DNA of 64,000 nucleotides from an uncultured delta proteobacterium (GTDB lineage: Bacteria > Desulfobacterota > SM23-61), in contig CAVXFA010000062.1 in the NCBI GenBank assembly GCA_963760605.1, positions 6,174 through 70,173 of the forward strand, written 5' to 3'. Within the stretch, counting starts at the first letter, position 1. Each line of letters opens with the position of its first letter. The notes beneath the pieces are model-generated. The model was given only the letters and a program-made list of their open reading frames with translations, was not told the origin of the DNA and searched no databases. This document shows positions 1-64,000 of the stretch, one piece after another. The position numbers and the translations under genes were made by a program.

Positions 1-1077
1 TGACATCAGGTTCGGTGGATTGCGGAAGTTTTTCCTCAATTTATGCCACACCCCTATGAAACGGATGCGATCTAAGTAAGCCGCCAGCTCCCCGGATATT
101 TTTTCGGAGCTTGCCCGAATTTCCTCTCCCTCTGATTTCAGATTTTGGGCAACGAGGCCCAGCCAGTCGCGGAGGACCTGAAAGCAGTCTTTCTGGTAAA
201 ATAGGACTGCGCCTTCTTCCTGGCCCAGCAACCTTGAGACACTGCGGCCGGTGCCGAAGGGAACGCGGTTAGAGGGCCGGGCAGAGGGGTAAACGACCGT
301 CCCTTTAACTTGAGCAATTCCTCCTGTCTTGGCCAGGTGCTGCAGGAAATAGAAATCTTCCCCAGCCTTGCGAACGTTCATCCCCCCTATCCGCGCATAA
401 AAACCGGCTCGGCAAGCCATGGCGCTCCCAACGGTATGGAAGGCATAGGGCGAACCTGCCCGGGACAGGCCCAGCACATAGGCCCTCAGAAAAAGCTCAT
501 ACCGCCTGATCGCCCTATCCTGTTCGGGGGTAGGACCTCGCTGGTGACAAAACGGGATGACTGCCCCCGGAACTTTCGATCCCTGGAAATGTCGCATCAA
601 GGAGGGCAGATAGTCCGGGCGGACAAGGGTGTCCGCATCCAGAGAGATCAGCAGCGGATCGGCCTGCCTGTAATTGAGGCGAGTCAGAGCAAGGTCGAAG
701 CCAATTTTCCGGGCTAATCCAACCCCTCCTTTAGCTGGCAAATCAAGCCCTTTGGAGGCGGCGTCCACCCAGGCAAATAGCAGGCCGCTCAGAAAAGAAT
801 CTCCTGCGGCCAGCCTTTGCAAAGTATGCTCGTTGTCCAATTTATCGGAGAGAGGCGCATCCCGGCGATGGTTAACGACCACCAGGATCAAAAAATCGGA
901 CAGGACATCTCGCGGGTTTTGGGCCAGGGATTGAAGAGTCGCAAAGAGGCTATCACTTTCTGCGAGTGCGGGAATGACCACGGCCCCGGTGAAATCTTCT
1001 CGCTCGATGCCGGCGATATTCCACGGACCATCAGGGCCGCGTGTTTCTAAATATTTGGCCATGTGAGGGGGAATCAT
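1..1077 (-). CDS. glycosyltransferase family 2 protein; its 3' end runs off the window start
   Basis: Own translation of the minus strand from the ATG at 1077: MIPPHMAKYLETRGPDG...VVIPALAESD...FLILVVVNH...ISLDADTLV (GT2-like DxD region). The frame stays open to position 1. It is absent from the ORF track only because it is edge-truncated. Confidence 0.55.
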   Translation of the reverse strand, partial: MIPPHMAKYLETRGPDGPWNIAGIEREDFTGAVVIPALAESDSLFATLQSLAQNPRDVLSDFLILVVVNHRRDAPLSDKLDNEHTLQRLAAGDSFLSGLLFAWVDAASKGLDLPAKGGVGLARKIGFDLALTRLNYRQADPLLISLDADTLVRPDYLPSLMRHFQGSKVPGAVIPFCHQRGPTPEQDRAIRRYELFLRAYVLGLSRAGSPYAFHTVGSAMACRAGFYARIGGMNVRKAGEDFYFLQHLAKTGGIAQVKGTVVYPSARPSNRVPFGTGRSVSRLLGQEEGAVLFYQKDCFQVLRDWLGLVAQNLKSEGEEIRASSEKISGELAAYLDRIRFIGVWHKLRKNFRNPPNLMS

Positions 1078-1086
1078 ACTTGGAGG

Positions 1087-1985
1087 TTATGAGCCTTCTA
1101 ATTCTTGCAAAATAGTCGCCGCTGGGTCGGCACTCCCGTCCACCCAGTGGATCAATATCCCCTGACGTTCCAGGCGGCGGAACCAGGTCTCCTGGCGCTT
1201 GGCAAACTGGTGGATGGCGCTGTTGAGTTTCTGGAACATATCGTTTCTGGTCAGCTCGCCCTTGAGGAACTGGGCCACAAACCGATATTCCAACCCATAG
1301 AACTCCAATGTCTCGAAGAGACTCCCTTTTTCAAAAGCCCCTGGACTTCTTCGATCATTCCTCGGTTCAGCCGTTCTCGAAGACGCTGCGTAATTCTTTG
1401 ACGCAGGGTTCTTCTGTCAAACCTTAATCCGAACACGATCGGCTCAAGCTCCGGAAGAAGAGGTAGATCCTGGTCTCTTTCCCCGCTGAATTCGGCGATT
1501 TCAATGGCCCGCGTCAAGCGTTCGCGGTCTAGCAGATCGGTGGTATTATGCAGTTTGGGGTTGGCTCCCTTGAGACGGGCAGCCAGATTTTCGATGGAGA
1601 GAGCGGTAAGCTCCTTGCGCAGCTTGGGATTTTCGGGAACCTCCAGGAGCCGGTATCCCCTGAGTGCGGCGTCAAGATACATCCCTGTCCCTCCAACTAG
1701 AAGGGGGATTCGGCCGCGCGACTGGATCCCCGTGAAGGCCTCCAAAAATCGACGTTGGAACTCAAAAACGTTGAACTCATAACCTGGATCGACAATGTCG
1801 ATGAGATGGTAAGCAACAGAGCCATATTCCTCCAGGTCCTTGCCAGTACCGATGTCCATTCCCCGGTAAACTTGCCTGGAGTCGGCAGAAATAATTTCCC
1901 CATCTAGGGCGTGGGCGATCTGGACGCCAACTTTCGTCTTCCCTGAAGCCGTGGGACCCAATATAACTAAAAGCTTGAATTGCAA
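1087..1985 (-). CDS. miaA: tRNA dimethylallyltransferase MiaA, with an apparent frameshift near 1250-1310
   Basis: ORF 1251..1985 begins MQFKLLVILGPTASGKT (P-loop) with ...DSRQVYRGMDIGT. The MiaA C-terminus continues in another frame as ORF 1087..1308 (KRQETWFRRL). Confidence 0.8.
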
Positions 1986-2561
1986 ACCAAATATCCTTTT
2001 AAAAATATCACGTTAGAAATATCAAGAGGCCCCATAGATAATTTATTAAAGAAGATTTGAAAAAAACCCGATAAAGAATGGGGAGCGTCAAAACCATATT
2101 TGGGAGATTCAAGCCCAAATGACTCTCCCTCATTCAGGCGGTGGGGGGTAGGGTTGCCCCGCCCTGCCCCCCCAATTCCTCAACCCCAAACCTCGGGAGG
2201 TCAGGTCTTTCCTCCTTTCGACTGGCCTCCCCCAACCTATTATTCCTATTATTTCTTACTATCACCCAAAAAACAATCCAGGCCAAGATTCCGGCCTTTT
2301 TTCTGGCAGAGCATTTCACTTGTTTCCTGGAATTCTTTTATTCCAATTGGCCCCCTCAAATCCTCGCGCCTTGAACCCTGTTGATCTTCTGCCTTTCACT
2401 TAACCCTAGAACCCAAGAATCCTTGAACCCATTTTTTCTTTATGCTATGATTCCTGCGCCCTTACTCCCTCAAGCGGTCGCCCAAGCGATCGTGGCAGAA
2501 AGAGAATTGCGCCCGGCTTTCAGCTTGGTAACTTTAACATTTAGCTTTAAAGAGACTCCCC

Positions 2562-4308
2562 ATGACGGACGTCAAGGCGCCCAAGAAAGATTTTCCAGCC
2601 TCCGTTAGCATCCCTATCGATAATGTCGCCCAGGCTTACCTGGAGCTCCTCAGGGATCGAGGGGTCAAGTATTTCTTCGGGAACGCGGGTACGGACTTCG
2701 CACCTCTGGTGGACGCCTTCGCCCGCTTCGCCGTCGAAGGAAAAGATTTTCCCAAGCCTATCTTGGTGCCCCATGAATTCGCGGCCGTCAGTATGGCCCA
2801 TGGATTCGCCATGGTCACCGGAGAACCTCAGGTGGTAATGGTTCATGTGAATGTCGGGAACTTCCAACGGCCTGACCGGGGTCATGAACGCTTCCCGGGC
2901 GAACATTCCTTTGATCTTCACGGCCGGCAGGACACCGATCACGGAGGGGGAGGTCAAGGGGGGGCGCAACCTGTATATTCACTGGGCGCAGGAATCCTTC
3001 GATCAGGCATCCATGCTGCGGGAATATGTCAAGTGGGATTACGAACTGAGAAATTTTGCCCAGGTCGAAAAGGTGGTCGATCGGGCGCTGAACATCGCCA
3101 AGTCCGAGCCCAAAGGGCCCGTGTACCTGAGCCTTCCGCGGGAGGTTCTGGTGGAGGAGCATCGCGAGTTTACCTACACTCCCTCAACCCCGAAAATCTA
3201 TGCCAAACCAGGGCCAATCTCCGAGGCCATTCAGCAGGCCGCTAAATTGTTGAAAGATGCGCGGAACCCTTTGATCATTACATCCGCAGTAGGGAAGAAT
3301 CCGGCGGCGGTCGAAGAGTTGGTAAAGCTTTGCGAGTCTTTTGGGATTCCGGTGGCCATCGCCTTGAGCAACCTTTACTTGAATTTCCCGACAGAGCACC
3401 CCCTGCACTTGGGGTTCGACCCCATGCCATACTTGGGGAAGGCCGATGTCATCCTGGTGATCGAATGCGATGTTCCCTGGTTCCCCATCAAAGCCAAACC
3501 CATGCCCGGTGCCAAGGTCATCCAGTTGGGCATTGACCCTTTCTTCTCTCGTTACCCCATGCGCACCTTCCCTGTGGACATTCCCATTTTTTCTGATCCA
3601 GAAGCCGGGCTGCGGTCTTTGAGAGAAGCCCTCACGGTCCATCAATCGAAAAAGAGGAAGACCATTCAGGAGCGGTTCGAACGATGGTCCAAAGAACACC
3701 AGGCTCAAAGAGCAACCTGGAAAGCGATGGCTGAAAAATATAAAAAGGAACGTCCGATCGATATGGAGTGGCTATCTTATTGCGTGGGCCAGGTGCAGGA
3801 TGGGGATACGGTAATCATCAATGAATATGACTTGCGGTCCCATCAAGTCCAAATGGATAAACCGGGTTCCTTCTTTGGCGGCCCCCCGGTCAGCGGCCTG
3901 GGGTGGTGCTTCGGAGCTGCCTTGGGCGTTAAACTCGCGCGGCCGGAGTGCATCCCGATCGTCTGCATGGGAGACGGGACTTATCATTTCACCGCTCCCA
4001 CGGCTTGCCATTTTGTGGCCCAGAATCTCCCCGTCGTGGTGGTAGTTTTCAACAACCAGTGCTGGAACGCCGTGAAAGGATCGGTCATTGACCTTTACCC
4101 ACAGGGCTGGGCTGTGAAGAAAAATAATTTCATCCTCTGCGATCTTGAACCCTCGCCCGCATATGAGCAGGTGGCAGAAGCCTTCGGGGGTTATGGGGAG
4201 AGAGTGGAAGATCCCGGTCAGATCATTCCGGCTTTGAGACGGGCGGTGAAGGCCGTCAAGGAAGAAAAGCGCCAGGCCCTTCTCAATGTGATATGCAAGC
4301 ATCCATGA
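2562..4308 (+). CDS. thiamine-pyrophosphate-dependent enzyme (acetolactate synthase / benzoylformate decarboxylase family), frameshifted near 2860
   Basis: ORF 2562.. holds the N-terminal TPP-enzyme domain (VKYFFGNAGTDFAPLVDAF...MVHVNVG). It continues in frame +1 as ORF 2851..4308 (GTSNGLTGVMNASRANIPLIFTAGR ... C-terminal TPP-binding GDGTYHF). An extra G in a GGG run at ~2863 explains the shift. Confidence 0.75.
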
Positions 4309-4311
4309 TTT

Positions 4312-4346
4312 CCCTATCCCTCTTCCCATGGGGGGAGAAGGATAGG
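4312..4346 (+). terminator. GC-rich hairpin downstream of the TPP-enzyme gene (CCCTATCCCTCTTCCC atg GGGGGAGAAGGATAGG)
   Basis: Imperfect inverted repeat directly after the stop at 4308. It belongs to a recurring CTCCCCC-loop-GGGGGAG hairpin theme. Confidence 0.35.
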
Positions 4347-4436
4347 TTGAGGGGGCCAAGCCCTTAATTTGAGAAAATAATTTTCCGCGTTTATCTGCGA
4401 AAATCTATGACCCAGGTAGTTTGATCGGAATCTGGC

Positions 4437-5351
4437 ATGCGAATCTGGATTTTTTTGGTTATCATTATTTTGATCCTAGCGCCGCCCCAGGGAGTTACGG
4501 GCAAAGAAAAGGGAAAAATGGAACAAGAAATCAATCTCCCTTCAGAAGCCGCAGGCTGGAAGTGGGACCGGAAGGACCTAAATTATAATCGCCGGACCAT
4601 CTTCGATTATATCGATGGTGCAGGGGAACTATACCTGGCCTATAACTTCCGAGGTGTTAGGGTCCGCCGGTTCGAAAAACCAGGCCAGCCGCCCATCATT
4701 GCTGAACTGTTTGATATGGGGTCCTCAGAAGATGCCTATGGGATTTTTTCCTTCGAGCGCCAGGACGAAGATGTGGGCATCGGCCAGGGGTCGGAGTTAG
4801 GTGGAGGGCTGCTGAGATTCTGGAAGGGAAAATTTTTTGTCAGCGTGTACGCAGAGGGGGAAGGTCCGGAAGTAGAATCGGCCATTCTCACCTTGGGACG
4901 GGAAGTGGCGGAATCCATCAAGATGAGTGGTCCGGCCCCGAAATTGATCAGCGTCCTGCCGGACGGGAAAGCCGGGCTTGTTGAAAAAAGCATCCGCTAC
5001 CTTCACAGCCATGTCCTGCTGAATCAGCGTTTTTTCGTTGCCAATCAAAACATTCTGAATCTGAATCAAAAAACAGAGGCGGTGTTGGCCCAATACCTGC
5101 GCGATCAAAAAAAGGTCCATCTGCTCTTGATCCGATATCCCGCCGAAAAGGAGGCCGAGGCAGCCCTCGTAAGTTTTAAGAAGGCTTATATGCCCGAAGC
5201 ATCTGAAAAATACTTTCTGCAAACTGAAGACAAGAAATGGACGGGCGCGAAAAGGCAAAAAGAAGTTATCTTGATTGTTTTTGGAGCTTCTAAAGAGAAG
5301 GAAGCAGAAGAAATCATCGATCTGGCTGAAAAAAAGATAGGAGCAAATTGA
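4437..5351 (+). CDS. hypothetical exported protein
   Basis: 304 aa ORF with a hydrophobic N-terminus (MRIWIFLVIIILILAPP). No recognisable family. Its stop overlaps the next gene's start (ATGA), indicating an operon. Confidence 0.5.
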   Translation: MRIWIFLVIIILILAPPQGVTGKEKGKMEQEINLPSEAAGWKWDRKDLNYNRRTIFDYIDGAGELYLAYNFRGVRVRRFEKPGQPPIIAELFDMGSSEDAYGIFSFERQDEDVGIGQGSELGGGLLRFWKGKFFVSVYAEGEGPEVESAILTLGREVAESIKMSGPAPKLISVLPDGKAGLVEKSIRYLHSHVLLNQRFFVANQNILNLNQKTEAVLAQYLRDQKKVHLLLIRYPAEKEAEAALVSFKKAYMPEASEKYFLQTEDKKWTGAKRQKEVILIVFGASKEKEAEEIIDLAEKKIGAN

Positions 5352-5854
5352 ATAGGGCTGAAGAAAGGGCGATTACCCGCCGAGACTTTCTCCGGGCGGC
5401 TGCCGGGGTGACTGTGGCAACAGCTCTGGGGACTGGAATTGCAGGCGAAGCCGGGGCAGAGAAAACAGCCAAAGTTGTCTTGATCCGTGACCCGCAGGTT
5501 TTGACCAAAGAAGGAGAGGTCCAGTCCGAGGTCATTCAGTCCATGCTGGATGAGGCGGTCAAGGCCGTTCTTGCCGAAAATGAGCCTCTTCAGGCCTGGC
5601 GCAAGCTCTTCAAAAGCTCAGATGCGGTGGGGATCAAGAGCAATGCCTGGGGGAAAATGCCGACCCCCAAAGAACTGGAAGCTGCCATCCAGCGCCGTCT
5701 GCTGGATGTGGGAGTTGCGGGAAAAAATATCGCCATCGACGACCGCGGGGTTCTGCACAATCCGGTATTCCTCAACGCCACCGCTAAGGATAAGATTGGG
5801 ATTGGAATTCTGGGGCTACCCTACGCAACGCAGTTCAACCTTTCGGGAGGTTAG
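5348..5854 (+). CDS. TAT-signal protein, possibly a short DUF362-like N-terminal domain
   Basis: Twin-arginine motif TRRDFLRAAAGVTVA. The following KVVLIRD...AVGIKSNAW resembles the start of the DUF362 proteins at 38713 and 46610. Confidence 0.45.
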   Translation: MNRAEERAITRRDFLRAAAGVTVATALGTGIAGEAGAEKTAKVVLIRDPQVLTKEGEVQSEVIQSMLDEAVKAVLAENEPLQAWRKLFKSSDAVGIKSNAWGKMPTPKELEAAIQRRLLDVGVAGKNIAIDDRGVLHNPVFLNATAKDKIGIGILGLPYATQFNLSGG

Positions 5855-5856
5855 AG

Positions 5857-7077
5857 ATGGAATCAGTGAGGGAAGTTTGGGGCTTTGCTACGTGCGGAGA
5901 ATTGCTTTTTGGGAACCATGCTGTTAAAAAAATCGGGAAGATGGCCAAGCGTCTCGGAGGGAAAAAGGTTTTGATCGTAACCGATCCCGGTATCCGGGAT
6001 GCGGGTCTCCTGAAATTTGTTCTTGAACCTCTGCAAGAAATATCGATGCCGTTTGAAATTTACGATCGAGGTGAGCCAGAGCCATCCATCGAAAAAGTTC
6101 TCGAATGCACCGAGTTCGCCAAGAAGGGAAACTACGACCTGATCGTGTGCCTCGGAGGCGGAAGCGTCATTGACTTGGGAAAAGCCACGTCGGTCCTAGC
6201 CACATATGGAAAACATCCCAACGACTACTTTGGGGAGGGAAAAGTTCCCGGTCCGGTCAGGCCGATTGTGGCCATCCCTACAACAGCCGGCACGGGGTCC
6301 GAGGTATCCCCCTCGGCTGTCCTCACCGATACGAAGGCAAATGTGAAAAAGGGAATCTCAGACAACAAACTCAGACCGACTCTATCCATTGTGGACCCGC
6401 TATTAACCTTGTCCTGCCCACCCCAGGTCACCGCAGCCACAGGGATCGATGTTCTTGCTCATGCGATTGAATCGTATATGGCCCTCAACTTTGCTTATCT
6501 CCCCTTAAACCCCGGTGAGGAGGATACCGTCCTTTATCACGGGTCCTATCCGTTGACAGATTGTCTGGCTTTGAAGGCGATCGAATTAGTCGGGCAGAAT
6601 TTAAGGACGGCGGTCGATCAGGGTAAGAATTTGGAAGCAAGAGTCAATATGGCTATGGCCAATGTGATGGCGGGAATGGCCTTTTCCAACTCCGGTGTAA
6701 CTGCCGTCCACGCCATGGCCTACCCCCTGGGCGCAGTCTCCCAGGCCCCCCACGGGATGGTGAATGGGTTGCTCCTTCCCCATGTGATGGAATATAATCT
6801 ACCGGTTCGGACGAAAGAATTAGCGGATGTAGCAAAGGCCTTAGGTGAAAAAATCGAAGATCTCTCCCCCAGGGAAGCAGCCCGCAAAGCCATCGCAGAG
6901 GTCAATGAAATCATCCGGAGCATCGGCCTCCCCATCCGTATGCGGGACATCGGCGTGAAGGAGAAAGACCTCCGGCCCATGGCGGAGGCCACGATGCTGG
7001 TGACTCGACTGTTGCGCTCCAATCCTCGCAGGGTGAGCGTGGACACCATTGAGGAAATTTATAAGCATGCTTTCTAA
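5857..7077 (+). CDS. iron-containing alcohol dehydrogenase family protein
   Basis: Carries the signature of the iron-containing ADH family (DLIVCLGGGSVIDLGKA...AIPTTAGTGSE). 406 aa. Confidence 0.85.
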   Translation: MESVREVWGFATCGELLFGNHAVKKIGKMAKRLGGKKVLIVTDPGIRDAGLLKFVLEPLQEISMPFEIYDRGEPEPSIEKVLECTEFAKKGNYDLIVCLGGGSVIDLGKATSVLATYGKHPNDYFGEGKVPGPVRPIVAIPTTAGTGSEVSPSAVLTDTKANVKKGISDNKLRPTLSIVDPLLTLSCPPQVTAATGIDVLAHAIESYMALNFAYLPLNPGEEDTVLYHGSYPLTDCLALKAIELVGQNLRTAVDQGKNLEARVNMAMANVMAGMAFSNSGVTAVHAMAYPLGAVSQAPHGMVNGLLLPHVMEYNLPVRTKELADVAKALGEKIEDLSPREAARKAIAEVNEIIRSIGLPIRMRDIGVKEKDLRPMAEATMLVTRLLRSNPRRVSVDTIEEIYKHAF

Positions 7078-7108
7078 GCCCGCTTTCGGGTGAAAGGCCG
7101 GAGTCCTC

Positions 7109-7894
7109 TTGGAAAATCGACCCCATTTAGAAATTTATAACCTCTCCCTCTATTTCGGGGGGGTTCAAGCTCTTCATCACGTCGATCTGAAAGTCAAGAT
7201 GGGTGCGCTTTTCTCCCTCATCGGCCCCAATGGGGCTGGGAAAACGAGCCTGATAAACTGCATCTCAAAATTCTATGAGCCCAATGAAGGGAAAATTATT
7301 TTTAAAAACCGGGAAATCACGAACCTCCGACCTCACCAGGTGGCCCGTTATGGAGTATCGCGAACCTTCCAGAATATCGAACTCTTTAAAGGAATGACCG
7401 TCCTCGATAACATAAAGTTAGGGAGACACATCCATCTCCGATCCGGTCCCCTGGCTGGCATGCTCTATTTAGGAAAGGCCAAAAAGGAAGAAGAGGCACT
7501 GGAAGAGTTTCTCGATCGGGAGATTTTAGATTTTTTGGGGTTGACCCATATCAAGAGTCGAGTTGTGGCCACGTTACCTTACGGGCTCCAAAAGAAGGTT
7601 GATCTGGCGAGAGCCCTCTCCGCTAAACCTGAATTTCTAATTCTTGATGAACCCGTGGCGGGGATGAACCGGGAAGAAACCCAGGATATGATTAAACATA
7701 TCTTGGAGATCAAAAAGGCCTGGGGATTGACGGTGTTCCTCATCGAACACGATATGGAGATGGTGATGAACATCTCCGACTGGATCGCGGTGATGAATTT
7801 CGGGGAGAAAATGGCCGAAGGAACACCGGATGCTGTCCAGAAAGACCCAGAGGTAATCCGAATCTATTTAGGGCATTCCTCCACGGGTGGCTGA
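7109..7894 (+). CDS. livG: branched-chain amino acid ABC transporter ATP-binding protein
   Basis: Walker A LIGPNGAGKTSLIN, signature motif, LivG-type length. First gene of a liv-like operon. Confidence 0.8.
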   Translation: MENRPHLEIYNLSLYFGGVQALHHVDLKVKMGALFSLIGPNGAGKTSLINCISKFYEPNEGKIIFKNREITNLRPHQVARYGVSRTFQNIELFKGMTVLDNIKLGRHIHLRSGPLAGMLYLGKAKKEEEALEEFLDREILDFLGLTHIKSRVVATLPYGLQKKVDLARALSAKPEFLILDEPVAGMNREETQDMIKHILEIKKAWGLTVFLIEHDMEMVMNISDWIAVMNFGEKMAEGTPDAVQKDPEVIRIYLGHSSTGG

Positions 7895-8798
7895 GGAGAA
7901 AGAGAAGAAAATCATGGATCTTTTGATCCAAGTCCTTATTGCGGGGATTACAATAGGCAGCATCTATTCCCTCATAGCCATCGGGGTGGTCCTGATCTTT
8001 AAGTCCAGCGGGGTGATCAATTTTGCCCAGGGTTCTATGGTCATGGTGGGGGCTTTCATTACCTATGCCCTAGTTGTTCAATTCAAAGTTCCCATTTTAA
8101 TCAGTCTTCTTCTCGCCTTCCTCATTTCCGGGGTTATGGGGATGATCATAGAACGATCTGTTCTCCGGTATCTCACTGGCGCTTCCCTCATTTCAATCAT
8201 CATGGTGACGCTGGGCATCTCCTATGTCTTGGACGGAGGAGCGCTGGCTACCTGGGGTTCAAGTAATTTCACCTTTCCCAAGTTATTTCCTTCTTTTTCT
8301 ATTCAGCTAGGGGGATTCAAAGTTTCTTCGATTTACCTCTGGAGTTTTCTAACCTCGATGGTGCTTCTCGTGATTTTTCTCCTCTTTTTTAAGTATTCGA
8401 AAATGGGCTTATCCATGCGAGCAGCCGCTGACAATCAAAAGGTTGCCGTAGTCCTCGGCATTAGCTCGAAAAAGGTCCTTTCCCTGACTTGGATCATAAC
8501 CTCGGCCGTGGCCACGGCGGGAGGAATCCTCCTGGCCAGTATCAGCGCCCTCCATGTCAATTTAAGCTATATCGGATTGATCGTATTTCCAGTGGTCATC
8601 CTGGGAGGATTGGATAGTATTGCCGGGGCCGCGGTGGGAGGTCTCATTGTTGGCGTTCTGGAGGCGATCTCGGGGGTCTACATTGCCCCGTTGCTCGGTG
8701 GAGCTTTCCAACAGGTGGCGGCGTTCGCCTTTCTCCTGATTATTTTGCTGATCAAGCCTTACGGACTGTTTGGGACAAAGGAAATCGAAAGGCTTTAG
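7887..8798 (+). CDS. livH: branched-chain amino acid ABC transporter permease
   Basis: Polytopic membrane ORF, LivH-like, overlapping the ATPase gene. Confidence 0.75.
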   Translation: MAEEKEKKIMDLLIQVLIAGITIGSIYSLIAIGVVLIFKSSGVINFAQGSMVMVGAFITYALVVQFKVPILISLLLAFLISGVMGMIIERSVLRYLTGASLISIIMVTLGISYVLDGGALATWGSSNFTFPKLFPSFSIQLGGFKVSSIYLWSFLTSMVLLVIFLLFFKYSKMGLSMRAAADNQKVAVVLGISSKKVLSLTWIITSAVATAGGILLASISALHVNLSYIGLIVFPVVILGGLDSIAGAAVGGLIVGVLEAISGVYIAPLLGGAFQQVAAFAFLLIILLIKPYGLFGTKEIERL

Positions 8799-8800
8799 TC

Positions 8801-9838
8801 ATGGTGAGACGCAATAAGGAAAAACAATGGCCCTATTATTTGATCTTCTTGGGGGTCTTTTTGATCTTTCCTTTCAGCCTTTTCCAGTATACAAAATATA
8901 TCCTCTTCCTGGTCAATATGACGGCGATCGGCGTGATTGGAGCGCTGGGGCTTAATATTCTGACGGGGTATACGGGTCTTATTTCCCTCGGCCAGGCTGC
9001 TTTTATGGGGGTGGGGGCTTATACCGTGGCCATTCTCAGCACCCGGGTTGGCCTTCCCCTCTGGGTTAATTTACCGGCTGCGGGTGTGGTCACGACCTTT
9101 GTGGGAATCCTGGTCGGGACCCCTTCTCTGCGATTAAAGGGATTCTACCTGGCCATGTCCACTTTGGCTGCGGAGTTCTTACTTGAATATGTCTTCAAGA
9201 ACTGGGAGAGTATGACGCGGGGAATTCAGGGCTTATTCATCACTCCCCCGCAGATCTTTGGAATGCCCATAAACAACGATCGGGTCTTTTATTTCCTTTC
9301 CGTCACCTTGGCCATCCTGGCCGTTATCGGCACCCGAAATCTGTTCCGGACAAATGTAGGCCGTGCTTTCATCGCCATTCGGGACCGCGACATCGCCGCG
9401 GAATTGATCGGGATCGATGTTTTTAAATACAAACTCGTTTCCTTTGCCATCAGCTCTTTTTATGCGGGTGTGGCCGGAGGCCTTTGGTGTTATTATATGA
9501 CGATCATCAATCCCGAGGCCTTTCAACTCTCCATCTCCATCGATTATGTCGCCATGATCATCGTCGGCGGAATGGGAACACTCTGGGGGTCTGTTTATGG
9601 AGCAGCGTTTGTCGTCCTGTTACCGGAGGCTATTCAGCGAATCATGGAAGTTCTCCAACCGGTTCTCCACATGGAATATACCTTTGCCGCCTTCAAACAA
9701 ATTGTCTTTGGTTTCATCATTGTCGTTTTTCTTATCTTTGAACCCAAGGGTTTATCAGAGATCTTTTCCAGACTCGGGAACAAGATCTCAAATTTAAGGA
9801 GAAAGGAGGATAGGGTAGCCAGGGGTCCTGGAGAATAA
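8801..9838 (+). CDS. livM: branched-chain amino acid ABC transporter permease
   Basis: Second polytopic permease, LivM-like. Confidence 0.75.
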   Translation: MVRRNKEKQWPYYLIFLGVFLIFPFSLFQYTKYILFLVNMTAIGVIGALGLNILTGYTGLISLGQAAFMGVGAYTVAILSTRVGLPLWVNLPAAGVVTTFVGILVGTPSLRLKGFYLAMSTLAAEFLLEYVFKNWESMTRGIQGLFITPPQIFGMPINNDRVFYFLSVTLAILAVIGTRNLFRTNVGRAFIAIRDRDIAAELIGIDVFKYKLVSFAISSFYAGVAGGLWCYYMTIINPEAFQLSISIDYVAMIIVGGMGTLWGSVYGAAFVVLLPEAIQRIMEVLQPVLHMEYTFAAFKQIVFGFIIVVFLIFEPKGLSEIFSRLGNKISNLRRKEDRVARGPGE

Positions 9839-11043
9839 TGAAATTACAATCTTTTTGGAAAGGAGGGCATGTAATGGGGAGATTGCTGAGCTTCATAGTG
9901 ATCTTCGTTTTGGGTTTCCTGGGGGTTTCCGCCTATGCTGGAGAAATCCCGGTGGGGGTTTATGGAACCCTAACTGGAACGGATACGGATGTCAATGGAA
10001 TGTCGTATGGCCCGAAAGATTGCCTCACCTATGCCAATGAAAAATTTGGGGGGGTCATGGGCCACAAATATGTTCCCGTTCTACTCGATGGAAAGAATCA
10101 AATTCCGGAAGAGGTAAAGGTTTTCAAGAGGCTGGTGGACATCGATAAAGTAGTGGTAGTCAACGGCTGGTCGACAGGCGGGACCAAGGCCTTAAGGGAT
10201 CAGATCAATAACATAATCAAGATTCCCTTTCAAGCCCAATCTCTCTCTCGGGATGTCCTGGATCCTGTGAAATACCCGTATATATTTCTCCTGGGTCCAA
10301 CTTACGAAGACCAGGTCATTATCGCCATGACCTGGGCAAAACAAAAAGGGGCGAAAACCTTTGTGTTCCTCCATGCGGATATAGAGTATGGCCGGGCACC
10401 GTGCCGGAATGCCGTGGAGCTGAAGATCCCTGAGAAACTGGGGCTGAAGGTTCTGGCAGATGTGGAATATCCCGGGACTTCTCCCGATCTGACCCCCCAA
10501 CTCTTAAGAATTAAAGAGTTAAATCCAGACTACGTTTACATTCAGGACTCTGTGAATAACTGCATAAAAATCCTGAGGGACGCTGCGAAGGTAGGGGTCC
10601 CGGCAAATAAGTTCATCGGGAACAATTATGATTTTAGCCATATCATCCCCGAAACTTTAGGGAAGGATGCTGAAAGTTTCAAGGCCATTCAGATCAACGC
10701 GGATTGGGGAGAAAATATCCCCATGATGAAAGAGATCGAGGAATTTAGCAAAAAGCATGAGATCGCTAAAAAAGACACCTACTATACAAAAGGATGGGTT
10801 CAGGGAAAGATCATTCATGAGGTGGTCTCGAGGGTACTCCAGAAGAGCGGAGGCAAAATTCCCGAGATTTCCCAGTTTAGGACAATGGTGAGGGACGAAT
10901 GGGAAAAATTGGCGAATTTTGATACTGCTGGCGGAACTCCCCCTCTCACGTACAGCAATCACCAAGGCCATTCGCAAGCCCGAATCCTGGAGATTAAGGG
11001 AGGGAAGTACGGATCCATCAGTGATTGGATTAAAACCCATTAA
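9838..11043 (+). CDS. ABC transporter substrate-binding protein, LivK/LivJ (Leu/Ile/Val-binding) family
   Basis: 401 aa ORF with a signal peptide. Its periplasmic-binding-protein fold fits its position inside the liv operon. Confidence 0.7.
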   Translation: MKLQSFWKGGHVMGRLLSFIVIFVLGFLGVSAYAGEIPVGVYGTLTGTDTDVNGMSYGPKDCLTYANEKFGGVMGHKYVPVLLDGKNQIPEEVKVFKRLVDIDKVVVVNGWSTGGTKALRDQINNIIKIPFQAQSLSRDVLDPVKYPYIFLLGPTYEDQVIIAMTWAKQKGAKTFVFLHADIEYGRAPCRNAVELKIPEKLGLKVLADVEYPGTSPDLTPQLLRIKELNPDYVYIQDSVNNCIKILRDAAKVGVPANKFIGNNYDFSHIIPETLGKDAESFKAIQINADWGENIPMMKEIEEFSKKHEIAKKDTYYTKGWVQGKIIHEVVSRVLQKSGGKIPEISQFRTMVRDEWEKLANFDTAGGTPPLTYSNHQGHSQARILEIKGGKYGSISDWIKTH

Positions 11044-11095
11044 GGGAATTTAAGAGGGGGAGGAGGGGACTCCTCTCCCTTACTTTAACTTCGGG

Positions 11096-11839
11096 ATGGG
11101 TCGTATGCTTCTTGATTTTAGGAATGTGGAAGTGCTTTATAGTAATGTCATCCTGGCCCTCAAGGGTGTGAGCATTGAGGTCTCTGAAGGGAATATCGTT
11201 ACGATTCTCGGTGCCAATGGGGCAGGTAAAACGACCATCTTGAAGGCCATATCGGGTATCCTCACTCTGGAGAATGGCCGAGTGAATAAGGGGGAAATCC
11301 TCTTTGAGGGCAGGAGAATCGATGGAATGGACCCGGCCGAAATCGCCCGGTTAAAAATTTCAATGGTCATGGAAGGGCGAGAACTTTTTCGTTCACTCAC
11401 CGTGGAAGAAAACCTGAAAGTGGGAACTCTTATCCGCAGGGATGATAAGAAAAACATCCGTCATGATTTTGATATTATCTTACAATACTTTCCCCGATTG
11501 AAAGAAAGGAAAAGGCAGATCGCCGGAACGCTGAGTGGAGGGGAACAGCAGATGCTGGTGATCGCCATGGCCTTGATGCCCCGGCCTAAATTACTGCTCC
11601 TGGACGAGCCCTCGTTAGGACTCGCCCCTCTGATGGCTGAGTTTGTTATCCGTGAGGTCAAGAATATCAATGAAAATTTGAAAACGACCATCCTCTTGGT
11701 CGAACAGAATGCTTCTCTCTCGCTCCCGATCTCCCAATTTGTCTATGTGATCACCAATGGCTTGGTCGCCTTGAAATCAAGTGCTGAGGAGATCAAAGTA
11801 AAAGAAATTAGCCATTATTATTTGGGGGTGAGTAGCTGA
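11096..11839 (+). CDS. livF: branched-chain amino acid ABC transporter ATP-binding protein
   Basis: Walker A LGANGAGKTT, signature LSGGEQQ, LivF-type length. Confidence 0.8.
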   Translation: MGRMLLDFRNVEVLYSNVILALKGVSIEVSEGNIVTILGANGAGKTTILKAISGILTLENGRVNKGEILFEGRRIDGMDPAEIARLKISMVMEGRELFRSLTVEENLKVGTLIRRDDKKNIRHDFDIILQYFPRLKERKRQIAGTLSGGEQQMLVIAMALMPRPKLLLLDEPSLGLAPLMAEFVIREVKNINENLKTTILLVEQNASLSLPISQFVYVITNGLVALKSSAEEIKVKEISHYYLGVSS

Positions 11840-11957
11840 ACATCAGGAGGAGGGTAAAATCCAAATAACAAAAAAATTGGATTCAAGACCCGAATTTAGC
11901 AAGGGCGAGTCTAAAATTTGAAAACCCCTCTCCGAGGAGGGGCCCAGGTTAAAAACT

Positions 11958-13034
11958 TCAGGCTGCTTTTTCCATCCACCCGTAAGGATCTTTTATTTTA
12001 CCGTAATGAATGCCCATAATATGGTCGTAAAGCTTCCGTGAAAGAGGACCCACTTTGCCCTCATTGATGAGGTATCTTTTTCCCCGGTGGGCCAGCTTGC
12101 CTACAGGTGAAATCACCGCCGCGGTTCCAGACGCGAAGATTTCCTTCAACTTTCTGGATTCCAGGGCTGAGATCACTTCCTCCAGGCTGATCTTCCGCTC
12201 GAAAACCTTCAGCTCCCAGCTGCGGGCGATGTGCAACACGGAATCGCGGGTTACCCCCGGCAAAATCGTTCCCTCCAGAGGTGGAGTAATCAACTCTTCA
12301 CCGATGTAGAAGAAGATGTTGCTGGTCCCCACTTCTTCGGCATATTTTCGCTCAATGGCGTCGAGCCAGAGCACCTGGGTATACCCCAGCTCGTGGGCCT
12401 CCTCCTGGGCCAGCAAGCTGGCGGCGTAGTTGGCCAAGGTCTTAGCTTCCCCGAGTCCGCCACGCGCTGCCCGGATATATTTCTCCGTGACATAAATATC
12501 TACAGGGTTGAAGCCCTGAGAGTAATAAGCCCCGACGGGCCCAAGAAAGATATAGAAAAGGAATTTTTCGGAGATCTGCACCCCCAACGCCGCCTCCGTT
12601 GCGATCATGTTCGGGCGGATATAAAGAGAGGTTCCCGGGGTGGAAGGGACCCAGTCTTTCTCCAGGCGGATCAGCTGCCGGGTGGCCTCCAGGGCGAACT
12701 CCACATCCAATTCTGGCATGCAAAGCCGCCTCGCGGAGCGGTTGATCCGTTCATAATTCATCCGCGGGCGGAAGAGGTAAATTCCGCCATTCGGCCAACG
12801 ATAGGCCTTTAAGCCTTCGAAGACTTCCTGGCCGTAATGCAGGACCAGAGCCGCTGGGTCTAAGGAGAGGGAATGGTAAGGTTCGATGCGGGGATTTTTC
12901 CATCCCTCTCCCTTCTGATAATCCATCAGGAACATATAGTCTGTGAAATACTTACCAAAGGGCAACTCCTCTCCGGGTAGGGGTTTCTTTTTCAATTTTT
13001 TTGGCGCCGCCTTGATGATTGGAATTTCAGCCAT
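11958..13034 (-). CDS. ilvE: branched-chain amino acid aminotransferase
   Basis: Class IV aminotransferase hallmarks: YFTDYMF...GQEVFEGLKAYR. Confidence 0.85.
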   Translation of the reverse strand: MAEIPIIKAAPKKLKKKPLPGEELPFGKYFTDYMFLMDYQKGEGWKNPRIEPYHSLSLDPAALVLHYGQEVFEGLKAYRWPNGGIYLFRPRMNYERINRSARRLCMPELDVEFALEATRQLIRLEKDWVPSTPGTSLYIRPNMIATEAALGVQISEKFLFYIFLGPVGAYYSQGFNPVDIYVTEKYIRAARGGLGEAKTLANYAASLLAQEEAHELGYTQVLWLDAIERKYAEEVGTSNIFFYIGEELITPPLEGTILPGVTRDSVLHIARSWELKVFERKISLEEVISALESRKLKEIFASGTAAVISPVGKLAHRGKRYLINEGKVGPLSRKLYDHIMGIHYGKIKDPYGWMEKAA

Positions 13035-13120
13035 ATAAAAAGCTCCCTTTGCGCGTTAGTCAAATCATAATAAATTTTTATATCATAAAAGATATCGGAA
13101 AGGAAGATGGAAAAAGATTC

Positions 13121-13867
13121 TTACACAGCCCTGGCCAGCGTCAGAACGTCTACCTGCTTCGCCCCGGCTTTCAGCAAGACCCTGGAGCACTCCTGCACTG
13201 TCGCTCCGGTGGTGAGCACGTCGTCGATGAGCAGGATATGTTTTTCGGCGATTACCTCAGGTCTGCGGACTTCAAAGGCACCGCGGATATTCTTCCGTCG
13301 TTCAGAGCCTGAAAGCTGGGTCTGAGGCTGGGTGTCGCGGGTGCGTTGAAGCGCCGTGAAATCCAAGGGAATGGAGTGCCGGCGACTAATGCGGCGGGCC
13401 AGGAGCAGCGATTGATTAAATCCCCGCTGCCGGAGGCGCTGGGGGTGAAGCGGTACGGACAGGATTAAGGCAAACTCCGAAAAAGGGAAATCAGCGTCCT
13501 TATACTCAGCCAGGAGAGTGCCCAGCGGCTTAGCCAGGCGGGAGGACCCCAGATATTTGAAGCGGGAGATGGCTTCCACGATCAGTCCTTCGTAGGGGCC
13601 GAGGGCTCTGGCCTTTGAGAAGTAACGCTCCTCGGTGAGACACCCGGAACAAAGATGATCTTCTCCCGGCGTTTCCCCAAAGCCCAACCCGCAGCGCGGG
13701 CAGCGAGGGTGGGAAAAGAATTTTATCCCCACGAGGCAATGGGGACAAGGGCGGTCATCGGGGTTTTCTCCTAAGCTTCCCCCACAGAGCAGGCATTTAG
13801 GCGGGAAGAAGAAATCGCCCAAGGCGCGCCAAAAAGGGCTCATCCGCCAGGGTTCTGCCATGAGCAT
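13121..13867 (-). CDS. comFC: ComF-family phosphoribosyltransferase
   Basis: N-terminal Cys-rich zinc-finger-like region (CLLCGG...CPHC...CPRCG) plus a PRTase motif LLIDDVLTTGATV. Confidence 0.75.
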   Translation of the reverse strand: MLMAEPWRMSPFWRALGDFFFPPKCLLCGGSLGENPDDRPCPHCLVGIKFFSHPRCPRCGLGFGETPGEDHLCSGCLTEERYFSKARALGPYEGLIVEAISRFKYLGSSRLAKPLGTLLAEYKDADFPFSEFALILSVPLHPQRLRQRGFNQSLLLARRISRRHSIPLDFTALQRTRDTQPQTQLSGSERRKNIRGAFEVRRPEVIAEKHILLIDDVLTTGATVQECSRVLLKAGAKQVDVLTLARAV

Positions 13868-14032
13868 TCAGCGATCAGGTTAGGGGTTTCGAGTTTCGCG
13901 TCTCTGGTTGCCGGTTGAAATTGTTATTCTTCAGCTACAAGCCATGAGCTACGAGCTATCCGCTACGAGCTTTGAACTGGGAGCGATGAGATTAGAAGGA
14001 GGTAATCGATCTCGAACCCCGCAACTCGCAAC

Positions 14033-14503
14033 TTATTTATGGTACGGCTCTCCGCGCAGGATCGTAAAAGCTCTATAAATCTGTTCCAGGAGCAGCATTC
14101 TGGCCAACCCATGGGTCAAGGTCATGGCAGAAAGAGCGAGGCAAAAATCAGCTTCCTCCTTCAGCGTGGCATCCAACCCATAGGGGCCGCCCACAATGAA
14201 GGCCAGTTCCTTGAGGCCGGAGTTGCTCCATTTTTCTAAGGAACGGGCAAAGGCTTCGGAGGAGAGAGGCTTTCCTCCCTCGTCCACCGCCGCAGTCATA
14301 GCATTGGGGCGGAGTTTTTCTCGGATCCTTCGTCCTTCCTGGCGCAGGATGTACTCCTTTTTCCCCTGGGAAGGGATTTTTTCTTCCGGGACTACAATCA
14401 GGTTGAGACTGGCATATCGCCGGATTTTTTCGGCATAGACCGCGCAGGCTTCCCTTACGAAAGGTTCCGAGACTTTGCTGACGGAAACAAGAGTTAGTCG
14501 CAT
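14033..14503 (-). CDS. rlmH: 23S rRNA (pseudouridine1915-N3)-methyltransferase RlmH
   Basis: SPOUT-type sequence of 156 aa, in the conserved position next to rsfS and nadD. Confidence 0.8.
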   Translation of the reverse strand: MRLTLVSVSKVSEPFVREACAVYAEKIRRYASLNLIVVPEEKIPSQGKKEYILRQEGRRIREKLRPNAMTAAVDEGGKPLSSEAFARSLEKWSNSGLKELAFIVGGPYGLDATLKEEADFCLALSAMTLTHGLARMLLLEQIYRAFTILRGEPYHK

Positions 14504-14892
14504 TATTTCCCCGGGGGACGAGTTCTTCGAGCCTTTCTTACAACCGGCAACTCGACCCTAGGGGCGTCGGACCAGAGCCTCTCCAGGTCGTAGAGTTCTC
14601 GAATCGGATGGTAGAAGATATGGATGACGACATCTCCATAATCCAGAAGAACCCAGCGTCCGTCGCGCTTTCCTTCGATGCCTAAGGGCTGAAGACCCTG
14701 CTTGCCCAATTTTTCTTCGATATGGGAGGCGATCGCCTGAACCTGGCGGTCAGAATTGCCGCTGGAAATCACGAAGTAATCGGTGAAAGATGAAAGACTC
14801 TTCACCTCCAGGATGGCCAGGTCAATGGCTTTGTGGTCCAGTGCCGCTTGGGCGCAGAGGAGAGCTTTTTCTTTCGAACTTGAGGAGATCAA
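14503..14892 (-). CDS. rsfS: ribosome silencing factor RsfS (Iojap)
   Basis: Motif LDHKAIDLAILEV...TDYFVISSGNS. Confidence 0.85.
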   Translation of the reverse strand: MISSSSKEKALLCAQAALDHKAIDLAILEVKSLSSFTDYFVISSGNSDRQVQAIASHIEEKLGKQGLQPLGIEGKRDGRWVLLDYGDVVIHIFYHPIRELYDLERLWSDAPRVELPVVRKARRTRPPGK

Positions 14893-15560
14893 CCTTCCGC
14901 TTCAGTATCCTTCGCTTGATAAAGTTTATTCTTGTATATGAAGGCTTCCGCCGGGGGGGGGATCAAGTACCTCACGGAGCGCCCCTTCTGAATATTCTCC
15001 CGGATCTTTGTCGAAGATATATCCAGGGCCGTAATCTCCTTGGGAAAGATGAAAAAACCTGAAGGATGGGCAAACCCGCCTTTTTGGGGATCATAACAAA
15101 AATTTCCTTCCGGTTCAACGGGAAGGTGCTCGGGGGAGAAATTTTTTTCGAAGCCCGGCCGCGTCATGACGATAAAATGGCAGAGGCTAAAAAGGGCCGC
15201 ATAATCCTTCCAGGTGTTGATCTCCAAGAAGGCATCCAAGCCGAGGATAAAGTAGAGTTGGGTATCCTCTCCGAACCGCTGGCGGAAATGTCCGATGGTC
15301 TGCACGGAATAGGACTTGCCCGGCCGCCGTAGCTCCACCTCGGAGAGAGCGAAGCGGGGGTTGTCGACAATGGCCAGCCGAACCATCTCGGCCCGTAAGG
15401 AAGCGGGAAGAATCTCTCCTTTATTTTTATGGGGTGGATCCGAGGCCGGGATGAAGATCACTTCATCGAGTTCGAAGGATTCACGAATCTCTTCCGCGGA
15501 CCGAAGATGGCCAAGGTGGATGGGATTGAAAGTTCCTCCGAAGAGGCCAATCTTCTTCAT
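14889..15560 (-). CDS. nadD: nicotinate-nucleotide adenylyltransferase
   Basis: Nucleotidyltransferase HxGH motif: [14 protein letters not shown]. Confidence 0.85.
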
Positions 15561-16840
15561 GTGCGGATTTGCCCGGAGCCGTAGACGATGAATTTGGTAG
15601 TCGTCAGTTCTTCGACCCCCATGGGGCCGAAGGCATGAAGCTTGCTGGTACTGATTCCAATCTCCGCGCCCAGCCCCAACTCGAAGCCATCGCTGAAGCG
15701 CGTGGAAGCGTTAACCAATACCGTCGAAGACGGAACCTCTCTGAGAAACCTCTGGGCATTGGCATAATCCCGGGTGACGATAGAATCCGTATGGGAGGAG
15801 CCATAACGGATGATGTGGGCGATGGCCTCATCCAGCCCCGCCACGACCCGCACGGCCAGGATCAAATCCAGGTATTCGGCGGTCCAGTCGGCCTCTTGGG
15901 CCGCTTTGATGGACTTCAGGATGCGCCGGGTCTCCGGGCAACCGCGGAGCTCCACGCCGGCGGCTTGGAATTTTTCAGCCATGGGAGGCAGGAATTGGGA
16001 AGCAATCTCTCGGTGAACGAGGAGTGTCTCCATGGCGTTGCAGACTCCCGGACGCTGAACCTTGGCGTTGTAGGAGATGGTTTGGGCCATTTCCAGGTCG
16101 GCGGTGGCGTCCACAAATACATGGCAGACCCCTTTGTAATGCTTGATCACTGGAATTTTGGAGTGGGAGACGACAAAACGGATCAAGTCTTCTCCCCCTC
16201 TGGGGATGATGACGTCGATGTATTCTTCTAATTGCAGCATCTCCTTCACAGCCTGACGGGAAGTGGTGGAAATAACCTGGATGGCTTCGGCCGGGATGGC
16301 ATGCTCCTTCCCGACCCGCTGCAGGATTTCGGCAATCGCCAGGTTGGAGTGGATGGCCTCGGAGCCTCCGCGCAGAATGACCGCATTCCCCGCCTTCAGG
16401 CAAAGCCCGGCGGCATCCGAGGTCACATTCGGACGCGATTCATAGATGATTCCGATCACTCCCAGGGGAATGCGCATCTTCCCCACCCAGAGGCCGTTGG
16501 GGCGTTTCCACATCTTGGTCACTTCCCCGACCGGGTCCGGAAGCAGAGCAATCTCCTTGAGACTATTCGCCATTCCCTGCAGGACACGATCGGAAAGGGT
16601 CAAGCGGTCGATCATGGCCGCGGAGAGCCCGGCTTTCCTGGCCGAAGTGACATCCCTGGCGTTGGCTTTTTTCAGTTTCGGGGCCGATTGAATCAAAGCT
16701 TCGGCCATTCCTTCCAAAGCTAAATTCTTGGTGGAAGTGGGAAGGTTAGCCAGGACGCGGCAGGCCTCACGGGCGTTTCGGGCCACCTGCAGGATTTCGT
16801 TTTTCGGGCTCATGGGTCTCTCCCGGGAAACATCATCCAC
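15557..16840 (-). CDS. proA: gamma-glutamyl phosphate reductase
   Basis: 427 aa aldehyde-dehydrogenase-like ProA, in conserved proB-proA synteny. Confidence 0.85.
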
Positions 16841-16841
16841 G

Positions 16842-16980
16842 AGTTACTAAGGAGTCCATAATTGACCAGACATATTCTTCCAAAATCTCCCCTGACCCCT
16901 CTTTTCCAAAGAGAAATCTCCCTTTTGTAAGGAAAGAGAGATTTGGTCTTCGGTGTCTATATAATTATACTGACTAATAA
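16842..16980. repeat. MITE-like ~140 bp repeat, copy 1 (inverted relative to the copy at 36636-36786)
   Basis: About 90% identical to the reverse complement of 36636-36786. Its ends form imperfect terminal inverted repeats (..GGAGTCCATAATTGACC.. / ..ATAATTATACTGACTAATAA). It sits in the proA-proB spacer. Confidence 0.7.
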
Positions 16981-17007
16981 GTTCCTTAACACAGCCTTCA
17001 TCGGAGT

Positions 17008-19244
<2,237 letters not shown>

Positions 19245-19297
19245 TCAAACCCCTGCGGCTTTCGATGTCCGTTGGCTGGCCTCTCATGGCCATGCGC

Positions 19298-19573
19298 TCA
19301 GATTTGAGCTCCTTCTACCGGGGGAGCATGTACGCTGACTTTCTGGCGCTTCCTGTCCAGCCGTTCGAAGGTGACGATGCCATCGACCTTGGCAAAGAGA
19401 GTGAAATCCTTACCCATCCCAACGTTTGTTCCCGGATGAATGCGCGTCCCGCGTTGTCGAATCAGGATGGATCCCGCATGAACCATCTGTCCCCCAAAGC
19501 GTTTCACTCCCAGTCTCTGACCGGCGCTGTCCCGGCCGTTCCGGGAACTTCCTTGCCCCTTTTTGTGAGCCAT
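19298..19573 (-). CDS. rpmA: 50S ribosomal protein L27
   Basis: [28 protein letters not shown]. Confidence 0.9.
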
Positions 19574-19605
19574 ACCAACCTCCTACTAAACCTTTCAAAA
19601 TGCCT

Positions 19606-19935
19606 TCATTGTACACTGATCTCTTTGATCCGCAGGGTGGTATAGGATTGTCGATGCCCCTGCCTCTTGGCATACCCCTTGCGTCGCTTCATCTTGAAGA
19701 CAATGACTTTCTTAGCCCGGCGCTGGGCCAGGATTTCTCCGACGATCTTAACATTGGGAAGCAGGGGCTTGCCCGCCAGAACCTTTTCCCCTTCCGCGTA
19801 GAGAAGAACGTCCTTGAACTCCACCGTGTCGCCAGCTTGGCCGACAATTTTTTCTACCCGAATGGTATCACCCGGGGAGATTTTGTACTGCTTTCCACCC
19901 GTACGGATTATCGCGTACAATTCCATCCTCCGCAA
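19606..19935 (-). CDS. rplU: 50S ribosomal protein L21
   Basis: MELYAIIRTGGKQYK... The real start is probably the internal Met at ~19923. Confidence 0.9.
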   Translation of the reverse strand: MRRMELYAIIRTGGKQYKISPGDTIRVEKIVGQAGDTVEFKDVLLYAEGEKVLAGKPLLPNVKIVGEILAQRRAKKVIVFKMKRRKGYAKRQGHRQSYTTLRIKEISVQ

Positions 19936-19963
19936 TTGAATTTAATATTTTATTTAAAGTTTT

Positions 19964-21526
19964 TTAATCTCTTTTGTCAACGGAAAATTGCCCGTTGCTG
20001 CTCTGGATTTCGAATTGCTCCAGATGGAAATCACTTTTGCCGCTGACGATGATCCGTTTATGGAAGCGCCTTTCCAGCCTTTCCACATCGCCCCGCGCCT
20101 CATCGTACAGGAAGCTGGCTACATTGGGATGGACATCCACCAAAATATTCTCCCCGCGCAAATCGCGGTTGTCCCTTTGGATCTCGCGCAAAATCTCCTG
20201 GCAGACGGTAGAACGGTTTTTCAGAAATCCTCGGCCCTCGCAGTAGAAACAGCGCTCGCTGAGGATTCGCCCCAGGCTTTCCCGGGTGCGTTTCCGGGTC
20301 ATCTCCACCAATCCTAACTCGGAGATCTTCAGGATGTTCGTTTTACTCTTGTCTTTTTTCAAGGCTTCGGCAAGGGCCTGGAAGACCTTCTCCCGACTGG
20401 ATTCCTTCTCCATGTCGATAAAATCGATGATGATGATCCCGCCGATGTTCCGCAAACGGAGCTGGTAAGCGATCTCTTTTACCGCCTCCAGGTTCGTTTT
20501 CAGGATCGTATCCTCCAAATTCCTCTTGCCCACATAACGCCCGGTGTTCACGTCAATGACGGTCAAAGCTTCGGTCATATCGATGACGATGTATCCTCCG
20601 GATTTGAGCCAGACTTTGCGGCCCAGGGCCCGGCTGATTTCCATCTCGATGCCGTAAAAATCGAAGAGGGGCTCTTCCTTTTCGTAGATCTCGATGGAAG
20701 ATTTCAACTGGGGCATGAAGGTCTCGCAGAAATCCAGGATCTTCTGGTATTCCTCCTGCGAATCGATGACGACCCGTTCTACCTCCTGGGTGAAAAGGTC
20801 CCGGATCGCCCGGAGAGTGATGTCCAGGTCTTTGTGGACCAGGCTGGGAACAGGGCTCGTGGCCTTGCGCTTCTGGATGTTGCTCCACATCTTCAGGAGA
20901 AAGTCCAAGTCCTGGAGCAACTCGCCTTCCCCCTTTCCTTCCGAAGCCGTGCGCACGATAAGCCCGCAGCCGGCAGGCTTGATGTGCTGCATGATTTCCC
21001 GCAGCCGGCGCCGTTCGGGTTCGTTCTCGATCCGCCGAGAGACGCCAATGTGATCCACCATGGGCATGAGGACCAAATGGCGACCGGGAAGGGAGATGTG
21101 CGAGGTAATCCGGGCCCCTTTGGTACCCAGGGGTTCCTTGGAGACTTGCACGAGAACTTCTTGCCCTTCGTGGAGCAGATCCTCGATCTGGAAGGGGGTA
21201 TCCAGCTCCAGGATCTCCTCTTCATCGCTTTCCTCGCTGGGGGCCAGCCCATTTCCATCGTCTTCGCGGGCGCGCATCATGAGTTCTAAATCTTCGAAGT
21301 CTTGATGGACGTCCGTGACGTAAAGAAATGCCGCCTTGTCTAATCCGACATCCACGAAAGCAGCCTGCATGCCCGGTAAGACGCGGACCACCCGGCCCTT
21401 GTAAATATTCCCAGTCATTCCCTGTTCGGAACTACGCTCTAAATAAAGCTCGACAAGGACCCCGCTCTCCAGCAGGGCAACCCTGGTTTCGCCCGAATTG
21501 ACGTTGATCAAAATTTCGTTGGACAT
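19964..21526 (-). CDS. rng: ribonuclease G/E family protein
   Basis: S1 domain plus RNase E/G catalytic core, 520 aa. Confidence 0.8.
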   Translation of the reverse strand: MSNEILINVNSGETRVALLESGVLVELYLERSSEQGMTGNIYKGRVVRVLPGMQAAFVDVGLDKAAFLYVTDVHQDFEDLELMMRAREDDGNGLAPSEESDEEEILELDTPFQIEDLLHEGQEVLVQVSKEPLGTKGARITSHISLPGRHLVLMPMVDHIGVSRRIENEPERRRLREIMQHIKPAGCGLIVRTASEGKGEGELLQDLDFLLKMWSNIQKRKATSPVPSLVHKDLDITLRAIRDLFTQEVERVVIDSQEEYQKILDFCETFMPQLKSSIEIYEKEEPLFDFYGIEMEISRALGRKVWLKSGGYIVIDMTEALTVIDVNTGRYVGKRNLEDTILKTNLEAVKEIAYQLRLRNIGGIIIIDFIDMEKESSREKVFQALAEALKKDKSKTNILKISELGLVEMTRKRTRESLGRILSERCFYCEGRGFLKNRSTVCQEILREIQRDNRDLRGENILVDVHPNVASFLYDEARGDVERLERRFHKRIIVSGKSDFHLEQFEIQSSNGQFSVDKRD

Positions 21527-22326
21527 GCATCCAGTTCCTTAAACTGTACCCGCAACTTTTGCACCGTGATCAAAGGCCGATCTGCCTCGGCCCAGCCGAA
21601 GATCAAATCGAGCGCTTCTTCCGGTCTCAGAATTCCTCCTTTGACCGCAGGCAGGACGATCTGCAGCGTGTGGTCATCTATAAATGAGAGGGATTCTACT
21701 GCCTCGTTCAAGTCTAGAAATTTGTTTTTCCTTGGCCAAAAAACTACAACCTTTTCCCCTTTCTGGAGAAGGCCTCCCATTTCTCCCAGGGGCCTTTGTG
21801 AATCTGGAAAGTGGATGATATACAATACATTAAAAATACTATCAAAAATGGATGGGGATTTCAAGGAAATTTCTTGGGTTTCCAAGATTTGGATCCCTGG
21901 GGGAAGAACGGCGTTTAACCGGGAAGCCGTTTCCTGGGTAGAGAGTTTGCCCGGGATGTGGGTATCGAGAAATTCAGCCCAGCTTTCATGACCAACCGGA
22001 AGGGCAGGGCCAAAAGAGACCTTAGGCAGAGGGTGGTGACCTTGGGAATAGACCAGAGGAATCTGAGCCCTGCGGAAGGCGCGGATCATCGCCTGGGCCA
22101 ATTCCAGATGGCCGAGGAATTTTGCCGGCCCGAATTTGGCAAACCGCGAGCGGAAGCGGCGAACGGGGAGCGCGGCCGTATTTAATTTTTGCGCCGGAGG
22201 AGAACTCTGGGACAAAACCCCTGTCCCACTGGCAATCCGGTTGCAGAACAGGTCGGCCTCATAGCAGACCCCGCAGCCGTTGCAGGAGGCGTGCGCGGCA
22301 ATCCGGCGGTCGGGAGGGCCTGGCAA
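21508..22326 (-). CDS. radical-SAM-associated DUF2344 (TIGR03936-like) protein
   Basis: KFGPAKFLGHLELAQAMIRAFRRA is the typical DUF2344 block. It lies downstream of the radical SAM partner. Confidence 0.65.
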   Translation of the reverse strand: MPGPPDRRIAAHASCNGCGVCYEADLFCNRIASGTGVLSQSSPPAQKLNTAALPVRRFRSRFAKFGPAKFLGHLELAQAMIRAFRRAQIPLVYSQGHHPLPKVSFGPALPVGHESWAEFLDTHIPGKLSTQETASRLNAVLPPGIQILETQEISLKSPSIFDSIFNVLYIIHFPDSQRPLGEMGGLLQKGEKVVVFWPRKNKFLDLNEAVESLSFIDDHTLQIVLPAVKGGILRPEEALDLIFGWAEADRPLITVQKLRVQFKELDACPTKF

Positions 22327-22360
22327 GGCCTTGCTTCTTTCCTCTTGCAGAAAAGTTTGC

Positions 22361-24056
22361 TCACGCGGGAATCCAGGTGGTCCCAGGGTAAGGTTTCATC
22401 CAGCTCCCTTGCCGAAGGGGTAAAAAGAAGGGTCTAGCCCGGCACTGAGGAAAAGCCTTCTCCCAGAGGTCATACCGGAAATGTTCCCCCCATCCGTCCA
22501 GCCGGCATCCGAGATGGTAAGCGGTCTCCAGGACCTTGCCCAGCCTGCGGTCGCCCCGGGCAAAGACCCCTTCCAGAAAGCTCAGCCGGGGATCGGCCCA
22601 TTTGAACCGCAGGCCCTGTCGTTCCAAGTTTTGCCGCAAGAATTGATGTTTCTTCCGTACTTCTTCCACGGAGCCTTGTGGTTCCCACTGGAAGGGGGTA
22701 TGGGCCTTGGGGATGAAGGTGGAGATGCTCACGTTGATCTGGGCCGAACCCTTGGCCCGCCGGGCACCCGCAGAGCTTTCTGGCAGAGAGAAACAATCCC
22801 CTGTAGGTCTTCCTCTCTCTCCGTAGGAAGGCCGATCATGAAATAAAGCTTGACCAGCCGCCAGTTAGCCGAGAAGACCTGCTGAATCGTGGAGAGGAGG
22901 TCCTCTTCCGTATTCCCCTTGTTGATGACCCGGCGGAGGCGTTCGGTTCCGGCTTCCGGGGCCAGGGTAAAGCCGGTCTTGCGCACCTCCTGGATCTTGC
23001 TGGATGAGGGATGGGGTGAGGGTTTCGACCCGAAGGGAGGGGAGAGAGACCGCCAGCCGCTCTTCGCGGTATTGCTCCAGGATCGAGGAGAGCAGAGGCT
23101 CAATGCAGGAATAATCCCCCGTGCTGAGGGAAAGAAGGGAGACTTCATCATAGCCCGTGTTTTTCAGTCCCTGCCTTCAACCAGCTGAAAAATTTTCCGG
23201 GGGGAACGTTCCCGCAGGGGGCGGTAGATCATCCCCGCCTGGCAGAAATCGGCACCCCCGGGTGCAGCCCCGGGCGACTTCGATATTCAGGCGATCGTGG
23301 ATGACTTCCATGAAAGGGAGGATGGGGCGGGAGGGGAAAGCTCCCTGATCTAGGTCTGGAAGGATGCGGCGCCGCACTGTGCGAATAGCCCTTTTTCAGC
23401 GGAATGATTTGTTTGATCGGTCCGTCGGAGGTCATATTCCAGCCGGAAAAAAGATGGGACGTATACGCCTTCAAGCCTGGAGAGCCTGCGCAGCAGCTCA
23501 TTTTTGGGTTCCCCGTCTTTCCCGGGAAGCGATGATCTCCCGGCAAATCTCCAAGAGCCACCTCTTCCCCATCCCCCAAGACGAAAACGTCAAAAAAGTC
23601 AGCCAGTGGCTCCGGGTTCGTGGCACAAGGGCCGCCGCCGATAATCAGCGGATCTTTCTCTCCGCGATCCGCGGCCTGGAGGGGGATCCCGGATAAGTGC
23701 AAGATGTTCAGAATGCCAGTATAATTGAGCTCATACTGCAGGGAAAAGCCGATGAGGTCAAAATCTCTTAAGGGCAGGGAGGATTCCAGGGAGGTTAAGG
23801 GAAGGGCTCGATCCTGGAGAAATTTTTCCATATCGGGCCAGGGTGCGAAAGCCCGTTCACAGGCGATCTCCCCAGTCTGGTTGAGGATGTGGTAGAGGAT
23901 CTGAAAACCGAGATGGGACATTCCCACCTCATAGACGTCCGGGAAGGTGAGGGCGAATTTCAGGCGGACGCGACTCAAATCCTTAACCACGGAGTTCACC
24001 TCTCCGCCCAGGTAGCGGGAGGGTTTGGAAACTCGAAGGAGTTCCTCTTTATTCAT
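22361..24056 (-). pseudogene. B12-binding radical SAM protein (TIGR03960-like), split by at least three frameshifts
   Basis: The pieces are ORF 23229..24056 (N-terminal B12-like domain, then nonsense), 23177..23377 (ARGCTRGCRF cluster motif), 22729..23151 (GFTLAPEAGTERLRRVINKG...YFMIGLPTE) and 22361..22732 (C-terminus), all in different frames. Confidence 0.65.
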
Positions 24057-24189
24057 AAAAAAATATTAACATCCCACATCGCGGGTGGCAAATGATTTGT
24101 CTTATGCTAAAATTCTTTACCGCAGAGGGCGCTGAGGGCCCGGCGTTTTCCAAAATCTCTGCGGTAAATTTTTTCCAATTGGAGCAAGG

Positions 24190-26011
24190 ATGCAAAGCAA
24201 AGAAGAGTTGAAAAAAATTCTGGCCCGGATTGATGGGCAAGGGTACAAGGCTTACAGGGAGATCGAGGGGACCTACGACTTCGGCGATTTTTTGATGTTC
24301 ATCGACCATGTGCAAGCCGACCCCTTCGCCAGTCCCACCCGAGTGCGTCTGCAGAGCCCTCAGCAGAAAGCCAAGTTCCCACCCGAGCTTTTTCAAAACA
24401 AAACACGGGCCATCGCCCTCCAAGATTATCTAACAAGGAAATTTGCTAAGGCGATCCGGGCCGTCGTCAAAGGCAACCGGGGTATCGGAGGAAGTGGAAA
24501 GATATCTGTAGATACCCCCGGGCAGGAAGTCTTGGAGAGGACTTCCTGCCTAGTGGACAAGGAGAAGGTAGAGGTGCGGTTTACCCTGGGTTTGCCCGCG
24601 GCCGGCCGAACCGTCCTGAGCCGGCAGGCGGAAGAAATGTTCTTCGGAGAAATTCCCAGGATTGCGGAGCAGTCTTTGTTCTATGAAAATCTGCCACCTG
24701 TAGAGGGGAAGCACCACGTGGACGTGGTGGAGGACCAGGAATACCTGCGGGACCAGCTCAGGCGAGAAAAAATGGATCTGCTTTATTGCCAACGGATCCC
24801 TTCTGCCGCGGATCAGCGGCATCGATGAACGGCCCCTAAAAACGGCAGAAGGGAGTGACCAGAAATCCGTCGTCTTATTCCAATCTCCCCGGGAGATGGA
24901 AGTTGAAGTGGAAACGCTTTACCGGGGAAAGATCAAAGGAATGGGCATCCCGGAGGGGGTCACGCTGGTCGTGGGGGGCGGCTTTCATGGAAAATCCACG
25001 CTGCTCAACGCCATCGAGAAAGGGATCGATCCTCACATTCCTGGGGACGGGCGAGAATATGTGGTCACTCACCCGGCGGCCGTGAAAATACGGGCCGAGG
25101 ACGGGCGGGCAGTAGAGAAGGTGGACATTCGCCCTTTCATTTCAAACTTACCGCTGGGGAAGGACACGGGCGAGTTCTCCACGGATAATGCTTCCGGGAG
25201 TACTTCCCAGGCAGCGAACATCATGGAGGCTTTGGAGGTGGGAGCAAAAGTTCTGCTGATCGATGAGGACACTTCGGCCACCAACTTCATGATCCGGGAC
25301 CAGCGGATGCAGGAGTTGGTCTCCAAAGAAAAGGAACCCATCACCCCTTTCATCGACCACGTCAAGCAACTTTACCAGGATCAGGGAGTTTCCACGGTGC
25401 TGGTCATGGGGGGGTCGGGGGATTATTTCGAAGTGGCCGACCGGGTGGTGATGATGGACGCTTACATCCCGAAAGATGTGACCCGGCGCGTGCGCGAAAT
25501 TGCGCAGAAATATCCCACCTTGAGAAAACCGGAGGGGAGGGAAAGCTTTGGGAAAGTCTGTTTGCGCATTCCCCTTCCCGAAAGCTTCGACCCCCAAAGG
25601 GGGAAGCGGGAGGTGAAGATTGACGCCAAGGGCCTAAAGACGATTGTTTACGGGAAAACGGCCATCGACCTCTCCCGAGTGGCCCAGGTAGTTGACGAGA
25701 GCCAAACCCATGCCATTGGGGACCTAATTCATTATTCTGCCACCCATTATTTCAACGGGGCGGTCCCGTTGGCCGAGGGCTTGAGGAGGGCCATGGCCGA
25801 TGTAAAGGAGAAAGGTTTGGATATCCTTGATCCCTACAAACGAGGAGATTATGCCTGCCCCCGGCTTTTCGAAGTGGCCGCGGCCATAAACCGCATGAGA
25901 ACCCTGAAAGTAAAAACCATAGTTCCGGGAACTAAAATTATAAACTCCAAACTCTTAGGCTCTAATAATGCTCTTGCCGCCGGTCATAGGGCTGTGTTAA
26001 AAGAAAAATAA
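24190..26011 (+). CDS. predicted ABC-class ATPase (pfam09818-like), frameshifted near 24830-24900
   Basis: ORF 24190..24828 looks like the N-terminal region. ORF 24896..26011 carries Walker A VGGGFHGKSTLLNAIEKG and Walker B LLIDEDTSATN. Together they give the expected ~560 aa architecture. Confidence 0.6.
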
Positions 26012-26036
26012 TTGCTCAGAAAGAACGGAGAATCCA

Positions 26037-26462
26037 ATGAATCTTAGAGCGCGCATCTACGTAGAAAACCAGAAAAAGAATGAACAGGCCAAATTCGAAA
26101 CCCGCCTAGCCTTCCTGAGAGAGAAGGGGTTAGATTCGGAGTCGATTCAGCGAGATGCCACCTTGCGAAGGATTAAGGCTCTGATCCGCAAGGCGGATTT
26201 TAGGCTGGCCAGAATCGCGGCGGAAGAAAAGCTGAACCAGGAGAGGGCGCAGGCCAAAGCGGCAAGATTAGCTGCCGAGAAAGCCGCGAAAGAAAAGCCA
26301 AAAGAGGAAGAGAAGGAGGTGGCGGGGGAGAAAAAGGGGAAGAAAGAAAAGAAGGAGCGAAAAGAAAAACCAGCCAAGCAAGAGAAACAGGAGAAGCCGC
26401 AGCAAAAGAAAGGAAAGGAAGAGAAAAAGGCGGCAAAAGCGGAAAAAGAAGGGGATCAGTAA
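26037..26462 (+). CDS. hypothetical Lys/Glu-rich low-complexity protein
   Basis: 141 aa. The C-terminal half is almost only K/E/A repeats. Confidence 0.4.
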   Translation: MNLRARIYVENQKKNEQAKFETRLAFLREKGLDSESIQRDATLRRIKALIRKADFRLARIAAEEKLNQERAQAKAARLAAEKAAKEKPKEEEKEVAGEKKGKKEKKERKEKPAKQEKQEKPQQKKGKEEKKAAKAEKEGDQ

Positions 26463-26539
26463 ACTCCACTTCTGAAAATTTTTTCAATTTTCCTTCTCTG
26501 ATTTCTTCTCCCTGAAACGGCTAAGGAAGAAAAGGGAAC

Positions 26540-26582
26540 AAGGCGACGGCATGAAATTCTTACGCTTTCATACCGTCGCCTT
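26540..26582. terminator. bidirectional hairpin (AAGGCGACGG ... CCGTCGCCTT, 10 bp stem) between the convergent genes 26037..26462 and hup
   Basis: Perfect 10 bp inverted repeat. A T/C-rich tract follows on the minus strand. Confidence 0.5.
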
Positions 26583-26603
26583 GTTTCTAAAGAAGGTACA
26601 ATC

Positions 26604-26894
26604 CTATTTTCTCTTCGGGGAGAGAATTGCTTTCAACGCCGCGGCTGGAACGGCCTTGACGACCTTCTTGGCCGGGATCTTGAGGGGCTGCCCAGTCTGG
26701 GGGTTGCGGCCAATCCGGGCCTTACGGTGTTGGACTTTCACCGTTACAAAGCCGGGGAGAGCTAGCTTATCCCCCTTCTTGATGATTTTTCCCGCCAAGT
26801 CGGCGAGCTCATCGAGAACGGCATTGGCCTGCTTCTTGGTGAGTCCGACCTTCTCGGCCAGATAGGTTACGACCTGCGTTTTGGTCATGGGCAT
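26604..26894 (-). CDS. hup: HU/IHF family DNA-binding protein
   Basis: GFVTVKVQHRKARIGRNPQTGQPLKIPAKKV (arm region RNPQTG). Confidence 0.85.
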   Translation of the reverse strand: MPMTKTQVVTYLAEKVGLTKKQANAVLDELADLAGKIIKKGDKLALPGFVTVKVQHRKARIGRNPQTGQPLKIPAKKVVKAVPAAALKAILSPKRK

Positions 26895-27333
26895 GAAACA
26901 TTCCTCCTTTCTGATTTAATGAACGGCACTTCTATAACTGCCCGCCTAGATATCTTTTTTTTGAGCCAAAGCGAGCGTTATTTCCCCTTCTTAAAACTGT
27001 GGCGATTAAAGGGGGCATTGCCTCACTGGGGATGACCTTTTTGCGGCAGCTCAAGCAGAATCCCATGGCCAAAATGAGCAGCCCCCCAGTGAAAATTTGC
27101 CGGATTTCCCTTTCTCTCCTTTTTGCCCGAAATTTAAAAGAAAGATTATATGCTGTTTTATAAGCTGTCAAGGGGAAAATCAAGCTCTGTCTCATTTTTT
27201 AAGGGGGGTGCCATTTCCTGTAATGTGCGCTTGGAGGATCCGTCGAAGTTCCCCCCATTGAGATCCGCATTGTAAGAGTACATAAAAATTTCCCCGTAAT
27301 GCCCATGACCCGTGCGACACCCACGAACCATGA

Positions 27334-27378
27334 AAATCCCCCCTTGCCCCCCTTTAGTAAAGGGGGGTGGGGGGATTT
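27334..27378. repeat. palindromic G6/C6 element, copy A (AAATCCCCCCTTGCCCCCCTTTAGTAAAGGGGGGTGGGGGGATTT)
   Basis: One of three near-identical ~46 bp palindromes; the others are at 37987-38034 and 55183-55228. This one is intergenic, upstream of the flavoprotein gene. Confidence 0.8.
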
Positions 27379-27503
27379 AGGGTATTTTCTAATAAAGTGA
27401 TAAGCAGGCAAACCGCCCCAGAGGAATGCATTTCCCCCTTGGCAGGAATAACCGAGTTTGCTAAGGTAATGGCAATGCCAAACGGGAAAGTTAGGAGGGG
27501 CGT

Positions 27504-28073
27504 ATGAGGGTCATAGGGATTTACGGAAGCCCGCGGCGGGGGGGAACACGGAACTCCTCCTCCGAGAGCTACTTCGAGGGTAGTCGGGACGCCGGGGCAG
27601 AGGTTGAGGAGGTATTTCTCCGGGAGCTGAAAATTACGCCCTGTTTAGAAATCTACGCCTGCCGGAAAGATGGGAGATGCCCGATTCATGATGATATGGA
27701 ATTCCTCTATCCCAAATTGGCAGAGGCTGATGTGGTGGCTTTAGCTTCGCCGGTCTTCTTTTACTCCGTCAGTGCCCACGTGAAGGCGGTCATAGACCGC
27801 TGCCAGGCCATGTGGGCCAAAAAATACCTGCTGAAACAGCCCATTGCGCCGGAAAAACCTGGGAGGAAAGGGGTTTTCCTCTCCGTAGGCGGTTCCCAGG
27901 GGAGTAAAATCTTTGACGGGCCGCTCCTGACCATGAAATATTTTTTTGATGCTCTGGATGTGATGTTCTACCGATCTCTTCTTTTTAAAAGTATCGACGC
28001 CAAGGGTGAAATCCTGGAACACCCTACAGCCTTGGCCGAAGCTTACGCCCTGGGAAAGGAATTGGCCACTTGA
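27504..28073 (+). CDS. NAD(P)H-dependent FMN reductase / iron-sulfur flavoprotein-like protein
   Basis: Flavodoxin-like fold (VIGIYGSPRRGG) with the compact Cys cluster CLEIYACRKDGRC. Confidence 0.7.
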   Translation: MRVIGIYGSPRRGGTRNSSSESYFEGSRDAGAEVEEVFLRELKITPCLEIYACRKDGRCPIHDDMEFLYPKLAEADVVALASPVFFYSVSAHVKAVIDRCQAMWAKKYLLKQPIAPEKPGRKGVFLSVGGSQGSKIFDGPLLTMKYFFDALDVMFYRSLLFKSIDAKGEILEHPTALAEAYALGKELAT

Positions 28074-28879
28074 GCGAAATTTCCTGGATAGAAAAATTTT
28101 CTGCGGCACAAGAGGAAGGTTCTCTGGAAGATTATCGGGGAAGAAAAGGGAACATTTTGGTCATTGCTCCCCATCCAGACGACGATGTCCTGGGGGCCGG
28201 AGGGACAATGGCCATGGCTTCGTCCCAGGGGAAAGGGGTTTTTTCAGTTTATATCACCGACGGCGGCGGCAGTCCTCGGAAGGATCAAACCATCTCAGAT
28301 GATGAAATGGCCGACCGCCGCCAGGAGGAAGCCATATCCGCCCTGCAAGCCGTAGGCGCAGTGGGTGGATTTTTCTTGAAAATGCCCAGCGCGCAATTGG
28401 AAAAGGAAATGGAGCGAAAAGCGGAGAAAGAGCTGGTGGAGATCCTCCAGTTTATCCGGCCTGAAGAAGTGTTTCTCCCTGCTCCCTATGAGCGACATCG
28501 CACGCATCAACGTTCCACCCATTTGTCCATCGAGGCTTTGCGCCGGACCGCGCCTCTGAAAACAATCCTCCTCGGCTACAGCCTCTGGGGTTCTTTCTGG
28601 GGGGAGAAAAAGAGGGTGGTGCGAGATATCACCCCCTTCATCAAGAAAAAACTAGGGGCGGTCATCGCCCACGCCAGCCAGATCGATTACAAAAATTACC
28701 AACAGGGCATCCTGGGTAAAAACAATTTCGAGGCCATCTTCTGGGAAAGCCACGAACCATCCAAAGCGGCTTTTGTAGAAATATTCTTGGACATGACGGA
28801 ACTACTGGAAAAGAGGGACCTGACCCTGGAAGCCTTCATGCGCCAGGATTTGGAAGCTTTCATCCAGGCCTTTTTATGA
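28070..28879 (+). CDS. PIG-L / LmbE family N-acetylglucosaminyl deacetylase
   Basis: ILVIAPHPDDDVLGAGGTMA signature. Confidence 0.8.
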   Translation: MSEISWIEKFSAAQEEGSLEDYRGRKGNILVIAPHPDDDVLGAGGTMAMASSQGKGVFSVYITDGGGSPRKDQTISDDEMADRRQEEAISALQAVGAVGGFFLKMPSAQLEKEMERKAEKELVEILQFIRPEEVFLPAPYERHRTHQRSTHLSIEALRRTAPLKTILLGYSLWGSFWGEKKRVVRDITPFIKKKLGAVIAHASQIDYKNYQQGILGKNNFEAIFWESHEPSKAAFVEIFLDMTELLEKRDLTLEAFMRQDLEAFIQAFL

Positions 28880-29054
28880 TTCGCGAGGCTCCTTTGCAGC
28901 TGGGCCTGGATAGAACCGGGAAAGATAGGTATAGAAAACTGGCGGTGGCAAGCTTGTCTCCCCTATTTACCCGGATAGATGATCGGAGTAGGATGAAGGA
29001 TAAGCCGAAAAGGGAATCAGGTCTGCGGGTGAATAGCTGAACTGGGGGAAAGAG

Positions 29055-29306
29055 ATGAAAGTGACTCGGGAGATCGTTTGTTCTAAGTGCGGAAAAAAAC
29101 AGATTAAAGATGAGGAAGAACTCTTGCGAGAGGATCTTTTTTGGCGGACTTGTGAGTTTTGCAACTGTTATGGTTTAGGGTTCGTCACCAGGCGGAAATT
29201 CACCATCCGGGAATGGATGGAAGCGCTATTTTTCACCATAGGCTTTCGGGTCACGGAGGTTGAGGCTTTTTTAAAAAGATTATTAAAGAACCATCCCCCC
29301 CTTTGA
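29055..29306 (+). CDS. small zinc-ribbon-like hypothetical protein
   Basis: CSKCGKK...CEFCNC, four Cys in two CxxC pairs. 83 aa. Its 3' end overlaps the convergent Smr gene. Confidence 0.35.
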   Translation: MKVTREIVCSKCGKKQIKDEEELLREDLFWRTCEFCNCYGLGFVTRRKFTIREWMEALFFTIGFRVTEVEAFLKRLLKNHPPL

Positions 29307-29583
29307 GGTCTACCTCTCGCTGGAACCTTTCCACCCAAGATTTCCCTTCCTTCTCGCACCACGCAGGAATCACTTCGCGGAGAATCCCCCTCCCTGCGGG
29401 GCTCCCCAGCCCTTTCCCATAAACGATCCGTACGGCCGAAAGTCCTGCCCGATAAGAAATCTTTACGAAATTCCTTGTCTCCTCCAGCGCTTCCTTCACG
29501 GAAAGCCCGTGCAGGTCCAGCGTGGGTTTGATATCCGAGGCGCCTTCCTCCCACAACTTTCTTAACAACCCTCTCAAACTCAT
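29251..29583 (-). CDS. Smr domain protein
   Basis: LDLHGLSVKEALEE...VRIVYGKG, the Smr/MutS2 C-terminal-type domain. Confidence 0.7.
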   Translation of the reverse strand: MSLRGLLRKLWEEGASDIKPTLDLHGLSVKEALEETRNFVKISYRAGLSAVRIVYGKGLGSPAGRGILREVIPAWCEKEGKSWVERFQREVDLKGGDGSLIIFLKKPQPP

Positions 29584-29709
29584 CGTCCTTCTTCTTTTTC
29601 AGGGTTCCAACCAGTTGACGTCAAATTCCTGCTAAGCATTTTATTGACTCTCTTCCCGGAACTTGATAACTTATAAAAAAGATCCAAATATGTCAACCAG
29701 TGAGTAAAA

Positions 29710-30240
29710 ATGAAAAGTGCATTCACGATTTTCCGGGTCAAAGTAGGATGGATGGGTCTGGTGGGGAATGAAAAAGGAGTTCAACGGATATTCCTCCCGG
29801 GCTTAAAGAAAGAAGAGCTGCGGCAGCGCATCCTTGCGGAATTCCCAGAAGGCCGTGAGGCGGCCGCTTTCCTGGGCCGGGCGAAAAAAGAATTAAGGGA
29901 ATATTTTTCTGGGCGCCGGGTGCGGTTCGATTTCCCTCTGGAACTCTCGGGCGCCACTCCCTTCCAGATGAAGGCCTACAAGATAATGGCTACAATCCCA
30001 TTCGGAGAAGTGCGCACCTATCGCTGGCTAGCCCAAAAGATTGGAAATCCCAAAGCCCTGCGCGCTGTGGGAGGGGCGAACGCCAAGAACCGCTGGCCTT
30101 TGGCGATTCCCTGCCACCGGGTGGTCGGTAGCGATGGACGCCTGACCGGGTTTTCCGCCCCCGGCGGATTGGCTCTCAAGTCCCGGCTCTTAGAGCTCGA
30201 GGGTATCCTGGTTGAGAAAAACTGCGTGCGGCTCCTCTGA
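29710..30240 (+). CDS. ogt: methylated-DNA-protein-cysteine methyltransferase
   Basis: Active-site IPCHRVV motif; GANAKNRWPLAIPCHRVVGSDGRLTGF. Confidence 0.85.
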   Translation: MKSAFTIFRVKVGWMGLVGNEKGVQRIFLPGLKKEELRQRILAEFPEGREAAAFLGRAKKELREYFSGRRVRFDFPLELSGATPFQMKAYKIMATIPFGEVRTYRWLAQKIGNPKALRAVGGANAKNRWPLAIPCHRVVGSDGRLTGFSAPGGLALKSRLLELEGILVEKNCVRLL

Positions 30241-30245
30241 ATTTT

Positions 30246-30989
30246 TTAAAGGTGCTCCATTCTCCTCAGGGCTTCTTTTTTTCCCACCGTCGCCAGGTAG
30301 ATGGCCGTTTCCTCCTGGCCATCGACCCCCACCACCTCGTTGACCTCATCATCAAAGAAGGCCGCAATGCCGCAGCATCCCAGGTTCATGGCTGTAGCCG
30401 CCAGGTAGAGGTTTTGACCTATATGGCCGCAATCTAAATAGATATACCGATAAGCTCGCTGATGGTATTTCTGGCGGGAACGGTGAATCACAGCCACCCA
30501 GATAAAAACCACTGCTGCGGTATGGACTACGTCCTGGTCCAGGGCCGCCTCCGCGATTTGCCCGGAGAAATCTCCTTGTTTTTTCATCTCCAGGGCGAAG
30601 TCTGCGATGCGCAGGAAGTAGATTCCGGGCTCTAATCCTTCTACCCGATTGACCATTAAATACGTATCGATGGGATGGAGGGCGCCGGCTGAAGGAGCTG
30701 TCCGGTACCAGGGAGACGAGGTGATCTCGGTGATTCCCTGAGTGGCCCAGAGGAGGGTAGAGAGCCCCGCTTTGGAGAGGGGCTCCCGGATATAGTCGCG
30801 GATCGAGCGGCGCTTCTGCAGGACTTTCCATAAGCTCGGTCCGTTATCAATCTGGGGCTGGAGTAAAGAGATGATCCCGAGTGAAGGGGTTTTTGGGGTT
30901 TTCGCGGGTTTTCCTGGCCGATAAGAAGGGCGGAAATATTTCGTCTCCTGTTGGAATCGTTGGCCAATCTTCTGTTCTGATATTTCCAT
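30246..30989 (-). CDS. SagB-type / nitroreductase family dehydrogenase
   Basis: Nitroreductase-fold sequence. The start was taken at the internal ATG (MEISEQ...), because the track ORF begins with TTG 22 codons upstream. Confidence 0.6.
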   Translation of the reverse strand: MEISEQKIGQRFQQETKYFRPSYRPGKPAKTPKTPSLGIISLLQPQIDNGPSLWKVLQKRRSIRDYIREPLSKAGLSTLLWATQGITEITSSPWYRTAPSAGALHPIDTYLMVNRVEGLEPGIYFLRIADFALEMKKQGDFSGQIAEAALDQDVVHTAAVVFIWVAVIHRSRQKYHQRAYRYIYLDCGHIGQNLYLAATAMNLGCCGIAAFFDDEVNEVVGVDGQEETAIYLATVGKKEALRRMEHL

Positions 30990-31091
30990 TCTCCACCTCC
31001 ATTGATGATTGCCTATCCTCGAGGAGAGTTTAGAGAGACCGAGAGAACATGTCAACCTCTCGGGGCGGAAAAAGGTTGACCCTGACTTTTC

Positions 31092-32351
31092 TTGATGTAT
31101 GATAGGGAGCGTATGGATGGCCGGCCTGAAAAATTTGAGAGCGCATTTATTTATTCTGATGAATTATCCAATTATGAATACAGTTCCACTCACCCTTTTA
31201 GACCCATTCGGGCCAAGCTGACCCTAGAACTTTGTCGCCGCTATGACCTGATCGAACATCCCTGGATTCGCATCCTCAAGCCATCGCCATTGGATTTTGA
31301 GGTCATGGCGGAGTTTCATGATAAATCATATCTGAAAGCTCTCCAGACGGTCGATGCTGCGCCCCTGGCCAGTGAACTCTGGGCGGATATACCCTCCGGT
31401 CAGGGAAGCGATTTTTTAACGATTGATCCAAAGATCCTACAATATGAGTTGGGGACGGAGGATAACCCGATCTTCACCGGGGTCTATGATTTTGCCGCCC
31501 TAGCGGCGGGAGCCACCTTCTCGGGGGCGAAGATGGTCGCATCCGGCGAGGTGCAGGTCGCCTTCAATCCCGTGGGGGGGTTCCATCATGCGGGCCGGGA
31601 CCATGCCGAAGGGTTTTGCTATGTGAATGATGTGGCCGTGGCCATTACCTACCTTTTGAAAGAGGGACTGCGCGTGGCTTTCGTGGACATCGACGCCCAT
31701 CATGGCCAAGGCGTCCAGGACGCCTTTTACCGGGATGATCGGGTGCTGGTCATTTCATTCCATGAGAGCGGCCGTGACCTCTATCCCTGGTCGGGTTTTG
31801 AGAATGAGATTGGAGAAGGCAAGGGGAGGGGATATACCGTGAACGTCCCCCTGCCGCCGAAAACTGATGATGAAGCATTTGTTCGGGCCTTCGGGGAGAT
31901 CGTTCCCCCCCTGCTCGAAGCCTACGCTCCAGACTTGGTTATTGCTGAGTTGGGAGCGGACACTCATATTTCTGATCCCCTTACCCATCTGAGCATGACT
32001 AATTTTGGCTATTGCCAGGGAGTGAAAAAATTGGCCGAACAGGCCCCCCGCCTCTTGGCCTTGGGGGGCGGGGGGTATGATGTATACAAAACTGCGCGCA
32101 GCTGGACTCTGGCCTGGGCGATCTTGAATCATTTAGAGCCCCGGGATGAGTACGTCGGGATCATCGGGGGAATGATGTTTGGACCGGAGGTTGAAGTTGG
32201 GGATCTCCACGACAAAACGGTCTACACCACGGGAGTGGTCAAAGAGCAGATCAACCGGGAGGTGGATCGAGTCCTGGATTCCATCAGGCAGACGGTGTTT
32301 CCCATCCATAAAATCGCCAGTCGCAAGGGGCAACTCGTAAGGGGCAAGTAG
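31092..32351 (+). CDS. histone deacetylase / acetoin utilisation (AcuC) family deacetylase
   Basis: DIDAHHGQGVQDAFY and GGGGY motifs of the arginase/deacetylase superfamily. Confidence 0.8.
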   Translation: MMYDRERMDGRPEKFESAFIYSDELSNYEYSSTHPFRPIRAKLTLELCRRYDLIEHPWIRILKPSPLDFEVMAEFHDKSYLKALQTVDAAPLASELWADIPSGQGSDFLTIDPKILQYELGTEDNPIFTGVYDFAALAAGATFSGAKMVASGEVQVAFNPVGGFHHAGRDHAEGFCYVNDVAVAITYLLKEGLRVAFVDIDAHHGQGVQDAFYRDDRVLVISFHESGRDLYPWSGFENEIGEGKGRGYTVNVPLPPKTDDEAFVRAFGEIVPPLLEAYAPDLVIAELGADTHISDPLTHLSMTNFGYCQGVKKLAEQAPRLLALGGGGYDVYKTARSWTLAWAILNHLEPRDEYVGIIGGMMFGPEVEVGDLHDKTVYTTGVVKEQINREVDRVLDSIRQTVFPIHKIASRKGQLVRGK

Positions 32352-32386
32352 TAAAAAGCATACTCCCGGGGACAACTCTTAGGCAC

Positions 32387-32492
32387 AATATTTTGAGGGA
32401 TTTTCTGATTGACAGGCAATTGACCTGTAACCTATACTGCTTCCATCACTTCATCTTAGGCTCCTTCCATCATGAAGCACGTTTCTATCATT
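32387..32492 (+). promoter_or_regulatory. promoter-leader cassette, copy 1
   Basis: TTGACA at 32409-32414, TTGACC at 32420-32425, TATACT at 32433-32438, then GCTTCCATCA, a ~23 bp insertion and CTTCCATCATGAAGCACGTTTCTATCATTT. It lies upstream of the Nramp-like gene. Confidence 0.7.
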
Positions 32493-32734
32493 TGCGAAAG
32501 AGAATGCAGAAAAGGGAAGTCATCTACAATATCCTGGGACCGGACAAGCTCCGGCAACGATAAGGTGTCATTGAGCGGGAGGTGTGAGGGACGGAAGATA
32601 CAGCCTGTGATAACTTCTTGGATACAGCAGTCTTCATCCCAGGCTTAATGTTGAAGGAAAGAAAGGAGGTGGATGGATCGAGTTCATTATATTCCTTTTG
32701 GAAGGCTGCTTCGGGAGAGTAAAACATAAAGGAG

Positions 32735-34309
32735 GTGCAAGAAATGGCTCAAGATAAGATCAAGGCTCCCCCATTAACCGATGCGATCAGGTCGGCAAAG
32801 CTGAAGGATATGATCAAGTTCTTCGGCCCTGGGGCCATTATGGCCTCCCTGACCATCGGATCCGGGGAGACCTTCTTTGCCTCTCGTGGCGGGGCAATCT
32901 TCGGCTATGCCATCCTGTGGTCCTTCGTCCTGGGGTGTTTCTTCAAGTGGGTCCAGTGCTACACTGCCATGCGCTACCTGACCATCACCGGAGAGCATCC
33001 TATAGACCGCTGGGCCCATTTTCCCGGCCCCAGAGGGTGGTTCCCCTTATTGCTGGGGGCCCTCAGTATCCTGTGCTTTCCTTTCTGGCTTTCTTTCTTG
33101 CCCTCTTTGTTGGGCACCCTTTGCAAATGGATGTTCCATTTCGGGGATCATCTCTGGTGGGGGACCTTCTGGATTCTTTTCTTTGTAACCCTGACACTTT
33201 TAGGGGGATACAATGTCCTGGAGAAGGCGCAGATCGCGATCCTTTCCCTCATGATTGTGGCGGTCCTCTTCTCCGCTGTCTACTTCCAACCCGACTGGGG
33301 TGCGGTCCTTGCAGGATCTTTTATACCCCGGATTCCGGACTATGCCCCCTGGATCTTGCAGAAGTATCCGGATGTCGCCGCCCGACCTCCGTGGGTCGAA
33401 ATTACCGTTTATATCGGGGCCATTGGCGGTGGGACCTACGATTACATTGGCTACGTGGGAATGCTTCGGGAGAAGAATTGGGGCGTGCTCGGCCTTCCGA
33501 ACCTGGCTGAGGTCCAGCAAAGGATCTACGAGCTGAAAGAGAAGGGAGAACGGATTCCCCTCTCCGAAGAGGAGGGGGATGTAAAGACGGCCCTGGCCTG
33601 GACGAAGGCACCAGCCATCGACTCTATCGTTTCCTTCGCCTCGGTCATCATTTTTGCCTCCGGATTCATGATTGGAGGGGCCCGCTTGCTTCACGCGCAA
33701 CAGTTGATCCCCTCCGGATTGAAGCTCTTGGAGTACCAGGCCCAATTCCTCACTCAAATTCACCGCTGGCTGCTTCCGTTATATGACATGGGGGTCTTCC
33801 TGGCGGTTGCGGGCACCGTCTATGGGGCCTACGAGGTCTATACCCGAACCGCGTATGAATGCCTGCGAACCGTCTTCCCCGGACTGCGCAAAATCACCTT
33901 AAAAAAGGTCCGTCCCTGGGTATGCCTCTATGTGGGCGTAGCGGGCCTCTTTCTTATGTGGATGACCCGCCTTTTCCCCCAGGTGAAACTGATCGACCTC
34001 CCCACGCCCGCAGGGATCATTGGGGGGGTCATGACCTGTGGGCTCTGGTGCTTAGCCATGATCTGGACGGATCGGAAATATCTGCCCAAGCCCTATCAAA
34101 TGAGAGGCTGGCTGGTCTTCCTGAACTGGATCGCCGGTATCGGTATGGCATTTATGGGTCTCAAGGCTTGGTGGGACTACGCGGTGGATAAGTTTCACAG
34201 CGGCTGGTGGGGTTATCTCTTCCTGGCTGCCATGGTCGTGCTCTCCATGATCATTACGGCGATCATCAGCAGCTACTACCGGAAAAAGGGAGCGGCAGCG
34301 GCATCCTAA
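32735..34309 (+). CDS. Nramp-like (divalent metal cation transporter family) membrane protein
   Basis: 524 aa polytopic protein. FFGPGAIMASLTIGSGE...GGAIFGYAILW resembles the Nramp GPG.../DPGN-type TM1 region. Confidence 0.5.
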   Translation: MQEMAQDKIKAPPLTDAIRSAKLKDMIKFFGPGAIMASLTIGSGETFFASRGGAIFGYAILWSFVLGCFFKWVQCYTAMRYLTITGEHPIDRWAHFPGPRGWFPLLLGALSILCFPFWLSFLPSLLGTLCKWMFHFGDHLWWGTFWILFFVTLTLLGGYNVLEKAQIAILSLMIVAVLFSAVYFQPDWGAVLAGSFIPRIPDYAPWILQKYPDVAARPPWVEITVYIGAIGGGTYDYIGYVGMLREKNWGVLGLPNLAEVQQRIYELKEKGERIPLSEEEGDVKTALAWTKAPAIDSIVSFASVIIFASGFMIGGARLLHAQQLIPSGLKLLEYQAQFLTQIHRWLLPLYDMGVFLAVAGTVYGAYEVYTRTAYECLRTVFPGLRKITLKKVRPWVCLYVGVAGLFLMWMTRLFPQVKLIDLPTPAGIIGGVMTCGLWCLAMIWTDRKYLPKPYQMRGWLVFLNWIAGIGMAFMGLKAWWDYAVDKFHSGWWGYLFLAAMVVLSMIITAIISSYYRKKGAAAAS

Positions 34310-34337
34310 TTCCAGATGAAGCCTCGTAAATGATCCC

Positions 34338-34398
34338 TAATGTTGCATAAATATTTGCAAGGTGCATGTTCGTCATTCCCGCAAAAGCGGGAATCCAG
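34338..34398. repeat. IR plus hairpin element, copy X (TTGCATAAATATTTGCAAGG ... TCATTCCCGCaaaaGCGGGAATCCAGG)
   Basis: Shares ~60 bp of similarity with 41991-42072. Both copies sit immediately after the stop of a transporter gene. Confidence 0.6.
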
Positions 34399-34627
34399 GC
34401 CCTTCTCAAGACACTGGATGCCTGCCTGCGCGGGCATGACGGAATGTGACTTCCAGTGGAAGATAGGAAAACTCGGGAAATCTTATTTGAAGCCTTTTAG
34501 CAAAAGGGTTTCGCAAAGATTGTTGTCAGTTTTTTGCAACGTTAGGGTGATATGAAGAGAAAGGGGGGCAAGCCTGACGGTCAGTTACAGGGCCAAAGAT
34601 CCAGAGCAGCAAGAAAAGATCGAAGAA

Positions 34628-34873
34628 TTGGCAGGGATTCGGGAGGCCTACCGGCATCAGAGGCGGATCTGGCTGTGGATGATGGGGCTTTCCCTGTTGA
34701 GCTCCGCCATGCTTTTCCGCCGATCCAGCACCTTGGCTATGATCTTTGCCATGCTTTGCCTGGCGCTGGGTCTTTTTCTGGTCTGGAAATACCTGAAATC
34801 CACCCGGGTGATCCACACGATCGATAAAGGCCTTTCCCCCCATCGGGTGGAAGAAAGAAAGGCTCAGAAATAG
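34628..34873 (+). CDS. small hypothetical membrane protein
   Basis: 81 aa with two hydrophobic segments, just upstream of the MFS gene. Weak call. Confidence 0.3.
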   Translation: MAGIREAYRHQRRIWLWMMGLSLLSSAMLFRRSSTLAMIFAMLCLALGLFLVWKYLKSTRVIHTIDKGLSPHRVEERKAQK

Positions 34874-34933
34874 GTCAGAAGAGGGCTTTATGCTGTACTC
34901 GGTAAGAGCGCCACGGAAAGGAGGAATCTTCCA

Positions 34934-36232
34934 ATGACCGCCGAGAGTTCCCGCACAACGCCAGACCCCAGCGCTCCCCGGCCCACCTATATGCGATACC
35001 GGGTGCTGGGCATGCTCTTTTTGCTTTCGATCATTACCTATCTGGACCGTGTCTGTATCGGTGCGGCTGCCCCTCTGATGCGGCGTGACTTGGGCTTGAC
35101 CCCCCTGCAGATGGGGGCAGTCTTCAGCGCTTTCTCTCTGGCCTACGGGATTTTTGAAATCCCCGGCGGATGGCTCGGCGACCGTTTTGGCCCTCGCAGT
35201 ATGCTCATGCGGGTCGTAGTCTGGTGGTCCGCCTTCACCATGCTCACCGGACGGGTCACCAGCTTCTGGAGCCTCTGGATCACCCGGTTCCTTTTCGGTG
35301 CCGGCGAGGCCGGGGCGTATCCGAACAGCTCCTGTGCCATCGCCCAATGGTTTCCGTTCGCAGAGCGGGCCCGGGCTCAAGGCGGTGTCTGGATGGCGAG
35401 CCGGTTGGGCGGTGCCATCGCCCCACTCCTTGTCGTCCCGTTGCAGGCGCAGCTCGGCTGGCGCAACGTGTTTTACATCTTCGGCGCGATCGGAGTGGTT
35501 TGGGCAGCCGGATGGTATTTATGGTTCCGCGATCGTCCGGAGCAGAAACGTGGGGTCAACGCCCTCGAGATTCAATTCATTCGCGAAGGCGCGGCTCCTC
35601 CTCCAGCGCATACCACCACCCCCTGGAGAGTCCTGGTAACCAGCGGGAATTTGTGGGCCGTAATTCTCATGTACTTCACCTATGGCTACGGGGTGAATTT
35701 TTACTTCTTCTGGTTGCCCTCCTACCTGGTGGAAGTTCGAGGCATCGAGAATTTCGCCCCCTATGCTGCATTGCCGTTTCTGCTGGGGGCTTTCGCGAAC
35801 GCCTTCGGAGGTTGGACCAGCGACGCGCTCGTTCGCCGGATCGGCCTGAAGTGGGGCCGCCGGACGGTTGGCCTGGTTGGCCAAGGGAGCAGCGTGCTTT
35901 TCGTCCTGCTCTCCTTCGCCTCCTGGAATCCGGTGTATGCCGTCATTTCACTCGCCATGGGGTTCGCCGCTGCCGACTTCATGCTGCCGAATTGCTGGGC
36001 GGTCTGTCTGGATATCGGCAAACGCCATTCCGGCACGGTAACTGGGTTCATGAACACCGCCGCCCAGATCGGTGGAGCGATTGCCCTCACCGTGATTGGC
36101 TATTTCGCGGGACGCAAACAGTGGAACATTGCGATCCTGACGATGGCCGTAGGACTCATGATCAGTGCATTGCTCTATTTGGTGATTGACGCGAGCAAAC
36201 CCCTCGTTAGGGAAGAGGGCAGTCCAGAGTAG
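34934..36232 (+). CDS. MFS transporter (anion:cation symporter-like)
   Basis: 12-TM-like sequence. Motif LDRVCIGAAAPLMRRDLGL...G.LGDRFGPR. Confidence 0.75.
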   Translation: MTAESSRTTPDPSAPRPTYMRYRVLGMLFLLSIITYLDRVCIGAAAPLMRRDLGLTPLQMGAVFSAFSLAYGIFEIPGGWLGDRFGPRSMLMRVVVWWSAFTMLTGRVTSFWSLWITRFLFGAGEAGAYPNSSCAIAQWFPFAERARAQGGVWMASRLGGAIAPLLVVPLQAQLGWRNVFYIFGAIGVVWAAGWYLWFRDRPEQKRGVNALEIQFIREGAAPPPAHTTTPWRVLVTSGNLWAVILMYFTYGYGVNFYFFWLPSYLVEVRGIENFAPYAALPFLLGAFANAFGGWTSDALVRRIGLKWGRRTVGLVGQGSSVLFVLLSFASWNPVYAVISLAMGFAAADFMLPNCWAVCLDIGKRHSGTVTGFMNTAAQIGGAIALTVIGYFAGRKQWNIAILTMAVGLMISALLYLVIDASKPLVREEGSPE

Positions 36233-36410
36233 CTTCCCTCAGAGGGGAAACCGTCCCCTTCCGGAACGACCTTATGGAAAATTAGGCAAGACTGATCCAG
36301 AAGATCTTCGCGTTCGATCTCCTGCCCTGTCCCGGATGGCCAAAGCAGAGGAGGCTAGTAAGCTTCATCTGAGGACCCTCAGCTTATTAGAAAGACCCTA
36401 GCCCCCACAA

Positions 36411-36490
36411 GATTTTGATCGATTTTTCGATTGACATGCAACTGACTTGTGTCCTATACTCCTTCGGTCATGAAGCATTTGTTTACGGTC
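36411..36490 (+). promoter_or_regulatory. promoter-leader cassette, copy 2
   Basis: TTGACA at 36431-36436, CTGACT at 36442-36447, TATACT at 36455-36460, then CCTTCGGTCATGAAGCATTTG. Upstream of the permease gene at 36866. Confidence 0.65.
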
Positions 36491-36635
36491 ACAACGCGGG
36501 TTGGGGAGCTGAGGCTGTAGAATGATGCTCCGTTGATTTTCTATATGATGCGGGTCATTCTCGAAAAAGCCCTCGCCGTTCATTATGATAAAACTGCAAT
36601 TGGGAGAAAATAGGGGGGCCAGAAGGTCCCCCTAT

Positions 36636-36786
36636 TTATTAGTCAGTCCATAATTATATAGACGCCGAAGACCAAATCCCTCCTTCCCTCCCTTTACAAA
36701 AGGGAGGAATTTCCCCTCTTTGGAAAAGAGGGGTCAGGGGAGATTTTGGAAGAATATGTCTGGTCAATTATGGACTCCTTAGTAAC
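36636..36786. repeat. MITE-like repeat, copy 2
   Basis: Inverted copy of 16842-16980 with a short internal indel. It sits inside the leader between cassette copy 2 and the permease gene. Confidence 0.7.
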
Positions 36787-36865
36787 TTCTCCTCCAAGAG
36801 ATAGCAGCCAAGGCTGGTGTGATTTATTCGGGGAATCAAGAAGAACGAAGATACCCTGAAGCGGA

Positions 36866-37861
36866 GTGGATTGGGTTATGCATGATATAGACACTCTAAT
36901 TTCCTTTGGACCTCATCGCGTTGCGATGGGAGCCTATCATATGTTCCTCCACTTATGGTATTATCTTATAATCGGGATTTTTATCGGGGTAGCATTTAAT
37001 GTCTTCATGCCGCCGGGAATGCTCAATCGGTTAAAGAAAAATGCTAGCGGAACAAGTGGCATCCTCGTCGCCACCCTTTTAGGAATCGTATCTCCCCTCG
37101 GTTCCTATGCCGCAATTCCTACCCTGGTTGCCTTTTTGAGAATAGGGATTCCTTTGGCTACTGTAATGGCCTTTCTGACCGCTTCGCCATTGATCAACCC
37201 TTACATGTTCACCATTACCTTTCAGATCCTTGGGCCCAAGATGGCATTTGCCCGGCTCTTATCGGCGATCTTTATAGGCGTTCTAACGGGCTTGGCCTTC
37301 AGGTATTTAGCGCATTTTCGGCCCTTTCAAAATGGCTCCGCAGCCATAGCAGTCCCGAGTTTTGCCAAAGAAATCACGCTATCTAAAGAAACTGAGCCAC
37401 GGGGCAGCTCTACCGCCTTGGGGACTAGAAGCGAAAAATTCGCGGGGATGGGGAATCCTGACAGGTGGAAGGCTTTCTTTAGGGAATGCTTTAAGATGAC
37501 TGGCTATGCGGGGAAATGGTTCGTAATGTCCATTATCCTGGCCGCAGTGATTGACGTTTACGTTCCAGCCGATTGGATCGTCAAATCCTTAGGGGGCCAC
37601 ACTTACTCTCTTCTGCTGGCTGCAGGCATGGCGATTCCCTTATATGTTTGCGGCGGGGGTGCTGTTCCTTTCATCTGGGAACTCATGCGGTCAGGGATGG
37701 ATCAGGGGGCAGCCTTGACTTTCTTCATTGCCGGGCCCGTGACCCGAGTCGCTCCGATGCTAACCGTGATCTCCTTATTAGGGTACCCCTCGTTTATCGG
37801 CTATTTCTCGATTTCGATGTCCGCTGCACTGATTCTGGGATTCCTCTACCATTTTGTTTGA
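36866..37861 (+). CDS. putative permease (COG0701 / ArsP-like family)
   Basis: 331 aa polytopic protein with the typical two-repeat permease architecture and a hydrophilic central loop. Confidence 0.55.
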   Translation: MDWVMHDIDTLISFGPHRVAMGAYHMFLHLWYYLIIGIFIGVAFNVFMPPGMLNRLKKNASGTSGILVATLLGIVSPLGSYAAIPTLVAFLRIGIPLATVMAFLTASPLINPYMFTITFQILGPKMAFARLLSAIFIGVLTGLAFRYLAHFRPFQNGSAAIAVPSFAKEITLSKETEPRGSSTALGTRSEKFAGMGNPDRWKAFFRECFKMTGYAGKWFVMSIILAAVIDVYVPADWIVKSLGGHTYSLLLAAGMAIPLYVCGGGAVPFIWELMRSGMDQGAALTFFIAGPVTRVAPMLTVISLLGYPSFIGYFSISMSAALILGFLYHFV

Positions 37862-37986
37862 AATGAGGGCGATTGGCAATTTTGGGAAGGAAGGATTTAC
37901 GATAGAAACATTACGATAGAAACATCTTGACCTGGATCAGCCGGTGATATAAACTAAATGCCACTTTTTTCGTTAGAAAATACTCT

Positions 37987-38034
37987 AAATCCCCCCACCC
38001 CCCCCTTTACTAAAGGGGGGCAGGGGGGGATTTT
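37987..38034. repeat. palindromic G6/C6 element, copy B
   Basis: AAATCCCCCCACCCCCCCCTTTACTAAAGGGGGGCAGGGGGGGATTTT, upstream of the small exported protein gene. Confidence 0.8.
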
Positions 38035-38124
38035 CATGGTTCGCGGGTGGCCAAACGGCCATGGGTAGTTTTGCCGAAATGCTCGGGGCTGATGGCTCTT
38101 TCTGCTTTTGAGGGGAGAAGTCGC

Positions 38125-38529
38125 ATGATATCGAAAAATATGTGGCTGAGAGCCTCCTTCCTGGCAGTTGCCTTGTTCATGCTCCTTCCGGCGAGTGGTT
38201 CCTCCCAGCCCCAGATCGCGGTATCCGATTTCACGGTCCTGGACTGGTTCAAAGCGGTCAAACTAACCTGGCAGGCCTCAGCCTCGGAAGGGGGAGAGGG
38301 GATCTTCGAGATTTACCGCAGCGACAAGAAGAACGGTCCTTATACGCTGGTACAAGAGGTTCAACTCGGGGATAAGCAATTCATCGATGTCATCACTAAG
38401 ACCTATTCGTTCTTGGACAAGAGGCTGGAGCCCGGCCATAGTTATTACTATAAACTCGCCTTGAGGGGGACGGATCAGACCTTTGGCCCCTTCCGAGGTC
38501 TCGCCTCCGGGGCCCCCCCTGGAACTTGA
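38125..38529 (+). CDS. small exported FN3-like protein, paralog 1
   Basis: Signal peptide MISKNMWLRASFLAVALFMLLPASG. The mature part (FKAVKLTWQA...YRSDKKNGPY...HSYYYKLALRG) aligns along its full length with the ORF at 47920. Confidence 0.6.
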   Translation: MISKNMWLRASFLAVALFMLLPASGSSQPQIAVSDFTVLDWFKAVKLTWQASASEGGEGIFEIYRSDKKNGPYTLVQEVQLGDKQFIDVITKTYSFLDKRLEPGHSYYYKLALRGTDQTFGPFRGLASGAPPGT

Positions 38530-38712
38530 TGTGCGGGATACGAAACTTCACCGGGGGGGATATCCGGTAACGACCGCAGTCTCTCAGGGAGAAAGGGGGT
38601 GATGGGGAAGAAACCTTCCAGGTAGTGGACTCGAACCATGTAGTTGATTCGAGGTGTATGGTTTTTCTTTGACAACGCGGAGAACGATATTCAGAAAGGG
38701 GGAAGAACGATC

Positions 38713-39840
38713 ATGAGAAAGGCGATTTTCCTGGCAGGATTGTTTTTGTTGGTGGGGGCGACCCTCGCCTTTGCGGGGCCTACTGTCTCCATCGTGAAGT
38801 CGGATAATCACGAGCTTTCCGGGGAGCAATGGAACTTCAGCATGTACGATTTCAGCAAGCGATGGGAGACCACCTGGACCCCCGAGAGCGAGGCATACAT
38901 TGAGAAGATGGTGCGTCAAGCCGTGGACCTGGCAGGCGGCCTGCCGGTGAAGAGGGGAGACAATGTCATCATCAAGGTGAACCTGGTGCAGGATGCCTGG
39001 TATGTCCTTTCCATGGAGCTGACCAAGAACGATATCGACCCGATAAAATATCCGGTTCCCGATCAAAAATACATCAACCACCTGATGCAATCGATCCTCA
39101 CGGATGCCCGGGTGGCCAAGGCCGTATGCAAGATCGCCCAGGAAAAAGGTGCCGGCAGTGTCTCCATTATCGAGGGACCCAATGCCGGACTAACGGCCGC
39201 GTACTACCTGGTCTACGGGTATAAGAGTTGGGCAGACAAGATGGGCGTTAAGCTGCTCGATCCGGATGTCAATTGTACCCTCAGCAAGTATTACCCCAAG
39301 ACGAAAACTCAGGCTCTGCCCGAGTATACGCTTCCCGATCAATGGGTAAAGGCCGACGTTCGGATTTCCATCGGCAAGATGAAGACCCATGATAATTCCG
39401 GAATCAGCTTGACCCTCAAGAATGTGGCGGTGGGCATCGTTCCCCGCTCCGTCTATGGGGCGATCAAGCTGGGCCTGCCCCATGGCAACATGCATCATGT
39501 AGTGGCCGATGTGAACTCCATCTGTCCTGCTACCTTCTCTATCGTGGATGGGTTATGGGGCATGGAGGGATGGGGTGCCTTCCACGGGAAGCCCGTCGCC
39601 TCGGACCTCATCATTGCCGGCAAGGATGGAGTGGCGGTGGATGCCGTGGGTGGGATGTGCATGGGCGTCTTGCCCTGGATGATCGGAGGCATCCGGGAGT
39701 GCAACAATGCCGGGATCGGTAGCTACGAAAACATCAGCGTCGTAGGGACCAAGCTGGAAGATGCGATAATCCTTTATATGCCGGTACCCCCGGGCAAGCA
39801 TCCCGACTTAACTGCCTCGGGTGTGCTTGGCTGGCGTTAG
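38713..39840 (+). CDS. exported DUF362-domain protein, paralog 1
   Basis: RBS plus ATG (MRKAIFLAGLFLL). AVDLAGGLPVKRGDNVIIKVNL is the DUF362 core. 376 aa. Confidence 0.6.
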   Translation: MRKAIFLAGLFLLVGATLAFAGPTVSIVKSDNHELSGEQWNFSMYDFSKRWETTWTPESEAYIEKMVRQAVDLAGGLPVKRGDNVIIKVNLVQDAWYVLSMELTKNDIDPIKYPVPDQKYINHLMQSILTDARVAKAVCKIAQEKGAGSVSIIEGPNAGLTAAYYLVYGYKSWADKMGVKLLDPDVNCTLSKYYPKTKTQALPEYTLPDQWVKADVRISIGKMKTHDNSGISLTLKNVAVGIVPRSVYGAIKLGLPHGNMHHVVADVNSICPATFSIVDGLWGMEGWGAFHGKPVASDLIIAGKDGVAVDAVGGMCMGVLPWMIGGIRECNNAGIGSYENISVVGTKLEDAIILYMPVPPGKHPDLTASGVLGWR

Positions 39841-40049
39841 GCCGAGCCCGAAGGGTTTGACACTCCGTAAGAAAGGCAAAGAGGGGGGCGGCAAACAATG
39901 CAGCTCCCCTTTCTTTTTTCCCCTAAGCCGAAGGATTGAAGAGCCGGGCTCTATGTAATGCCGCTTGACGTAAACCAAAACTTGTGACTAAAATTAAAAA
40001 AATTTGTGCCTCCATGGGGTGTAGGCAGAATATAATTGTATTCATGATG

Positions 40050-40738
40050 TTATGATCATCAAATTAGATCATCTTGAAGTTATATTCGATAGTGGCCGGG
40101 AGACTCTGAAAGTCCTGGACATTCCTCATTGGCAGGTTGAGGAAGGGGATCAGGTAGCTATCTTTGGCCCCTAGGGTTCGGGCAAGTCCACGTTTCTCCA
40201 TGTTCTGGCCGGACTTCTTCCTGTATCGAAAGGGACGCTGAGCGTGTGCGGGCACTCTCTGGAGGGGATATCAGAGGCGGCCAGGGATCGTTTCCGGGCG
40301 AAGTATATTGGATATATATACCAGAATTTCAATTTGTTGCAAGGATATACGGCCCTGGAAAATGTCTTGATAGGGGTGACCTTCTCGGGGCGAAGGGGTG
40401 ATTTTAGGGAGGCCGAAGACCTGTTGGCCGAGGTTGGGCTTTCCCATCGATTGAAATATTATCCCTCCCAGATGTCCTTCGGTGAGCAGCAAAGGGTCGC
40501 TGTGGCCAGGGCCTTAGCGAATCGGCCTAAGCTTCTCTTAGCTGACGAGCCGACCGCTTCGTTACATCCGGTCAATAAGGAGGATGTCCTCAGGCTGTTG
40601 CGGGATATCTGCACAAGATACGGCTGCACCCTTGTGCTGGTCACTCACGAAAAGGAGGTCATCTCCTTGTTCGAAAAGACCATCCCTTTCCTGGAGTTTA
40701 ACCGGGTTTATCCGAACCATGAGGTGAGCCGGCCGTGA
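40050..40738 (+). CDS. MacB/LolD-type ABC transporter ATP-binding protein with an in-frame TAG inside Walker A
   Basis: Own translation from the ATG at 40050: MIIKLDHLEVIFDSGRETLKVLDIPHWQVEEGDQVAIFGP*GSGKSTFLHVLAG... The TAG is at 40131-40133. The paralogous fragment at ~43.85 kb has TCG at this position. The downstream part matches track ORF 40244..40738 (signature LSGGEQQR-like, Walker B LLLADEPT). Confidence 0.7.
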
Positions 40739-40752
40739 GTTTTTGGAGGATT

Positions 40753-41986
40753 ATGCTAAGGAGCTTGAGAGCAGCATCGCTTTTCCAGCGGTTTGGCTGT
40801 GATCAGCATTGCCCTGGGGATCGCCCTATTGGTCGCGGTTTACTCACTGAGGGAACAGTCTCATAATACCTTTACTCAGGTGGGGCTTGGGGTAGATGCG
40901 GTACTGGGCCCCCGAGGGTCACCGCTGCAGATCATCCTGAACTCCCTTTATCATCTGGAAGAAATGCCGGGCAAGATCAAATGGACCTATTTCAAGGAAG
41001 TGGAAAAGGACCCTCTCGTTGTCCAAGCAATTCCTTTTGTAGTAGGCCATTCCTATCGGGGTTTCAGAGTCAATGCGATTGACCGAAGGTTTCTGACGGA
41101 CTTTGAATATCTCCCTGGAAAACGGTTCTCCTTTTCTGAGAAAGAAGGGGGGCAGGGGCGTCCTTTCGGGGCACCTAACGAGGCGGTTGCCGGGTGGGTG
41201 GCCGCCAAGAGCTTGAAGCTAAGGCTTGGAGATGAGTTCAGTCCAGTTTGTGGGGTTCAGGAGGGCGGGCTGGTGCATGAGGAGGACAGGCTTTCCTTTG
41301 TGGGGATTTTAGCTCCGACCGGAACGCCGCATGATCGGGCGATTTATATCCCATTGGAAACCTTCTATGGGCTGGCAGGGCATCCACAGGAGACGAAGAT
41401 CATGGCGCAAGCGGAGGAACACCGGGAGATCAGTGGAGCCTACATCAAGATTAGGCGCATCCGTGGAGGCGCCTTGCATCCCGGCATCCAGGGTCTAAAG
41501 TTCGCGATCAACCAGTCGGACCGTAACCAGCTGGTCATTCCCAATGAAGTGATTCCTCGACTCTTTAACATCGTTGGCTGGGTGGATCGGGTGCTTATTG
41601 CCATAGCGGCTATTCTGACGGCGCTTTCGGCGCTATTCCTGTTCTTTTCTTTGCTCTCTGCTTTGAGGGAGAGAAGGCGGGATTTGGCTTTGTTTCGGGC
41701 GCTGGGGGCGACTCGGAAGACGGTTATGGGTCTGGTCATATTTGAGGCCCTGATCATCAGCCTTTTGGGCGGGATCTTGGGTCTGCTACTGGGTCACGGG
41801 TTGATCAGCATTGGCGCCCATTTTATTAAGGTAGAGACAGGGGTTAATTTCTCGGGGAGTTACCTGAGTCTGGCTGATTGGCTGGCGGTTCCGGGCACAG
41901 TCCTTTTGGGTTTAATGGCTGGTCTATTGCCTGGGATTCAGGCTTATCGCCTGGGAGTTCTGAAGAGCCTTTCACCCATATCTTAA
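40753..41986 (+). CDS. FtsX-like ABC transporter permease (MacB/LolC family) with a frameshift at its 5' end
   Basis: MLRSLRAASLFQRF (frame of the ATG at 40753) fits the N-terminal cytoplasmic segment. TM1 onward (LAVISIALGIALLVA...) is in frame +1 from ~40793. The C-terminal FtsX domain is intact. Confidence 0.65.
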
Positions 41987-41990
41987 CCGA

Positions 41991-42072
41991 AACGTTGCAT
42001 GAATATTCGCAAGGAGAAGATTTGTCATTCCCGCGAAGCTTGTCCCCGCGAAAGCGGGGAGCGGGAATCCAG
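41991..42072. repeat. IR plus hairpin element, copy Y
   Basis: AACGTTGCATGAATATTCGCAAGG..TGTCATTCCCGCGAAGCTTGTCCCCGCGAAAGCGGGGAGCGGGAATCCAG, with nested hairpins. It parallels 34338-34398. Confidence 0.6.
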
Positions 42073-42126
42073 TAAGGATCCAAAGCCCTACTAACAGATG
42101 GCCCAGAAAGGATTTAGGAAGAAGGT

Positions 42127-42702
42127 ATGAAAGTCAAAGCTTATTTCGTTGCGATTCTCGGTTTAGTTTTTTTCTTTCTGAGCCTGGGTATTTGGAATAT
42201 CTCTGAGGCGCAAAAGAAACCCGACAAGAAAGAAGGGAAAGGGGATGGGGTGCGGGTGATTGAAGAGACAGGTCCATTGGGACATAAGACCATCGGGATC
42301 GATGAAAGCTCAATCGTCCAGGATCCCAGCAAAGAGCTTTTACTTACCTATTCCGCCCTCATGACCTGGCAATATGATACAAAAAGCAATCCGCCCCCTC
42401 CTGGGGGGATAAAAAAATTAGACGGCCGGAAGGTCCGCATTACCGGGTTCATGTTTCCCCTGCAAGAAGGCACATCCATTCAGAACTTCTGCCTCTTGCG
42501 CACCACCCAGACCTGTTGCTATGGACCGCGCCCACAATACAACCAGTATATCTTCGTGGAGATGGCCAAGCCTACGGCTTTTCACCGTCTTGATCCTGTC
42601 ACCTGCGTGGGAAAGCTGAAAGTGGAACCCACTCCCGAGGAGGGGTTTATCTACCGCATGGAGGGTGAAATATGCGAATCCGTTTCCGCAAAAGAGAAGT
42701 AA
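42127..42702 (+). CDS. DUF3299-domain exported protein, accessory component of the MacB-type ABC module
   Basis: Signal peptide plus the conserved LLRTTQTCCYGPRP region. Confidence 0.55.
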   Translation: MKVKAYFVAILGLVFFFLSLGIWNISEAQKKPDKKEGKGDGVRVIEETGPLGHKTIGIDESSIVQDPSKELLLTYSALMTWQYDTKSNPPPPGGIKKLDGRKVRITGFMFPLQEGTSIQNFCLLRTTQTCCYGPRPQYNQYIFVEMAKPTAFHRLDPVTCVGKLKVEPTPEEGFIYRMEGEICESVSAKEK

Positions 42703-43033
42703 TAGCCATTGCGACAGGGACAATTATTGGGCTGCTTTTTCCGTAATCTGAAATCCGCAATCATAAATGGGCTGCCCCGGGCAGGGGAGATCCAGCCTTT
42801 GGCGGGGCAAAATCGGCCACGAATACCCTTTTCCTAAACTGCAGGCTCCATCCCAAAATAGGATAGCCGGGACAGAAAAATATTCGAATTAACCTCCTTG
42901 GCCCCCTCATCTTTTGAAAACCGCCATTTTGATAGGCTACTGTTGCAAAAATTACGTGGTAGTTTAAGAGGCGACAAGACTAAACTAAAAAGCTAGAGTG
43001 CGACTTCGGATTTAAGGCTCCCGGATCCTTTCC

Positions 43034-43945
43034 TCAATCTTTGAAATAACCTGCTGAGCTTTGGTTCTCAGTACAAAATAATCCAGCTCGTTGTCCTGAT
43101 TCTTTGATCCAGAGATCTCCTCTTCTTTGCCTTGCCATTCGACGAGCTTCAATCGGAGGAAGGGCAAAGGTCTGGCTATTTCCCCCCATTGCCAATACAT
43201 CCAATGTTACCATCATCAGCTGATGATCCTCACTTCTGCTGATAATTCCCGATAATCGCTCGGTCAATCGGGGATCACCGAGGGCATTCAGGATATAAGG
43301 GACTTCCATTTTCCTCTGGAGATTGATCTGGTCATACCTTTCCCAAATCCGATCGGCTATGCGAGTTGACCCGAGTTTGGCCAAGCTATGCGCGACGAAC
43401 AAACGGGTCTGAAATTCAGCTGAGCGAACCCCAAATGTGCTAAAGGTAACCCTCTTGACCAATTCGGACAAAATTTCCTCCAGCAAGGGAACCGAGTCGG
43501 TGTCCTTTAATTCGACAACATATCCTGCAGCCCTGATTTGGAGTGGGGGATTATCATTAGACTTCAAGCTTTCCCGGATGGTCGGCAGGGCGGCTCTTCC
43601 CTCTTTTTCATAAAGGATCCTTAGAGCATACAATGCTCGATTTTGATTTTCTTTTGCTAGCTGACCCGCCGCGACGCAAGCAGCACACCCCTCTGCGTTA
43701 CTTCCCCAGGAAAGCGAGAAGAAAAGGACCATAAAAAGAAGCCAGAGAAAGATGTTCTTCTCCAGGGAGTGCTTGCACACGGTGAGCTTTCCCTTCGATA
43801 TGGGAAGAAGGCCGGCTAGGATATGAAGAAAAGTGGACTTGCCCGAACCCGAGGGGCCAAAGAGGACTACCTGATCGCCTTCTTCTGCCTGCCAACGCGC
43901 AATGTCAAGACCCTTCAGAGTCTCCCGGCCACTATCGAATACCAC
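43034..43945 (-). CDS. chimeric ORF: a duplicated N-terminal fragment of the ABC ATPase (~60 aa) fused to an exported helical-repeat protein
   Basis: The N-terminus VFDSGRETLKGLDIARWQAEEGDQVVLFGPSGSGKSTFLHILAGLLPISKGKLTVCKHSLE is ~85% identical at DNA level to 40077-40250. It then runs into a signal-peptide-like stretch NIFLWLLFMVLFFSLSWGSNAEG and ~230 aa of helical repeats. GTG start; no upstream homology beyond the cassette. Confidence 0.5.
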   Translation of the reverse strand: MVFDSGRETLKGLDIARWQAEEGDQVVLFGPSGSGKSTFLHILAGLLPISKGKLTVCKHSLEKNIFLWLLFMVLFFSLSWGSNAEGCAACVAAGQLAKENQNRALYALRILYEKEGRAALPTIRESLKSNDNPPLQIRAAGYVVELKDTDSVPLLEEILSELVKRVTFSTFGVRSAEFQTRLFVAHSLAKLGSTRIADRIWERYDQINLQRKMEVPYILNALGDPRLTERLSGIISRSEDHQLMMVTLDVLAMGGNSQTFALPPIEARRMARQRRGDLWIKESGQRAGLFCTENQSSAGYFKD

Positions 43946-43971
43946 TTCCTGCTTCTTTGAATGGAAATACT

Positions 43972-44050
43972 TAGAAAATCTTTCGTGATTGACATGAAAT
44001 TGAGTTGTGTTCTATACTGCTTGCATAATGAAGCAGGTTCTTATCATTCT
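43972..44050 (+). promoter_or_regulatory. promoter-leader cassette, copy 3
   Basis: TTGACA at 43989-43994, TTGAGT at 44000-44005, TATACT at 44013-44018, then GCTTGCATAATGAAGCAGGTTCTTATCATTC. Upstream of the heme-PD40 gene. It abuts the truncated ATPase fragment on the other strand. Confidence 0.65.
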
Positions 44051-44117
44051 CCTATCTATTGAGACTGCGGTCGCTTAGCATTTTCGCCCAAACCACCTTT
44101 TTCCCTGGAGGTCTGTC

Positions 44118-46181
44118 ATGAAAAGTCACCACCATATCTTTGCAGTTGCCTTTTTTCTGGGCTTCCTGGCGCTTGTCCCGATGGAATCTGGAGCCTACTT
44201 AGATCAAATCAAGGGCAAGAAGGGACCTACGGGGGACGTGGTCCTCCAGGTGGGAGCCATGCCCGTCCCCCTTCCCTCGCGGCGTCAAATCATCGATGCA
44301 GATAAGGGGGCTTTCTGCCTGCAATGCCATCGGATGCCGTATCCCACGGCCCCGCAAAAGCCAGCAAAGCCGGGCGAAAAGGCATTGTCTTCGGTTCAAG
44401 TTACCCCTCCGGGAGGATGGCGGCTCCTGACACCCCTCACCGGCTTCAACGCGATAGCCGGCGGATGGAGCCCGGATGGAAAGCACATCGTCTATTCGAT
44501 CAATCTCTTCGAGAAGGATTGGGATATCTGGGTCATGGATGCGGATGGCAAGAACCGGGCTCCCCTTATTTCGGGCTCGGCGATCAAAATGGCGCCGGAT
44601 TGGAGCCCGGACGGCAAATTCATCGTCTTTCAATCGAATCGCTCGGGAAACTTCGATATATGGATAATGGAAATAGCCACCAAGAAGCTGACCCAACTGA
44701 CCAACGAGCCAAGTGAAGAGACTATGCCCAGATGGTCTCCCGATGGGAAGAAGATCGTCTTCCAGTCTAATCGGTCTGGCAACGAGGATATTTGGACGGT
44801 GGATATCGCAACCGGCCAATGGACCCAACTAACCAACAGCCCGGCCAAGGATGAGAATCCTGTCTTCAGTCCCAACGGGCAGCAGATCGCCTTCGTCTCA
44901 GACCGAAACGGAAAGAAAGATATTTTTGTCATGAACGCTGATGGAAGTGATCAGAGAGCTCTCACCTCAGAACCCGGGGATAATATCGCTCCTCATTGGA
45001 GCCCGGATGGAAAGAAGATCATCTTTTCCCGCAAGGGTGCAGATAACAACCTGCATCTCTGGGTGATGAATGCCGATGGATCGGAGCAGATCCGCCTGAC
45101 GACCCATCCCACCTCGCAGATCGGTCCCTACTGGAGCCCGGACGGAAAGTGGGTCATCTTCACTTCCAACATCCGCGGCAACTGGGATGTCCTCCTGATG
45201 CAGGTGGATGCCTCCATGGTCGATCCATCTCGCAGCCCGCTCAAGCGCTTGACCGATAGCGAGGCCCGGGAGGTGGGCGCCATCTGGAGCCCGGATGGGA
45301 AGAAGATCGCCTACAACTCGGATGCGAATGGACATTGGAGCATTTGGACGATGGGTCCCGATGGTAAGAACAAGCGCCAACTGACCGGAGACGATGAGGA
45401 CGCCGGCTGGCCTTCCTGGAGCCCGGATGGGAAGAAGATCCTTTACTGGGGCTGCCGGGATGGCAACCAGGATGTCTGGGTGATGGATGCGGATGGATCG
45501 AACAAGAGGCGGCTGACCGATCATCCGGCATTGGATGGGGACGCGCAGTGGAGCCCGGACGGGAAGAGGATCGTCTTCGTCTCCGAGCGCACCGGCAAGG
45601 GTGATATCTATGTCATGGATGCCGATGGGTCAAACCAGAAGCGCCTGACCTTCACCGATGCCCTCGATTGGACGCCTTATTGGAGCCCGGATGGGAAGAA
45701 GATCGCCTATGTTTCCAATCAGACCGGGAAATGGGAGATCTGGGCATTGGACGTGGAGACCCTGGAGGGCAAGCACCTCACGCCTGATTCCGGTGGCAAC
45801 TTTGTGCCGCGGTGGAGGCCGCCGGATGGGAGTCAGATATGCTATGTGGGATGGCGAGGGGGTGAGTACACCATCAAGGGCAGTTTTGATGTGGTGGTCA
45901 TGAACGTGGACGGCAGCGGAAAGAGGGAACTGGCCCCGTCCCCGTTCGACGAGCGATCATCGCGTTGGAGCCCGGATGGTAGCAGGATCGTGTTTTGGTC
46001 CTGGCGAACCGGGAGCCCGCAGATCTATGTGATGAATGCGGACGGAAGTGGCTTAAGACAGCTCACTGACAATCTGGCCTACAATGTCTTCCCCTCCTGG
46101 AGCCCGGATGGAAAGAGGATTGCCTTCGAGTCTGACCGCATGGGCAACTTCGACATCTGGGTGATGGAAGTGCCGGAATAG
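44118..46181 (+). CDS. periplasmic TolB-like protein with 13 PD40 beta-propeller repeats and an N-terminal CxxCH heme-binding motif
   Basis: Signal peptide, then GAFCLQCHRM (CxxCH), then 13 repeats of the ..WSPDGK.I.F.. type. Confidence 0.7.
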   Translation: MKSHHHIFAVAFFLGFLALVPMESGAYLDQIKGKKGPTGDVVLQVGAMPVPLPSRRQIIDADKGAFCLQCHRMPYPTAPQKPAKPGEKALSSVQVTPPGGWRLLTPLTGFNAIAGGWSPDGKHIVYSINLFEKDWDIWVMDADGKNRAPLISGSAIKMAPDWSPDGKFIVFQSNRSGNFDIWIMEIATKKLTQLTNEPSEETMPRWSPDGKKIVFQSNRSGNEDIWTVDIATGQWTQLTNSPAKDENPVFSPNGQQIAFVSDRNGKKDIFVMNADGSDQRALTSEPGDNIAPHWSPDGKKIIFSRKGADNNLHLWVMNADGSEQIRLTTHPTSQIGPYWSPDGKWVIFTSNIRGNWDVLLMQVDASMVDPSRSPLKRLTDSEAREVGAIWSPDGKKIAYNSDANGHWSIWTMGPDGKNKRQLTGDDEDAGWPSWSPDGKKILYWGCRDGNQDVWVMDADGSNKRRLTDHPALDGDAQWSPDGKRIVFVSERTGKGDIYVMDADGSNQKRLTFTDALDWTPYWSPDGKKIAYVSNQTGKWEIWALDVETLEGKHLTPDSGGNFVPRWRPPDGSQICYVGWRGGEYTIKGSFDVVVMNVDGSGKRELAPSPFDERSSRWSPDGSRIVFWSWRTGSPQIYVMNADGSGLRQLTDNLAYNVFPSWSPDGKRIAFESDRMGNFDIWVMEVPE

Positions 46182-46220
46182 GTTCGCAAAAGAAGAGAGC
46201 GTCCTGAAGGCTTAGGCGGC

Positions 46221-46340
46221 AATATTTGAGCGATTTTTTAAATTGACATGCAATTGACTTGTGTCCTATACTGCCTCCGTCGTCACTTTTTTTTCATTCC
46301 CTATGCCGCTTCCATCATGAAGCACGTTCCTATCATTTAC
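46221..46340 (+). promoter_or_regulatory. promoter-leader cassette, copy 4
   Basis: TTGACA at 46243-46248, TTGACT at 46254-46259, TATACT at 46267-46272, a 34 bp insertion, then CTTCCATCATGAAGCACGTTCCTATCATTT. A perfect hairpin, CTTCTCCCCCA gtt TGGGGGAGAAG, follows at 46366-46390. Confidence 0.7.
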
Positions 46341-46609
46341 ATAGAAAATACCCTAAATACCCCGGCTTCTCCCCCAGTTTGGGGGAGAAGGAAAGGGTAA
46401 GGGGAAAGAGGGATTTTTATCATTCGTGGGCGCCAAGCCGTCAGGAATGATGAGTTATGAAATGGAGTTTCCAAAAGGTACCAATACGTTGCCTCCAGGG
46501 GGGGTTTTAGGCCCTCTTGGAGGCTTTTGTATTTGGGCCTACGATAATGTAAGATTAGGCGGAAGACAAGGAAATCTGGTTCGCAACTTAAGGAAAAGGA
46601 GGAAGTAGC

Positions 46610-47772
46610 ATGAAGAAGTGGCACATTGTTGCTGTTTGTTTGTTGGGACTCTTGTTGCTGGCATGGTCTCGAGCCGCTGTGGCCGGACCTAAGGTGGCCA
46701 TTGTCCAAGGGAATGAAAAGATATTGAAAGGTTCAGTGATCGCCCCCGAGCGATGCTGGGCTATCTGCCCAAGCATCCGGAAGGTGGACGCGAGGACCTT
46801 GGCTGGACCTTAGAGTATACGCCAGAGAGCATTCAGGAAGTTGAGAGGATGGTCCGTAAGGCCGTTGATTTGGCGGGTGGATGGCCGGTTAAAAGCGGGG
46901 ACACGGTATTTATCAAGTTCAACGCCAATAACGATCAATGGTATCTGTTATCCACTGGTCACGGGAATGCGGAGGACTTCGCTGCCACGAACACGGATGG
47001 CCGGATCGCTAGAGCAGTCGCGCTCTTGTGCAAGGAGTCGGGGGCCAGGAGGATCATTATCGGCGAAGCCCCTGGACTCGCCAACGCTATTCCATCCATG
47101 AGAGTGTGGGGAGCCGAAATGGCGGTTAAGGAGGCGGGAGCTGAGCTCGTTGACCTTGACAATGTGCCTTACAGATGGGTCAAAGCCCCGCATGCCCTGG
47201 CAGCTGCGGAGTACGCTATACCTGCAGTAGTGCTGGATGCGGATGTAGTGATCAGCGTGGCAAACCTGAAGACCCATGGCTTTGCGGGCACTACAGGGGT
47301 CTTAAAGAACATCGGTATCGGCGTTCCTCCCAACAAGGTCTATGGTGCTCCTAAGACAGGATTGCGTCACGATGTGCTGCGAAGACCCAAAGTGATGTAT
47401 GCGATATCGTGAAGGCTAAGTATCAACATCTTAGGCGCCATCTACGGTGGGGAAGGAGCTGGGCCTACGATGTGCAAGGGTATTTACCAGGGCATAATTC
47501 TTGCCGGTAAAGATCCAGTGGCCATAGATTACGTAGGGAGTGCCTGCATGGGTGAGAATCCAGAACGTTTCGGCTACCTGCGAATAGGCCAGCGAGATCG
47601 GTCTGGGCACATACAAAGACATCCAGGTGGTTGGCAAGAGTATCGGGGAAGTCATGAAGCAATATGCGCCACTTCCAGGCCATGGACCCGGCGCTTTTGG
47701 AGAAGTTTGGGGCTGGCCGTAAGATTCGCCTTGGATGAGGGGGAGGACGTAGGTTCTCCCTCCCTCATGTAA
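46610..47772 (+). pseudogene. exported DUF362-domain protein, paralog 2, broken by at least two frameshifts
   Basis: Signal peptide ORF 46610..46813. The core AVDLAGGWPVKSGDTVFIKFN is in ORF 46753..47412. The C-terminal part is in ORF 47470..47772 (AGKDPVAIDYVGSACMG). It aligns with the 38713..39840 protein across all three frames. Confidence 0.6.
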
Positions 47773-47832
47773 GATGAGGGGGCGCCATAGAGTATGACAC
47801 GCCCTCTCACCGTAGCATGCCTGAACTTTTCT

Positions 47833-47863
47833 GCCCTCCCCATTACACGGGGAGGGCTTTTTA
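47833..47863 (+). terminator. rho-independent terminator (GCCCTCCCC attacac GGGGAGGGC TTTTT)
   Basis: Perfect 9 bp GC stem followed by a T5 run, after the DUF362 paralog. Confidence 0.7.
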
Positions 47864-47919
47864 ATTGCAGACCATAGATCGTAAGAGGCTAAGAGGTCCT
47901 TTGTATCCTTGAAGGGAGG

Positions 47920-48336
47920 ATGGATTTGATGTCAAATTATCTGAAGACCCCACTCTTGGTGCTGGCTCTGGTGGTTGCTTTAGTGGCCTTCCTTCCCGGG
48001 GTGGGATTTTCTCAAGAGAAAGTCTCGATATACGATTTCTACGTTTTCAATTGGCTGAAAGCCGTCAAGCTGAATTGGAAGGCTGCCGCTCCCGAGGGCG
48101 CAGAGGGAACCCTCCAGGTTTACCGGAGCGATAAGGAAAACGGTCCCTATTCGCTTGTGCAAGAGATAAGACTGGGCGACCGGGGATTCATCGATGTCAT
48201 CACAGGGACCTATGTCTTCTTCGACAGGAAGGTGGAGGCCGACCACAGCTATTACTATAAGCTGGGGCTGCGGGGGTCCAGTCAAAGTTTGGGTCCCTTA
48301 AGAGGACTCGCCCGCAGCGGCCCTCCTGGGACTTGA
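47920..48336 (+). CDS. small exported FN3-like protein, paralog 2
   Basis: About 60% identical to the 38125..38529 product, including the conserved C-terminal tail GP(F/L)RGLA..PPGT. Confidence 0.6.
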   Translation: MDLMSNYLKTPLLVLALVVALVAFLPGVGFSQEKVSIYDFYVFNWLKAVKLNWKAAAPEGAEGTLQVYRSDKENGPYSLVQEIRLGDRGFIDVITGTYVFFDRKVEADHSYYYKLGLRGSSQSLGPLRGLARSGPPGT

Positions 48337-48353
48337 AAGACCGTCACATTATG

Positions 48354-48436
48354 AATATTTTGAGCGGTTTTTTGATTGACATGCAATTGACTTGTGCCCT
48401 ATACTGCTTCCATCATGAAGGAAATTTCTATCCTTA
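48354..48436 (+). promoter_or_regulatory. promoter-leader cassette, copy 5 (most compact copy)
   Basis: AATATTTTGAGCGGTTTTTTGA, TTGACA at 48376-48381, TTGACT at 48388-48393, TATACT at 48400-48405, then GCTTCCATCATGAAGGAAATTTCTATCC. It sits 20 nt ahead of the cupin gene start. Confidence 0.7.
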
Positions 48437-48456
48437 GCGCCAAGGAGGGAACAGAA

Positions 48457-48936
48457 ATGAAAAAGGTAAGCCTATTGGCCATGGCCGCCCTGGTCATCTT
48501 TACTATGATCTGGGCCATATCATCGGTGCAAGCCAAAGAGCCCTACGCAACAGCCGAGGAATATAGCAAGTATATCGTCAACAAGGGTTCTGTTCCTTGG
48601 ACCGAGCTGGTGCCTGGGGCCAACACCCATCTGGTCTGGGGAGATCGGGTCATGGTGAGCTTACTTACCATGGCTCCCTGGACAACCTTTCCCAGGCATA
48701 CTCATGAAGCAGAGCAGATCATGATCGTCCTGGACGGTTATATGGACGAGATGATCGAGGGAAAGCTATATCGGATCAAGAAGGGAGATGTAATCATATT
48801 GCGCTCCAATGTCCCGCACGGCGGCTACCTTTATGATGTCCCCTGTGTGGTGATCGACATCTTTGCCCCGGTTCGCCCCGACTACATCGAGAAGACCAAG
48901 AAGCAGGGCACCTATGATGTGATCATTCCGAAGTAA
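48457..48936 (+). CDS. exported cupin-domain protein
   Basis: RBS AAGGAGG at 48442-48448, then ATG. Signal peptide MKKVSLLAMAALVIF. Cupin motifs PRHTHEAEQIMIVLDG and NVPHGG. Track ORF 48394 uses an upstream GTG that lies inside the cassette. Confidence 0.65.
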   Translation: MKKVSLLAMAALVIFTMIWAISSVQAKEPYATAEEYSKYIVNKGSVPWTELVPGANTHLVWGDRVMVSLLTMAPWTTFPRHTHEAEQIMIVLDGYMDEMIEGKLYRIKKGDVIILRSNVPHGGYLYDVPCVVIDIFAPVRPDYIEKTKKQGTYDVIIPK

Positions 48937-48982
48937 AGGGCGAGACTCCTCCACCCGGCTCACTAATAGTTTCTGCGTAAAT

Positions 48983-49024
48983 AAAAATCCCCATTTCTAT
49001 GGAAAGAAATGGGGATTTTTATTC
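48983..49024. terminator. bidirectional rho-independent terminator (AAAAATCCCCATTTC tatggaaa GAAATGGGGATTTTTATT)
   Basis: 12 bp perfect stem flanked by A and T runs, between the convergent cupin and MFS genes. Confidence 0.8.
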
Positions 49025-49083
49025 CCATACGGATCTAAGATCAAAAACGGATGTATTCGGTTCTTGGGCCTAAAGAGTTCAAG

Positions 49084-50280
49084 CTATCTCCTTTTAGCGC
49101 TGCTCAGAAAAAGCCAGAGAAGCAGAGCCGCTAAGAGGGCCAGGGTGGCGCCAAAACTGAAGGCCGCTTTTGAACCGACTTTCTCCCAGAGCAAGCCCAT
49201 CAAAAGGCTTGCCGGCAGGGTGCTAATACCGATGGAGAAGTGATACAATCCGTAAGCCGTGCCCCGCAAATGCGGCTCGACTAAATCGGCCACCAGAGCT
49301 CGCTCTCCACCCTCCGTCAAACCGTAGAAGAGACCATAAATTGCAAAAAGGGTCCAAACCATCCCGGAAGTTTCAGCCCAGCCGAAAGCCCAGTAAACAG
49401 CGCTGTAGAGCAGCCAGCCGGCGATGATCACACCCCTTCTGCCCAGACGGTCGGAAAGGATTCCACCCGGAGTGGCGGATAAGGACTTGACCAGATGGAG
49501 AACCATCCAGAGGATGGGGATGAGAGAAACGGGGATGCCGGCCTCTTTGGCTTTTAGAAGCAAGAAGGCATCACTGGAATTTCCCAGGCTGAAGAGGATG
49601 AGGATAAAAAGAAAGACCTTAAATCGGCTGTCAAAGGGTCGAAGGGTCAACTGGATTCTCGCCGCGGCGACCCGGGTTGGGGTTGATTGTCTCTCGCTCA
49701 CCCCCCGGATGAGAATGATCAGAGCAACCAACCCGGGTAGGTAAGCTGCCCAGAAGATAAGGCGGTATTGTTGAGTGATGAAGGTGAGAAAGAAAAACGC
49801 AATCAACGGCCCCATTACGGCCCCGGCATGGTCCATGGCCCGCTGAAAGCCGAAGGCTTTTCCATGTTCCCCCCCGAGACAGGAGTCTGCAATAAGCGCG
49901 TCCCGGGGGGAAGTTCGAATCCCTTTTCCCACCCGGTCAAGAAAACGGATAAGCAGCACGTGCCACCCCGCCGTAGCCGCAGCCACTAAAGGACGAGTAA
50001 AGGTGGAAAGCGTGTAGCCGAAAACGACCAGGGATTTTCTCTTTCCTATGCGGTCAGAGACCCAGCCGGAGAAGAGCTTGAGCAAAGAAGCGGTGGCCTC
50101 GGCAACGCCTTCTACCAATCCAACAAAGGTCGTTCCCATTCCCAAGACGGAAGTTAAAAAGATGGGAAGCAGGGGATAGATCATTTCACTACTTACGTCA
50201 GTGAAAAGACTGACCAACCCCAAGGAATAAATATTTCGGCTGAAACCGAAAATTTTCTTGTCAGAATTTGTTTGAGGCAT
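49084..50280 (-). CDS. MFS transporter
   Basis: 398 aa. 12-TM-like, with MFS motifs. Confidence 0.75.
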   Translation of the reverse strand: MPQTNSDKKIFGFSRNIYSLGLVSLFTDVSSEMIYPLLPIFLTSVLGMGTTFVGLVEGVAEATASLLKLFSGWVSDRIGKRKSLVVFGYTLSTFTRPLVAAATAGWHVLLIRFLDRVGKGIRTSPRDALIADSCLGGEHGKAFGFQRAMDHAGAVMGPLIAFFFLTFITQQYRLIFWAAYLPGLVALIILIRGVSERQSTPTRVAAARIQLTLRPFDSRFKVFLFILILFSLGNSSDAFLLLKAKEAGIPVSLIPILWMVLHLVKSLSATPGGILSDRLGRRGVIIAGWLLYSAVYWAFGWAETSGMVWTLFAIYGLFYGLTEGGERALVADLVEPHLRGTAYGLYHFSIGISTLPASLLMGLLWEKVGSKAAFSFGATLALLAALLLWLFLSSAKRR

Positions 50281-50605
50281 GACTGGCCAAGGAGTTGTTT
50301 TCTTTCCGCGTTTTACGGGTGCTCAGCCGTGAAAACTTTCGAAATAAATACCAAATTAAAGGGGAAAAGACAAGTTTAGGCCTTTTCTACCGTCGGTCAT
50401 TCGGAGGAAGCCTTTTCAAAGGTAGATTCCCAGGGGGGTAAAAATTGGGCAACAATATGGAAAATTTAATAAAATTTAATATTTTCCGATAATTAAAATT
50501 AGGGTATAATTCTCAACGGGTATATTCTTGGAATTTTTTCCAGGGGCGCTGAAATTACCATTGAGCTTCGGATAAAGAATGGAACAAATGTCAATACGGC
50601 ATTAA

Positions 50606-50659
50606 CCCCCCTCACCTCTATCCTCTCCCCCCGATGGGGGGAGAGGGGAGGGTGAGGGG
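50606..50659. repeat. large GC-rich palindrome (CCCCTCACCTCTATCCTCTCCCCCC gat GGGGGGAGAGGGGAGGGTGAGGGG)
   Basis: Imperfect ~24 bp inverted repeat in the 520 bp spacer upstream of gspE. An AT-rich tract lies nearby at 50440-50520, with TATAAT at 50505-50510. Confidence 0.6.
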
Positions 50660-50823
50660 ACAATTGTCAAAGAACTAAATGCGTTTGTATCAGCTTACCT
50701 CTCATTGTAGGTAGCTTTTGGCTCAAGTAATTCTGCACCTGCCGCTGCCAGTTTAAGGTGCTGTCCTAACCCTTTTTAGCTACCCGATGCAAAGGGTGAG
50801 TGGGTTCTGGATGGGATGTAGAA

Positions 50824-52533
50824 ATGGCGAATATGAATAAGCAAATTGTTTCCTATCTGGTCGGGAAGGGAATGATTCGAAGGGAGGACGTGGAAGCAGC
50901 GTTCCCTTCGGGGCAATTTCCGGAGGATTTCTCGTTCGAAGAATATCTCATCAAACCCGGGCTGCTCACTCCTCAAAAATTTCGATCCGCCCTGGAGGAA
51001 TTTTTTGGAGCTCCGTTCGCTTCGGAGGATGACTTCCCCAAAGAACCCATGCTCTTTGATCAATTATCCGTGCAATTCATGAAAGAGGCAAAGTTCATCC
51101 CGGCCTATCTGGAAAATAATACTCTGACGGTTATCATGAGCAACCCTTTGGATTTTTACATTCTCGACGCCATCCGGGTGGCTACAAACCATGAAATCAA
51201 AGTTTTGGTCGGCCAAGAGAGCGAGATTCTGCAGGCCATAGAACGCTCCTACGGGTCGGGCCCGACCTCCATGGAAAAAATTATTGAGGATATCGATAGC
51301 ATCCCAGAATATCGGGCAGAAGACGAAGAGAACGTCGACCATCTCCGAGATATGGCCTCGGAGGGACCCGTCATCCGGTTGGTGAACCTGATCATCAGCC
51401 GGGCGATTGAGAGAAGGGCCAGTGACATCCATTTTGAGCCTTTCGAGGATCATTTCCGAGTCCGGTATCGCATTGACGGGGTCCTCCATGATGTGGAATC
51501 ACCGCCCAAGCGCCTGCAAGCCGCGATCATTTCGCGCGTCAAAATCATGGCCAAATTAAATATCGCCGAGAGACGTCTCCCCCAGGACGGTCGGATTATG
51601 CTCCGGGTGAAGGGTAAGGAGATCGATTTTCGGGTTTCTTCAGTTCCCACGATCCATGGGGAGTCTACCGTTTTGCGGATTTTGGACAAGAGCAGCATCG
51701 TCCTGGACATTGGGGTATTGGGTTTTCCAGAAGACACCCTGGAAGAGTTTCAAGGGCTCATCCAAAGCCCCCATGGAATCATTCTGGTCACCGGGCCCAC
51801 CGGGAGTGGAAAGACCACTACCCTTTACTGTGCCCTGCAAAAGATCAATTCCTCAGAGAAGAAAATCATCACCGTAGAGGACCCGGTAGAATATCAATTG
51901 CGAGGAGTCAATCAGATTCAGGTCAAGCCAGCCATCGGGCTCACCTTCGCCAATGCTTTACGTTCCATCGTTCGCCAGGACCCGGATGTAATCCTGATCG
52001 GAGAGATTCGGGATGCCGAAACCGCGGAAATCGCTATTCATTCAGCCCTGACCGGCCACTTGGTGTTGAGCACGCTGCACACCAATGACGCCCCCAGCGC
52101 CATTACCCGGCTCATTGATATGGGAATGGAGGATTACCTTCTCTCTTCCACCATCATCGGAATTTTGGCTCAGCGTTTGGTGCGGGTTGCCTGCCCTTCT
52201 TGCTCGGAGCCCTATTCTCCTGATCCGGCAATCATGAAGGAGATGAAGCTGGCAGGAGTCGGTCTGGAAGGTTCGAAAATCCATGAGGTCAGGGGATGCG
52301 AAAAGTGTTCGAACACGGGGTATTTGGGGCGGACGGGAATCTATGAATTTCTCAAAATTTCTGACGACATCCAAAAGCTCATCTTAGAAAAAAAGGATTC
52401 TAACATCATCAAAGAGGCGGCCCGCAAGAAGGGCATGAGAACCCTAAGAGAGGAAGGCTGGTTGAAGGTCATACAGGGGGTTACCACCGTTTCCGAAATC
52501 TTGCGGGTGACCCAGGAAGAGGAGATCCTTTAA
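50824..52533 (+). CDS. gspE: type II secretion system ATPase GspE
   Basis: N-terminal T2SS-E N-domain. Walker A GPTGSGKTTT, Asp box and His box. C-terminal tetracysteine CPSC...CEKC. Start placed at MANMNKQ. Confidence 0.85.
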   Translation: MANMNKQIVSYLVGKGMIRREDVEAAFPSGQFPEDFSFEEYLIKPGLLTPQKFRSALEEFFGAPFASEDDFPKEPMLFDQLSVQFMKEAKFIPAYLENNTLTVIMSNPLDFYILDAIRVATNHEIKVLVGQESEILQAIERSYGSGPTSMEKIIEDIDSIPEYRAEDEENVDHLRDMASEGPVIRLVNLIISRAIERRASDIHFEPFEDHFRVRYRIDGVLHDVESPPKRLQAAIISRVKIMAKLNIAERRLPQDGRIMLRVKGKEIDFRVSSVPTIHGESTVLRILDKSSIVLDIGVLGFPEDTLEEFQGLIQSPHGIILVTGPTGSGKTTTLYCALQKINSSEKKIITVEDPVEYQLRGVNQIQVKPAIGLTFANALRSIVRQDPDVILIGEIRDAETAEIAIHSALTGHLVLSTLHTNDAPSAITRLIDMGMEDYLLSSTIIGILAQRLVRVACPSCSEPYSPDPAIMKEMKLAGVGLEGSKIHEVRGCEKCSNTGYLGRTGIYEFLKISDDIQKLILEKKDSNIIKEAARKKGMRTLREEGWLKVIQGVTTVSEILRVTQEEEIL

Positions 52534-52540
52534 AGGAACG

Positions 52541-53755
52541 ATGGCCGAATATCTCTATAAAGCCACCACCCTCAGCGGAGAAACCGTGGAAGGTTCGATG
52601 GAGGGAAAGGACGAGAAGACGATTGTCCAGAGCCTGCAGCAACTTGGCTATATTCCCATTCACATCGTCTCTTCCGAGGAAAAGGGGGCTGGCGGGCGGA
52701 CGTCTTCCTTTTTGCCCCGGCGAGTCGGGGTGAAAAACCTGCTGGTTTTTACCCAGGAGCTCTCCACGCTGGTTTCCGCGGGTTTGCCCATCGACCGCAG
52801 CCTCCAGATCTTGGGATCCCTGACAGAAAACCGCAGACTCAAAGAGGTGGTGCAGGACATTTTAAAGCAGATCGAGGGAGGAAACTCTCTGGCCGAAGCC
52901 CTGGAGCACCATCCCCGGATTTTCTCCAGACTTTATATCAATATGGTCAAGGCTGGAGAAGCGGGAGGATTCTTAGATGTGATCTTGTCCCGACTGGCCA
53001 AGTATCTTCAAAGCACCAAAGAAATCAGAGAATACCTCATCTCCGTCATGATCTACCCTTTGATTTTGACGATGGTCAGCGGGATCTCGATGACCATTCT
53101 GGTCGCTTTTGTCATCCCCCGATTTGCCAGAATCTTTGCCGATATGAAGCAGGCCATCCCCCTGCCGACCCAGATCATGCTCTCGATCAGCCAGTCTGTC
53201 AAAGATTACTGGTGGGTGGGCCTGGGAGCCATCGCCTTGATCTACTTGGGGCTGAGAATGTACACCCAGAACGTGGAGAGAAAATGGCGCTGGGATCTCT
53301 TCAAATTGAGATGGGTCGCCATCGGAGATCTTATCAAAAAGGTAGAAATTGCCCGCTTTTCCAGAACGCTGGGAACCTTATTACAGAGCGGAGTTCCCAT
53401 TTTGCCGGCCCTAAACCTGGTAAAAGAAATCTCCCAAAATCTGGCGATTTCCAGGTCCATTGCCCATATCCATGACCGCCTACGAGAGGGCAAAGGAATC
53501 TCTAAATCCTTGGAGGAGACCAATATTTTCCCGCCGCTGGCCGTCCACATGATCGGCGTTGGGGAGGAAACGGGAAGGCTCGATGAGATGTTGACCAAGG
53601 TGGCCGAGACGTACGAGGAGAATGTTCAGACCACAGTAAAAAGGTTTGTATCCTTGTTGGAACCTCTGATCATCCTGGTCATGGGGGTGATTGTGGGGTT
53701 CATCGTGATCTCCATGCTCTTGGCCATCTTCAGCATCAATGAGATCCCCTTTTAA
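52541..53755 (+). CDS. gspF: type II secretion system inner-membrane platform protein GspF
   Basis: 404 aa with two GspF repeats and three TM segments. Confidence 0.85.
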   Translation: MAEYLYKATTLSGETVEGSMEGKDEKTIVQSLQQLGYIPIHIVSSEEKGAGGRTSSFLPRRVGVKNLLVFTQELSTLVSAGLPIDRSLQILGSLTENRRLKEVVQDILKQIEGGNSLAEALEHHPRIFSRLYINMVKAGEAGGFLDVILSRLAKYLQSTKEIREYLISVMIYPLILTMVSGISMTILVAFVIPRFARIFADMKQAIPLPTQIMLSISQSVKDYWWVGLGAIALIYLGLRMYTQNVERKWRWDLFKLRWVAIGDLIKKVEIARFSRTLGTLLQSGVPILPALNLVKEISQNLAISRSIAHIHDRLREGKGISKSLEETNIFPPLAVHMIGVGEETGRLDEMLTKVAETYEENVQTTVKRFVSLLEPLIILVMGVIVGFIVISMLLAIFSINEIPF

Positions 53756-53775
53756 TCTATTCTGGAGGAAGAGAG

Positions 53776-54210
53776 ATGAAAGAATGGGGGCATCGAAGAG
53801 AACGAGGGTTTACGCTGGTCGAAATTCTGGTGGTCATCATCATTATTGGGTTGCTGGCCGCCTTGGTTGGACCAAAATTATTTGGCAAAGTCAGCGTAGC
53901 CAAACAGAAGGCGACGAAAGCGCAGATTGAACTCTTCGGGACCGCCCTCGATGCCTTGCGGCTCGACGTGGGGAGATACCCAACCACCGAGGAGGGAATG
54001 AAGGCTCTGCGGGAGAAACCTTCTGGAATGGATGGATGGAAGGGCCCCTACCTTCCCAAAGAAATCCCGGTCGATCCCTGGGCAAGGCCATACCTTTACA
54101 AATGCCCGGGGGAACACGGTGATTACGACCTCATTTCTTACGGGCTCGACGGCACAGAGGGAGGGGAGGGAGAGAACCAGGACATCGTCAGCTGGAAGGA
54201 TATTGGGTAG
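53776..54210 (+). CDS. gspG: major pseudopilin GspG
   Basis: Prepilin motif G|FTLVEILVV, and the GspG-specific C-terminus ...DPWARPYLYKCPGEHGDYDLISYGLDG. Confidence 0.85.
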   Translation: MKEWGHRRERGFTLVEILVVIIIIGLLAALVGPKLFGKVSVAKQKATKAQIELFGTALDALRLDVGRYPTTEEGMKALREKPSGMDGWKGPYLPKEIPVDPWARPYLYKCPGEHGDYDLISYGLDGTEGGEGENQDIVSWKDIG

Positions 54211-54704
54211 TGAAAAACCGGGGATTTTCCCTCATCGAACTGGTCATCGTGTTGATCCTCCTCAGCCTCTCGATCTCCTTGGTGACGCCAGCTTTCTCCC
54301 GTTTTTCCAAGGGGATCGAGCTGAAGGCCGCTGTCAAAAAAGTTTCGGGGATCCTGCGCTATTATCGCAGCGAAGCCGTCCAAAAGGGGAAAGTCCAACA
54401 GGTTCTTTTCGATCCTGATTTGAGGGAAGTCAGGGTCCAATCGCCGGAACCGGCTGAGGATCAAGAAGGAACTGAGAAACGAGAAGAAAAGAGCTGGCCA
54501 AAGAAGTACCCTCTTCCCGAGGGGATCCAGATGAGGGAGGTGAAGATTGCTTCTCCGCAGTATCCCGCTGACTCGCCGGCGATTGAATTCTATCCCAACG
54601 GAGGATCGAACGGGGGTTCCATCCTTTTGGATCGACCGGACCATAAAGGATATCGGATCAAAGTTTATTTTCTCACGGGGATGGTGGAGATCGAGGGATC
54701 CTAA
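54210..54704 (+). CDS. gspH: minor pseudopilin GspH-like
   Basis: Prepilin N-terminus RGFSLIELVIVLILLSL. Confidence 0.65.
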   Translation: MKNRGFSLIELVIVLILLSLSISLVTPAFSRFSKGIELKAAVKKVSGILRYYRSEAVQKGKVQQVLFDPDLREVRVQSPEPAEDQEGTEKREEKSWPKKYPLPEGIQMREVKIASPQYPADSPAIEFYPNGGSNGGSILLDRPDHKGYRIKVYFLTGMVEIEGS

Positions 54705-54707
54705 AGG

Positions 54708-55118
54708 TTGTCGCCAATGAAAAATCGAGGATTTACGTTGATCGAAATCGTGGTAGCCATGGCCATCTTAGGGGTGGGGTTGATTGCGATCATCGAACTC
54801 TTTTCCGGGGGACTCCGTCTGGGAAGGGCCTCCGAAGAATATACGAGAGCAGTTGGTTTTGCCCGGATGAAAATGGAAGAATTCGCCTTAAAAGACCATG
54901 TGGAAGAAGGGAATGAGGTAGGGGATTTTGATAAAGACTTTCGTTGGCAGGTGGGGGTGAAAAAGCTGGACATTCTTCCCGCAGAAAAATTTACAGAGTT
55001 TCGACCCCCTGTCGAGCTTTATCAGATTAAAGTGAATATCATCTGGAAGTCCGGCTCCCGGGAAAGGTCTGCTGGAATTGAAACCTATAAGACGGTCAAA
55101 GTGGAGAACCAGGGATGA
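54708..55118 (+). CDS. gspI: minor pseudopilin GspI-like
   Basis: RGFTLIEIVVAMAILGVG. 136 aa. Confidence 0.65.
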   Translation: MSPMKNRGFTLIEIVVAMAILGVGLIAIIELFSGGLRLGRASEEYTRAVGFARMKMEEFALKDHVEEGNEVGDFDKDFRWQVGVKKLDILPAEKFTEFRPPVELYQIKVNIIWKSGSRERSAGIETYKTVKVENQG

Positions 55119-55918
55119 ACCGGGAGTTGACCCCGTTGTTGAATGAATTTTCCATGACGGATAGGTCACCCGCGAGCTATGAAAATCCCCCCCTGCCCCC
55201 CTTTGGTAAAGGGGGGTTGGGGGGATTTGGGTTTACCCTGATCGAAGTGATGGTCGCCTTTACGGTCCTTGGTTTTATTCTGCTCATCATTTTTGGAGTT
55301 TTCCGCCTGGGCCTTTCCGCCTGGGAGAAAGGGGAGTCTATTAAAGAGGAGTATCAGAAGGTGCGGATTATTTCCCAGTTGATCTCCCGGCAGATCAAGT
55401 CCATCGTTCCTTATAAAATCAAGACCCAAAAAGCAGAAGGGGATTATCTGGCCTTTGAAGGGAAAGCCCATTCTTTAAAATTCGTCTCTGCCCTCTCCCT
55501 CAAGGCAAGACGGCCCGAAGGTTTTGTCTATGCCGTGTACGAGTTTAAAGAGGGGGGCAGAGAGGGAGGGCGCTTCGTTCTTTACGAGGAGAGGGCCCTC
55601 AACAGGGATTTTATGGAAGAGAATCCCAAGGAGGAGTTGGGGGTTTCTCTATTAGAAGAAATTTCCGAGATGCGCTTTGAATATTATCAGGAGGAAGACC
55701 CAGAAAAGGAACAAGCCGGCGGATGGCTTACGGAATGGAATGCCAAGGAAAAAAGGGAATTACCCAAAGCACTCAGGATGACCCTCATCCATAAGAAGGG
55801 AAATGGGGAGAAGGAAGAATCCCCGATCCTCCTTTTGGCTTCCCTTCCTTCCAACCGATTTGAAGAAGTAAGAATAGGCCCCAGCCGGAGGGTTATTCCT
55901 CAGCGGCCTCCGAGATAA
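55115..55918 (+). CDS. gspJ: minor pseudopilin GspJ-like; the real start is probably at 55154 or later
   Basis: GFTLIEVMVAFTVLGF prepilin core. The annotated N-terminus reads through palindromic element copy C. Confidence 0.6.
   Translation: MNRELTPLLNEFSMTDRSPASYENPPLPPFGKGGLGGFGFTLIEVMVAFTVLGFILLIIFGVFRLGLSAWEKGESIKEEYQKVRIISQLISRQIKSIVPYKIKTQKAEGDYLAFEGKAHSLKFVSALSLKARRPEGFVYAVYEFKEGGREGGRFVLYEERALNRDFMEENPKEELGVSLLEEISEMRFEYYQEEDPEKEQAGGWLTEWNAKEKRELPKALRMTLIHKKGNGEKEESPILLLASLPSNRFEEVRIGPSRRVIPQRPPR
55183..55228. repeat. palindromic G6/C6 element, copy C
   Basis: AAAATCCCCCCCTGCCCCCCCTTTGGTAAAGGGGGGTTGGGGGGATTT. It lies in the gspI-gspJ junction, inside the apparent leader-peptide coding region of gspJ (it translates in frame to NPPLPPFGKGGLGGFG). 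Confidence 0.8.
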
Positions 55919-55936
55919 AAAAGTTTAAAGTTTAAA

Positions 55937-57025
55937 GTGAAAGGTGTAAAGTGTAACGAGAAGAAGGGGGGAGAGAGGACGAGCGTGGTTTTTCAACGGA
56001 GCTTGGCCATTTTGCGGAAGGAAATGGGTGTGGCCCTGATCATGGTCCTTTGGGTGATGACCATTCTTTCCGTGATTGTTTTAGAATTTAGTTATGCCAT
56101 GAGGACAGAGGTTAATATTTCGAGAAACTATCAGGAAGAACTTCGACTCTACGCCCTGAGCGAGGGCGGGGTTGAGCGAGCCATCGCCGAGCTGGTCTAC
56201 AAACAAGACCCGAGAATCCACCAAATGAGGAAGACCCCAGAGTTCGAGGAGATGCCTGCTGATAAGAGAGAGTGGGTGACCGACGGGAGGAATTACTCGC
56301 TGGCTTTCGAAGGGGGAGAATGTGTGGTCCGAGTGATGGGTGAGGCGGGCAAGGTCAATATTAATCTGATCTCCGATAGGACCCTGCGAAAAATCATTAC
56401 GAACTTGGGCTGGGAGGGAGAGGCCAGGGACATCGTGGTTGATTCCATTCTAGACTGGAAGGATCCGGGTGATTTCCACCGCTTGAACGGGGCCAAAAAT
56501 GACTATTATCAATCCCTCAAAGAACCCTACAATTGTAAGAATGGCAACTTCGATTCCGTCGAAGAGCTCCTTCTTGTTCGAGGGGTCACTCCTGAACTAT
56601 TTTATGGGAGAAAAGAAAACAAGAAAGGAGAAGAAGGAGTAAAGGCTGAACCGATTGGATTGAAAGATCTCTTCTCCATCTATGCGCCGGGAGAGCAGAT
56701 TGACATCAACAGTGCCACTCTGCCCGTGTTAAGGGTCGTTTTGGGTATTCCCTATGAAGTTTCTCGACTCATCGTCAAGGCCCGGGAGGAGAAGGGCTTC
56801 GAAAACCAAGGGGATCTTCTGCAAAGGGTGCCAGAACTTACCCCTTTCTTCGGAGAAATCAGGGGGTTGATCCTTTTCCAAGCTATGACGCCCTATTATT
56901 CGATCGAGTCAAAGGCCAAGAATAAAGAGAGGGAATCCGTTCGAGGATTGAAGGTGATTGTCAAAATAGATCCCAATGAGAAGGGGGCACATAAAATCAT
57001 TCAATGGATGGATTCCTTCATTTGA
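55937..57025 (+). CDS. gspK: minor pseudopilin GspK
   Basis: GVALIMVLWVMTILSVIVLEF. 362 aa, a typical GspK size. Confidence 0.7.
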   Translation: MKGVKCNEKKGGERTSVVFQRSLAILRKEMGVALIMVLWVMTILSVIVLEFSYAMRTEVNISRNYQEELRLYALSEGGVERAIAELVYKQDPRIHQMRKTPEFEEMPADKREWVTDGRNYSLAFEGGECVVRVMGEAGKVNINLISDRTLRKIITNLGWEGEARDIVVDSILDWKDPGDFHRLNGAKNDYYQSLKEPYNCKNGNFDSVEELLLVRGVTPELFYGRKENKKGEEGVKAEPIGLKDLFSIYAPGEQIDINSATLPVLRVVLGIPYEVSRLIVKAREEKGFENQGDLLQRVPELTPFFGEIRGLILFQAMTPYYSIESKAKNKERESVRGLKVIVKIDPNEKGAHKIIQWMDSFI

Positions 57026-57105
57026 TGGCCGGCTGAATCGCCTCTCCACTCGATGGAGGGTTCGAAGAGGGTAAAATTCGCCCATGAATCGCGGGAAAAT
57101 TTCTT

Positions 57106-58530
57106 ATGGTAATTTTTAATACCAGCTTGGGGATTGACTTTAGAGAAAACCATCTCATTCTTACCCTCCTGAGGAGGTCCTGGGGAAGGATCCGGCTGGT
57201 AGATTACAGGATCTACCCCCTCTGGTCTGAGGATCAGAAAGAGGTCCGGGAGGCCCAATGGATTAGCCTGATCACCACTTTCATCTCCAAACATCAGATC
57301 AACAAAGAAAGAGTGTCCGTTTCGATCCCGCGGGAAAAGGTGGTTGTCCGTTTCATCCGTCTGCCGCTCGCCACCAAGGAAAACTTAAGAAAAGTTCTGG
57401 AATACGAAGCACCCAAATATACCCCCTTTGACAAGGAGGAGATCTATTTCGATTATCAGATCCTCAAAGAGGAGAAGGAATGGCTCCACCTAATTGCTGT
57501 TTTTGTACAGAAGCGAGAATTGGATCCTTACGTAACCTTATTGAAGAAAATCCCCATTCAACCCCTATCCATTCAAATTCCTTCGGTGGGTGCACTCAAT
57601 CTTTTCTTTTATCACGAAGGAGGGAAAGGGCGAGAAATTTCTGTGCTGCTCGACGTGAGTGAGCCATTTTTTGAGATGAACCTCATCCAAGGAAAGGATT
57701 GGAAAGAGAGTTTCCATCTGCCCTTGCCATCGGAAAATAAGGAAGAGAAAATCATTCAAACTTTTGAGCGAGTCGAGTTGAACGGGGATGATCGACCTCC
57801 AGCAACTTTCTTCGTATACGGACTGGACATCGCCGAAAGCAAGCTTCCGGCCTTTGAAGAAAGAGAACCCGTGAAAGAGATTTCCCCTCCTCCGCTGGAC
57901 CGCATCGAGGTCAGGAAAAACGAATCGAGACCGGATTATATCTATGCCTCTATCGGTCTGCCCCTGCAAGGGCTGACGAAAACGCCCGTGGGTCTCAACC
58001 TCCTGCCATTCGAGATGAGAAAAAAAGTCAGGCAATTCGGGAAGCCTCTCTTCATGGGGTTGATCGCCTTGGCCTTGATCCTGAGTTGCACATGGGGGAT
58101 GGGGGTTTATAGCGGCTACCGGAATGCCTTGGACGTTCTCCGGGCCGAGGTTAAAAAAAGAAAGCCGGAAGTAGAGGCCATTGAAAAATTACAGAAACAG
58201 AGGGGGGAATTGGCCCAAGAAGTAGCGGAATATGAGAAAATCACAACGGGGGAGTTCAGTAAGATAGAGATTTTGAAGGAGTTGACCCAAATCTTACCCA
58301 GCACGGTCTGGATCTGGAATATTAAATATTCAGCGGGAGAGATCGAGATGAGCGGGTTTGCAGATTCGGCCTCTGATTTGATCCCCCTGCTGGACAAATC
58401 CCCTCTTTTTGAGAAGGTCGAATTTTTGGCCCCCGTGACCAAAGAGCGGGAAAGAAGAATCGGCGCAGAGAAGGAGAAGGAAAGGTTCAAAATCAAAATG
58501 CGATTAGAAGGGCGGGGGGCAAGTTCTTGA
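57106..58530 (+). CDS. gspL: GspL / PilM-like assembly protein
   Basis: N-terminal actin-like PilM/GspL cytoplasmic domain (LGIDFRENHLIL), a single TM and a periplasmic domain. In gsp operon order. Confidence 0.6.
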   Translation: MVIFNTSLGIDFRENHLILTLLRRSWGRIRLVDYRIYPLWSEDQKEVREAQWISLITTFISKHQINKERVSVSIPREKVVVRFIRLPLATKENLRKVLEYEAPKYTPFDKEEIYFDYQILKEEKEWLHLIAVFVQKRELDPYVTLLKKIPIQPLSIQIPSVGALNLFFYHEGGKGREISVLLDVSEPFFEMNLIQGKDWKESFHLPLPSENKEEKIIQTFERVELNGDDRPPATFFVYGLDIAESKLPAFEEREPVKEISPPPLDRIEVRKNESRPDYIYASIGLPLQGLTKTPVGLNLLPFEMRKKVRQFGKPLFMGLIALALILSCTWGMGVYSGYRNALDVLRAEVKKRKPEVEAIEKLQKQRGELAQEVAEYEKITTGEFSKIEILKELTQILPSTVWIWNIKYSAGEIEMSGFADSASDLIPLLDKSPLFEKVEFLAPVTKERERRIGAEKEKERFKIKMRLEGRGASS

Positions 58531-59129
58531 AGAAATGGTCTTTCTGGGAAAAAGGGAAGATTTCTCAGAAGAAGTTGCTCTGGGGGGTTGTTGGAGTCAC
58601 CGGGGCCATCCTGATCTACCACTTTGGCATCGTCTCCCTGGTCGCTGCGCAAAAGAGAGCCGATGAGGAGATCGCTCTCAAGCAGAAGCTTATTTTGAAG
58701 TACGCCGAGGTGACGGGAAATCGAAAAACGTTCGAAGAAGTCCTGCAGCGGACCCTGGAACAGAAGGAAGAGATTGCCAAAAAGCTTCTGCCCGGAGGGA
58801 CCCCCCAACTGGGAGCCGCCCATCTTCAGGATATCGTGAAGCGGCTTTCCGAGAAGAATGGGATTGCCCTGCGTAGCTTTAGAATATTGGAAGCAAAGGA
58901 GATCGGGGTCTACAGGAAGATTTCTCTGCAAATCGATTTCAACCCGATCAGCAGCATGATGAGCCTTGGCCAATTTATTTATGATCTCGAAAACCAGGAA
59001 AAGAAATTGATGATTTCCGAGATGGATCTCCTGATCTTCAACCCGCGGATGCCCAATAACATCCAGGGGAATCTGGTCATCTCTGGATTGATGAAAGGGA
59101 GCAAATCCAAAGAGAAGGGGAGGGAGTGA
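58527..59129 (+). CDS. gspM: GspM / PilO-like protein
   Basis: 200 aa with an N-terminal TM and a coiled periplasmic domain. In gsp operon order. Confidence 0.55.
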   Translation: MKKWSFWEKGKISQKKLLWGVVGVTGAILIYHFGIVSLVAAQKRADEEIALKQKLILKYAEVTGNRKTFEEVLQRTLEQKEEIAKKLLPGGTPQLGAAHLQDIVKRLSEKNGIALRSFRILEAKEIGVYRKISLQIDFNPISSMMSLGQFIYDLENQEKKLMISEMDLLIFNPRMPNNIQGNLVISGLMKGSKSKEKGRE

Positions 59130-59902
59130 TCATGCCTTCCCGGTACGGGGTCATGGGCTTTCTCCTTTTCTGCGTCGTCCTCCTCTTGGCTTATAAGAAT
59201 TATGAAATCTGGTCCCATCCCTTGGAGTGGGTCCCCAAAAAGGAGGCGGTCAAGAAGCCGGAGGCGAAAAACGAGAGCCTGGCGACCGAGGGGCGCAAAG
59301 AGCCTTCCCCTCACGAGGCCATCCTGGTGATAGCCGAAAAGAATATTTTTAACCCCGACCGGATAGAATTCCCCCTTCTACCGGTAGAACAGGCGAAACC
59401 CCTGGTCCGGCCCCAAGTTATTTTGTATGGGGTGATGATCGCGGGCGGTTACCAAACTGCCTCCGTCGTCAACCCGGGGAGACCCCTGCATAAGGGAGAA
59501 AGGGAGATCAAGACCCTAAAATTGGGGGATCAAATGGGAGACTATAAATTAACAAAGATCTTACCGGACCGGATTACCTTAGAAGCGAAGGAAGATTCAT
59601 TTGAAGTACTTCTCTTCGATCCCAAGTTTCCCAAAAGACGACCGGAGATGAAAACAACGGCGAAGCCGGCCGAGGTAACGAGCCCTCTGCCAGTTCCGGC
59701 ACCGGTTCCCCCGCCGACCCCCGCAGTGCCCCGACCCACTCTTCCCCCAGTGCGGCCAGTACCCCTGGAGCCCACGAGAGAAAGCGTGATCGAAACCCCA
59801 GCACCCAGGCCTGTGACGCCCACACCGATGCCCGATCCGGGTGTCTGGACGGGCAGAAGGCCCGTGCGGCCCCGTGCACCCGCAGAAGGTGGGGGGAGAT
59901 AG
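59126..59902 (+). CDS. GspC / PilP-like secretin-interacting protein with a Pro-rich C-terminal tail
   Basis: N-terminal TM, NIFNPDR motif, HR/PilP-like beta domain, then PLPVPAPVPPPTPAVPRPTLPP. Confidence 0.5.
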   Translation: MIMPSRYGVMGFLLFCVVLLLAYKNYEIWSHPLEWVPKKEAVKKPEAKNESLATEGRKEPSPHEAILVIAEKNIFNPDRIEFPLLPVEQAKPLVRPQVILYGVMIAGGYQTASVVNPGRPLHKGEREIKTLKLGDQMGDYKLTKILPDRITLEAKEDSFEVLLFDPKFPKRRPEMKTTAKPAEVTSPLPVPAPVPPPTPAVPRPTLPPVRPVPLEPTRESVIETPAPRPVTPTPMPDPGVWTGRRPVRPRAPAEGGGR

Positions 59903-62161
59903 ATGTTGGCCGAAAGGAGTCCATGGAGGATGAAAATAAGGAGTTGGTTATGGATGGGATTTTTCATTCTGTTCTTCATGGTTGGAACCTTCAGTTGTGC
60001 GGGTAAAAAGGTGCAATTGAAGGAGCAGCCTCGGGCAGAGACCCTCCAGCCGCAAATAGAGGAGCGCCCAGATCAGCTCTCTAAGGAGAGCGCTGCCGCA
60101 CCTCCACCTCCAGAGCAAGAAAAAACCATCCTTGGCGAAAGAGCTGAGGTTCTCAAGCAGGAGAAATTGCCAGAGCCTCGAATTCCTGCCCAACGGGCAG
60201 AAGGGATTCCCCCCACTTCACCTCCTCCCCCTGCCGCGGCAAAACCATCCGAGCCGATCAGGGGCTCAAAATTCGTCTTGAATTTCGACAATGCCGATCT
60301 CTATGAGGTGATCCGGGTCATTTCTGAAGTGATGAAAATCAATTACATCATCGACCCCAGGGTCAAAGGAATTGTTAATATCCATACCTCAGGCCAACTT
60401 TCCAATGAGGAAATCTTCCCGATCTTCCAATCCATTCTGGAATTGAATGGGGCCACTGCGGTGCAGAAAGGGATTCTTTATGAAATCGTCCCCTTCGCGG
60501 ATGCTAAAAAAATATACACCTCTCCATTGACCGCCAAAGAGGCGGGAAAAACCCTGGCTGAAGAAAGGTACACCATCCAGATCATTCGCTTAAAATACAT
60601 TCCGGCGGCCGAAGTCTCCAAGATGATCAAGCCTTTCCTCTCGGATGGGGCGGATATCGTGGAACAGCCTTCCCAGAATATCCTCATCATCGGCGACATC
60701 GCCTCCAACATCAGAAAATCCCTCGACATCATCGACCTCTTCGACGTCGATATCTTTGCCGATATGCGGGTCAGGATCTACCCCATTTTCAATGCGGATG
60801 TAAACGAGGTTGCCAAGGAGATGGAACGGATCTTCTCTTCTTTCGAAGTTTCCTTGAAATCAGCCCGTGGCGTGGGGATCACCTTCACCCCCATCACTCG
60901 AATTAATTCCCTCCTGGTTGTGAGTTCGATCCCCCAGATCTTCGAGAGAGTAGAAAAATGGCTTAGGGAGCTTGACAAAATTGCAGGCGAAGGAACGAAA
61001 ATAAACGTCTTCGTTTACTATGTCCAAAATGCGAAGGCCAAGGATTTAGCTGATGTCCTGAAACAAGTTTATATAACCGAGAAAAGAGTTGAATTGAAAG
61101 AGAAGGGCGTGGCCCCTGCGGTGCCCAGAGGAGTGAGACCTCCCTCAACGCCTGCCCCATCCACCCCGAAGGAGGAAGGGGTTTTACCAGCGGGAGCGGT
61201 TCCTGAAGGAGAAATCACCATCGTCGTCGACGAGACCACCAATTCCTTGATCATCCGAGCCTTTCAGCGGGATTATAAGGCCATCCTGGAAACAATTAAA
61301 AAACTCGACCTCTACCCCAAACAGGTGTTGATCGAAGTTCTGTTGGCGGAGGTCACTCTCGACGAAGCGACCAAATATGGCCTGGAATTTTCCACGTTTA
61401 CAGCAGGGGATTATTCAATTCAGATGGGAGGCACGCCCTTTCTGGGACTCGTGCCTACTCCGGATGCGTTTTCTTCGGGCCTCCGGTACTCAATCGTTTC
61501 GGCGGGCAAACTCGCCGCCGCTATTCATGCCTCGGCTACGGAAAATCGTTTAAAGGTCATCTCCTCCCCCCATATCCTGGCTTCGAACAACAAAGAAGCC
61601 AGAATCCAGATCGGGTCCTCCGAACCTATCCTGACCAATACATACACGACCCCGGGAGCACCGACCACGGACACCACGGCCATTGTATCTACTGGAATTG
61701 TAACAGGGACGATCGAGTACAAGGATATCGGTGTACTTCTGAGTGTCACCCCGCGCATCAGTGATGCCAAGCTGGTTACCCTGGAAATATCGATCGAGCA
61801 GAGCACGGTATCCCAAAAAAACCTGGGGAATCTCGCGAATGTCCCCTTTTTCCCGAAAAAGACGGCCAAGACATCTCTTTCGATCATGGAAGGCCAGACA
61901 ATCGTCATCGGGGGAATGATCGAAGACTCCAAGAATACCACCAAAACAGGGGTTCCTTTTCTAAGCAAAATTCCCATCCTGGGCGCGTTGTTTGGTTACC
62001 ATACGAATGAGAATATTTCGACGGAGACGATCCTCCTGATGACTCCTCACGTGATTACGGAGTTACAAGAATCGAATGAAATAACCAAGGAATTCCGGGA
62101 AAAAGTGCAAGAGCTCAAGAAAGAGTTCGAAGAGAGAGGAAAAAAAGAGATAAAAAAGTGA
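59903..62161 (+). CDS. gspD: type II secretion secretin GspD, likely a lipoprotein
   Basis: Lipobox GTFSC. Pro-rich linker, N0 to N3 domains, and a C-terminal secretin domain (VPFLSKIPILGALFG). Confidence 0.85.
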   Translation: MLAERSPWRMKIRSWLWMGFFILFFMVGTFSCAGKKVQLKEQPRAETLQPQIEERPDQLSKESAAAPPPPEQEKTILGERAEVLKQEKLPEPRIPAQRAEGIPPTSPPPPAAAKPSEPIRGSKFVLNFDNADLYEVIRVISEVMKINYIIDPRVKGIVNIHTSGQLSNEEIFPIFQSILELNGATAVQKGILYEIVPFADAKKIYTSPLTAKEAGKTLAEERYTIQIIRLKYIPAAEVSKMIKPFLSDGADIVEQPSQNILIIGDIASNIRKSLDIIDLFDVDIFADMRVRIYPIFNADVNEVAKEMERIFSSFEVSLKSARGVGITFTPITRINSLLVVSSIPQIFERVEKWLRELDKIAGEGTKINVFVYYVQNAKAKDLADVLKQVYITEKRVELKEKGVAPAVPRGVRPPSTPAPSTPKEEGVLPAGAVPEGEITIVVDETTNSLIIRAFQRDYKAILETIKKLDLYPKQVLIEVLLAEVTLDEATKYGLEFSTFTAGDYSIQMGGTPFLGLVPTPDAFSSGLRYSIVSAGKLAAAIHASATENRLKVISSPHILASNNKEARIQIGSSEPILTNTYTTPGAPTTDTTAIVSTGIVTGTIEYKDIGVLLSVTPRISDAKLVTLEISIEQSTVSQKNLGNLANVPFFPKKTAKTSLSIMEGQTIVIGGMIEDSKNTTKTGVPFLSKIPILGALFGYHTNENISTETILLMTPHVITELQESNEITKEFREKVQELKKEFEERGKKEIKK

Positions 62162-62240
62162 AATTGGAAAGCGGCTCATTTTTCGACCCCCGCTATTTTC
62201 CTCATGACGATCCTCAGCTTCCTCTCTGGTATTCCAAACC

Positions 62241-62933
62241 ATGCCCAAAAAAATATTCATCATCGAAGACGAAAAGGACATCCGGGAGCTTCTGGAGCTT
62301 TACCTGAAGCGGGAAGGGTATGGGGTCCAAAGCGCCAAAGACGGGGAGGCAGGGTTGCAAAAGATTGCCAAGGAGCGATTTGACCTTATCCTGCTCGACC
62401 TGATGCTTCCCCAGATGGACGGGCTGGAAGTGTGCCGGATTCTAAGGTCTCAGCCGCAAACCGCAGACCTCCCCGTGATCATGCTTACAGCCAAGACGGA
62501 AGAAGCCGACCGCATCGTCGGGTTGGAAATGGGCGCGGATGATTATATCACCAAGCCCTTCAGCCCCCGGGAAGTCGTGGCCCGGGTGAAGGCGCTTTTC
62601 CGGCGGCTGGAGAAATCAAAGGCGAAAGAGATGAGGTACGAATACGGAGGAATCCTTCTGGACCTGTCGCAGCACGAAGTTACCTATCAAAAAAAGGTTC
62701 AGAGCCTGACCGCCAAAGAATTCAAGCTTCTGGAGTATTTGATGGTCAATAAAGGGCGAGTTCTTTCCCGGGATCAGCTGCTCAATGAAGTCTGGGGCTA
62801 TGATTATTTCGGCACCACTCGCACCGTGGACGTTCATGTTGCCCGTCTGCGCCAGAAATTTCCGTTGCTGGATAAGTCCCTGATCTCCATCAAAGGATTA
62901 GGATACAAACTGCAAGAGGAACCATCGAAATGA
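62241..62933 (+). CDS. phoB: OmpR-family response regulator, PhoB-like
   Basis: Receiver domain (LDLMLP..DG) plus a winged-helix domain. LTAKEFKLLEYL...RTVDVHVARLRQK parallels PhoB. Confidence 0.75.
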   Translation: MPKKIFIIEDEKDIRELLELYLKREGYGVQSAKDGEAGLQKIAKERFDLILLDLMLPQMDGLEVCRILRSQPQTADLPVIMLTAKTEEADRIVGLEMGADDYITKPFSPREVVARVKALFRRLEKSKAKEMRYEYGGILLDLSQHEVTYQKKVQSLTAKEFKLLEYLMVNKGRVLSRDQLLNEVWGYDYFGTTRTVDVHVARLRQKFPLLDKSLISIKGLGYKLQEEPSK

Positions 62934-64000
62934 TGAGAGGCGGGTCGAGGTTGCGCTGGAAATTTATTTTCCTCTACCTGATCCCCGTATTCAGCGGCCT
63001 CTGGATAGCCGGTTTTTTTATGAGTCCGGACTCCGGGAGTTTCTGGCGGATCCTTTTTTCTTTTTTGATCGTTGCGGCATTCTTGATTCTGAATTTAGGG
63101 ATTTCCCAGATGCTGATGAGACCTCTGGGAGAAATCACTGAGGCCGTCAAAAGGTTCACGCAGGGGTTCTTCAGCTGGAGAATTCACCTGCAGCATAAAA
63201 AAGATGAACTGGGAGAGCTGGGGAGTAACCTCAATCTTATGGCGGAAGGCATCCAAGAAAAAATCCTGTGGCTTTCCAAGAATCTGGCCGAATCCCAGGC
63301 TCTGCTGGCTGGTATGGAGGAAGGGGTTCTCGTCTTGGACCTAAAGGGCCGGGTGCAGAAAATAAATGAGGCAATGGAAACCCATGTTTTTTCCCTATCG
63401 CCTGCCGATGTGGGCAAACATTACCTGGAAGTTTTTCGCGACCCAGAGCTAAACGATCTCATTCAGGCGACCCTTGCCAGCAAGCAGGGCCAGCGGCGGA
63501 GTCTTTCTCTTCTGGGTCAACCTGGAAGATTCTATCATGTCCAGAGTTCTTTAATTCAAGATCCTGGAAGCGGCGTGGGGGGAGTCATCGTCGTCTTCCA
63601 CGATGTAACAGACCTGAAGCGCTTGGAACGCGTTCGCCAGGAGTTCGTGGCTAACGTTTCCCATGAATTGCGTACTCCCCTGACGGCCATTAAAGGATAC
63701 GTGGAAGCCCTGTTGGATGGAGGACCGGGAAATTCCGCGCAGGCGGAGCAGTTCCTGAAAGTCATCGATCGGCATGCCAGCCGGATGGACAAGATCGTCT
63801 CCGATTTGCTTCTTCTTGCGGAACTGGAATCTCCCGATTGGTCCCTGCAGAAGGAAGCCATCCCCATCCCGGAGTTAATTCGCTCGGCCGTGGATGCTCT
63901 TCGTCCCATGGCGGAATCGAAAAGGCAAACCCTCCAACTTCGGATCCCTCCGGAGCTTGCATCCATCATGGGCGATGGACAAAAAATCCATCAGGTGATC
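62930..64000 (+). CDS. phoR: sensor histidine kinase, PhoR-like (3' end runs off the window)
   Basis: Own translation from the ATG at 62930 (ATGA overlap with phoB): two TM segments, HAMP, PAS-like region, and H-box FVANVSHELRTPLTAIKGY identical in type to PhoR. Confidence 0.7.
   Translation, partial: MMRGGSRLRWKFIFLYLIPVFSGLWIAGFFMSPDSGSFWRILFSFLIVAAFLILNLGISQMLMRPLGEITEAVKRFTQGFFSWRIHLQHKKDELGELGSNLNLMAEGIQEKILWLSKNLAESQALLAGMEEGVLVLDLKGRVQKINEAMETHVFSLSPADVGKHYLEVFRDPELNDLIQATLASKQGQRRSLSLLGQPGRFYHVQSSLIQDPGSGVGGVIVVFHDVTDLKRLERVRQEFVANVSHELRTPLTAIKGYVEALLDGGPGNSAQAEQFLKVIDRHASRMDKIVSDLLLLAELESPDWSLQKEAIPIPELIRSAVDALRPMAESKRQTLQLRIPPELASIMGDGQKIHQVI

Follow-up and report, generated by a model that had tools for sequence, protein, structure and literature searches.

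Palindromes in a 64 kb window are probably the cores of a non-autonomous mobile repeat, one copy of which lies in the gspJ leader

Results and discussion

The three G6/C6 palindromes found in the window, which is the whole 64 kb stretch of DNA that was analysed, are probably the cores of a non-autonomous, selfish-type mobile repeat, the gspJ copy being tolerated as leader-coding sequence. The repeat is seemingly a REP/PATE-like selfish element that is undescribed so far, and searches of Rfam and the literature identified no matching family or paper. The features discussed are listed in Table 1.

Table 1. Copies of the element, related sequences and associated genes in the window.
Feature	Position	Full element	Strand	Remarks
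Core copy 1	27334-27379	27302..27398	+	full-length, ~97 nt
Core copy 2	37987-38033	37963..38065	-	full-length, 3' boundary approximate
Core copy 3	55183-55228	55149..55228	+	3'-truncated, 80 nt, inside gspJ
Degenerate composite relative	36650..36787		+	family D6, pairs I2 and I6
Second composite copy	16842..16968		-	I2 (72 nt, 100%), I6 (38 nt, 92%)
Isolated 3'-module match GGGGTATTTAGGGTATTTTCTA	46331..46363		-	pair I11 with 27370-27402, 85% complementary
gspI, minor pseudopilin	54708..55118		+	ORF list, Pfam N_methyl
gspJ CDS	55115..55918		+	267 aa; ORF list, Pfam T2SSJ and N_methyl
Recombination tract carrying the element allele	55123..55228		+	~106 nt; three-way alignment

Architecture of the repeat unit

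The three palindromes lie where the sequence-only reading had located them (Table 1). The full palindrome pattern, with up to 3 mismatches allowed, had 0 matches across 100 dinucleotide shuffles, and the inner core CCCCCCTTTNNTAAAGGGGGG is expected 0.03 times by chance. As had been proposed, each core forms a hairpin of about 20 bp; it has two tiers, with fold energies of -35 to -37 kcal/mol for RNA and -20 to -21 for DNA (z-scores -3.3 to -4.5). However, the repeat unit is not the 46-bp palindrome, which is only the core, but an asymmetric sequence of ~97 nt. An asymmetric 5' flank, CCATGRCC..CACCCnCGAnCYATGAAAAT, is common to the copies, and a 3' module, ATTTAGrGTATTTTCTAA, is common to copies 1 and 2, with copy 2 in the opposite orientation.

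Read 5' to 3', the full unit (~90-100 nt) consists of a short hairpin (ATG-stem-loop-stem-CA), a spacer (CCCkCGAACC), the two-tier hairpin (ATGAAAATC6-N2-3-C6TTT-N3-AAAG6-N2-G6ATTT) and a 3' tail, which is TATTTTCTAAnTAA in the subfamily found in the window and TCATATAAA in a sister subfamily. The arms of the small 5' hairpin covary: five arm combinations occur, all of them perfectly paired, and 3.83 pairs are observed versus 3.16 in shuffled data (maximum 3.38, 1000 shuffles). In about 95% of 64 copies, two of the three sense frames run through the core without a stop codon.

Copy 1 is composed of a 5' module, the small hairpin of which is degenerate, followed by the G6/C6 two-tier hairpin and the 3' module GGGTATTTTCTAATAAAGT. 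In copy 2, the small 5' hairpin TGGCC/GGCCA is intact, the 5' end CCCATGGCC lies at 38065 and the reverse complement of 37963/37970-37986 makes up the 3' module; copies 1 and 3 are the partners of this copy in the inverted-repeat pairs I3, I4 and I8. Both are intergenic, as had been noted, but to place them just upstream of start codons was imprecise: the adjoining ATG and GTG codons belong to the element itself. The true neighbour gene of copy 1 starts at 27504, ~105 nt past the end of the element, and copy 2 has a promoter-like site (37927-37955) on one side and the next gene on the other, with the likely signal-peptide start of its neighbour ~60-80 nt away.

It had also been suggested that the G6 runs form G-quadruplexes. 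The two G6 runs in each arm make two-tetrad arrangements formally possible, but the canonical motif of four G3+ tracts with loops of 1-7 nt is absent from all copies on either strand, and the competing duplex hairpin is extremely stable. GGGAGG variants of the G6 runs in the family keep complementarity, which suggests that the conserved feature is the stem, and it is extremely improbable that the runs act as G-quadruplexes, or as i-motifs on the C-rich strand, in DNA or RNA.

Related sequences are also present in the window. The degenerate composite relative (Table 1) includes two small hairpins, CCTCCCTTTACAAAAGGGAGG and CCCCTCTTTGGAAAAGAGGGG, flanked by AAATCCCTCC and GGGGAGATTTT, and mosaic architectures of this type are common among the metagenome copies. 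The second composite copy is inverted and is missing one inner hairpin, and its 72-nt stretch is identical to 36716-36787. The isolated match consists of the 3' module only, with no hairpin.

Distribution and insertion sites

Close relatives of the repeat were found at at least 120 loci in metagenomes, and the repeat is common in sediment and groundwater bacteria. The 124 oriented copies, which include these loci and the three copies of the window, split into two subfamilies, and conservation falls sharply at either end. The proposal of a dispersed element family was thus borne out by copies scattered both in the metagenomes and in the window, where three canonical copies lie within 64 kb. Some copies are tandem or mosaic, and orthologous sites show present/absent variation.

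Among the matches listed, 101 of the 124 copies are intergenic, the upstream gene is on the same strand as the copy in 40 cases and on the opposite strand in 39, the corresponding figures for the downstream gene are 39 against 30, and the gene context is co-directional for 39 copies, convergent for 6 and divergent for 5. The orientation of the element relative to neighbouring genes is random.

Copy 1 is missing at the syntenic HU/FMN-reductase intergenic region of two relatives (four contigs, L246/L247 and L249/L250). In the window, 97 extra nt follow straight after TAAT(G), and the empty sites retain TAAT(G). The 5' flank is conserved: of 34 copies in subfamily A, 94% have TAA at positions -8 to -6, and of 61 copies in subfamily B, 52 have AA. 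The junction ambiguity is TG at copy 1 and AA at L222, a copy described below; as these dinucleotides differ, there is no consistent target duplication. Insertion would take place directly 3' of (T)AA(T), with no consistent target-site duplication, and would depend on a single-strand transposase of the IS200/IS605 or RAYT type that recognises hairpins and works in trans. No transposase was identified: no gene family was found to recur among the neighbour genes of the copies, and a search of 2.06 Mb of loci with an IS200 TnpA query, which is a weak test, had no match.

The core is present in at least 119 MAG or genome loci with labels that span many phyla, though MAG labels can be wrong; they include Nitrospirota, Desulfobacterota, Planctomycetota, Beta- and Gammaproteobacteria, Nitrospinota, Acidobacteriota, Ignavibacteria, CPR and others. 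A further 40 viral contigs carry the core, some as arrays. The core is modular: its flanks vary, and half-sites and arrays occur. Both this modularity and the near-identity of the core in viral contigs and in MAGs labelled as many phyla would fit a binding or recognition site for a widespread host or phage protein, such as a nucleoid, uptake or recombination signal, with the spread reflecting that function. However, there is no known candidate protein and no recurrent neighbour gene to supply one, copy 1 is present in the window but absent in close relatives, copies can be tandem or mosaic, and the phylum labels are fallible. A recognition site is hence considered quite improbable.

The gspJ copy and its reading frame

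The gspI stop overlaps the gspJ start as ATGA, an overlap of 4 nt also found in the relative L123, and GGAG or AGGAGG lies upstream of the gspJ ATG. GspJ matches Pfam T2SSJ and, at residues 39-60, N_methyl. The leader corresponds to codons 1-39 (55115-55231), with prepilin cleavage predicted between Gly39 (55229-55231) and Phe40 (55232-55234). Copy 3 has retained the 5' module (TTTCCATGACGGATAGGTCACCCGCGAGCTATG) and the complete hairpin. The TATTTTCTAAnTAA module is absent, and the copy runs straight into GGG TTT ACC CTG ATC GAA (G|FTLIE). In the gspJ frame it encodes ...YENPPLPPFGKGGLGGFG immediately before FTLIEV, in agreement with the sequence-only reading.

Two alternatives had been offered for this copy, namely that it sits in an intercistronic gap where it modulates translational coupling, or that it was exapted as leader-coding sequence. 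The first is not supported, as the frame is open from ATG 55115 through the whole hairpin to G|FTLIEV and the hairpin lies within translated gspJ. Use as leader-coding sequence is supported by the open frame and the SD-preceded ATG, but 'exapted' is an overstatement, there being no sign of selection for a function. The gap would require gspJ to start at TTG 55217, with the leader MGGFG and an untranslated element. This sole start-type codon past the hairpin loop is in frame, it would give a leader of ordinary length, and AAAGGGGGG before it could pair with the anti-Shine-Dalgarno sequence. However, it is inside the 3' arm, where the G-run abuts the TTG without usable spacing and is locked in the stem. 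The matching codon of the L123 orthologue is TGG, and that element-bearing gene therefore cannot use it. Moreover, the stop-free frame begins at an ATG from which the first 12 codons are common to relatives, and the frame was kept exactly by the replacement described below, which would be irrelevant if the element were untranslated. A start at TTG 55217 is thus very unlikely.

Origin of the gspJ copy

In 697 GspJ homologues, G|FTL[IV]E follows leaders of varying length. MNQRNRAKARIEKRYLPSGIGVFAPRG fills the slot of the element in the closest homologues, and among the 120 homologues listed out of the 697, only P0005 carries the element. The copy had been expected to be ordinary coding sequence if the element occurred nowhere else and homologues shared the leader. 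The leader of the relatives proved equally long but different in sequence, and since the element is present elsewhere, the gspJ copy is not ordinary coding sequence. A full-length intergenic copy, L292, has 1 mismatch in ~80 nt to the gspJ copy and retains the 3' module.

Alignment with the close relative L120 revealed a swap of exactly 80 nt for 80 nt between flanks that are ~97% identical. The swap is in frame and stop-free, and the Gly-1|Phe+1 cleavage site is kept. Inside the recombination tract (Table 1), the window agrees with the distant L123 at nearly all informative sites, and outside it with L120. The overall identity of the window is 96.7% with L120 and 81% with L123, whereas in two bins of 100 columns each across 55073-55256 the identity with L120 is down to 79% and 64%, and in the second of these the identity with L123 is 89%. 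The gspJ copy is 94% identical between the lineages, and the flanking coding DNA about 78-81%. Purifying selection on a function could account for this value of 94% as well as recent recombination does.

A 3'-truncated copy would have replaced 27 ancestral leader codons in gspJ, with junctions at short common sequences (AATGAAT on the 5' side, GGGT and CCTGAT on the 3' side). A microhomology or recombination step would have been involved, since simple transposition gives no equal-length replacement, and the allele would have entered this genome, or left its closest relative, via a homologous-recombination patch of ~106 nt. As the replacement is in frame and stop-free and recreated Gly at -1, the whole hairpin is translated in the 39-residue leader. 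Prepilin peptidase cuts off pseudopilin leaders, and this predicted removal would leave mature GspJ unchanged, so that the insertion would be tolerated. Such tolerance is enough to explain the gspJ copy; no function of the element in gspJ is shown, and none is needed to explain it. As counted from the homologue sequences, the net charge of the leader is about -1 when coded by the element, versus about +4 for the ancestral leader, a change that could impair membrane insertion or cleavage.

REP hairpins set gene ratios in some operons, and the hairpin might likewise be a selected cis-regulatory RNA that slows ribosomes or blocks 3' exonucleases between gspI and gspJ. It would then set the ratio of the G, H and I to the J and K pseudopilins, and the intergenic copies would stabilise mRNAs or serve as weak terminators in both directions. 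The hairpin is very stable (about -37 kcal/mol), its A-tract/GC-stem/T-tract layout (AAAATC6...G6ATTTT) is present in both orientations, the gspJ copy is more conserved than its flanks, and a C-to-T difference from L123 preserves a G-U pair. As the core is palindromic, random orientation is uninformative about such a role. However, the hairpin is absent from L120 and, P0005 excepted, from the 120 homologues listed out of the 697, and the excess conservation is attributable to the sharp-edged recombination tract. GspI, GspJ and GspK form a 1:1:1 tip complex, and a barrier between I and J would therefore be without obvious benefit. A terminator scan did not call the element hairpin itself, the single call at copy 3 being based on an alternative pairing, and copies were not enriched between convergent genes among the matches listed. 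A cis-regulatory role is accordingly regarded as unlikely.

In-frame copies in a leader are not confined to gspJ. L222 is an independent second case, in which a 90-nt subfamily-A copy lies in frame inside the leader of a PilX_N-like protein; without the copy, this leader reads MSKARKEKG|FILVIV.

Comparison with known repeats

PATEs, which are derived from IS200/IS605, lack both terminal inverted repeats and a target duplication; they carry subterminal hairpins and insert directly 3' of a short conserved target. The element agrees with them in all four respects, but no cognate TnpA/TnpB or autonomous parent element was found among the neighbour genes and in the 2.06 Mb of loci, and a search of the element against the Rfam IS605-type RNA returned no match.

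REP/BIME sequences resemble the element in being short, GC-rich imperfect palindromes that are mostly extragenic and occur in both orientations and in tandem or mosaic clusters. REPs have a conserved GTAG-type 5' tetranucleotide, whereas none was seen in the aligned element copies. A REPIN consists of two inverted REPs, whereas the element has no such symmetry, its 5' side carrying a small hairpin and its 3' side a tail. Unlike the core, which turns up in MAGs with the labels of many phyla, REPINs are described as lineage-specific and inherited vertically. REPINs (described in PMC3116915) are mobilised in trans by RAYT, a single-copy HUH tyrosine transposase. By analogy, trans mobilisation by a RAYT-like transposase is the model favoured for the element.

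Rickettsia palindromic elements (RPEs), which occur only in Rickettsia, measure about 150 bp. Like the element, they are short palindromic selfish repeats with intergenic and in-frame copies, as in gspJ and the L222 PilX-like gene, but there is no sequence relationship. RPEs lie in frame inside genes, where the added peptide segment is tolerated (PMC10969869). They add to the protein, whereas the gspJ copy replaces native sequence in a leader that is expected to be cleaved, leaving the mature protein unchanged, and most copies here (101/124) are intergenic.

Some bacterial MITEs carry ORFs that fuse to host genes (PMC10969869). MITEs such as Correia, ERIC, Chunjie and RUP are, like the element, small, non-coding and multicopy, show insertion polymorphism, and can occupy operons without destroying them. 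Unlike in MITEs, the ends of the element are not mutual inverted repeats, and the two reconstructed junctions have no TA or fixed duplication. Such near-identity of a core between phyla is not usual in REP or MITE families; a functional constraint common to the copies could lie behind it.

The palindromes are the core of a larger repeat

The three G6/C6 palindromes reported in the sequence-only reading were recovered, and a search with the 46-nt pattern, allowing up to 3 mismatches, found these three sites alone in the window and none in 100 dinucleotide-preserving shuffles. For the inner core, CCCCCCTTTNNTAAAGGGGGG, the chance expectation was 0.03 occurrences. As had been predicted, every core forms a hairpin, a two-tier stem of ~20 bp with a 3-nt loop, with folding energies of -35 to -37 kcal/mol as RNA and -20 to -21 kcal/mol as DNA (z-scores of -3.3 to -4.5). 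The length of ~46 bp originally assigned to the element fits the palindrome only, as the repeat unit is larger and includes an asymmetric 5' flank and a 3' stretch. Repeat finding aligned copies 1 and 3 over 81 nt, and copy 2 with both over 73 nt as the reverse complement; the alignments reach beyond the core because the 5' flank CCATGRCC..CACCCnCGAnCYATGAAAAT is common to all three. The 3' stretch ATTTAGrGTATTTTCTAA is common to copies 1 and 2.

Features of the window and consensus sequences of the element subfamilies (a slash marks an element end)
Feature	Position	Strand	Remarks
Copy 1	27302..27398	+	palindrome 27334-27379
Copy 2	37963..38065	-	palindrome 37987-38033
Copy 3	55149..55228	+	palindrome 55183-55228; 3'-truncated, in gspJ
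Composite element	36650-36787	+	~140 nt, same superfamily
Composite element	16842-16968	-	~140 nt, same superfamily
gspI	54708..55118	+	
gspJ	55115..55918	+	267 aa, leader codons 1-39
~100-nt cassettes	32387-32493, 36409-36491, 43967-44049, 46221-46338, 48354-48436		five copies
Inverted repeat arms	40076-40264 and 43760-43948		189 nt, 83% complementary, 3.5 kb apart
Repeat-containing ORF	44118-46181		687 residues
Subfamily A			..ATAA/CCCCCATGCCCGnnGCGGGCACAACGAAGCATGAAAATC6..G6ATTTTCATATAAA/
Subfamily B			window's type; ..(T)AAT/nnnCCATGnCC..CACCCkCGAACCATGAAAATC6nnnC6TTTnnnAAAG6nnG6ATTTgrrnnTATTTTCTAAnTAA/

A scan of metagenomes with a pattern that took in part of the 5' flank identified at least 120 loci, and a stack of 124 oriented copies, the window's three included, was assembled. 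Conservation falls sharply at either end of the stack, in which two subfamilies are distinguished. Mosaic variants carry a second small hairpin (CCTCCCTTTGGCAAAGGGAGG) in place of the right arm, and tandem copies were also seen. The two composite elements in the window are variants of this mosaic type; they have in common a 72-nt stretch that is 100% identical, and one inner hairpin is present in one copy only, a pattern that suggests recent duplication and then gain or loss of a module. At one locus recovered from two metagenomes (L165 11958-12060 and L167 498-600), flanks and stems are identical and the 3-nt centre of the hairpin loop is inverted, TTTAGCAAA versus TTTGCTAAA. Such a flip is what intrastrand template switching, or the processing of a cruciform, would be expected to produce in a palindrome.

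The paired G6 runs had also been thought capable of forming G-quadruplexes. A regular expression applied to both strands of all three copies found no four G3+ tracts with loops of 1-7 nt, only four G2 tracts, and family variants that lack the G6 runs still keep complementarity. A quadruplex role is hence extremely improbable.

Copy 3 is probably part of the translated gspJ leader

The operon order gspE-F-G-H-I-J-K-L-M-N-D is the same in relatives. Copy 3 lies in the coding leader of gspJ, as the sequence-only reading had observed, with the frame reading ...SYENPPLPPFGKGGLGGFG/FTLIEV across the cleavage site. The GspJ prepilin motif (...GGFG/FTLIEVMVAFTVLGFILLIIFG) has Gly at -1, Phe at +1 and Glu at +5, followed by a hydrophobic helix, and the same motif is found in the best 120 of 697 GspJ homologues. 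Pfam N_methyl matches residues 39-60 just below the cut-off of 21.2 bits (19.8 bits, E 5.5e-4), and the T2SSJ match scores 29.1 bits.

Two readings of this arrangement had been offered, in which either gspJ starts downstream of the element or the element serves as leader-peptide coding sequence. For a downstream start, the sole start-type codon past the loop is TTG 55217, located in the 3' arm right behind the G-run, and this codon is TGG in L123, a distant relative that also carries the element. The frame is open from ATG 55115, which forms an ATGA overlap with the gspI stop and follows GGAG (AGGAGG in L123), and an element-borne ATG occurs in frame at 55154. A downstream start is therefore very unlikely, and the open frame and upstream start signals support the element as leader-peptide coding sequence. 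The core is stop-free in two of three sense frames in ~95% of 64 copies, and in-frame coding insertions are therefore feasible. A 20-bp GC hairpin can thus be accommodated in a translated type II secretion leader with frame and cleavage motif intact.

An extended N-terminus shared by GspJ homologues, together with absence of the element from other sites, would have pointed to ordinary coding sequence. The element is present elsewhere. The length is shared, as leaders are long in relatives and reach 39 residues in the nearest, as here, but the sequences are variable. Leaders of the best 120 of 697 homologues are typically 27 residues long (MNQRNRAKARIEKRYLPSGIGVFAPRG, MFQRNKANVGFGKGWFTSGSDDRSTTG, etc.), to which 12 extra N-terminal residues are added in the nearest homologues. 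Leaders of this GspJ clade (P0001-P0120) are unusually long and hypervariable, commonly 27 residues, with calls of up to 39-77; those of gspG, gspH and gspI in the same operon have 4-11 residues, and ordinary pseudopilin leaders ~6-10. The idea that the 27-residue leaders are decayed ancient copies of the element was rejected by local alignment against shuffles, in which the leader DNA of L120 and L251 compared with three element consensus sequences gave a best p of 0.03, uncorrected for 12 tests.

Origin of the gspJ copy

In a DNA alignment, the window and L120, the closest gspJ relative, are nearly identical on either side of the gspJ junction, where 80 nt of ancestral leader in L120, which lacks the element, correspond to the 80 nt of element in the window. 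L123 (protein P0005, 78% protein identity) has the element at identical junctions. Of the element, the 5' module and the entire hairpin are retained in the gspJ copy, which is fused directly to GGG TTT ACC CTG ATC GAA, the stop-rich 3' module being gone. One base in ~80 separates it from L292, a full-length intergenic copy of another metagenome, which runs on as ATTTAGGGTATTTCCTGATAAA. As judged by this comparison, the junctions coincide with short common strings, AATGAAT at the left junction, GGGT and CCTGAT at the right one. The copy probably arose by insertion and then deletion, or by templated replacement via microhomology, and would have been kept by selection because the frame and Gly-1 were preserved. 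The equal length of 80 nt is probably a coincidence among in-frame outcomes. As a caution, by hand count from the sequences, the net charge of the new leader is ~-1 versus ~+4 for the ancestral one.

When the 3' module of the element (window 27380-27398; L292 ~975-995) is read in the frame that is open through the hairpin, it encodes G-Y-F-L-I-K/N, which resembles the prepilin motif G-F-T-L-I-E (window 55229-55250), and the L292 version (GGGTATTTCCTGATAAA) has CCTGAT in common with gspJ. This likeness could be due to chance, to microhomology aiding replacement, or to gene conversion.

Identity of the window over a 3.2-kb stretch of the operon is 96.7% with L120 and 81% with L123. Within 55123-55228, the window follows L123 at nearly all informative sites, and agreement with L120 resumes at 55231. 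The site pattern indicates that the element-bearing leader is carried on a ~106-nt patch exchanged by homologous recombination. Such a patch accounts for the absence of the element from the closest relative and its presence in a distant one, as well as for its being better conserved (94%) than its surroundings, though selection on a function may also underlie the 94% conservation. The locus would thus provide a clean natural case of a ~100-nt recombination patch swapping a leader between lineages ~19% apart in DNA.

Other coding copies

A 90-nt subfamily-A copy is located in frame, eight bases into a gene, at metagenome locus L222. The product past the element has a PilX_N match that begins at its first residue (E 1e-4, below the Pfam cut-off) and is followed by NHL repeats, and removal of the 90 nt leaves an ordinary leader, MSKARKEKG/FILVIV. 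From its sequence, L222 is a second, independent in-frame leader case. Another subfamily-A element is in frame in an 803-residue ORF (L208 456-2864, minus strand) with a spermidine-synthase domain and membrane segments on either side of the element; the ORF may be one gene that tolerates the insertion, or two tandem genes fused by reading through the element.

The element-coded peptide gave 10 matches in a representative protein search, seven of them to ORFs of at most 128 residues and the remaining three to proteins of 195-325 residues with repeated similar motifs; a word-indexed protein search returned P0241 only. Most 'proteins' containing this peptide are hence short spurious ORFs. Uncultivated Desulfobacterota, Nitrospirota and many other groups have genomes littered with the repeat, so that annotators should expect it. 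It yields spurious small ORFs (PPLPPFxKGGxGGF peptides) and can mislead the choice of start codon.

The GspJ leader is presumably removed by prepilin peptidase, as known for the family. As this enzyme removes everything before Gly-1, an in-frame copy in the leader would be erased at the protein level. It is tentatively suggested, though with less than even confidence, that prepilin (class III) leaders are a recurrent safe harbour for the hairpin element and that the modular C6TTT...AAAG6 hairpin, seen across phyla, could be the mark of an undescribed mobile system, the two proposals being weighed jointly. If this is true, selfish DNA could persist in essential secretion and pilus genes while supplying leader sequence, element leaders would be exchangeable between lineages as a small recombination cassette, and anaerobic sediment bacteria and their phages would share the enzyme of the mobile system through horizontal transfer. 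If leaders turn out to be favoured for insertion, or if the enzyme is found, the family would be a useful model for hairpin-guided DNA mobility across phyla. Copies in coding sequence are closest to the Rickettsia palindromic elements (PMC10969869), and the gspJ case carries this precedent for selfish DNA within genes over to a protein segment that is normally discarded. Unusual features are a modular core found across phyla, a hairpin of ~-37 kcal/mol translated in a leader expected to be cleaved, and a leader swapped by a recombination patch.

Evidence for mobility

The intergenic region between the HU gene (-) and the FMN-reductase gene (+), in which copy 1 lies, is syntenic in L246/L247 and L249/L250, all without copy 1; the flavodoxin proteins of these loci are 84-85% identical to that of the window. 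The window has 97 extra nt right behind TAAT(G), a target already present in the empty site. Of 34 subfamily-A copies, 94% have TAA at -8 to -6; AA is in the 5' flank of 52 of 61 subfamily-B copies, and TGAAT is native in the element-free gspJ. No consistent target duplication was seen at the two junction pairs reconstructed, where junction ambiguity is at most TG (copy 1) and AA (L222). Terminal inverted repeats are absent, as the 5' end (TGCCCCATGCC...) and the 3' ends (...TATTTTCTAAnTAA or ...TCATATAAA) are not reverse complements, and the inverted repeat of the element is internal.

The small 5' hairpin covaries, with five perfectly complementary arm pairs (TGCCC/GGGCA, TGGCC/GGCCA, TGACG/CGTCA, TGATA/TATCA and TGTCG/CGACA). 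Its mean pairing is 3.83 of 5, compared with a mean of 3.16 and a maximum of 3.38 in 1000 arm shuffles, a comparison that ignores the kinship of the copies. An empty target, a conserved 5' flank, no duplication and a covarying hairpin are in the style of IS200/IS605 and REP-RAYT single-strand transposition.

In the 124-copy stack, 101 copies are intergenic. Relative to the element, the upstream gene is on the same strand in 40 cases and on the opposite strand in 39, the downstream gene in 39 versus 30, and co-directional gene pairs number 20 versus 19. Since the core is a palindrome, this random orientation argues only against a strand-specific role of the asymmetric modules and is no argument against an effect of an RNA hairpin. 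A scan for intrinsic terminators did not pick out the element hairpin at copies 1 and 2 and picked out only an alternative pairing at copy 3, and the stem is followed by at most ATTTT or ATTTGGGTTT. That the element acts as a regulatory RNA hairpin is possible but rather unlikely, and such a role is not needed to explain the data.

All-against-all clustering of 3877 ORFs beside the copies gave housekeeping families only and no transposase. A phmmer search of 2.06 Mb with an IS200 TnpA query, which is no valid test for a RAYT, gave 0 matches. The element is best read as mobile, selfish DNA; as no transposase was found, we infer the transposition step, which would be single-stranded and hairpin-guided.

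Comparison with known repeats

Classical MITEs have terminal inverted repeats and a fixed target duplication, whereas the element has neither. Like any mobile repeat (MITE, REP or PATE), it is multicopy, dispersed and present or absent at orthologous sites, copy 1 being polymorphic among syntenic loci and the gspJ element being found in some relatives only. It resembles IS200/IS605-type PATEs in lying 3' of a short conserved target, with no duplication and no terminal inverted repeats, and its 5' hairpin, with kinship ignored, is like their subterminal hairpins under structural selection. REP/REPIN-RAYT repeats typically flank a RAYT (HUH tyrosine transposase) gene and occur as hundreds of near-identical copies per genome, with a lineage-specific sequence. 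The core of the element is found under many phylum labels, an argument against its being specific to a lineage. The family behaves most like REP/BIME and IS200/IS605-derived palindromic elements. As far as testable, its features are PATE-like; membership of a RAYT or IS200/IS605 system cannot be claimed, as this needs the enzyme.

Distribution across genomes and viruses

The bare core was found at no fewer than 119 loci of genomes and MAGs. Among the matches listed, the titles name Nitrospirota, many Desulfobacterota/Syntrophia, anammox and other Planctomycetota, Beta- and Gammaproteobacteria, Nitrospinota, Acidobacteriota, Ignavibacteria, Bacteroidetes, Dehalococcoidia and CPR, with a few isolates (e.g. 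Geomesophilobacter sediminis). Both outer arms are present in 16 of the listed genome matches, one in 61 and none in 13, and the hairpin therefore acts as a module. The core could instead be a protein-recognition signal common to many phyla; this reading takes up the breadth of the phylum labels, and we give it little credence beside a mobile element that is polymorphic at orthologous sites. MAGs of Syntrophales and Syntrophaceae (L034, L063) carry the variant with the extended 5' flank, in keeping with the 'Deltaproteobacteria/Thermodesulfobacteriota' names borne by the closest homologues of GspJ and the flavodoxin.

Across its 64 kb, the window has 3 canonical copies and 2 composite ones, and some MAG loci have up to 7 cores per 8 kb. 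Rfam 15 at the gathering score gave 0 matches in the window and 15 element-bearing loci, and E-value mode on copy 1 gave only chance miRNA-like matches of at most 18.5 bits. A full-text literature search with sequence strings and for repeats in these taxa found no described family. The repeat family hence appears to be abundant and undescribed.

The core was also present in 40 IMG/VR viral contigs, against a roughly estimated chance expectation of ~1. One contig labelled viral (L286, 3300035670_001258) has arrays of 3-4 cores with 39-51 nt spacing at 2240-2480 and 6080-6248, interleaved with a second repeat, ACGGTGGCGGCGAAGCCGCCAAGCTTTAG, in a BIME-like mosaic.

Other repeats in the window

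The ~100-nt cassettes comprise an AT-rich upstream stretch and a near-consensus promoter, TTGACA-18-TATACT, followed by GCTTCCATCATGAAGCAnGTTnCTATCATT, with different sequences downstream; the cassette looks like a promoter and 5' leader reused for a gene set. Each arm of the 189-nt inverted repeat is at the start of an ORF, the two ORFs being oppositely oriented; the arms probably represent the upstream and N-terminal regions of paralogues. The 687-residue ORF repeats a unit of ~132 nt about ten times in tandem, with WSPDGKKIVF as the recurring motif, and its product resembles a beta-propeller repeat protein of the TolB or WD40-like kind.

Follow-up and report, generated by a model that had tools for sequence, protein, structure and literature searches.

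The 64-kb window, by which we mean the whole stretch of DNA analysed here, carries a promoter-like cassette in five copies. The original prediction placed all five on the plus strand, and pattern matches together with a repeat finder confirmed them. Copy 1 (32387-32493, long form) lies ~250 nt upstream of a Nramp-like gene (ATG at 32744), copy 2 (36409-36491, short form) ~387 nt upstream of an ArsP_1 permease gene (ATG at 36878), copy 3 (43967-44049, short form and the most divergent) 68 nt upstream of a PD40 propeller gene, copy 4 (46221-46338, long form) ~271 nt upstream of DUF362 paralog 2, and copy 5 (48354-48436, short form) 20 nt upstream of an exported cupin gene (ATG at 48457). The units are ~85-120 bp long and all five are co-oriented within one 16-kb island. 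Scanning the 64 kb revealed no further copies, and none on the minus strand or within genes; the count covers 64 kb of a 102-kb contig plus a few related contigs. A 31-nt core, ATTGACANGNAANTGANNTGTNNNCTATACT, searched as a pattern with 23 specified bases, gave five exact matches against 0 expected from shuffles, and a downstream block, TGCTTCCATCATGAAGCA, gave five matches at up to 3 mismatches against 0.04 expected. Each was also returned by the repeat finder as a five-copy family.

The copies had been described as near-identical (85-90%), which proved too high: pairwise identity among the five is 63-88% over a 52-nt promoter module and 59-89% over a 37-nt downstream module. An identity of 94% is reached only in the 32-nt core, spacer included, of copies 2, 4 and 5, and copy 3 is 63-69% identical to the others. 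When the five intervals were aligned, similarity extended far beyond the promoter hexamers to a T-rich stretch, the spacer and ~30 nt downstream. The alignment is colinear over ~85 nt with both ends abrupt, and identity in the 60-nt flanks falls to the random level (18-37%), which gives the unit sharp borders. Between copies 1 and 4 the homology extends ~10 nt further at the 5′ end (CTTAGGC..CAATATT).

The upstream part, module A, consists in order of the T-rich, UP-like stretch, a -35 TTGACA, an 18-bp spacer and a -10 TATACT, and the promoter elements score 11/12 in every copy, as originally proposed. It occupies 32387-32438 in copy 1 (-35 at 32409-32414, -10 at 32433-32438), 36409-36460 in copy 2, 43967-44018 in copy 3, 46221-46272 in copy 4 and 48354-48405 in copy 5, the last four by pattern match and promoter scan. 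No other 11/12 match was found in the 19 kb scanned, and the -35, the -10 and their spacing are the most conserved parts of the cassette. The predicted second TTGAC(T) one helical turn on was likewise present, as an ATTGAC within the spacer 11 bp after the first in 5/5 copies. Judged by these consensus matches, module A would be a near-consensus sigma-70 promoter, with transcription predicted to start at the cassettes.

Directly after the -10 begins module B, TTCCATCATGAAGCACGTTCCTATCATT, which therefore spans the predicted start site. It is found at 44019-44049 in copy 3 (by alignment), at 48406-48436 in copy 5, where an ATG at 48415 is in frame with the cupin gene, and in degenerate form at 36461-36491 in copy 2, whose ortholog in the related contig L005 has a decayed -10 and module B. 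The insertions that had been noted in copies 1 and 4 are real and partly duplicated sequence, but they measure 24 and 35 nt rather than 23-34, and both are decayed tandem copies of the entire segment from the -10 hexamer through module B. In copy 1 the decayed proximal duplicate (32439-32456, GCTTCCATCACTTCATCT; nhmmer partial match 32433-32448) is followed by a second -10-like hexamer, TAGGCT, and module B at 32457-32493 (CCTTCCATCATGAAGCACGTTTCTATCATTT), identified by the repeat finder and a profile match. Copy 4 has the decayed duplicate at 46273-46301 (by alignment), then TATGCC and a conserved distal module B at 46302-46338, again from the repeat finder and a profile match. Each insert thus ends in a second TAnnCY hexamer, and the duplication displaces module B 24-35 nt downstream. 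The distal module B of copy 4 is 84% identical to its ortholog in L014, and the proximal duplicate 66% (hand count). A third tandem copy of part of the unit occurs in sister strain L003, and tandem duplication within the unit, as the original prediction had it, is real. Of the inverted repeat GCTTC-N6-GAAGC that had been predicted around the start site, TTC-N6-GAA is nearly invariant, but the full arms occur in only some copies; no conserved hairpin, no stable or covarying RNA structure and no Rfam match were found for the cassette.

The genes downstream of the cassettes belong to five Pfam families, and the genes upstream also differ from one another. The five encode membrane or secreted proteins, as originally described; the PD40 propeller gene (44118-46181), for example, encodes a signal peptide and a CLQCH motif. 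DUF362 paralog 2, however, has four 1-nt indels relative to its ortholog, and it is separated from copy 4 by the best intrinsic terminator of the region. In this leader (46457-46534) an 18-codon ORF, MKWSFQKVPIRCLQGGF (46457-46510), runs into the terminator, whose stem lies at 46491-46524 with a T-tail to 46534; the gene starts at 46610. A terminator-like hairpin (36613-36640) also lies between copy 2 and the ArsP_1 gene, so the cassette alone may not drive these two genes. An ABC/FtsX/DUF3299 operon within the island has its own, different promoter-like site, and in another strain this operon is located elsewhere without any cassette. The same intergenic regions also contain G-rich hairpin repeats and a MITE (termini AAYGTTGCA) for which the window and L003 are polymorphic.

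Orthologous cassettes were found on related metagenome contigs of uncultured Thermodesulfobacteriota (L003, L004, L005 and L014). Copy 1 has an ortholog in L003; L005 has cassettes upstream of ArsP and DUF362-2, and L014 upstream of DUF362-2 and the cupin. Copy 4 is missing from L004/L022, copy 5 is found in L004/L022 as well as L014, and no counterpart of copy 3 precedes PD40 in L005, so that the set of cassette-bearing genes varies between related strains. The cassette was not found in more distant relatives, two of which have diverged colinear promoters. Lineages with orthologous copies are only 67-82% identical at four-fold degenerate sites, and the family is therefore older than the split of these lineages. 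The 94% identity of the core in paralogs 2, 4 and 5 exceeds that of some positional orthologs (78-84%), a pattern that indicates either gene conversion or purifying selection acting outside the hexamers, and ortholog conservation is only slightly above the neutral benchmark at this low divergence. Copy 3 looks lineage-specific yet is the most diverged, which is odd for a recent duplicate. Gene order differs among the window, L005, L014 and L022, with breakpoints at cassette edges: in L014 a 3.3-kb insertion falls exactly on the 5′ edge of copy 4 (window position 46225); around copy 1, homology to L005 stops at 32315 and restarts at 32680, and it restarts again at 44078, just after copy 3.

We consider it reasonably likely that the cassettes are a duplicated family of bipartite sigma-70 promoter-leader units, of the kind called putative mobile promoters, in one rearranging island of an uncultured organism related to sulfate reducers. 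Since the downstream genes are unrelated and the similarity reaches well beyond the hexamers, common descent of the five by duplication is much more likely than convergence, as the original prediction argued. Its further idea of a mobile promoter unit survives only in part: duplication is consistent with the unrelated genes and the strain differences, but an autonomous element has no support, as all copies share one orientation within the 16-kb island, the cassette has no terminal inverted repeats and no phage or plasmid match, and no transposase, integrase or recombinase was found in the island ORFs scanned, nor any integrase or recombinase among the gene calls of related loci. [quoted passage not shown] 2012, PMC3575422). 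Like the cassettes, they are homologous 50-100-nt upstream sequences with non-homologous genes on both sides in one genome, they vary between close strains, and most are without insertion sequence or riboswitch identity. The cassettes differ in that several pairs fall below the 80% threshold (copy 3 at 63-69%), in three the start codon is over 150 nt away, and all five sit together in one 16-kb island instead of being scattered. The unit is also made of two parts, the leader module being conserved independently, and shows internal tandem duplication.

A possible but rather unlikely alternative is that module B is a portable leader element acting after initiation, through a mini-ORF, pausing or antitermination, or a 5′ UTR target, and not a DNA operator. 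Module B is kept where it lies 24-35 nt or more from the -10 (copies 1 and 4, L003, L005 and L014) while the proximal duplicate decays, and in L005 it stands upstream of the Nramp-like gene without module A, suggesting it may have a promoter-independent role. It could provide a near-leaderless mini-ORF start (ATG AAG CAC GTT CCT ATC ATT, MKHVPII) whose translation would affect termination or translation further downstream. A 42-nt tandem duplicate in L003 preserves the reading frame, codon 6 is always Ile (ATC, ATT or ATA), codon 4 is only V/I/A and codon 7 only I/L/V/M, and the ORF shares its frame with a downstream leader ORF in L005 and L014. Against this, no Shine-Dalgarno precedes the ATG, leaderless translation cannot apply in the long forms, where 34-45 nt would separate the ATG from the predicted start, neither the length of the ORF nor its stop position is conserved, CTG replaces ATG in one L003 copy, and the substitutions behind the codon pattern are few. 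Copy 4 resembles an attenuator in that its leader ORF enters the 5′ arm of a strong terminator, with 4-5 nt between the K-V/I-P-I codons and the stem kept in four lineages (five sequences), but it has no regulatory amino acid runs, no alternative antiterminator helix with covariation (five sequences) and no match to Rfam leaders.

The -10-like hexamers CATCAT and TATCAT within module B could instead cause sigma-dependent promoter-proximal pausing, or load an antitermination factor that then reads through leader terminators; a third variant is an sRNA or protein target within the 5′ UTR. The hexamer at the TATCAT position (TATCAT, TATTAT, TATAGT, TATCCT or GATCAT) keeps A2 and T6 in all but the degenerate copy 2, and module B is followed by a terminator in copy 4 and by a terminator-like hairpin in copy 2. 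JUMPStart/ops is a short conserved 5′ leader element of RfaH-dependent operons, which encode exported or surface components. Its distance from the promoter can vary, and it precedes terminators needing read-through. Module B is similar, by analogy only, in its presence in several leaders, its flexible position and its place upstream of terminators, but it is physically coupled to a conserved promoter. The ops consensus GGCGGTAGnnTG was not above chance, neither a NusG paralog nor a Q-like gene was seen, and the lack of stable or covarying RNA structure also counts against a leader element.

It is improbable that the cassettes are chiefly recombination substrates or scars, whether by homology or as recombinase sites, that shuffle island blocks, with promoter-likeness secondary. 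Their edges do match the synteny breakpoints, an imperfect dyad with a 6-bp spacer is present in module B, small mobile repeats abound elsewhere in the island, and cassette sequences depart from positional orthology, L014 copy 4 matching window copy 5 at 97% in the core, as expected from exchange between copies. However, besides the lack of integrase or recombinase genes among the island ORFs scanned and the gene calls of related loci, every copy faces a gene, no copy is placed between convergent genes, the promoter elements are exactly the best-conserved features, and 85-nt repeats at 60-90% identity are poor RecA substrates. We give slightly less credence still to a non-functional or selfish MITE- or REP-like repeat with promoter-like hexamers by chance: other short repeats share these intergenic regions, but the cassette has no terminal inverted repeats, five 11/12 promoter matches would have to be accidental, all five copies, like each one detected in relatives, are co-oriented with a downstream gene, and in the 64 kb none is inside a gene or on the minus strand. 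Least probable is a regulon of independent promoters made alike by selection for transcription factor and RNA polymerase sites, which the unrelated genes would allow since any regulon would select hexamers and a putative operator, but which fits poorly with ~85 nt of colinearity including the distal T-rich stretch and positions of no obvious function, with the long form and extra 5′ homology of copies 1 and 4, and with the drift of merely orthologous promoters seen in the diverged homologs of L029 and L031.

Returning to the duplicated promoter-leader family, its regulation may be compared with Pho-box-type operators (OmpR/PhoB family), in which two direct repeats, with a period of 11 bp, overlap the -35 region. 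The cassette repeats ATTGACAnnnnATTGAC show the same period over the -35 region, and the genes for a PhoR/PhoB-like two-component pair lie at a distance of 14 kb (62241-64000). However, the cassette -35 is already consensus, so no activator would be needed, the second repeat ends 7 bp short of the -10, a repressor-like geometry, no similar repeat lies upstream of the PhoR/PhoB-like regulator gene, and the cassette-linked genes are not a phosphate regulon. No regulator gene was linked to the cassettes at any locus.

Taken as a whole, the cassette set is a real and fairly ordinary case of promoter reuse, in which paralogous units appear to have been placed before unrelated genes in a narrow clade of uncultured Thermodesulfobacteriota, most likely through duplication and through recombination, homologous or illegitimate, between segments of the island rather than through transposition. 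Each transcription unit would most likely have been given the same strong promoter and the same putative binding sites for one regulator, with the spacer repeat and module B as candidate targets. From its sequence the cassette is probably a shared regulatory target, through which the five units may be co-expressed and co-regulated.

A degenerate 31-mer, ATTGACANGNAANTGANNTGTNNNCTATACT, in which only the columns invariant across all copies were retained, matches the window at five sites only (32408, 36430, 43988, 46242 and 48375), all on the plus strand, with zero matches in 100 shuffles. This agrees with the five plus-strand copies of a promoter-leader cassette put forward in the original prediction, whose own consensus, searched as a 30-mer, recovers four sites at up to 3 mismatches. 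The copies lie at 32387-32493, 36409-36491, 43967-44049, 46221-46338 and 48354-48436 (copies 1 to 5). The window likewise contains five occurrences of the downstream block TGCTTCCATCATGAAGCA, one after each core, and a repeat finder independently recovered both blocks as five-copy families. Aligning the five intervals with MAFFT, a check proposed at the outset, showed colinear similarity that continues well past the promoter hexamers and ends in unrelated sequence on both sides, the 60-nt flanks being 18–37% identical (18–33% upstream), as for random sequence. Identity between copies is 63–88% over the 52-nt promoter module and 59–89% over the 37-nt downstream module, a wider and lower range than the ~85–90% that had been claimed. 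Copies 2, 3 and 5 (the short form) measure about 83 nt, and copies 1 and 4 (the long form) 107–118 nt. Since the core and downstream blocks recur five times, the alignment is colinear and the flanks are random, the cassette is a real and discrete unit. Copy counts refer to the 64-kb window and related contigs.

The promoter part, module A, runs from a T-rich stretch (AATATTTTGAG-CGATTTTTTGA) through TTGACA and an 18-bp spacer (TGCAATTGACTTGTGTCC) to TATACT, so the -35, spacer, -10 and upstream T-run had been read correctly. TTGACA-18-TATACT agrees with the sigma-70 consensus at 11 of 12 positions in 5/5 copies, all of which have -35 and -10 hexamers within the 16–18 bp spacing of such promoters, and no other 11/12 match was found in 31500-50500. 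The exact lengths of the T-runs should not be over-read, because single-base indel errors in the assembly are likely. The second TTGAC(T) placed one helical turn on also stands, each copy having a second ATTGAC whose distance from the first is exactly 11 bp, and a promoter scan returned a possible second promoter with the same 11-bp shift, TTGACT-18-CATCAT. The direct repeat ATTGACNNNNNATTGAC is present at up to 1 mismatch in 5/5 copies compared with 0.25 expected, and the cassette has the arrangement of an OmpR/PhoB-type operator, at least two direct repeats with a period of ~11 bp. Among related copies the least variable part of the second repeat is ATTG. An 11-bp direct repeat over the -35 and spacer would fit either an OmpR/PhoB-type winged-helix repressor or a second RNA-polymerase register. 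We infer that the cassette initiates transcription and that its conserved parts outside the hexamers are regulatory.

Module B adjoins the -10 directly, and its consensus over twelve distinct copies from the window and its relatives is gcTTcCATcaTGAAgca.gtT.ctATcaTt. The insertions of 23–34 bp reported in copies 1 and 4 are present and do derive from duplication, but they measure 24 and 35 nt, respectively, and what has been duplicated is the -10 together with module B, as decayed tandem copies that end in a second TAnnCY hexamer (TAGGCT or TATGCC). Sister strain L003 carries a further tandem copy of 42 nt, in register. The inverted repeat GCTTC-N6-GAAGC described downstream of the -10 is not maintained, its outer pairs often being mismatched and only TTC-N6-GAA being nearly invariant. 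No conserved 5′ RNA hairpin was found (fold z-scores of +1.5 to -2.2 across nine copies), and in the short forms the left arm of the repeat would be untranscribed because the start would be ~7 nt after the -10. Module B also holds the -10-like hexamers CATCAT and TATCAT, and A2 and T6 are kept in all copies except the degenerate copy 2. Its independence of promoter distance, and its presence without module A in the related locus L005, suggest that module B acts downstream of initiation; candidate roles are a roadblock operator, -10-like pause elements, or the start of a mini-ORF, MKHVPII.

The genes that follow the five copies are those named in the original prediction. The cassette ends ~250 nt from the ATG of the Nramp-like transporter for copy 1 (ATG 32744), ~387 nt from that of the ArsP_1 permease for copy 2 (ATG 36878), 68 nt from that of the PD40 propeller for copy 3 (start 44118; signal peptide and CLQCH motif), ~271 nt from DUF362 paralog 2 (DUF362-2) for copy 4 (start 46610; signal peptide) and 20 nt from the ATG of the cupin for copy 5 (start 48457; signal peptide). 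All five downstream Pfam families differ (Nramp, ArsP_1, PD40, DUF362 and Cupin_2), and on the upstream side lie Hist_deacetyl, MFS_1, a minus-strand ABC/HEAT remnant, PD40 and a small protein lacking any Pfam match. The ABC/FtsX/DUF3299 operon of the same island (40052-42702) has its own, different promoter-like site at 39965-39994 and no cassette. Two paralogous small exported proteins (38047-38529 and 47920-48336) have no Pfam match and a common C-terminal ...GPLRGLA..GPPGT; the gene for each shares a block with a DUF362 paralog, a pairing also seen in L005, L014, L022 and L031.

Copy 4 is separated from DUF362-2 by the best intrinsic terminator in the region (46491-46524), and within 46457-46534 a short leader ORF, MKWSFQKVPIRCLQGGF, runs into the 5′ arm of this conserved strong terminator. 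The same ORF and terminator are found in L004 (~12470-12390, minus strand), L005 (15876-15960), L014 (3636-3700) and L029 (1355-1450), and in L029 the element precedes a cupin gene instead. Changes between lineages in the K-V/I-P-I codons are third-position or conservative only (GTA/GTG/ATA, CCA/CCG), and the P-I codons stay 4–5 nt from the terminator stem. We regard this leader ORF and terminator as a candidate ribosome-dependent attenuator without an Rfam match. Between copy 2 and its gene, a hairpin GGGGGGCC-AGAA-GGTCCCCC followed by TATTTATT (36613-36640) was read from the sequence and is absent from the terminator scan list. The leader from copy 2 to ArsP_1 is also kept in L005, at 72% over 210 nt (window 36413-36640; L005 6507-6728), with an identical 18-nt ATGATGCGGGTCATTCTC (mini-ORF MMRVIL...) that in the window is followed by the hairpin and a T-rich tail; this may be another attenuator-like leader.

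Relatives were sought by scanning sequence collections and then by protein-guided retrieval at graded distances, with nhmmer profiles for the cassettes. With the degenerate 31-mer, the genome contig collection gave only a chance match, in a Clostridiales MAG, and the metagenome contig collection yielded only two true relatives, L003 and L004; scans of the viral contig collection and BLAST against plasmids and phages found no cassette. L003 has the ortholog of copy 1. L004 and L022 have the ortholog of copy 5 and no copy 4, their DUF362-2 following another DUF362 gene and their homology to the window beginning at 46420. L014 has cassettes before DUF362-2 and before the cupin. L005, with genes at ~86–89% nt identity, has a copy before ArsP in which the -10 and module B have decayed, a long-form copy before the DUF362-2 leader, and module B without module A or a -10 ~100 nt before the Nramp-like gene. 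The nhmmer profiles found no cassette at Nramp homologs of 85% and 74% aa identity (L008 and L011), at cupin homologs of 70–77% (L026, L029 and L030), at the ABC/DUF3299 operon of L017 or at the DUF362-2 homolog of L031 (81%). Diverged colinear promoters are found at L029 (TTGACA-18-TATGCT, with the same leader and terminator after it) and at L031 (CTGACA-18-TATTCT-CCTTTCCTAATGAAGG); both keep the -35, spacing and -10 context and lack the second ATTGAC, and L031 keeps the module B core. Because these more distant loci carry diverged colinear promoters, the cassette appears to be a native promoter whose expansion took place within a single narrow clade.

The neutral benchmark came from four-fold degenerate sites in flanking genes, which gave identities to the window of ~78% for L014, 67–82% for L005 and 88% for L022. 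L005 and/or L014 contain positional orthologs of copies 2, 4 and 5, which are therefore at least as old as those splits. The 32-nt cores of these three copies, 18-nt spacer included, are 94% identical to one another, which is higher than some positional-ortholog identities (78–84%), and copy 4 of L014 is 97% identical to copy 5 of the window. This similarity between paralogs would reflect either purifying selection on non-hexamer positions or gene conversion, and the data fit both alike. Between copy 4 and its L014 ortholog, the distal module B is 84% identical and the proximal duplicate 66% by hand count, both being small samples.

Comparing the island with related loci by BLAST showed differences in the order of gene blocks, with the breakpoints located at the edges of cassettes. 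Homology to L005 ends at 32315, the end of the deacetylase gene, and restarts at 32680, with copy 1 within the gap. In L005, Nramp, a 106-aa gene and PD40 adjoin one another; in the window, 9 kb of sequence (MFS, the ArsP block and the ABC operon) separates them, and PD40 has gained copy 3 relative to L005, homology restarting at 44078. L014 carries an inserted 3.3-kb block (an SSF transporter and two small genes) whose insertion point corresponds exactly to 46225 in the window, at the 5′ edge of copy 4. A MITE or IS-derived repeat is unlikely, as the copies share no terminal inverted repeats and all lie on the plus strand upstream of genes. Terminal inverted repeats common to the cassette ends and tRNA genes were absent, and no transposase or integrase was seen among the ORFs scanned; for these reasons we favour spread and shuffling of the cassette by duplication and recombination over autonomous mobility. 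The idea of a duplicated mobile promoter unit thus holds as far as a promoter repeat that stands before unrelated genes and has been gained or lost, but its autonomous mobility is unsupported.

Other repeats also lie in the island. A ~213-bp MITE-like element after the Nramp-like gene (34335-34547), which ends in AAYGTTGCA termini and has GTCATTCCCGC..GCGGGAAT palindromes inside it, is cleanly missing from the 96%-identical strain L003, and a second, partial copy (41987-~42100) follows the FtsX gene, where L017 has a 162-aa gene. The minus-strand 303-aa ORF at 43034-43945, which abuts copy 3 divergently, is a fusion of the N-terminal piece of an ABC ATPase with a HEAT-repeat segment. In reverse orientation it aligns with the ABC operon of L017 (81% and 70% identity), and it is what is left of a second ABC/DUF3299/HEAT operon after inversion and internal deletion. 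G/C-rich CCCCTC..GAGGGG hairpin repeats occur at 36667-36753, 46366-46390 and 50607-50674 in the window and in L005 (5428-5481), L014 (6082-6148) and L022 (4299-4390), one of them directly 3′ of the copy 4 module B. Their intergenic positions vary between strains, and they are REP-like elements that add to intergenic turnover.

Several identities were considered for the conserved parts of the cassette. Rfam gave no match at gathering thresholds in the whole window and only chance-level matches in 32300-48600 at E values up to 5, a match to the RfaH ops element was at chance level, and searching the literature for the cassette motif strings turned up nothing relevant. The Desulfovibrio-type Zur box ATGCAACNNNGTTGCAT (PMC545781) matches only copy 2 at up to 3 mismatches, compared with 1.7 chance matches expected in the window; its 7-3-7 palindrome is not kept in all copies and dyad symmetry is inconsistent. 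Of two dyads that can be drawn in the spacer, ACAKG-N7-CYTGT and AYRCAA-N5-TTGYRT, one is fully symmetric in copy 1 and the other almost so in copy 4 of L005; both were rejected because neither holds across copies. The ABC ATPase/FtsX-MacB permease/DUF3299 operon of the window resembles ZrgC/ZrgB/ZrgE, the Zur-regulated zinc-uptake system of Vibrio (PMC9817125). This metal theme is uninformative on the cassette regulator, since the operon has no cassette and in L017 lies in an unrelated context, unlinked to the island.

Local regulators in the window are limited to a PhoB/PhoR-like pair (62241-64000), which lies 14 kb away and directly after a type II secretion cluster; it consists of an OmpR-family response regulator and then a PhoR-like histidine kinase (HAMP, PAS, FVANVSHELRTPLTAIKGY). 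No cassette-like repeat lies upstream of the pair, and nothing ties it to the cassette. In the more distant lineage of L033, a GntR/FCD regulator gene (4674-5339, minus strand) adjoins a DUF362-2 homolog (81% aa), and the promoter there keeps the module B core CCTTTCCTAATGAAGG. This gene is a possible lead to the cassette regulator.

Many genes in the window are split, including Obg, a radical-SAM gene and an ABC_ATPase gene (split or truncated), and broken-gene sites lie at 40172-40174, at 46757, 47378, 47427 and 47594, and in 18219-19109, 22729-24056 and 24190-26011. DUF362-2 has four 1-nt indels relative to L014. Obg is normally essential, and its being split makes it likely that single-base indel errors of the assembly are behind at least some of the split genes. 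The in-frame TAG in the ABC ATPase Walker A motif (GP*GSGKS, 40172-40174), where L017 has TCA, may be real, since two base changes are needed.

The closest described category for the cassette is that of putative mobile promoters, upstream sequences of 50–100 nt with at least 80% identity that stand before non-homologous genes and are known from over 1000 genomes (PMC3488235). Across the 52 nt of module A, that identity (at least 80% over more than 50 nt) is reached by four of the ten pairs of copies, namely copies 1-2 (81%), 1-5 (87%), 2-5 (88%) and 4-5 (81%), whereas copy 3, at 63–69%, falls below the threshold and would count only as a diverged member. Both the downstream and the upstream coding sequences are non-homologous, as in that category. 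In distance to the start codon the copies divide, copies 3 and 5 falling within the category and copies 1, 2 and 4 (about 250, 387 and 271 nt) lying beyond it. What distinguishes the cassette is its bipartite build, the tandem duplication of the -10 and leader module, clustering in one island and coincidence with breakpoints. A further, rather improbable reading is that the unit forms a portable expression module in two parts, a kind of gene-cassette system free of an integrase, in which a near-consensus promoter is joined to a position-independent module B and recombination between copies shuffles promoter-bearing gene blocks. Module B would then be the mini-ORF start (MKHVPII) or a sigma-pause or antiterminator-loading site controlling read-through of the leader terminators, and the blocks moved would carry secreted-protein and transporter genes.

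If active, the cassette marks a small co-regulated gene set in an uncultured Thermodesulfobacteriota lineage, comprising two transporters (Nramp-like and ArsP_1), a heme-motif PD40 propeller, a DUF362 protein and an exported cupin, and it offers a way to group them. It is equally a clear instance of promoter reuse in nature, in which strain comparison shows gain, loss, partial duplication and breakpoint position, and a compact candidate strong promoter for work on the phylum. The parts in which new regulatory biology could lie are the independently conserved module B and the copy 4 leader ORF and terminator.

What the first reader, a model, noticed from the sequence alone, without database searches (positions are those of the whole stretch)
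32387..50280. 18 kb island of exported and membrane proteins with internal paralogy, beside a T2SS: a candidate secretion-substrate / uptake island
Between the HDAC-like gene and the gsp operon almost every product is a transporter or a signal-peptide protein. These are the Nramp-like transporter, two MFS transporters, the ArsP-like permease, the MacB-type ABC module with DUF3299, two small FN3-like exported proteins, two DUF362 exported proteins, the heme-PD40 propeller protein and the exported cupin. The island also concentrates all the repeat families noticed in this window, and carries one decayed paralog and one chimeric gene. It has none of the conserved housekeeping synteny of the left third. 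Its position directly upstream of a complete gspEFGHIJKLM-C-D cluster makes the exported proteins natural candidates for T2SS cargo.
Basis: partly seen in the sequence, partly recalled or inferred. Interest (0 to 1): 0.6.

Follow-up and report, generated by a model that had tools for sequence, protein, structure and literature searches.

The report
Flexible envelope-protein island with repeated promoter
A 16.7 kb stretch coding almost only for membrane transporters and exported proteins is a real lineage-specific insertion next to a type II secretion operon, built from five units that each carry a copy of the same strong promoter, but nothing ties it functionally to the secretion system.

Summary
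Its own synteny test is positive. In seven related genomes the HDAC-like gene is followed directly by the opposite-strand MFS gene and gspEFG. Window 32352-49083 is therefore an insertion, and the second MFS (49084-50280) is backbone. The insertion is also found, with different cassettes, in two closer relatives. G+C and GC3 match the backbone. There is no tRNA, integrase, flanking repeat, or plasmid or phage match.

New here: five same-strand units each start with a copy of a roughly 90-nt module (TTGACA-N18-TATACT plus a conserved leader). Both hexamers are invariant in nine copies from two species. The recurrent core is an ArsP_1 permease, a stand-alone exported FN3 domain, an exported LarA-fold DUF362 protein and a cupin. 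This core occurs elsewhere without gsp genes nearby.

The MFS1 gene and the Zrg-like MacB ABC block are window-lineage additions. The block is decaying: a nonsense codon sits in Walker A, and the "chimera" is an internally deleted, inverted second operon copy. DUF362b carries four frameshifts.

My best reading is a co-regulated, cassette-swapping uptake and periplasmic-processing island, possibly metal-related. T2SS cargo status is unsupported and cannot be tested here. Interest is moderate to low.

The parts
32352..49083 (.). Lineage-specific insertion (flexible island) between the convergent HDAC-like gene and the MFS2 gene
   Evidence: It is absent from L002-L008, where HDAC is followed by MFS2(-)-gspE-gspF-gspG. 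Both junctions are confirmed on independent contigs L082, L083, L091 and L092.
32387..32493 (+). Promoter/leader module copy P1, upstream of the Nramp-like gene
   Evidence: Repeat families D2/D4. TTGACA-18-TATACT scores 11/12. Conserved in L082 and L091.
32735..34309 (+). Divergent Nramp-family transporter
   Evidence: Pfam Nramp. NCBIfam Nramp_1 scores 87 bits against a cut-off of 50. Closest solved structure is EleNRMT 7qia. The canonical DPGN motif is replaced by GSGE.
34679..34873 (+). Conserved 64-aa small membrane ORF
   Evidence: Conserved with the called gene at L091 7440-7634.
34934..36232 (+). MFS1, an anion:cation symporter-type MFS transporter and a window-lineage cassette
   Evidence: MFS_1 and TIGR00893 matches. 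Absent in L091 and present in L082. It has the highest GC (0.60) in the window.
36409..36491 (+). Promoter/leader module copy P2, upstream of ArsP_1, FN3-A and DUF362a
   Evidence: Orthologous copy at L091 7859.
36866..37861 (+). ArsP_1 (PF03773) permease
   Evidence: Pfam E = 7e-41. The SO_0444 and SaoE models score below their cut-offs. No CSC motif, by direct reading of the sequence.
38125..38529 (+). Small exported stand-alone FN3 domain A
   Evidence: Family alignment. Predicted 7-strand Ig/FN3 sandwich. The profile hits FN3 repeats of giant proteins.
38713..39840 (+). Exported DUF362a, LarA-like fold
   Evidence: PF04015. Signal peptide MRKAIFLAGLFLLVGATLAFA|GP. Model pLDDT is 87.6, and the top 10 PDB matches are all LarA-family racemases.
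39912..44060 (.). Window-specific inserted block: Zrg-like MacB ABC operon, inverted remnant of a second copy, and promoter copy P3
   Evidence: In L091, DUF362a is followed directly by the PD40 gene. Window 39911 joins to 44061.
40052..40738 (+). ABC ATPase with an in-frame TAG (40172-40174) replacing the Ser of Walker A GPSGSGKST; probable pseudogene
   Evidence: 95% identical to the intact 228-aa ATPase of L098.
40736..41986 (+). FtsX/MacB-type permease
   Evidence: Pfam FtsX and MacB_PCD. 94% identical to L098.
42127..42702 (+). DUF3299 protein (ZrgE/PA4066-like)
   Evidence: PF11736. ZrgE is annotated as DUF3299 in PMC9817125.
43034..43945 (-). Chimeric ORF: 63 codons of an ABC ATPase 5' end fused to an exported HEAT-repeat protein. 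It is the internally deleted remnant of a second, divergent operon copy.
   Evidence: ABC_tran and HEAT_2. The canonical order ABC-FtsX-DUF3299-HEAT is seen in L098. The HEAT part is only 60.6% identical to L098, against 88-95% for module 1.
40076..40264 (.). Left arm of the 189-nt inverted repeat (partner 43760-43948, 83% complementary)
43967..44049 (+). Promoter/leader module copy P3, upstream of the PD40 gene
   Evidence: It lies inside the window-specific block.
44118..46181 (+). Exported PD40 (TolB-like) double-propeller protein with an N-terminal CXXCH
   Evidence: 11 PD40 repeats. CLQCH read directly from the translation. 88% identical ortholog in L091.
46221..46338 (+). Promoter/leader module copy P4
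   Evidence: Orthologous copy at L088 3523. Absent at this position in sibling L083.
46491..46524 (+). Strong terminator-like hairpin between P4 and the DUF362b start
   Evidence: 13-bp stem with a T tail. Conserved in L083 and L088.
46609..47772 (+). DUF362b pseudogene
   Evidence: Four single-base indels relative to the intact 370-aa orthologs in L083 and L088.
47920..48336 (+). Small exported stand-alone FN3 domain B
48354..48436 (+). Promoter/leader module copy P5, upstream of the cupin gene
   Evidence: Orthologous copies in L083 and at L088 5454.
48457..48936 (+). Exported cupin (probable start at MKKVSLL)
   Evidence: Cupin_2. Signal peptide. Conserved next to FN3/DUF362 in L084, L085 and L088.
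49084..50280 (-). MFS2. This is conserved backbone, not part of the island.
   Evidence: Present next to HDAC and gspE in L002, L003 and L005-L008.

Best explanation
Window 32352-49083 is a lineage-specific flexible genomic region. It was inserted between the convergent 3' ends of the HDAC-like gene and a backbone MFS gene, and this spot happens to lie just upstream of the T2SS operon.

The region has five same-strand transcription units. Each is headed by a paralogous copy of a roughly 90-nt module. The module is an A/T-rich upstream stretch, a near-consensus sigma-70 promoter (TTGACA-N18-TATACT), and a conserved leader containing CTTC-N6-GAAG. The units are therefore most likely expressed as one regulon (inferred).

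The stable core is a recurrent module: an ArsP_1-type permease, a stand-alone exported FN3 domain, an exported LarA-fold DUF362 protein and an exported cupin, plus a heme-propeller protein. Around this core, transporter and enzyme cassettes are gained, lost and degraded.
- Nramp-like transporter, ACS-type MFS and Zrg-like MacB ABC operon in the window.
- Isochorismatase, SSF, TRAP, an exported cyclase and others in relatives.

In the window, the ABC block and DUF362b are already pseudogenised.

The likeliest function is capture, periplasmic handling and import of a scarce small solute. A divalent metal or metal chelate is the leading candidate (inferred, weak).

The position beside gsp is positional, not functional.
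For: Shown:
- The region is absent in seven relatives, where HDAC, MFS2 and gspEFG are adjacent.
- It is present with different content in a 96% sibling (L082, L083) and an 87% relative (L091, L092, L088).
- The window has exactly five promoter-module copies, all inside the island and all on the + strand. None are expected by chance. They are the five best sigma-70 matches in the region.
- The -35 and -10 hexamers are invariant in nine copies from two species. Spacer identity is 0.86 and flank identity is 0.66-0.69.
- FN3 and DUF362 are adjacent in every context retrieved.
- DUF362 occurs with ArsP_1, MFS and an analogous small beta-sandwich protein in a distant lineage.
- Folds are supported.
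- Decay is documented.
- The canonical ABC-FtsX-DUF3299-HEAT operon is seen in L098.

Metal link:
- The Nramp-family model passes its curated cut-off.
- The ArsP_1 protein's nearest named families are the Cu/Zn efflux family SO_0444 and SaoE (bioRxiv 10.1101/2022.07.06.499078).
- A DUF3299 protein with a split MacB ABC transporter matches the Zur-regulated ZrgBCE and PA4064-4066 systems (PMC9817125; PMC11481552).
- The cupin has the His/Glu metal motif, by direct reading.
- NosL lies next to the DUF362a ortholog in L093, and NiFe hydrogenase plus larBCE lie next to the L094 and L097 clusters.
Against: - No transcription data exist. The regulator is unknown. The leader palindrome is imperfectly kept among copies.
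- P4 fires into a strong terminator-like hairpin before DUF362b.
- Pooled codon usage differs modestly from the backbone (JSD 0.016 against at most 0.009 for random backbone subsets). This may only reflect membrane-protein amino-acid composition.
- The metal reading is weak. The Nramp-like protein lacks the canonical DPGN site and has GSGE instead. The ArsP_1 protein lacks the CSC motif and falls below both family cut-offs.
- The Zrg-like block is a decaying, window-specific add-on, and no ZrgA/PA4063-type binding protein or Zur box was seen.
- Relatives carry organic-acid-type transporters (TRAP, SSF, CitMHS) and enzymes instead.
- Only about 10 kb of flank was visible in the related loci.
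Confidence: 0.6

Rival explanations
1. T2SS cargo island. The Sec-exported FN3, DUF362, cupin and PD40 proteins are folded in the periplasm and then secreted through the adjacent GspD secretin.
For: All four have Sec-type signal peptides. A complete gsp cluster starts 1.7 kb downstream. From general knowledge, some T2SS substrates are encoded next to their gsp operons. DUF362 domains fused to CBM9 and dockerin in other organisms indicate extracellular roles (PMC5742341).
Against: - gsp is conserved in seven relatives without the island.
- MFS2 on the opposite strand and a terminator separate the island from gspE.
- In L088, 8 kb of cytoplasmic enzyme and TRAP genes intervene.
- The FN3/DUF362 modules in L084, L089, L093 and L094-L097 have no T2SS gene within 10 kb.
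- In the distant lineage the analogous small proteins are lipoproteins, which are retained in the cell.
- The genes are co-located with inner-membrane importers, which fits periplasmic function.
Confidence: 0.12
2. Same architecture, but the substrate is organic rather than metallic. The island would be a scavenging and periplasmic-processing regulon for carboxylates or aromatic acids. DUF362 would act as a LarA-like 2-hydroxy-acid isomerase, alongside cupin and heme-propeller enzymes and secondary carboxylate transporters.
For: - MFS1 best matches the D-galactonate/ACS family and aromatic-acid symporter models.
- Relatives carry TRAP DctPQM, SSF, CitMHS, 2-hydroxyacid dehydrogenase, aminotransferase, PTE, isochorismatase and cyclase genes in or next to the module.
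- DUF362 has the LarA racemase fold and belongs to the same Pfam clan.
- The Nramp-like protein lacks the metal site.
Against: A Sec-exported LarA-like protein could not take a cytoplasmically made NPN cofactor with it. No lar genes are in the window. Several of the transporter families present are metal-linked. The accompanying enzymes differ from genome to genome.
Confidence: 0.3
3. A classical mobile element, such as an integrative island, a transposon, or an array assembled by a promoter-carrying MITE.
For: Distribution is patchy and the content is cassette-like. A 189-nt inverted repeat brackets the ABC block. Two MITE-like elements are active in this lineage. Extended similarity between the promoter copies implies recent duplication.
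Against: - No integrase or transposase domain was found among the island products scanned.
- No tRNA.
- No flanking direct repeat longer than 8 nt.
- No plasmid, phage or viral-contig match.
- G+C is native.
- The inverted repeat is explained as a deleted second operon copy.
- The promoter module has no obvious terminal inverted repeats and was found only in this locus.
Confidence: 0.08
4. Assembly artefact: a chimeric MAG contig that joins unrelated sequence.
For: The source is evidently a metagenome-assembled contig.
Against: Both junctions and the internal joins are reproduced on independent contigs from other samples: L082, L083, L091 (JGI), L092 (Logan) and L088.
Confidence: 0.02

Closest known systems
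Flexible genomic islands and integration hot spots of bacterial pangenomes (strain-variable accessory regions at a fixed backbone position)
   Same: The backbone junction (HDAC | MFS2) is fixed. Relatives lack the region, and even 96% and 87% relatives differ in content. Gene decay is present and the cargo is accessory transport and envelope functions.
   Different: There is no tRNA, integrase, flanking repeat or compositional signal. Each unit carries a copy of one promoter module, which is not a usual island feature.
ZrgABCDE (Vibrio) and PA4063-PA4066 (P. aeruginosa): Zur-regulated split MacB-type ABC systems with a DUF3299 protein
   Same: A separate ABC ATPase, an FtsX/MacB_PCD permease and a DUF3299 protein occur in one operon.
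   Different: No ZrgA/PA4063-type or ZrgD protein is present. A HEAT-repeat exported protein is the fourth gene instead. No Zur box was seen. In the window the ATPase has a nonsense codon. The transport direction in the known systems is itself disputed: import in Vibrio papers, export in PMC11481552.
[quoted passage not shown]
   Same: The DUF362a model's ten best PDB matches are all LarA-family. DUF362 and DUF2088 share Pfam clan CL0471. larBCE genes sit next to a DUF362 cluster in one distant lineage.
   Different: The protein carries a Sec signal peptide, so it would be extracytoplasmic. TM-scores are only 0.3-0.4 and sequence identity about 12%. Cofactor-binding residues were not verified, and no lar genes are in the window.
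Nramp/MntH divalent metal transporters and Nramp-related Mg transporters (EleNRMT, 7qia)
   Same: The Nramp_1 NCBIfam model passes its cut-off. EleNRMT is the best solved homolog.
   Different: The TM1 metal-site motif DPGN (DAGG in EleNRMT) is GSGE here. The protein is about 100 residues longer.
T2SS substrate genes linked to gsp operons (for example pulA with pul, or sslE with gsp; from general knowledge)
   Same: Sec-exported proteins are encoded beside a complete gsp cluster.
   Different: The linkage is not conserved, the genes are not co-oriented or co-transcribed with gsp, and the same modules occur elsewhere without gsp.

Membership tests
Classical (mobile) genomic island | Sporadic presence at a conserved backbone site | tested here: met
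   Absent in L002-L008. Present in L082/L083 and in L091/L088.
Classical (mobile) genomic island | Integrase, transposase or other mobility genes | tested here: not met
   Pfam and NCBIfam scans of the main island ORFs show none. Small ORFs were not exhaustively scanned.
Classical (mobile) genomic island | tRNA or tmRNA insertion site and flanking direct repeats | tested here: not met
   No tRNA in the window. The longest k-mer shared between the two junctions is 8 nt.
Classical (mobile) genomic island | Deviant base composition or codon usage | tested here: inconclusive
   GC is 0.534 against 0.529 and GC3 is 0.608 against 0.613 (p = 0.54 and 0.86). Pooled codon JSD is 0.016 against at most 0.009 for random backbone subsets, possibly an amino-acid composition effect.
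T2SS substrate locus | N-terminal Sec or Tat signal peptide on the candidate cargo | tested here: met
   A heuristic script plus direct reading gives Sec-type signal peptides on FN3-A/B, DUF362a/b, cupin, PD40, DUF3299 and HEAT. No twin-arginine motif was seen.
T2SS substrate locus | Conserved linkage or co-transcription with gsp genes | tested here: not met
   gsp occurs without the island in seven relatives. The modules occur without gsp in L084, L089, L093 and L094-L097. MFS2 on the opposite strand lies in between.
T2SS substrate locus | GspD- or GspE-dependent appearance outside the cell | not testable with these tools
   Needs secretome proteomics.
Zrg/PA4063-4066-type MacB ABC system | Split ABC ATPase, FtsX/MacB_PCD permease and DUF3299 protein | tested here: met
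Zrg/PA4063-4066-type MacB ABC system | ZrgA (DUF2796) or PA4063-type periplasmic metal-binding partner | tested here: not met
   No such Pfam hit in the island. The fourth gene of the canonical operon is a HEAT_2 protein.
Zrg/PA4063-4066-type MacB ABC system | Intact ATPase | tested here: not met
   TAG replaces the Ser codon in Walker A at 40172-40174.
Zrg/PA4063-4066-type MacB ABC system | Zur-box regulation | not tested
   No Zur-like palindrome was noticed upstream of 40052. No organism-specific Zur motif is available.
Nramp family | Curated family model score | tested here: met
   NF037982 scores 87.1 bits against a cut-off of 50.
Nramp family | TM1 DPGN metal-binding motif | tested here: not met
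   The aligned position reads GSGE, against DPGN in a canonical Nramp chain and DAGG in EleNRMT.
SO_0444 / SaoE metal efflux permeases | Family model cut-off and CSC motif | tested here: not met
   139 bits against 300 and 85 bits against 325. There is no CSC, only VCGGG in the second half (translation). Motif definition is from bioRxiv 10.1101/2022.07.06.499078.
LarA superfamily | LarA-like two-domain fold | tested here: met
   The top 10 Foldseek PDB matches are all LarA-family, probability 0.97-1.0, but TM is only 0.3-0.4.
LarA superfamily | NPN-tethering Lys, Ni-binding His and catalytic His residues | not tested
   Invariant K224, H226 and K236 exist in the DUF362a family, but no residue-level superposition was available.
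LarA superfamily | larB, larC and larE cofactor genes in the genome or neighbourhood | tested here: inconclusive
   None in the window. Present beside the DUF362 clusters in L094 and L097 only. The whole genome was not available.
Fibronectin type III domain | 7-strand beta sandwich and homology to FN3 repeats | tested here: met
   Model pLDDT is 84.7. Ig/FN3 matches include tenascin FN3 2cui. The profile hits multi-repeat giant proteins with up to 20 stretches.
Integron-like cassette array | IntI integrase and attC sites | tested here: not met
   There is no integrase. The repeated element is a 5' promoter module, not a 3' attC.

The most novel reading that the evidence does not exclude
The exported LarA-fold DUF362 protein, its obligate stand-alone FN3 partner, the exported cupin and the ArsP_1 permease may form a previously undescribed extracytoplasmic system. 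It could be the first periplasmic use of the LarA scaffold, for example in nickel or other metal handling, or in cofactor-independent isomerisation of a substrate before uptake. It would be expressed from a dedicated, self-duplicating promoter/leader module that lets new cassettes be wired into the regulon.
Probability: 0.15. Interest if true: 0.7.

Novelty: new member of a known kind. Interest (0 to 1): 0.35.

Why it matters
If the reading is right, the locus shows how an accessory envelope regulon grows. Copies of one strong promoter/leader module accompany cassette gain. For example, P3 restores a promoter for the PD40 gene after the ABC block split the ancestral operon.

It also flags a conserved and entirely uncharacterised gene partnership: an exported DUF362 with the LarA fold, a stand-alone FN3 domain, and often an ArsP_1 permease or a cupin. 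This partnership occurs in anaerobic Thermodesulfobacteriota-like bacteria, and DUF362 has no assigned function.

It does not open a route to T2SS substrates. The adjacency that motivated the finding is incidental on present evidence.

Tried and rejected
- **Riboswitch or known RNA in the long leaders.** Rfam gave no gathering-score hit in the window and only a chance tmRNA fragment at E = 0.19.
- **tRNA or att site.** None found.
- **Plasmid, phage or viral origin.** No match.
- **189-nt inverted repeat as an invertible, phase-variable switch that would restore the ATPase.** Rejected. The arms are only 83% identical. The HEAT part is 60.6% identical to the L098 operon, while module 1 is 88-95% identical. 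A deleted second, divergent operon copy fits better.
- **OmpR/PhoB-type direct-repeat operator (TTGAC-N6-TTGAC) read by the response regulator at 62241-62933.** Weakened. The second TTGAC is not conserved among the nine copies, and only the two hexamers are invariant.
- **Invariant C-terminal ...PPGT of the small proteins as a sorting or modification signal.** More distant stand-alone relatives end in LPST, LPTT or QPAT, and some continue beyond that point. This is most simply the natural end of an FN3 domain. The analogous CarboxypepD_reg-like proteins that end in GGT are not homologous.
- **Exact look-ups of window proteins (DUF3299 and P0083).** They found no record, so the source contig itself could not be fetched.
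- **Metagenome scan with the promoter pattern.** It found only the sibling strain's two contigs and one chance hit. Genome-wide distribution of the module is therefore unknown.

Full report
**Observation**

After the HDAC-like gene (31092-32351) come the following genes:
- a divergent Nramp-family transporter;
- an ACS-type MFS transporter (MFS1);
- an ArsP_1 permease;
- a small exported protein (A);
- an exported DUF362 protein (a);
- an ABC ATPase, an FtsX/MacB_PCD permease and a DUF3299 protein;
- an opposite-strand ORF that joins an ABC N-terminus to HEAT repeats;
- an exported protein with 11 PD40 repeats and one CXXCH;
- a broken DUF362 paralog (b);
- a second small exported protein (B);
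- an exported cupin;
- an opposite-strand MFS transporter (MFS2).

A gspE-F-G-H-I-J-K-L...D cluster follows. A crude script finds polytopic membrane segments or a Sec-type signal peptide in 12 of 13 island products. In the left backbone the figure is about 7 of 31.

**Is it an island?**

A scan of species-representative genomes with the HDAC protein returned MAGs labelled Syntrophaceae, Deltaproteobacteria or Thermodesulfobacteriota, at 67-80% identity.

In the seven MAGs whose contigs extend downstream (L002-L008), the order is PIG-L...MGMT-nitroreductase-HDAC, then MFS2 on the opposite strand (missing in L004), then gspE-gspF-gspG. None of the genes from the Nramp-like gene to the cupin is present. 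So window 32352-49083 is an insertion relative to the wider clade, and MFS2 belongs to the backbone.

The insertion is not an assembly artefact and is not unique to this genome.
- A sibling strain (95-98% nt) carries both junctions on separate contigs, L082 and L083.
- A relative at about 87% nt carries it on L091/L092 and L088.

Composition gives no signal. GC is 0.534 against 0.529 and GC3 is 0.608 against 0.613. Pooled codon usage deviates only modestly. There is no tRNA. No integrase or transposase domain appears in the scanned products. No junction repeat exceeds 8 nt. There is no match to plasmids, phages or viral contigs. The empty sites in relatives are non-conserved, low-complexity intergenic DNA.

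**Cassette turnover**

The three island-bearing lineages differ by gene-sized blocks.

In L091 the order is HDAC, isochorismatase, P1, Nramp-like, P2, ArsP_1, FN3-A, DUF362a, PD40. It has no MFS1 and no ABC block. Window 39911 joins directly to 44061.

L088 continues as PD40 end, SSF transporter, two ORFs, P4, intact DUF362b, FN3-B, P5, cupin, FAD protein, aminotransferase, TRAP DctPQM with a phosphotriesterase-family protein, then MFS2.

The sibling L083 has a third DUF362 paralog in place of PD40-P4. It also has an extra exported cyclase between DUF362b and FN3-B.

The window's own additions are MFS1, which has the highest G+C in the window, and the 4.1 kb block at 39912-44060.

**The ABC block and the chimera**

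A contig with a 94% identical permease (L098) shows the canonical operon: ABC (228 aa), FtsX (416 aa), DUF3299 (189 aa) and a HEAT protein (267 aa), all on one strand.

The window's module 1 is 88% nt identical to that operon, but it lacks HEAT. Its ATPase has TAG in place of the Ser codon of Walker A GPSGSGKST.

The opposite-strand chimera carries 63 ATPase codons (82.5% nt to L098) fused to a HEAT protein that is only 60.6% identical to L098. On its own strand the order ABC-5' then HEAT matches the canonical order with the middle removed. It is therefore best read as an internally deleted second, divergent operon copy. The 189-nt inverted repeat (83%) is what remains of that duplication.

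DUF362b carries four single-base indels relative to two intact orthologs. Backbone genes align to relatives as single uninterrupted matches, so these lesions are probably real decay rather than sequencing noise.

**The repeated promoter module**

This is the main new observation. The direct-repeat families D2 and D4 are five copies of one module of roughly 90 nt. The copies sit at 32387, 36409, 43967, 46221 and 48354. All are on the + strand, all are inside the island, and each lies upstream of a transcription unit. Mismatch searches find exactly these five against an expectation of 0.00 and 0.94.

Each copy contains TTGACA-18 nt-TATACT. These are the five best sigma-70-like sites in the region. 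An A/T-rich stretch precedes each, and a leader with CTTCCATCATGAAGCA follows, sometimes in two or three partial copies.

I compared the five paralogs with four orthologous copies in L091 and L088. The two hexamers are invariant. Spacer identity is 0.86 and flank identity is 0.66-0.69. This is the pattern expected for selection on promoter function.

P3 lies inside the window-specific block. It would restore a promoter for the PD40 gene, which in L091 simply follows DUF362a.

Caveats:
- There is no expression evidence.
- The leader palindrome is imperfectly maintained.
- P4 is followed by a strong terminator-like hairpin before DUF362b.
- The regulator is unknown.

**The conserved core**

The small proteins belong to a narrow family, with only 26 close homologs among 5.8 billion clusters. 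Their predicted structure is a 7-strand Ig/FN3 sandwich. A family profile hits FN3 repeats of giant multi-domain proteins. They are therefore stand-alone exported FN3 domains.

Every retrieved homolog lies next to a DUF362 gene, in either order, and often next to a cupin.

The DUF362a model (pLDDT 87.6) matches only LarA-family nickel-pincer racemases among its top ten PDB hits. This agrees with the shared Pfam clan (PMC11770544).

In a distant lineage (DUF362a 52% identical; L094-L097), two or three DUF362 genes sit with an MFS transporter, an ArsP_1 permease, a porin-like protein and non-homologous small beta-sandwich lipoproteins. That cluster lies beside a NiFe hydrogenase and larC/larB/larE-like genes.

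None of these other contexts has a T2SS gene within 10 kb.

**Function**

The following steps are shown:
- the insertion;
- cassette turnover;
- gene decay;
- promoter-module paralogy and conservation;
- the fold assignments;
- the recurrent gene partnership.

The following steps are inferred:
- co-regulation of the five units;
- a periplasmic capture or processing role coupled to import.

A metal or metal-chelate substrate is my leading guess, for these reasons:
- the Nramp-family model passes its curated cut-off;
- the ArsP_1 protein's nearest named families are metal efflux permeases;
- a DUF3299 protein with a split MacB ABC transporter matches Zur-regulated systems;
- the cupin has the His/Glu metal motif;
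- NosL, hydrogenase or Lar genes are neighbours in other contexts.

Several points weigh against it:
- the Nramp-like protein has GSGE where DPGN should be;
- the ArsP_1 protein fails both family cut-offs and lacks the CSC motif;
- the Zrg-like block is a decaying add-on;
- relatives carry carboxylate-type transporters and assorted enzymes instead.

An organic-acid scavenging reading is nearly as good.

**T2SS cargo**

Nothing beyond adjacency supports it, and the adjacency results from where the insertion landed. I rate it unlikely for the set as a whole. It cannot be excluded for individual proteins without proteomics.

**Verdict**

This is a new member of a known kind, a flexible accessory region. 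It has two features worth a note: a self-duplicating promoter module, and an uncharacterised exported DUF362(LarA-fold)-FN3 partnership. Interest is 0.35.

Noticed in passing
window 27302-27392, 37973-38065, 55152-55232; partial copy 46331-46363: A MITE/REP-like hairpin element (core AAAATCCCCCC...GGGGGGATTT) has three full copies in both orientations at 81-86% identity. One overlaps the annotated upstream start of the FN3-A ORF. One lies between gspI and the likely gspJ start.
   Followed up: partly
window 16842-16968 and 36650-36787; L083 8911-9002: A second element of about 140 nt has a 72-nt stretch that is 100% identical in inverted orientation 20 kb apart. The sibling strain has a further copy between the cupin gene and MFS2 that the window lacks, so the element has been mobile recently.
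   Followed up: partly
window 34679-34873 (+): A conserved 64-aa small membrane protein ORF (MMGLSLLSSAMLF...) lies downstream of the Nramp-like gene. It is also called as a gene in L091 7440-7634.
   Followed up: partly
window 46491-46524 (+): A strong terminator-like hairpin (13-bp stem, T tail) sits between promoter copy P4 and the DUF362b start. It is conserved in L083 and L088. P4 may therefore make only a transcript of about 250 nt unless there is read-through.
   Followed up: partly
window 32473-, 36471-, 44029-, 46318-, 48416- (the ATG inside CATCATGAAGCA): Each promoter copy is followed by a short frame beginning MKH(V/L)(S/P)II. At P5 it is in frame with the cupin ORF. It could be a relic of a duplicated 5' gene end or a leader peptide.
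   Followed up: no
window 62241-62933 (+): An OmpR-type response regulator (Response_reg + Trans_reg_C) lies immediately downstream of gspD. Its partner kinase is not visible before the window ends.
   Followed up: no
L094 1-17545; L096; L097: A distant lineage has a cluster of TatD-like protein, MFS, porin-like 445-aa protein, two or three DUF362 genes, ArsP_1 and CarboxypepD_reg-like lipoproteins. It lies next to TatA, HycI, NiFe hydrogenase and divergent larC/larB/larE-like genes. This is a possible nickel or NPN link for DUF362.
   Followed up: partly
alignment A3 (window 38125-38529, 47920-48336 and homologs); P0222-P0342: All close family members of the small FN3 proteins end exactly at ...G(A/G)PPGT. 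More distant stand-alone relatives end in LPST, LPTT or QPAT. This is probably just the FN3 domain end, but the resemblance to a pre-cleaved LPXT motif was not explored.
   Followed up: partly
window 48982-49019: A bidirectional terminator-like hairpin (AAAAATCCCCATTTC...GAAATGGGGATTTTT) lies between the convergent cupin and MFS2 genes and marks the right island junction.
   Followed up: no
L005 11368-12523 and 14591-15802: In relative L005, MFS2 and gspF align in several frame-shifted pieces. This is probably long-read assembly error in that MAG. It is a reminder that frameshifts in MAGs need orthogonal support. The window's backbone genes show no such breaks.
   Followed up: no
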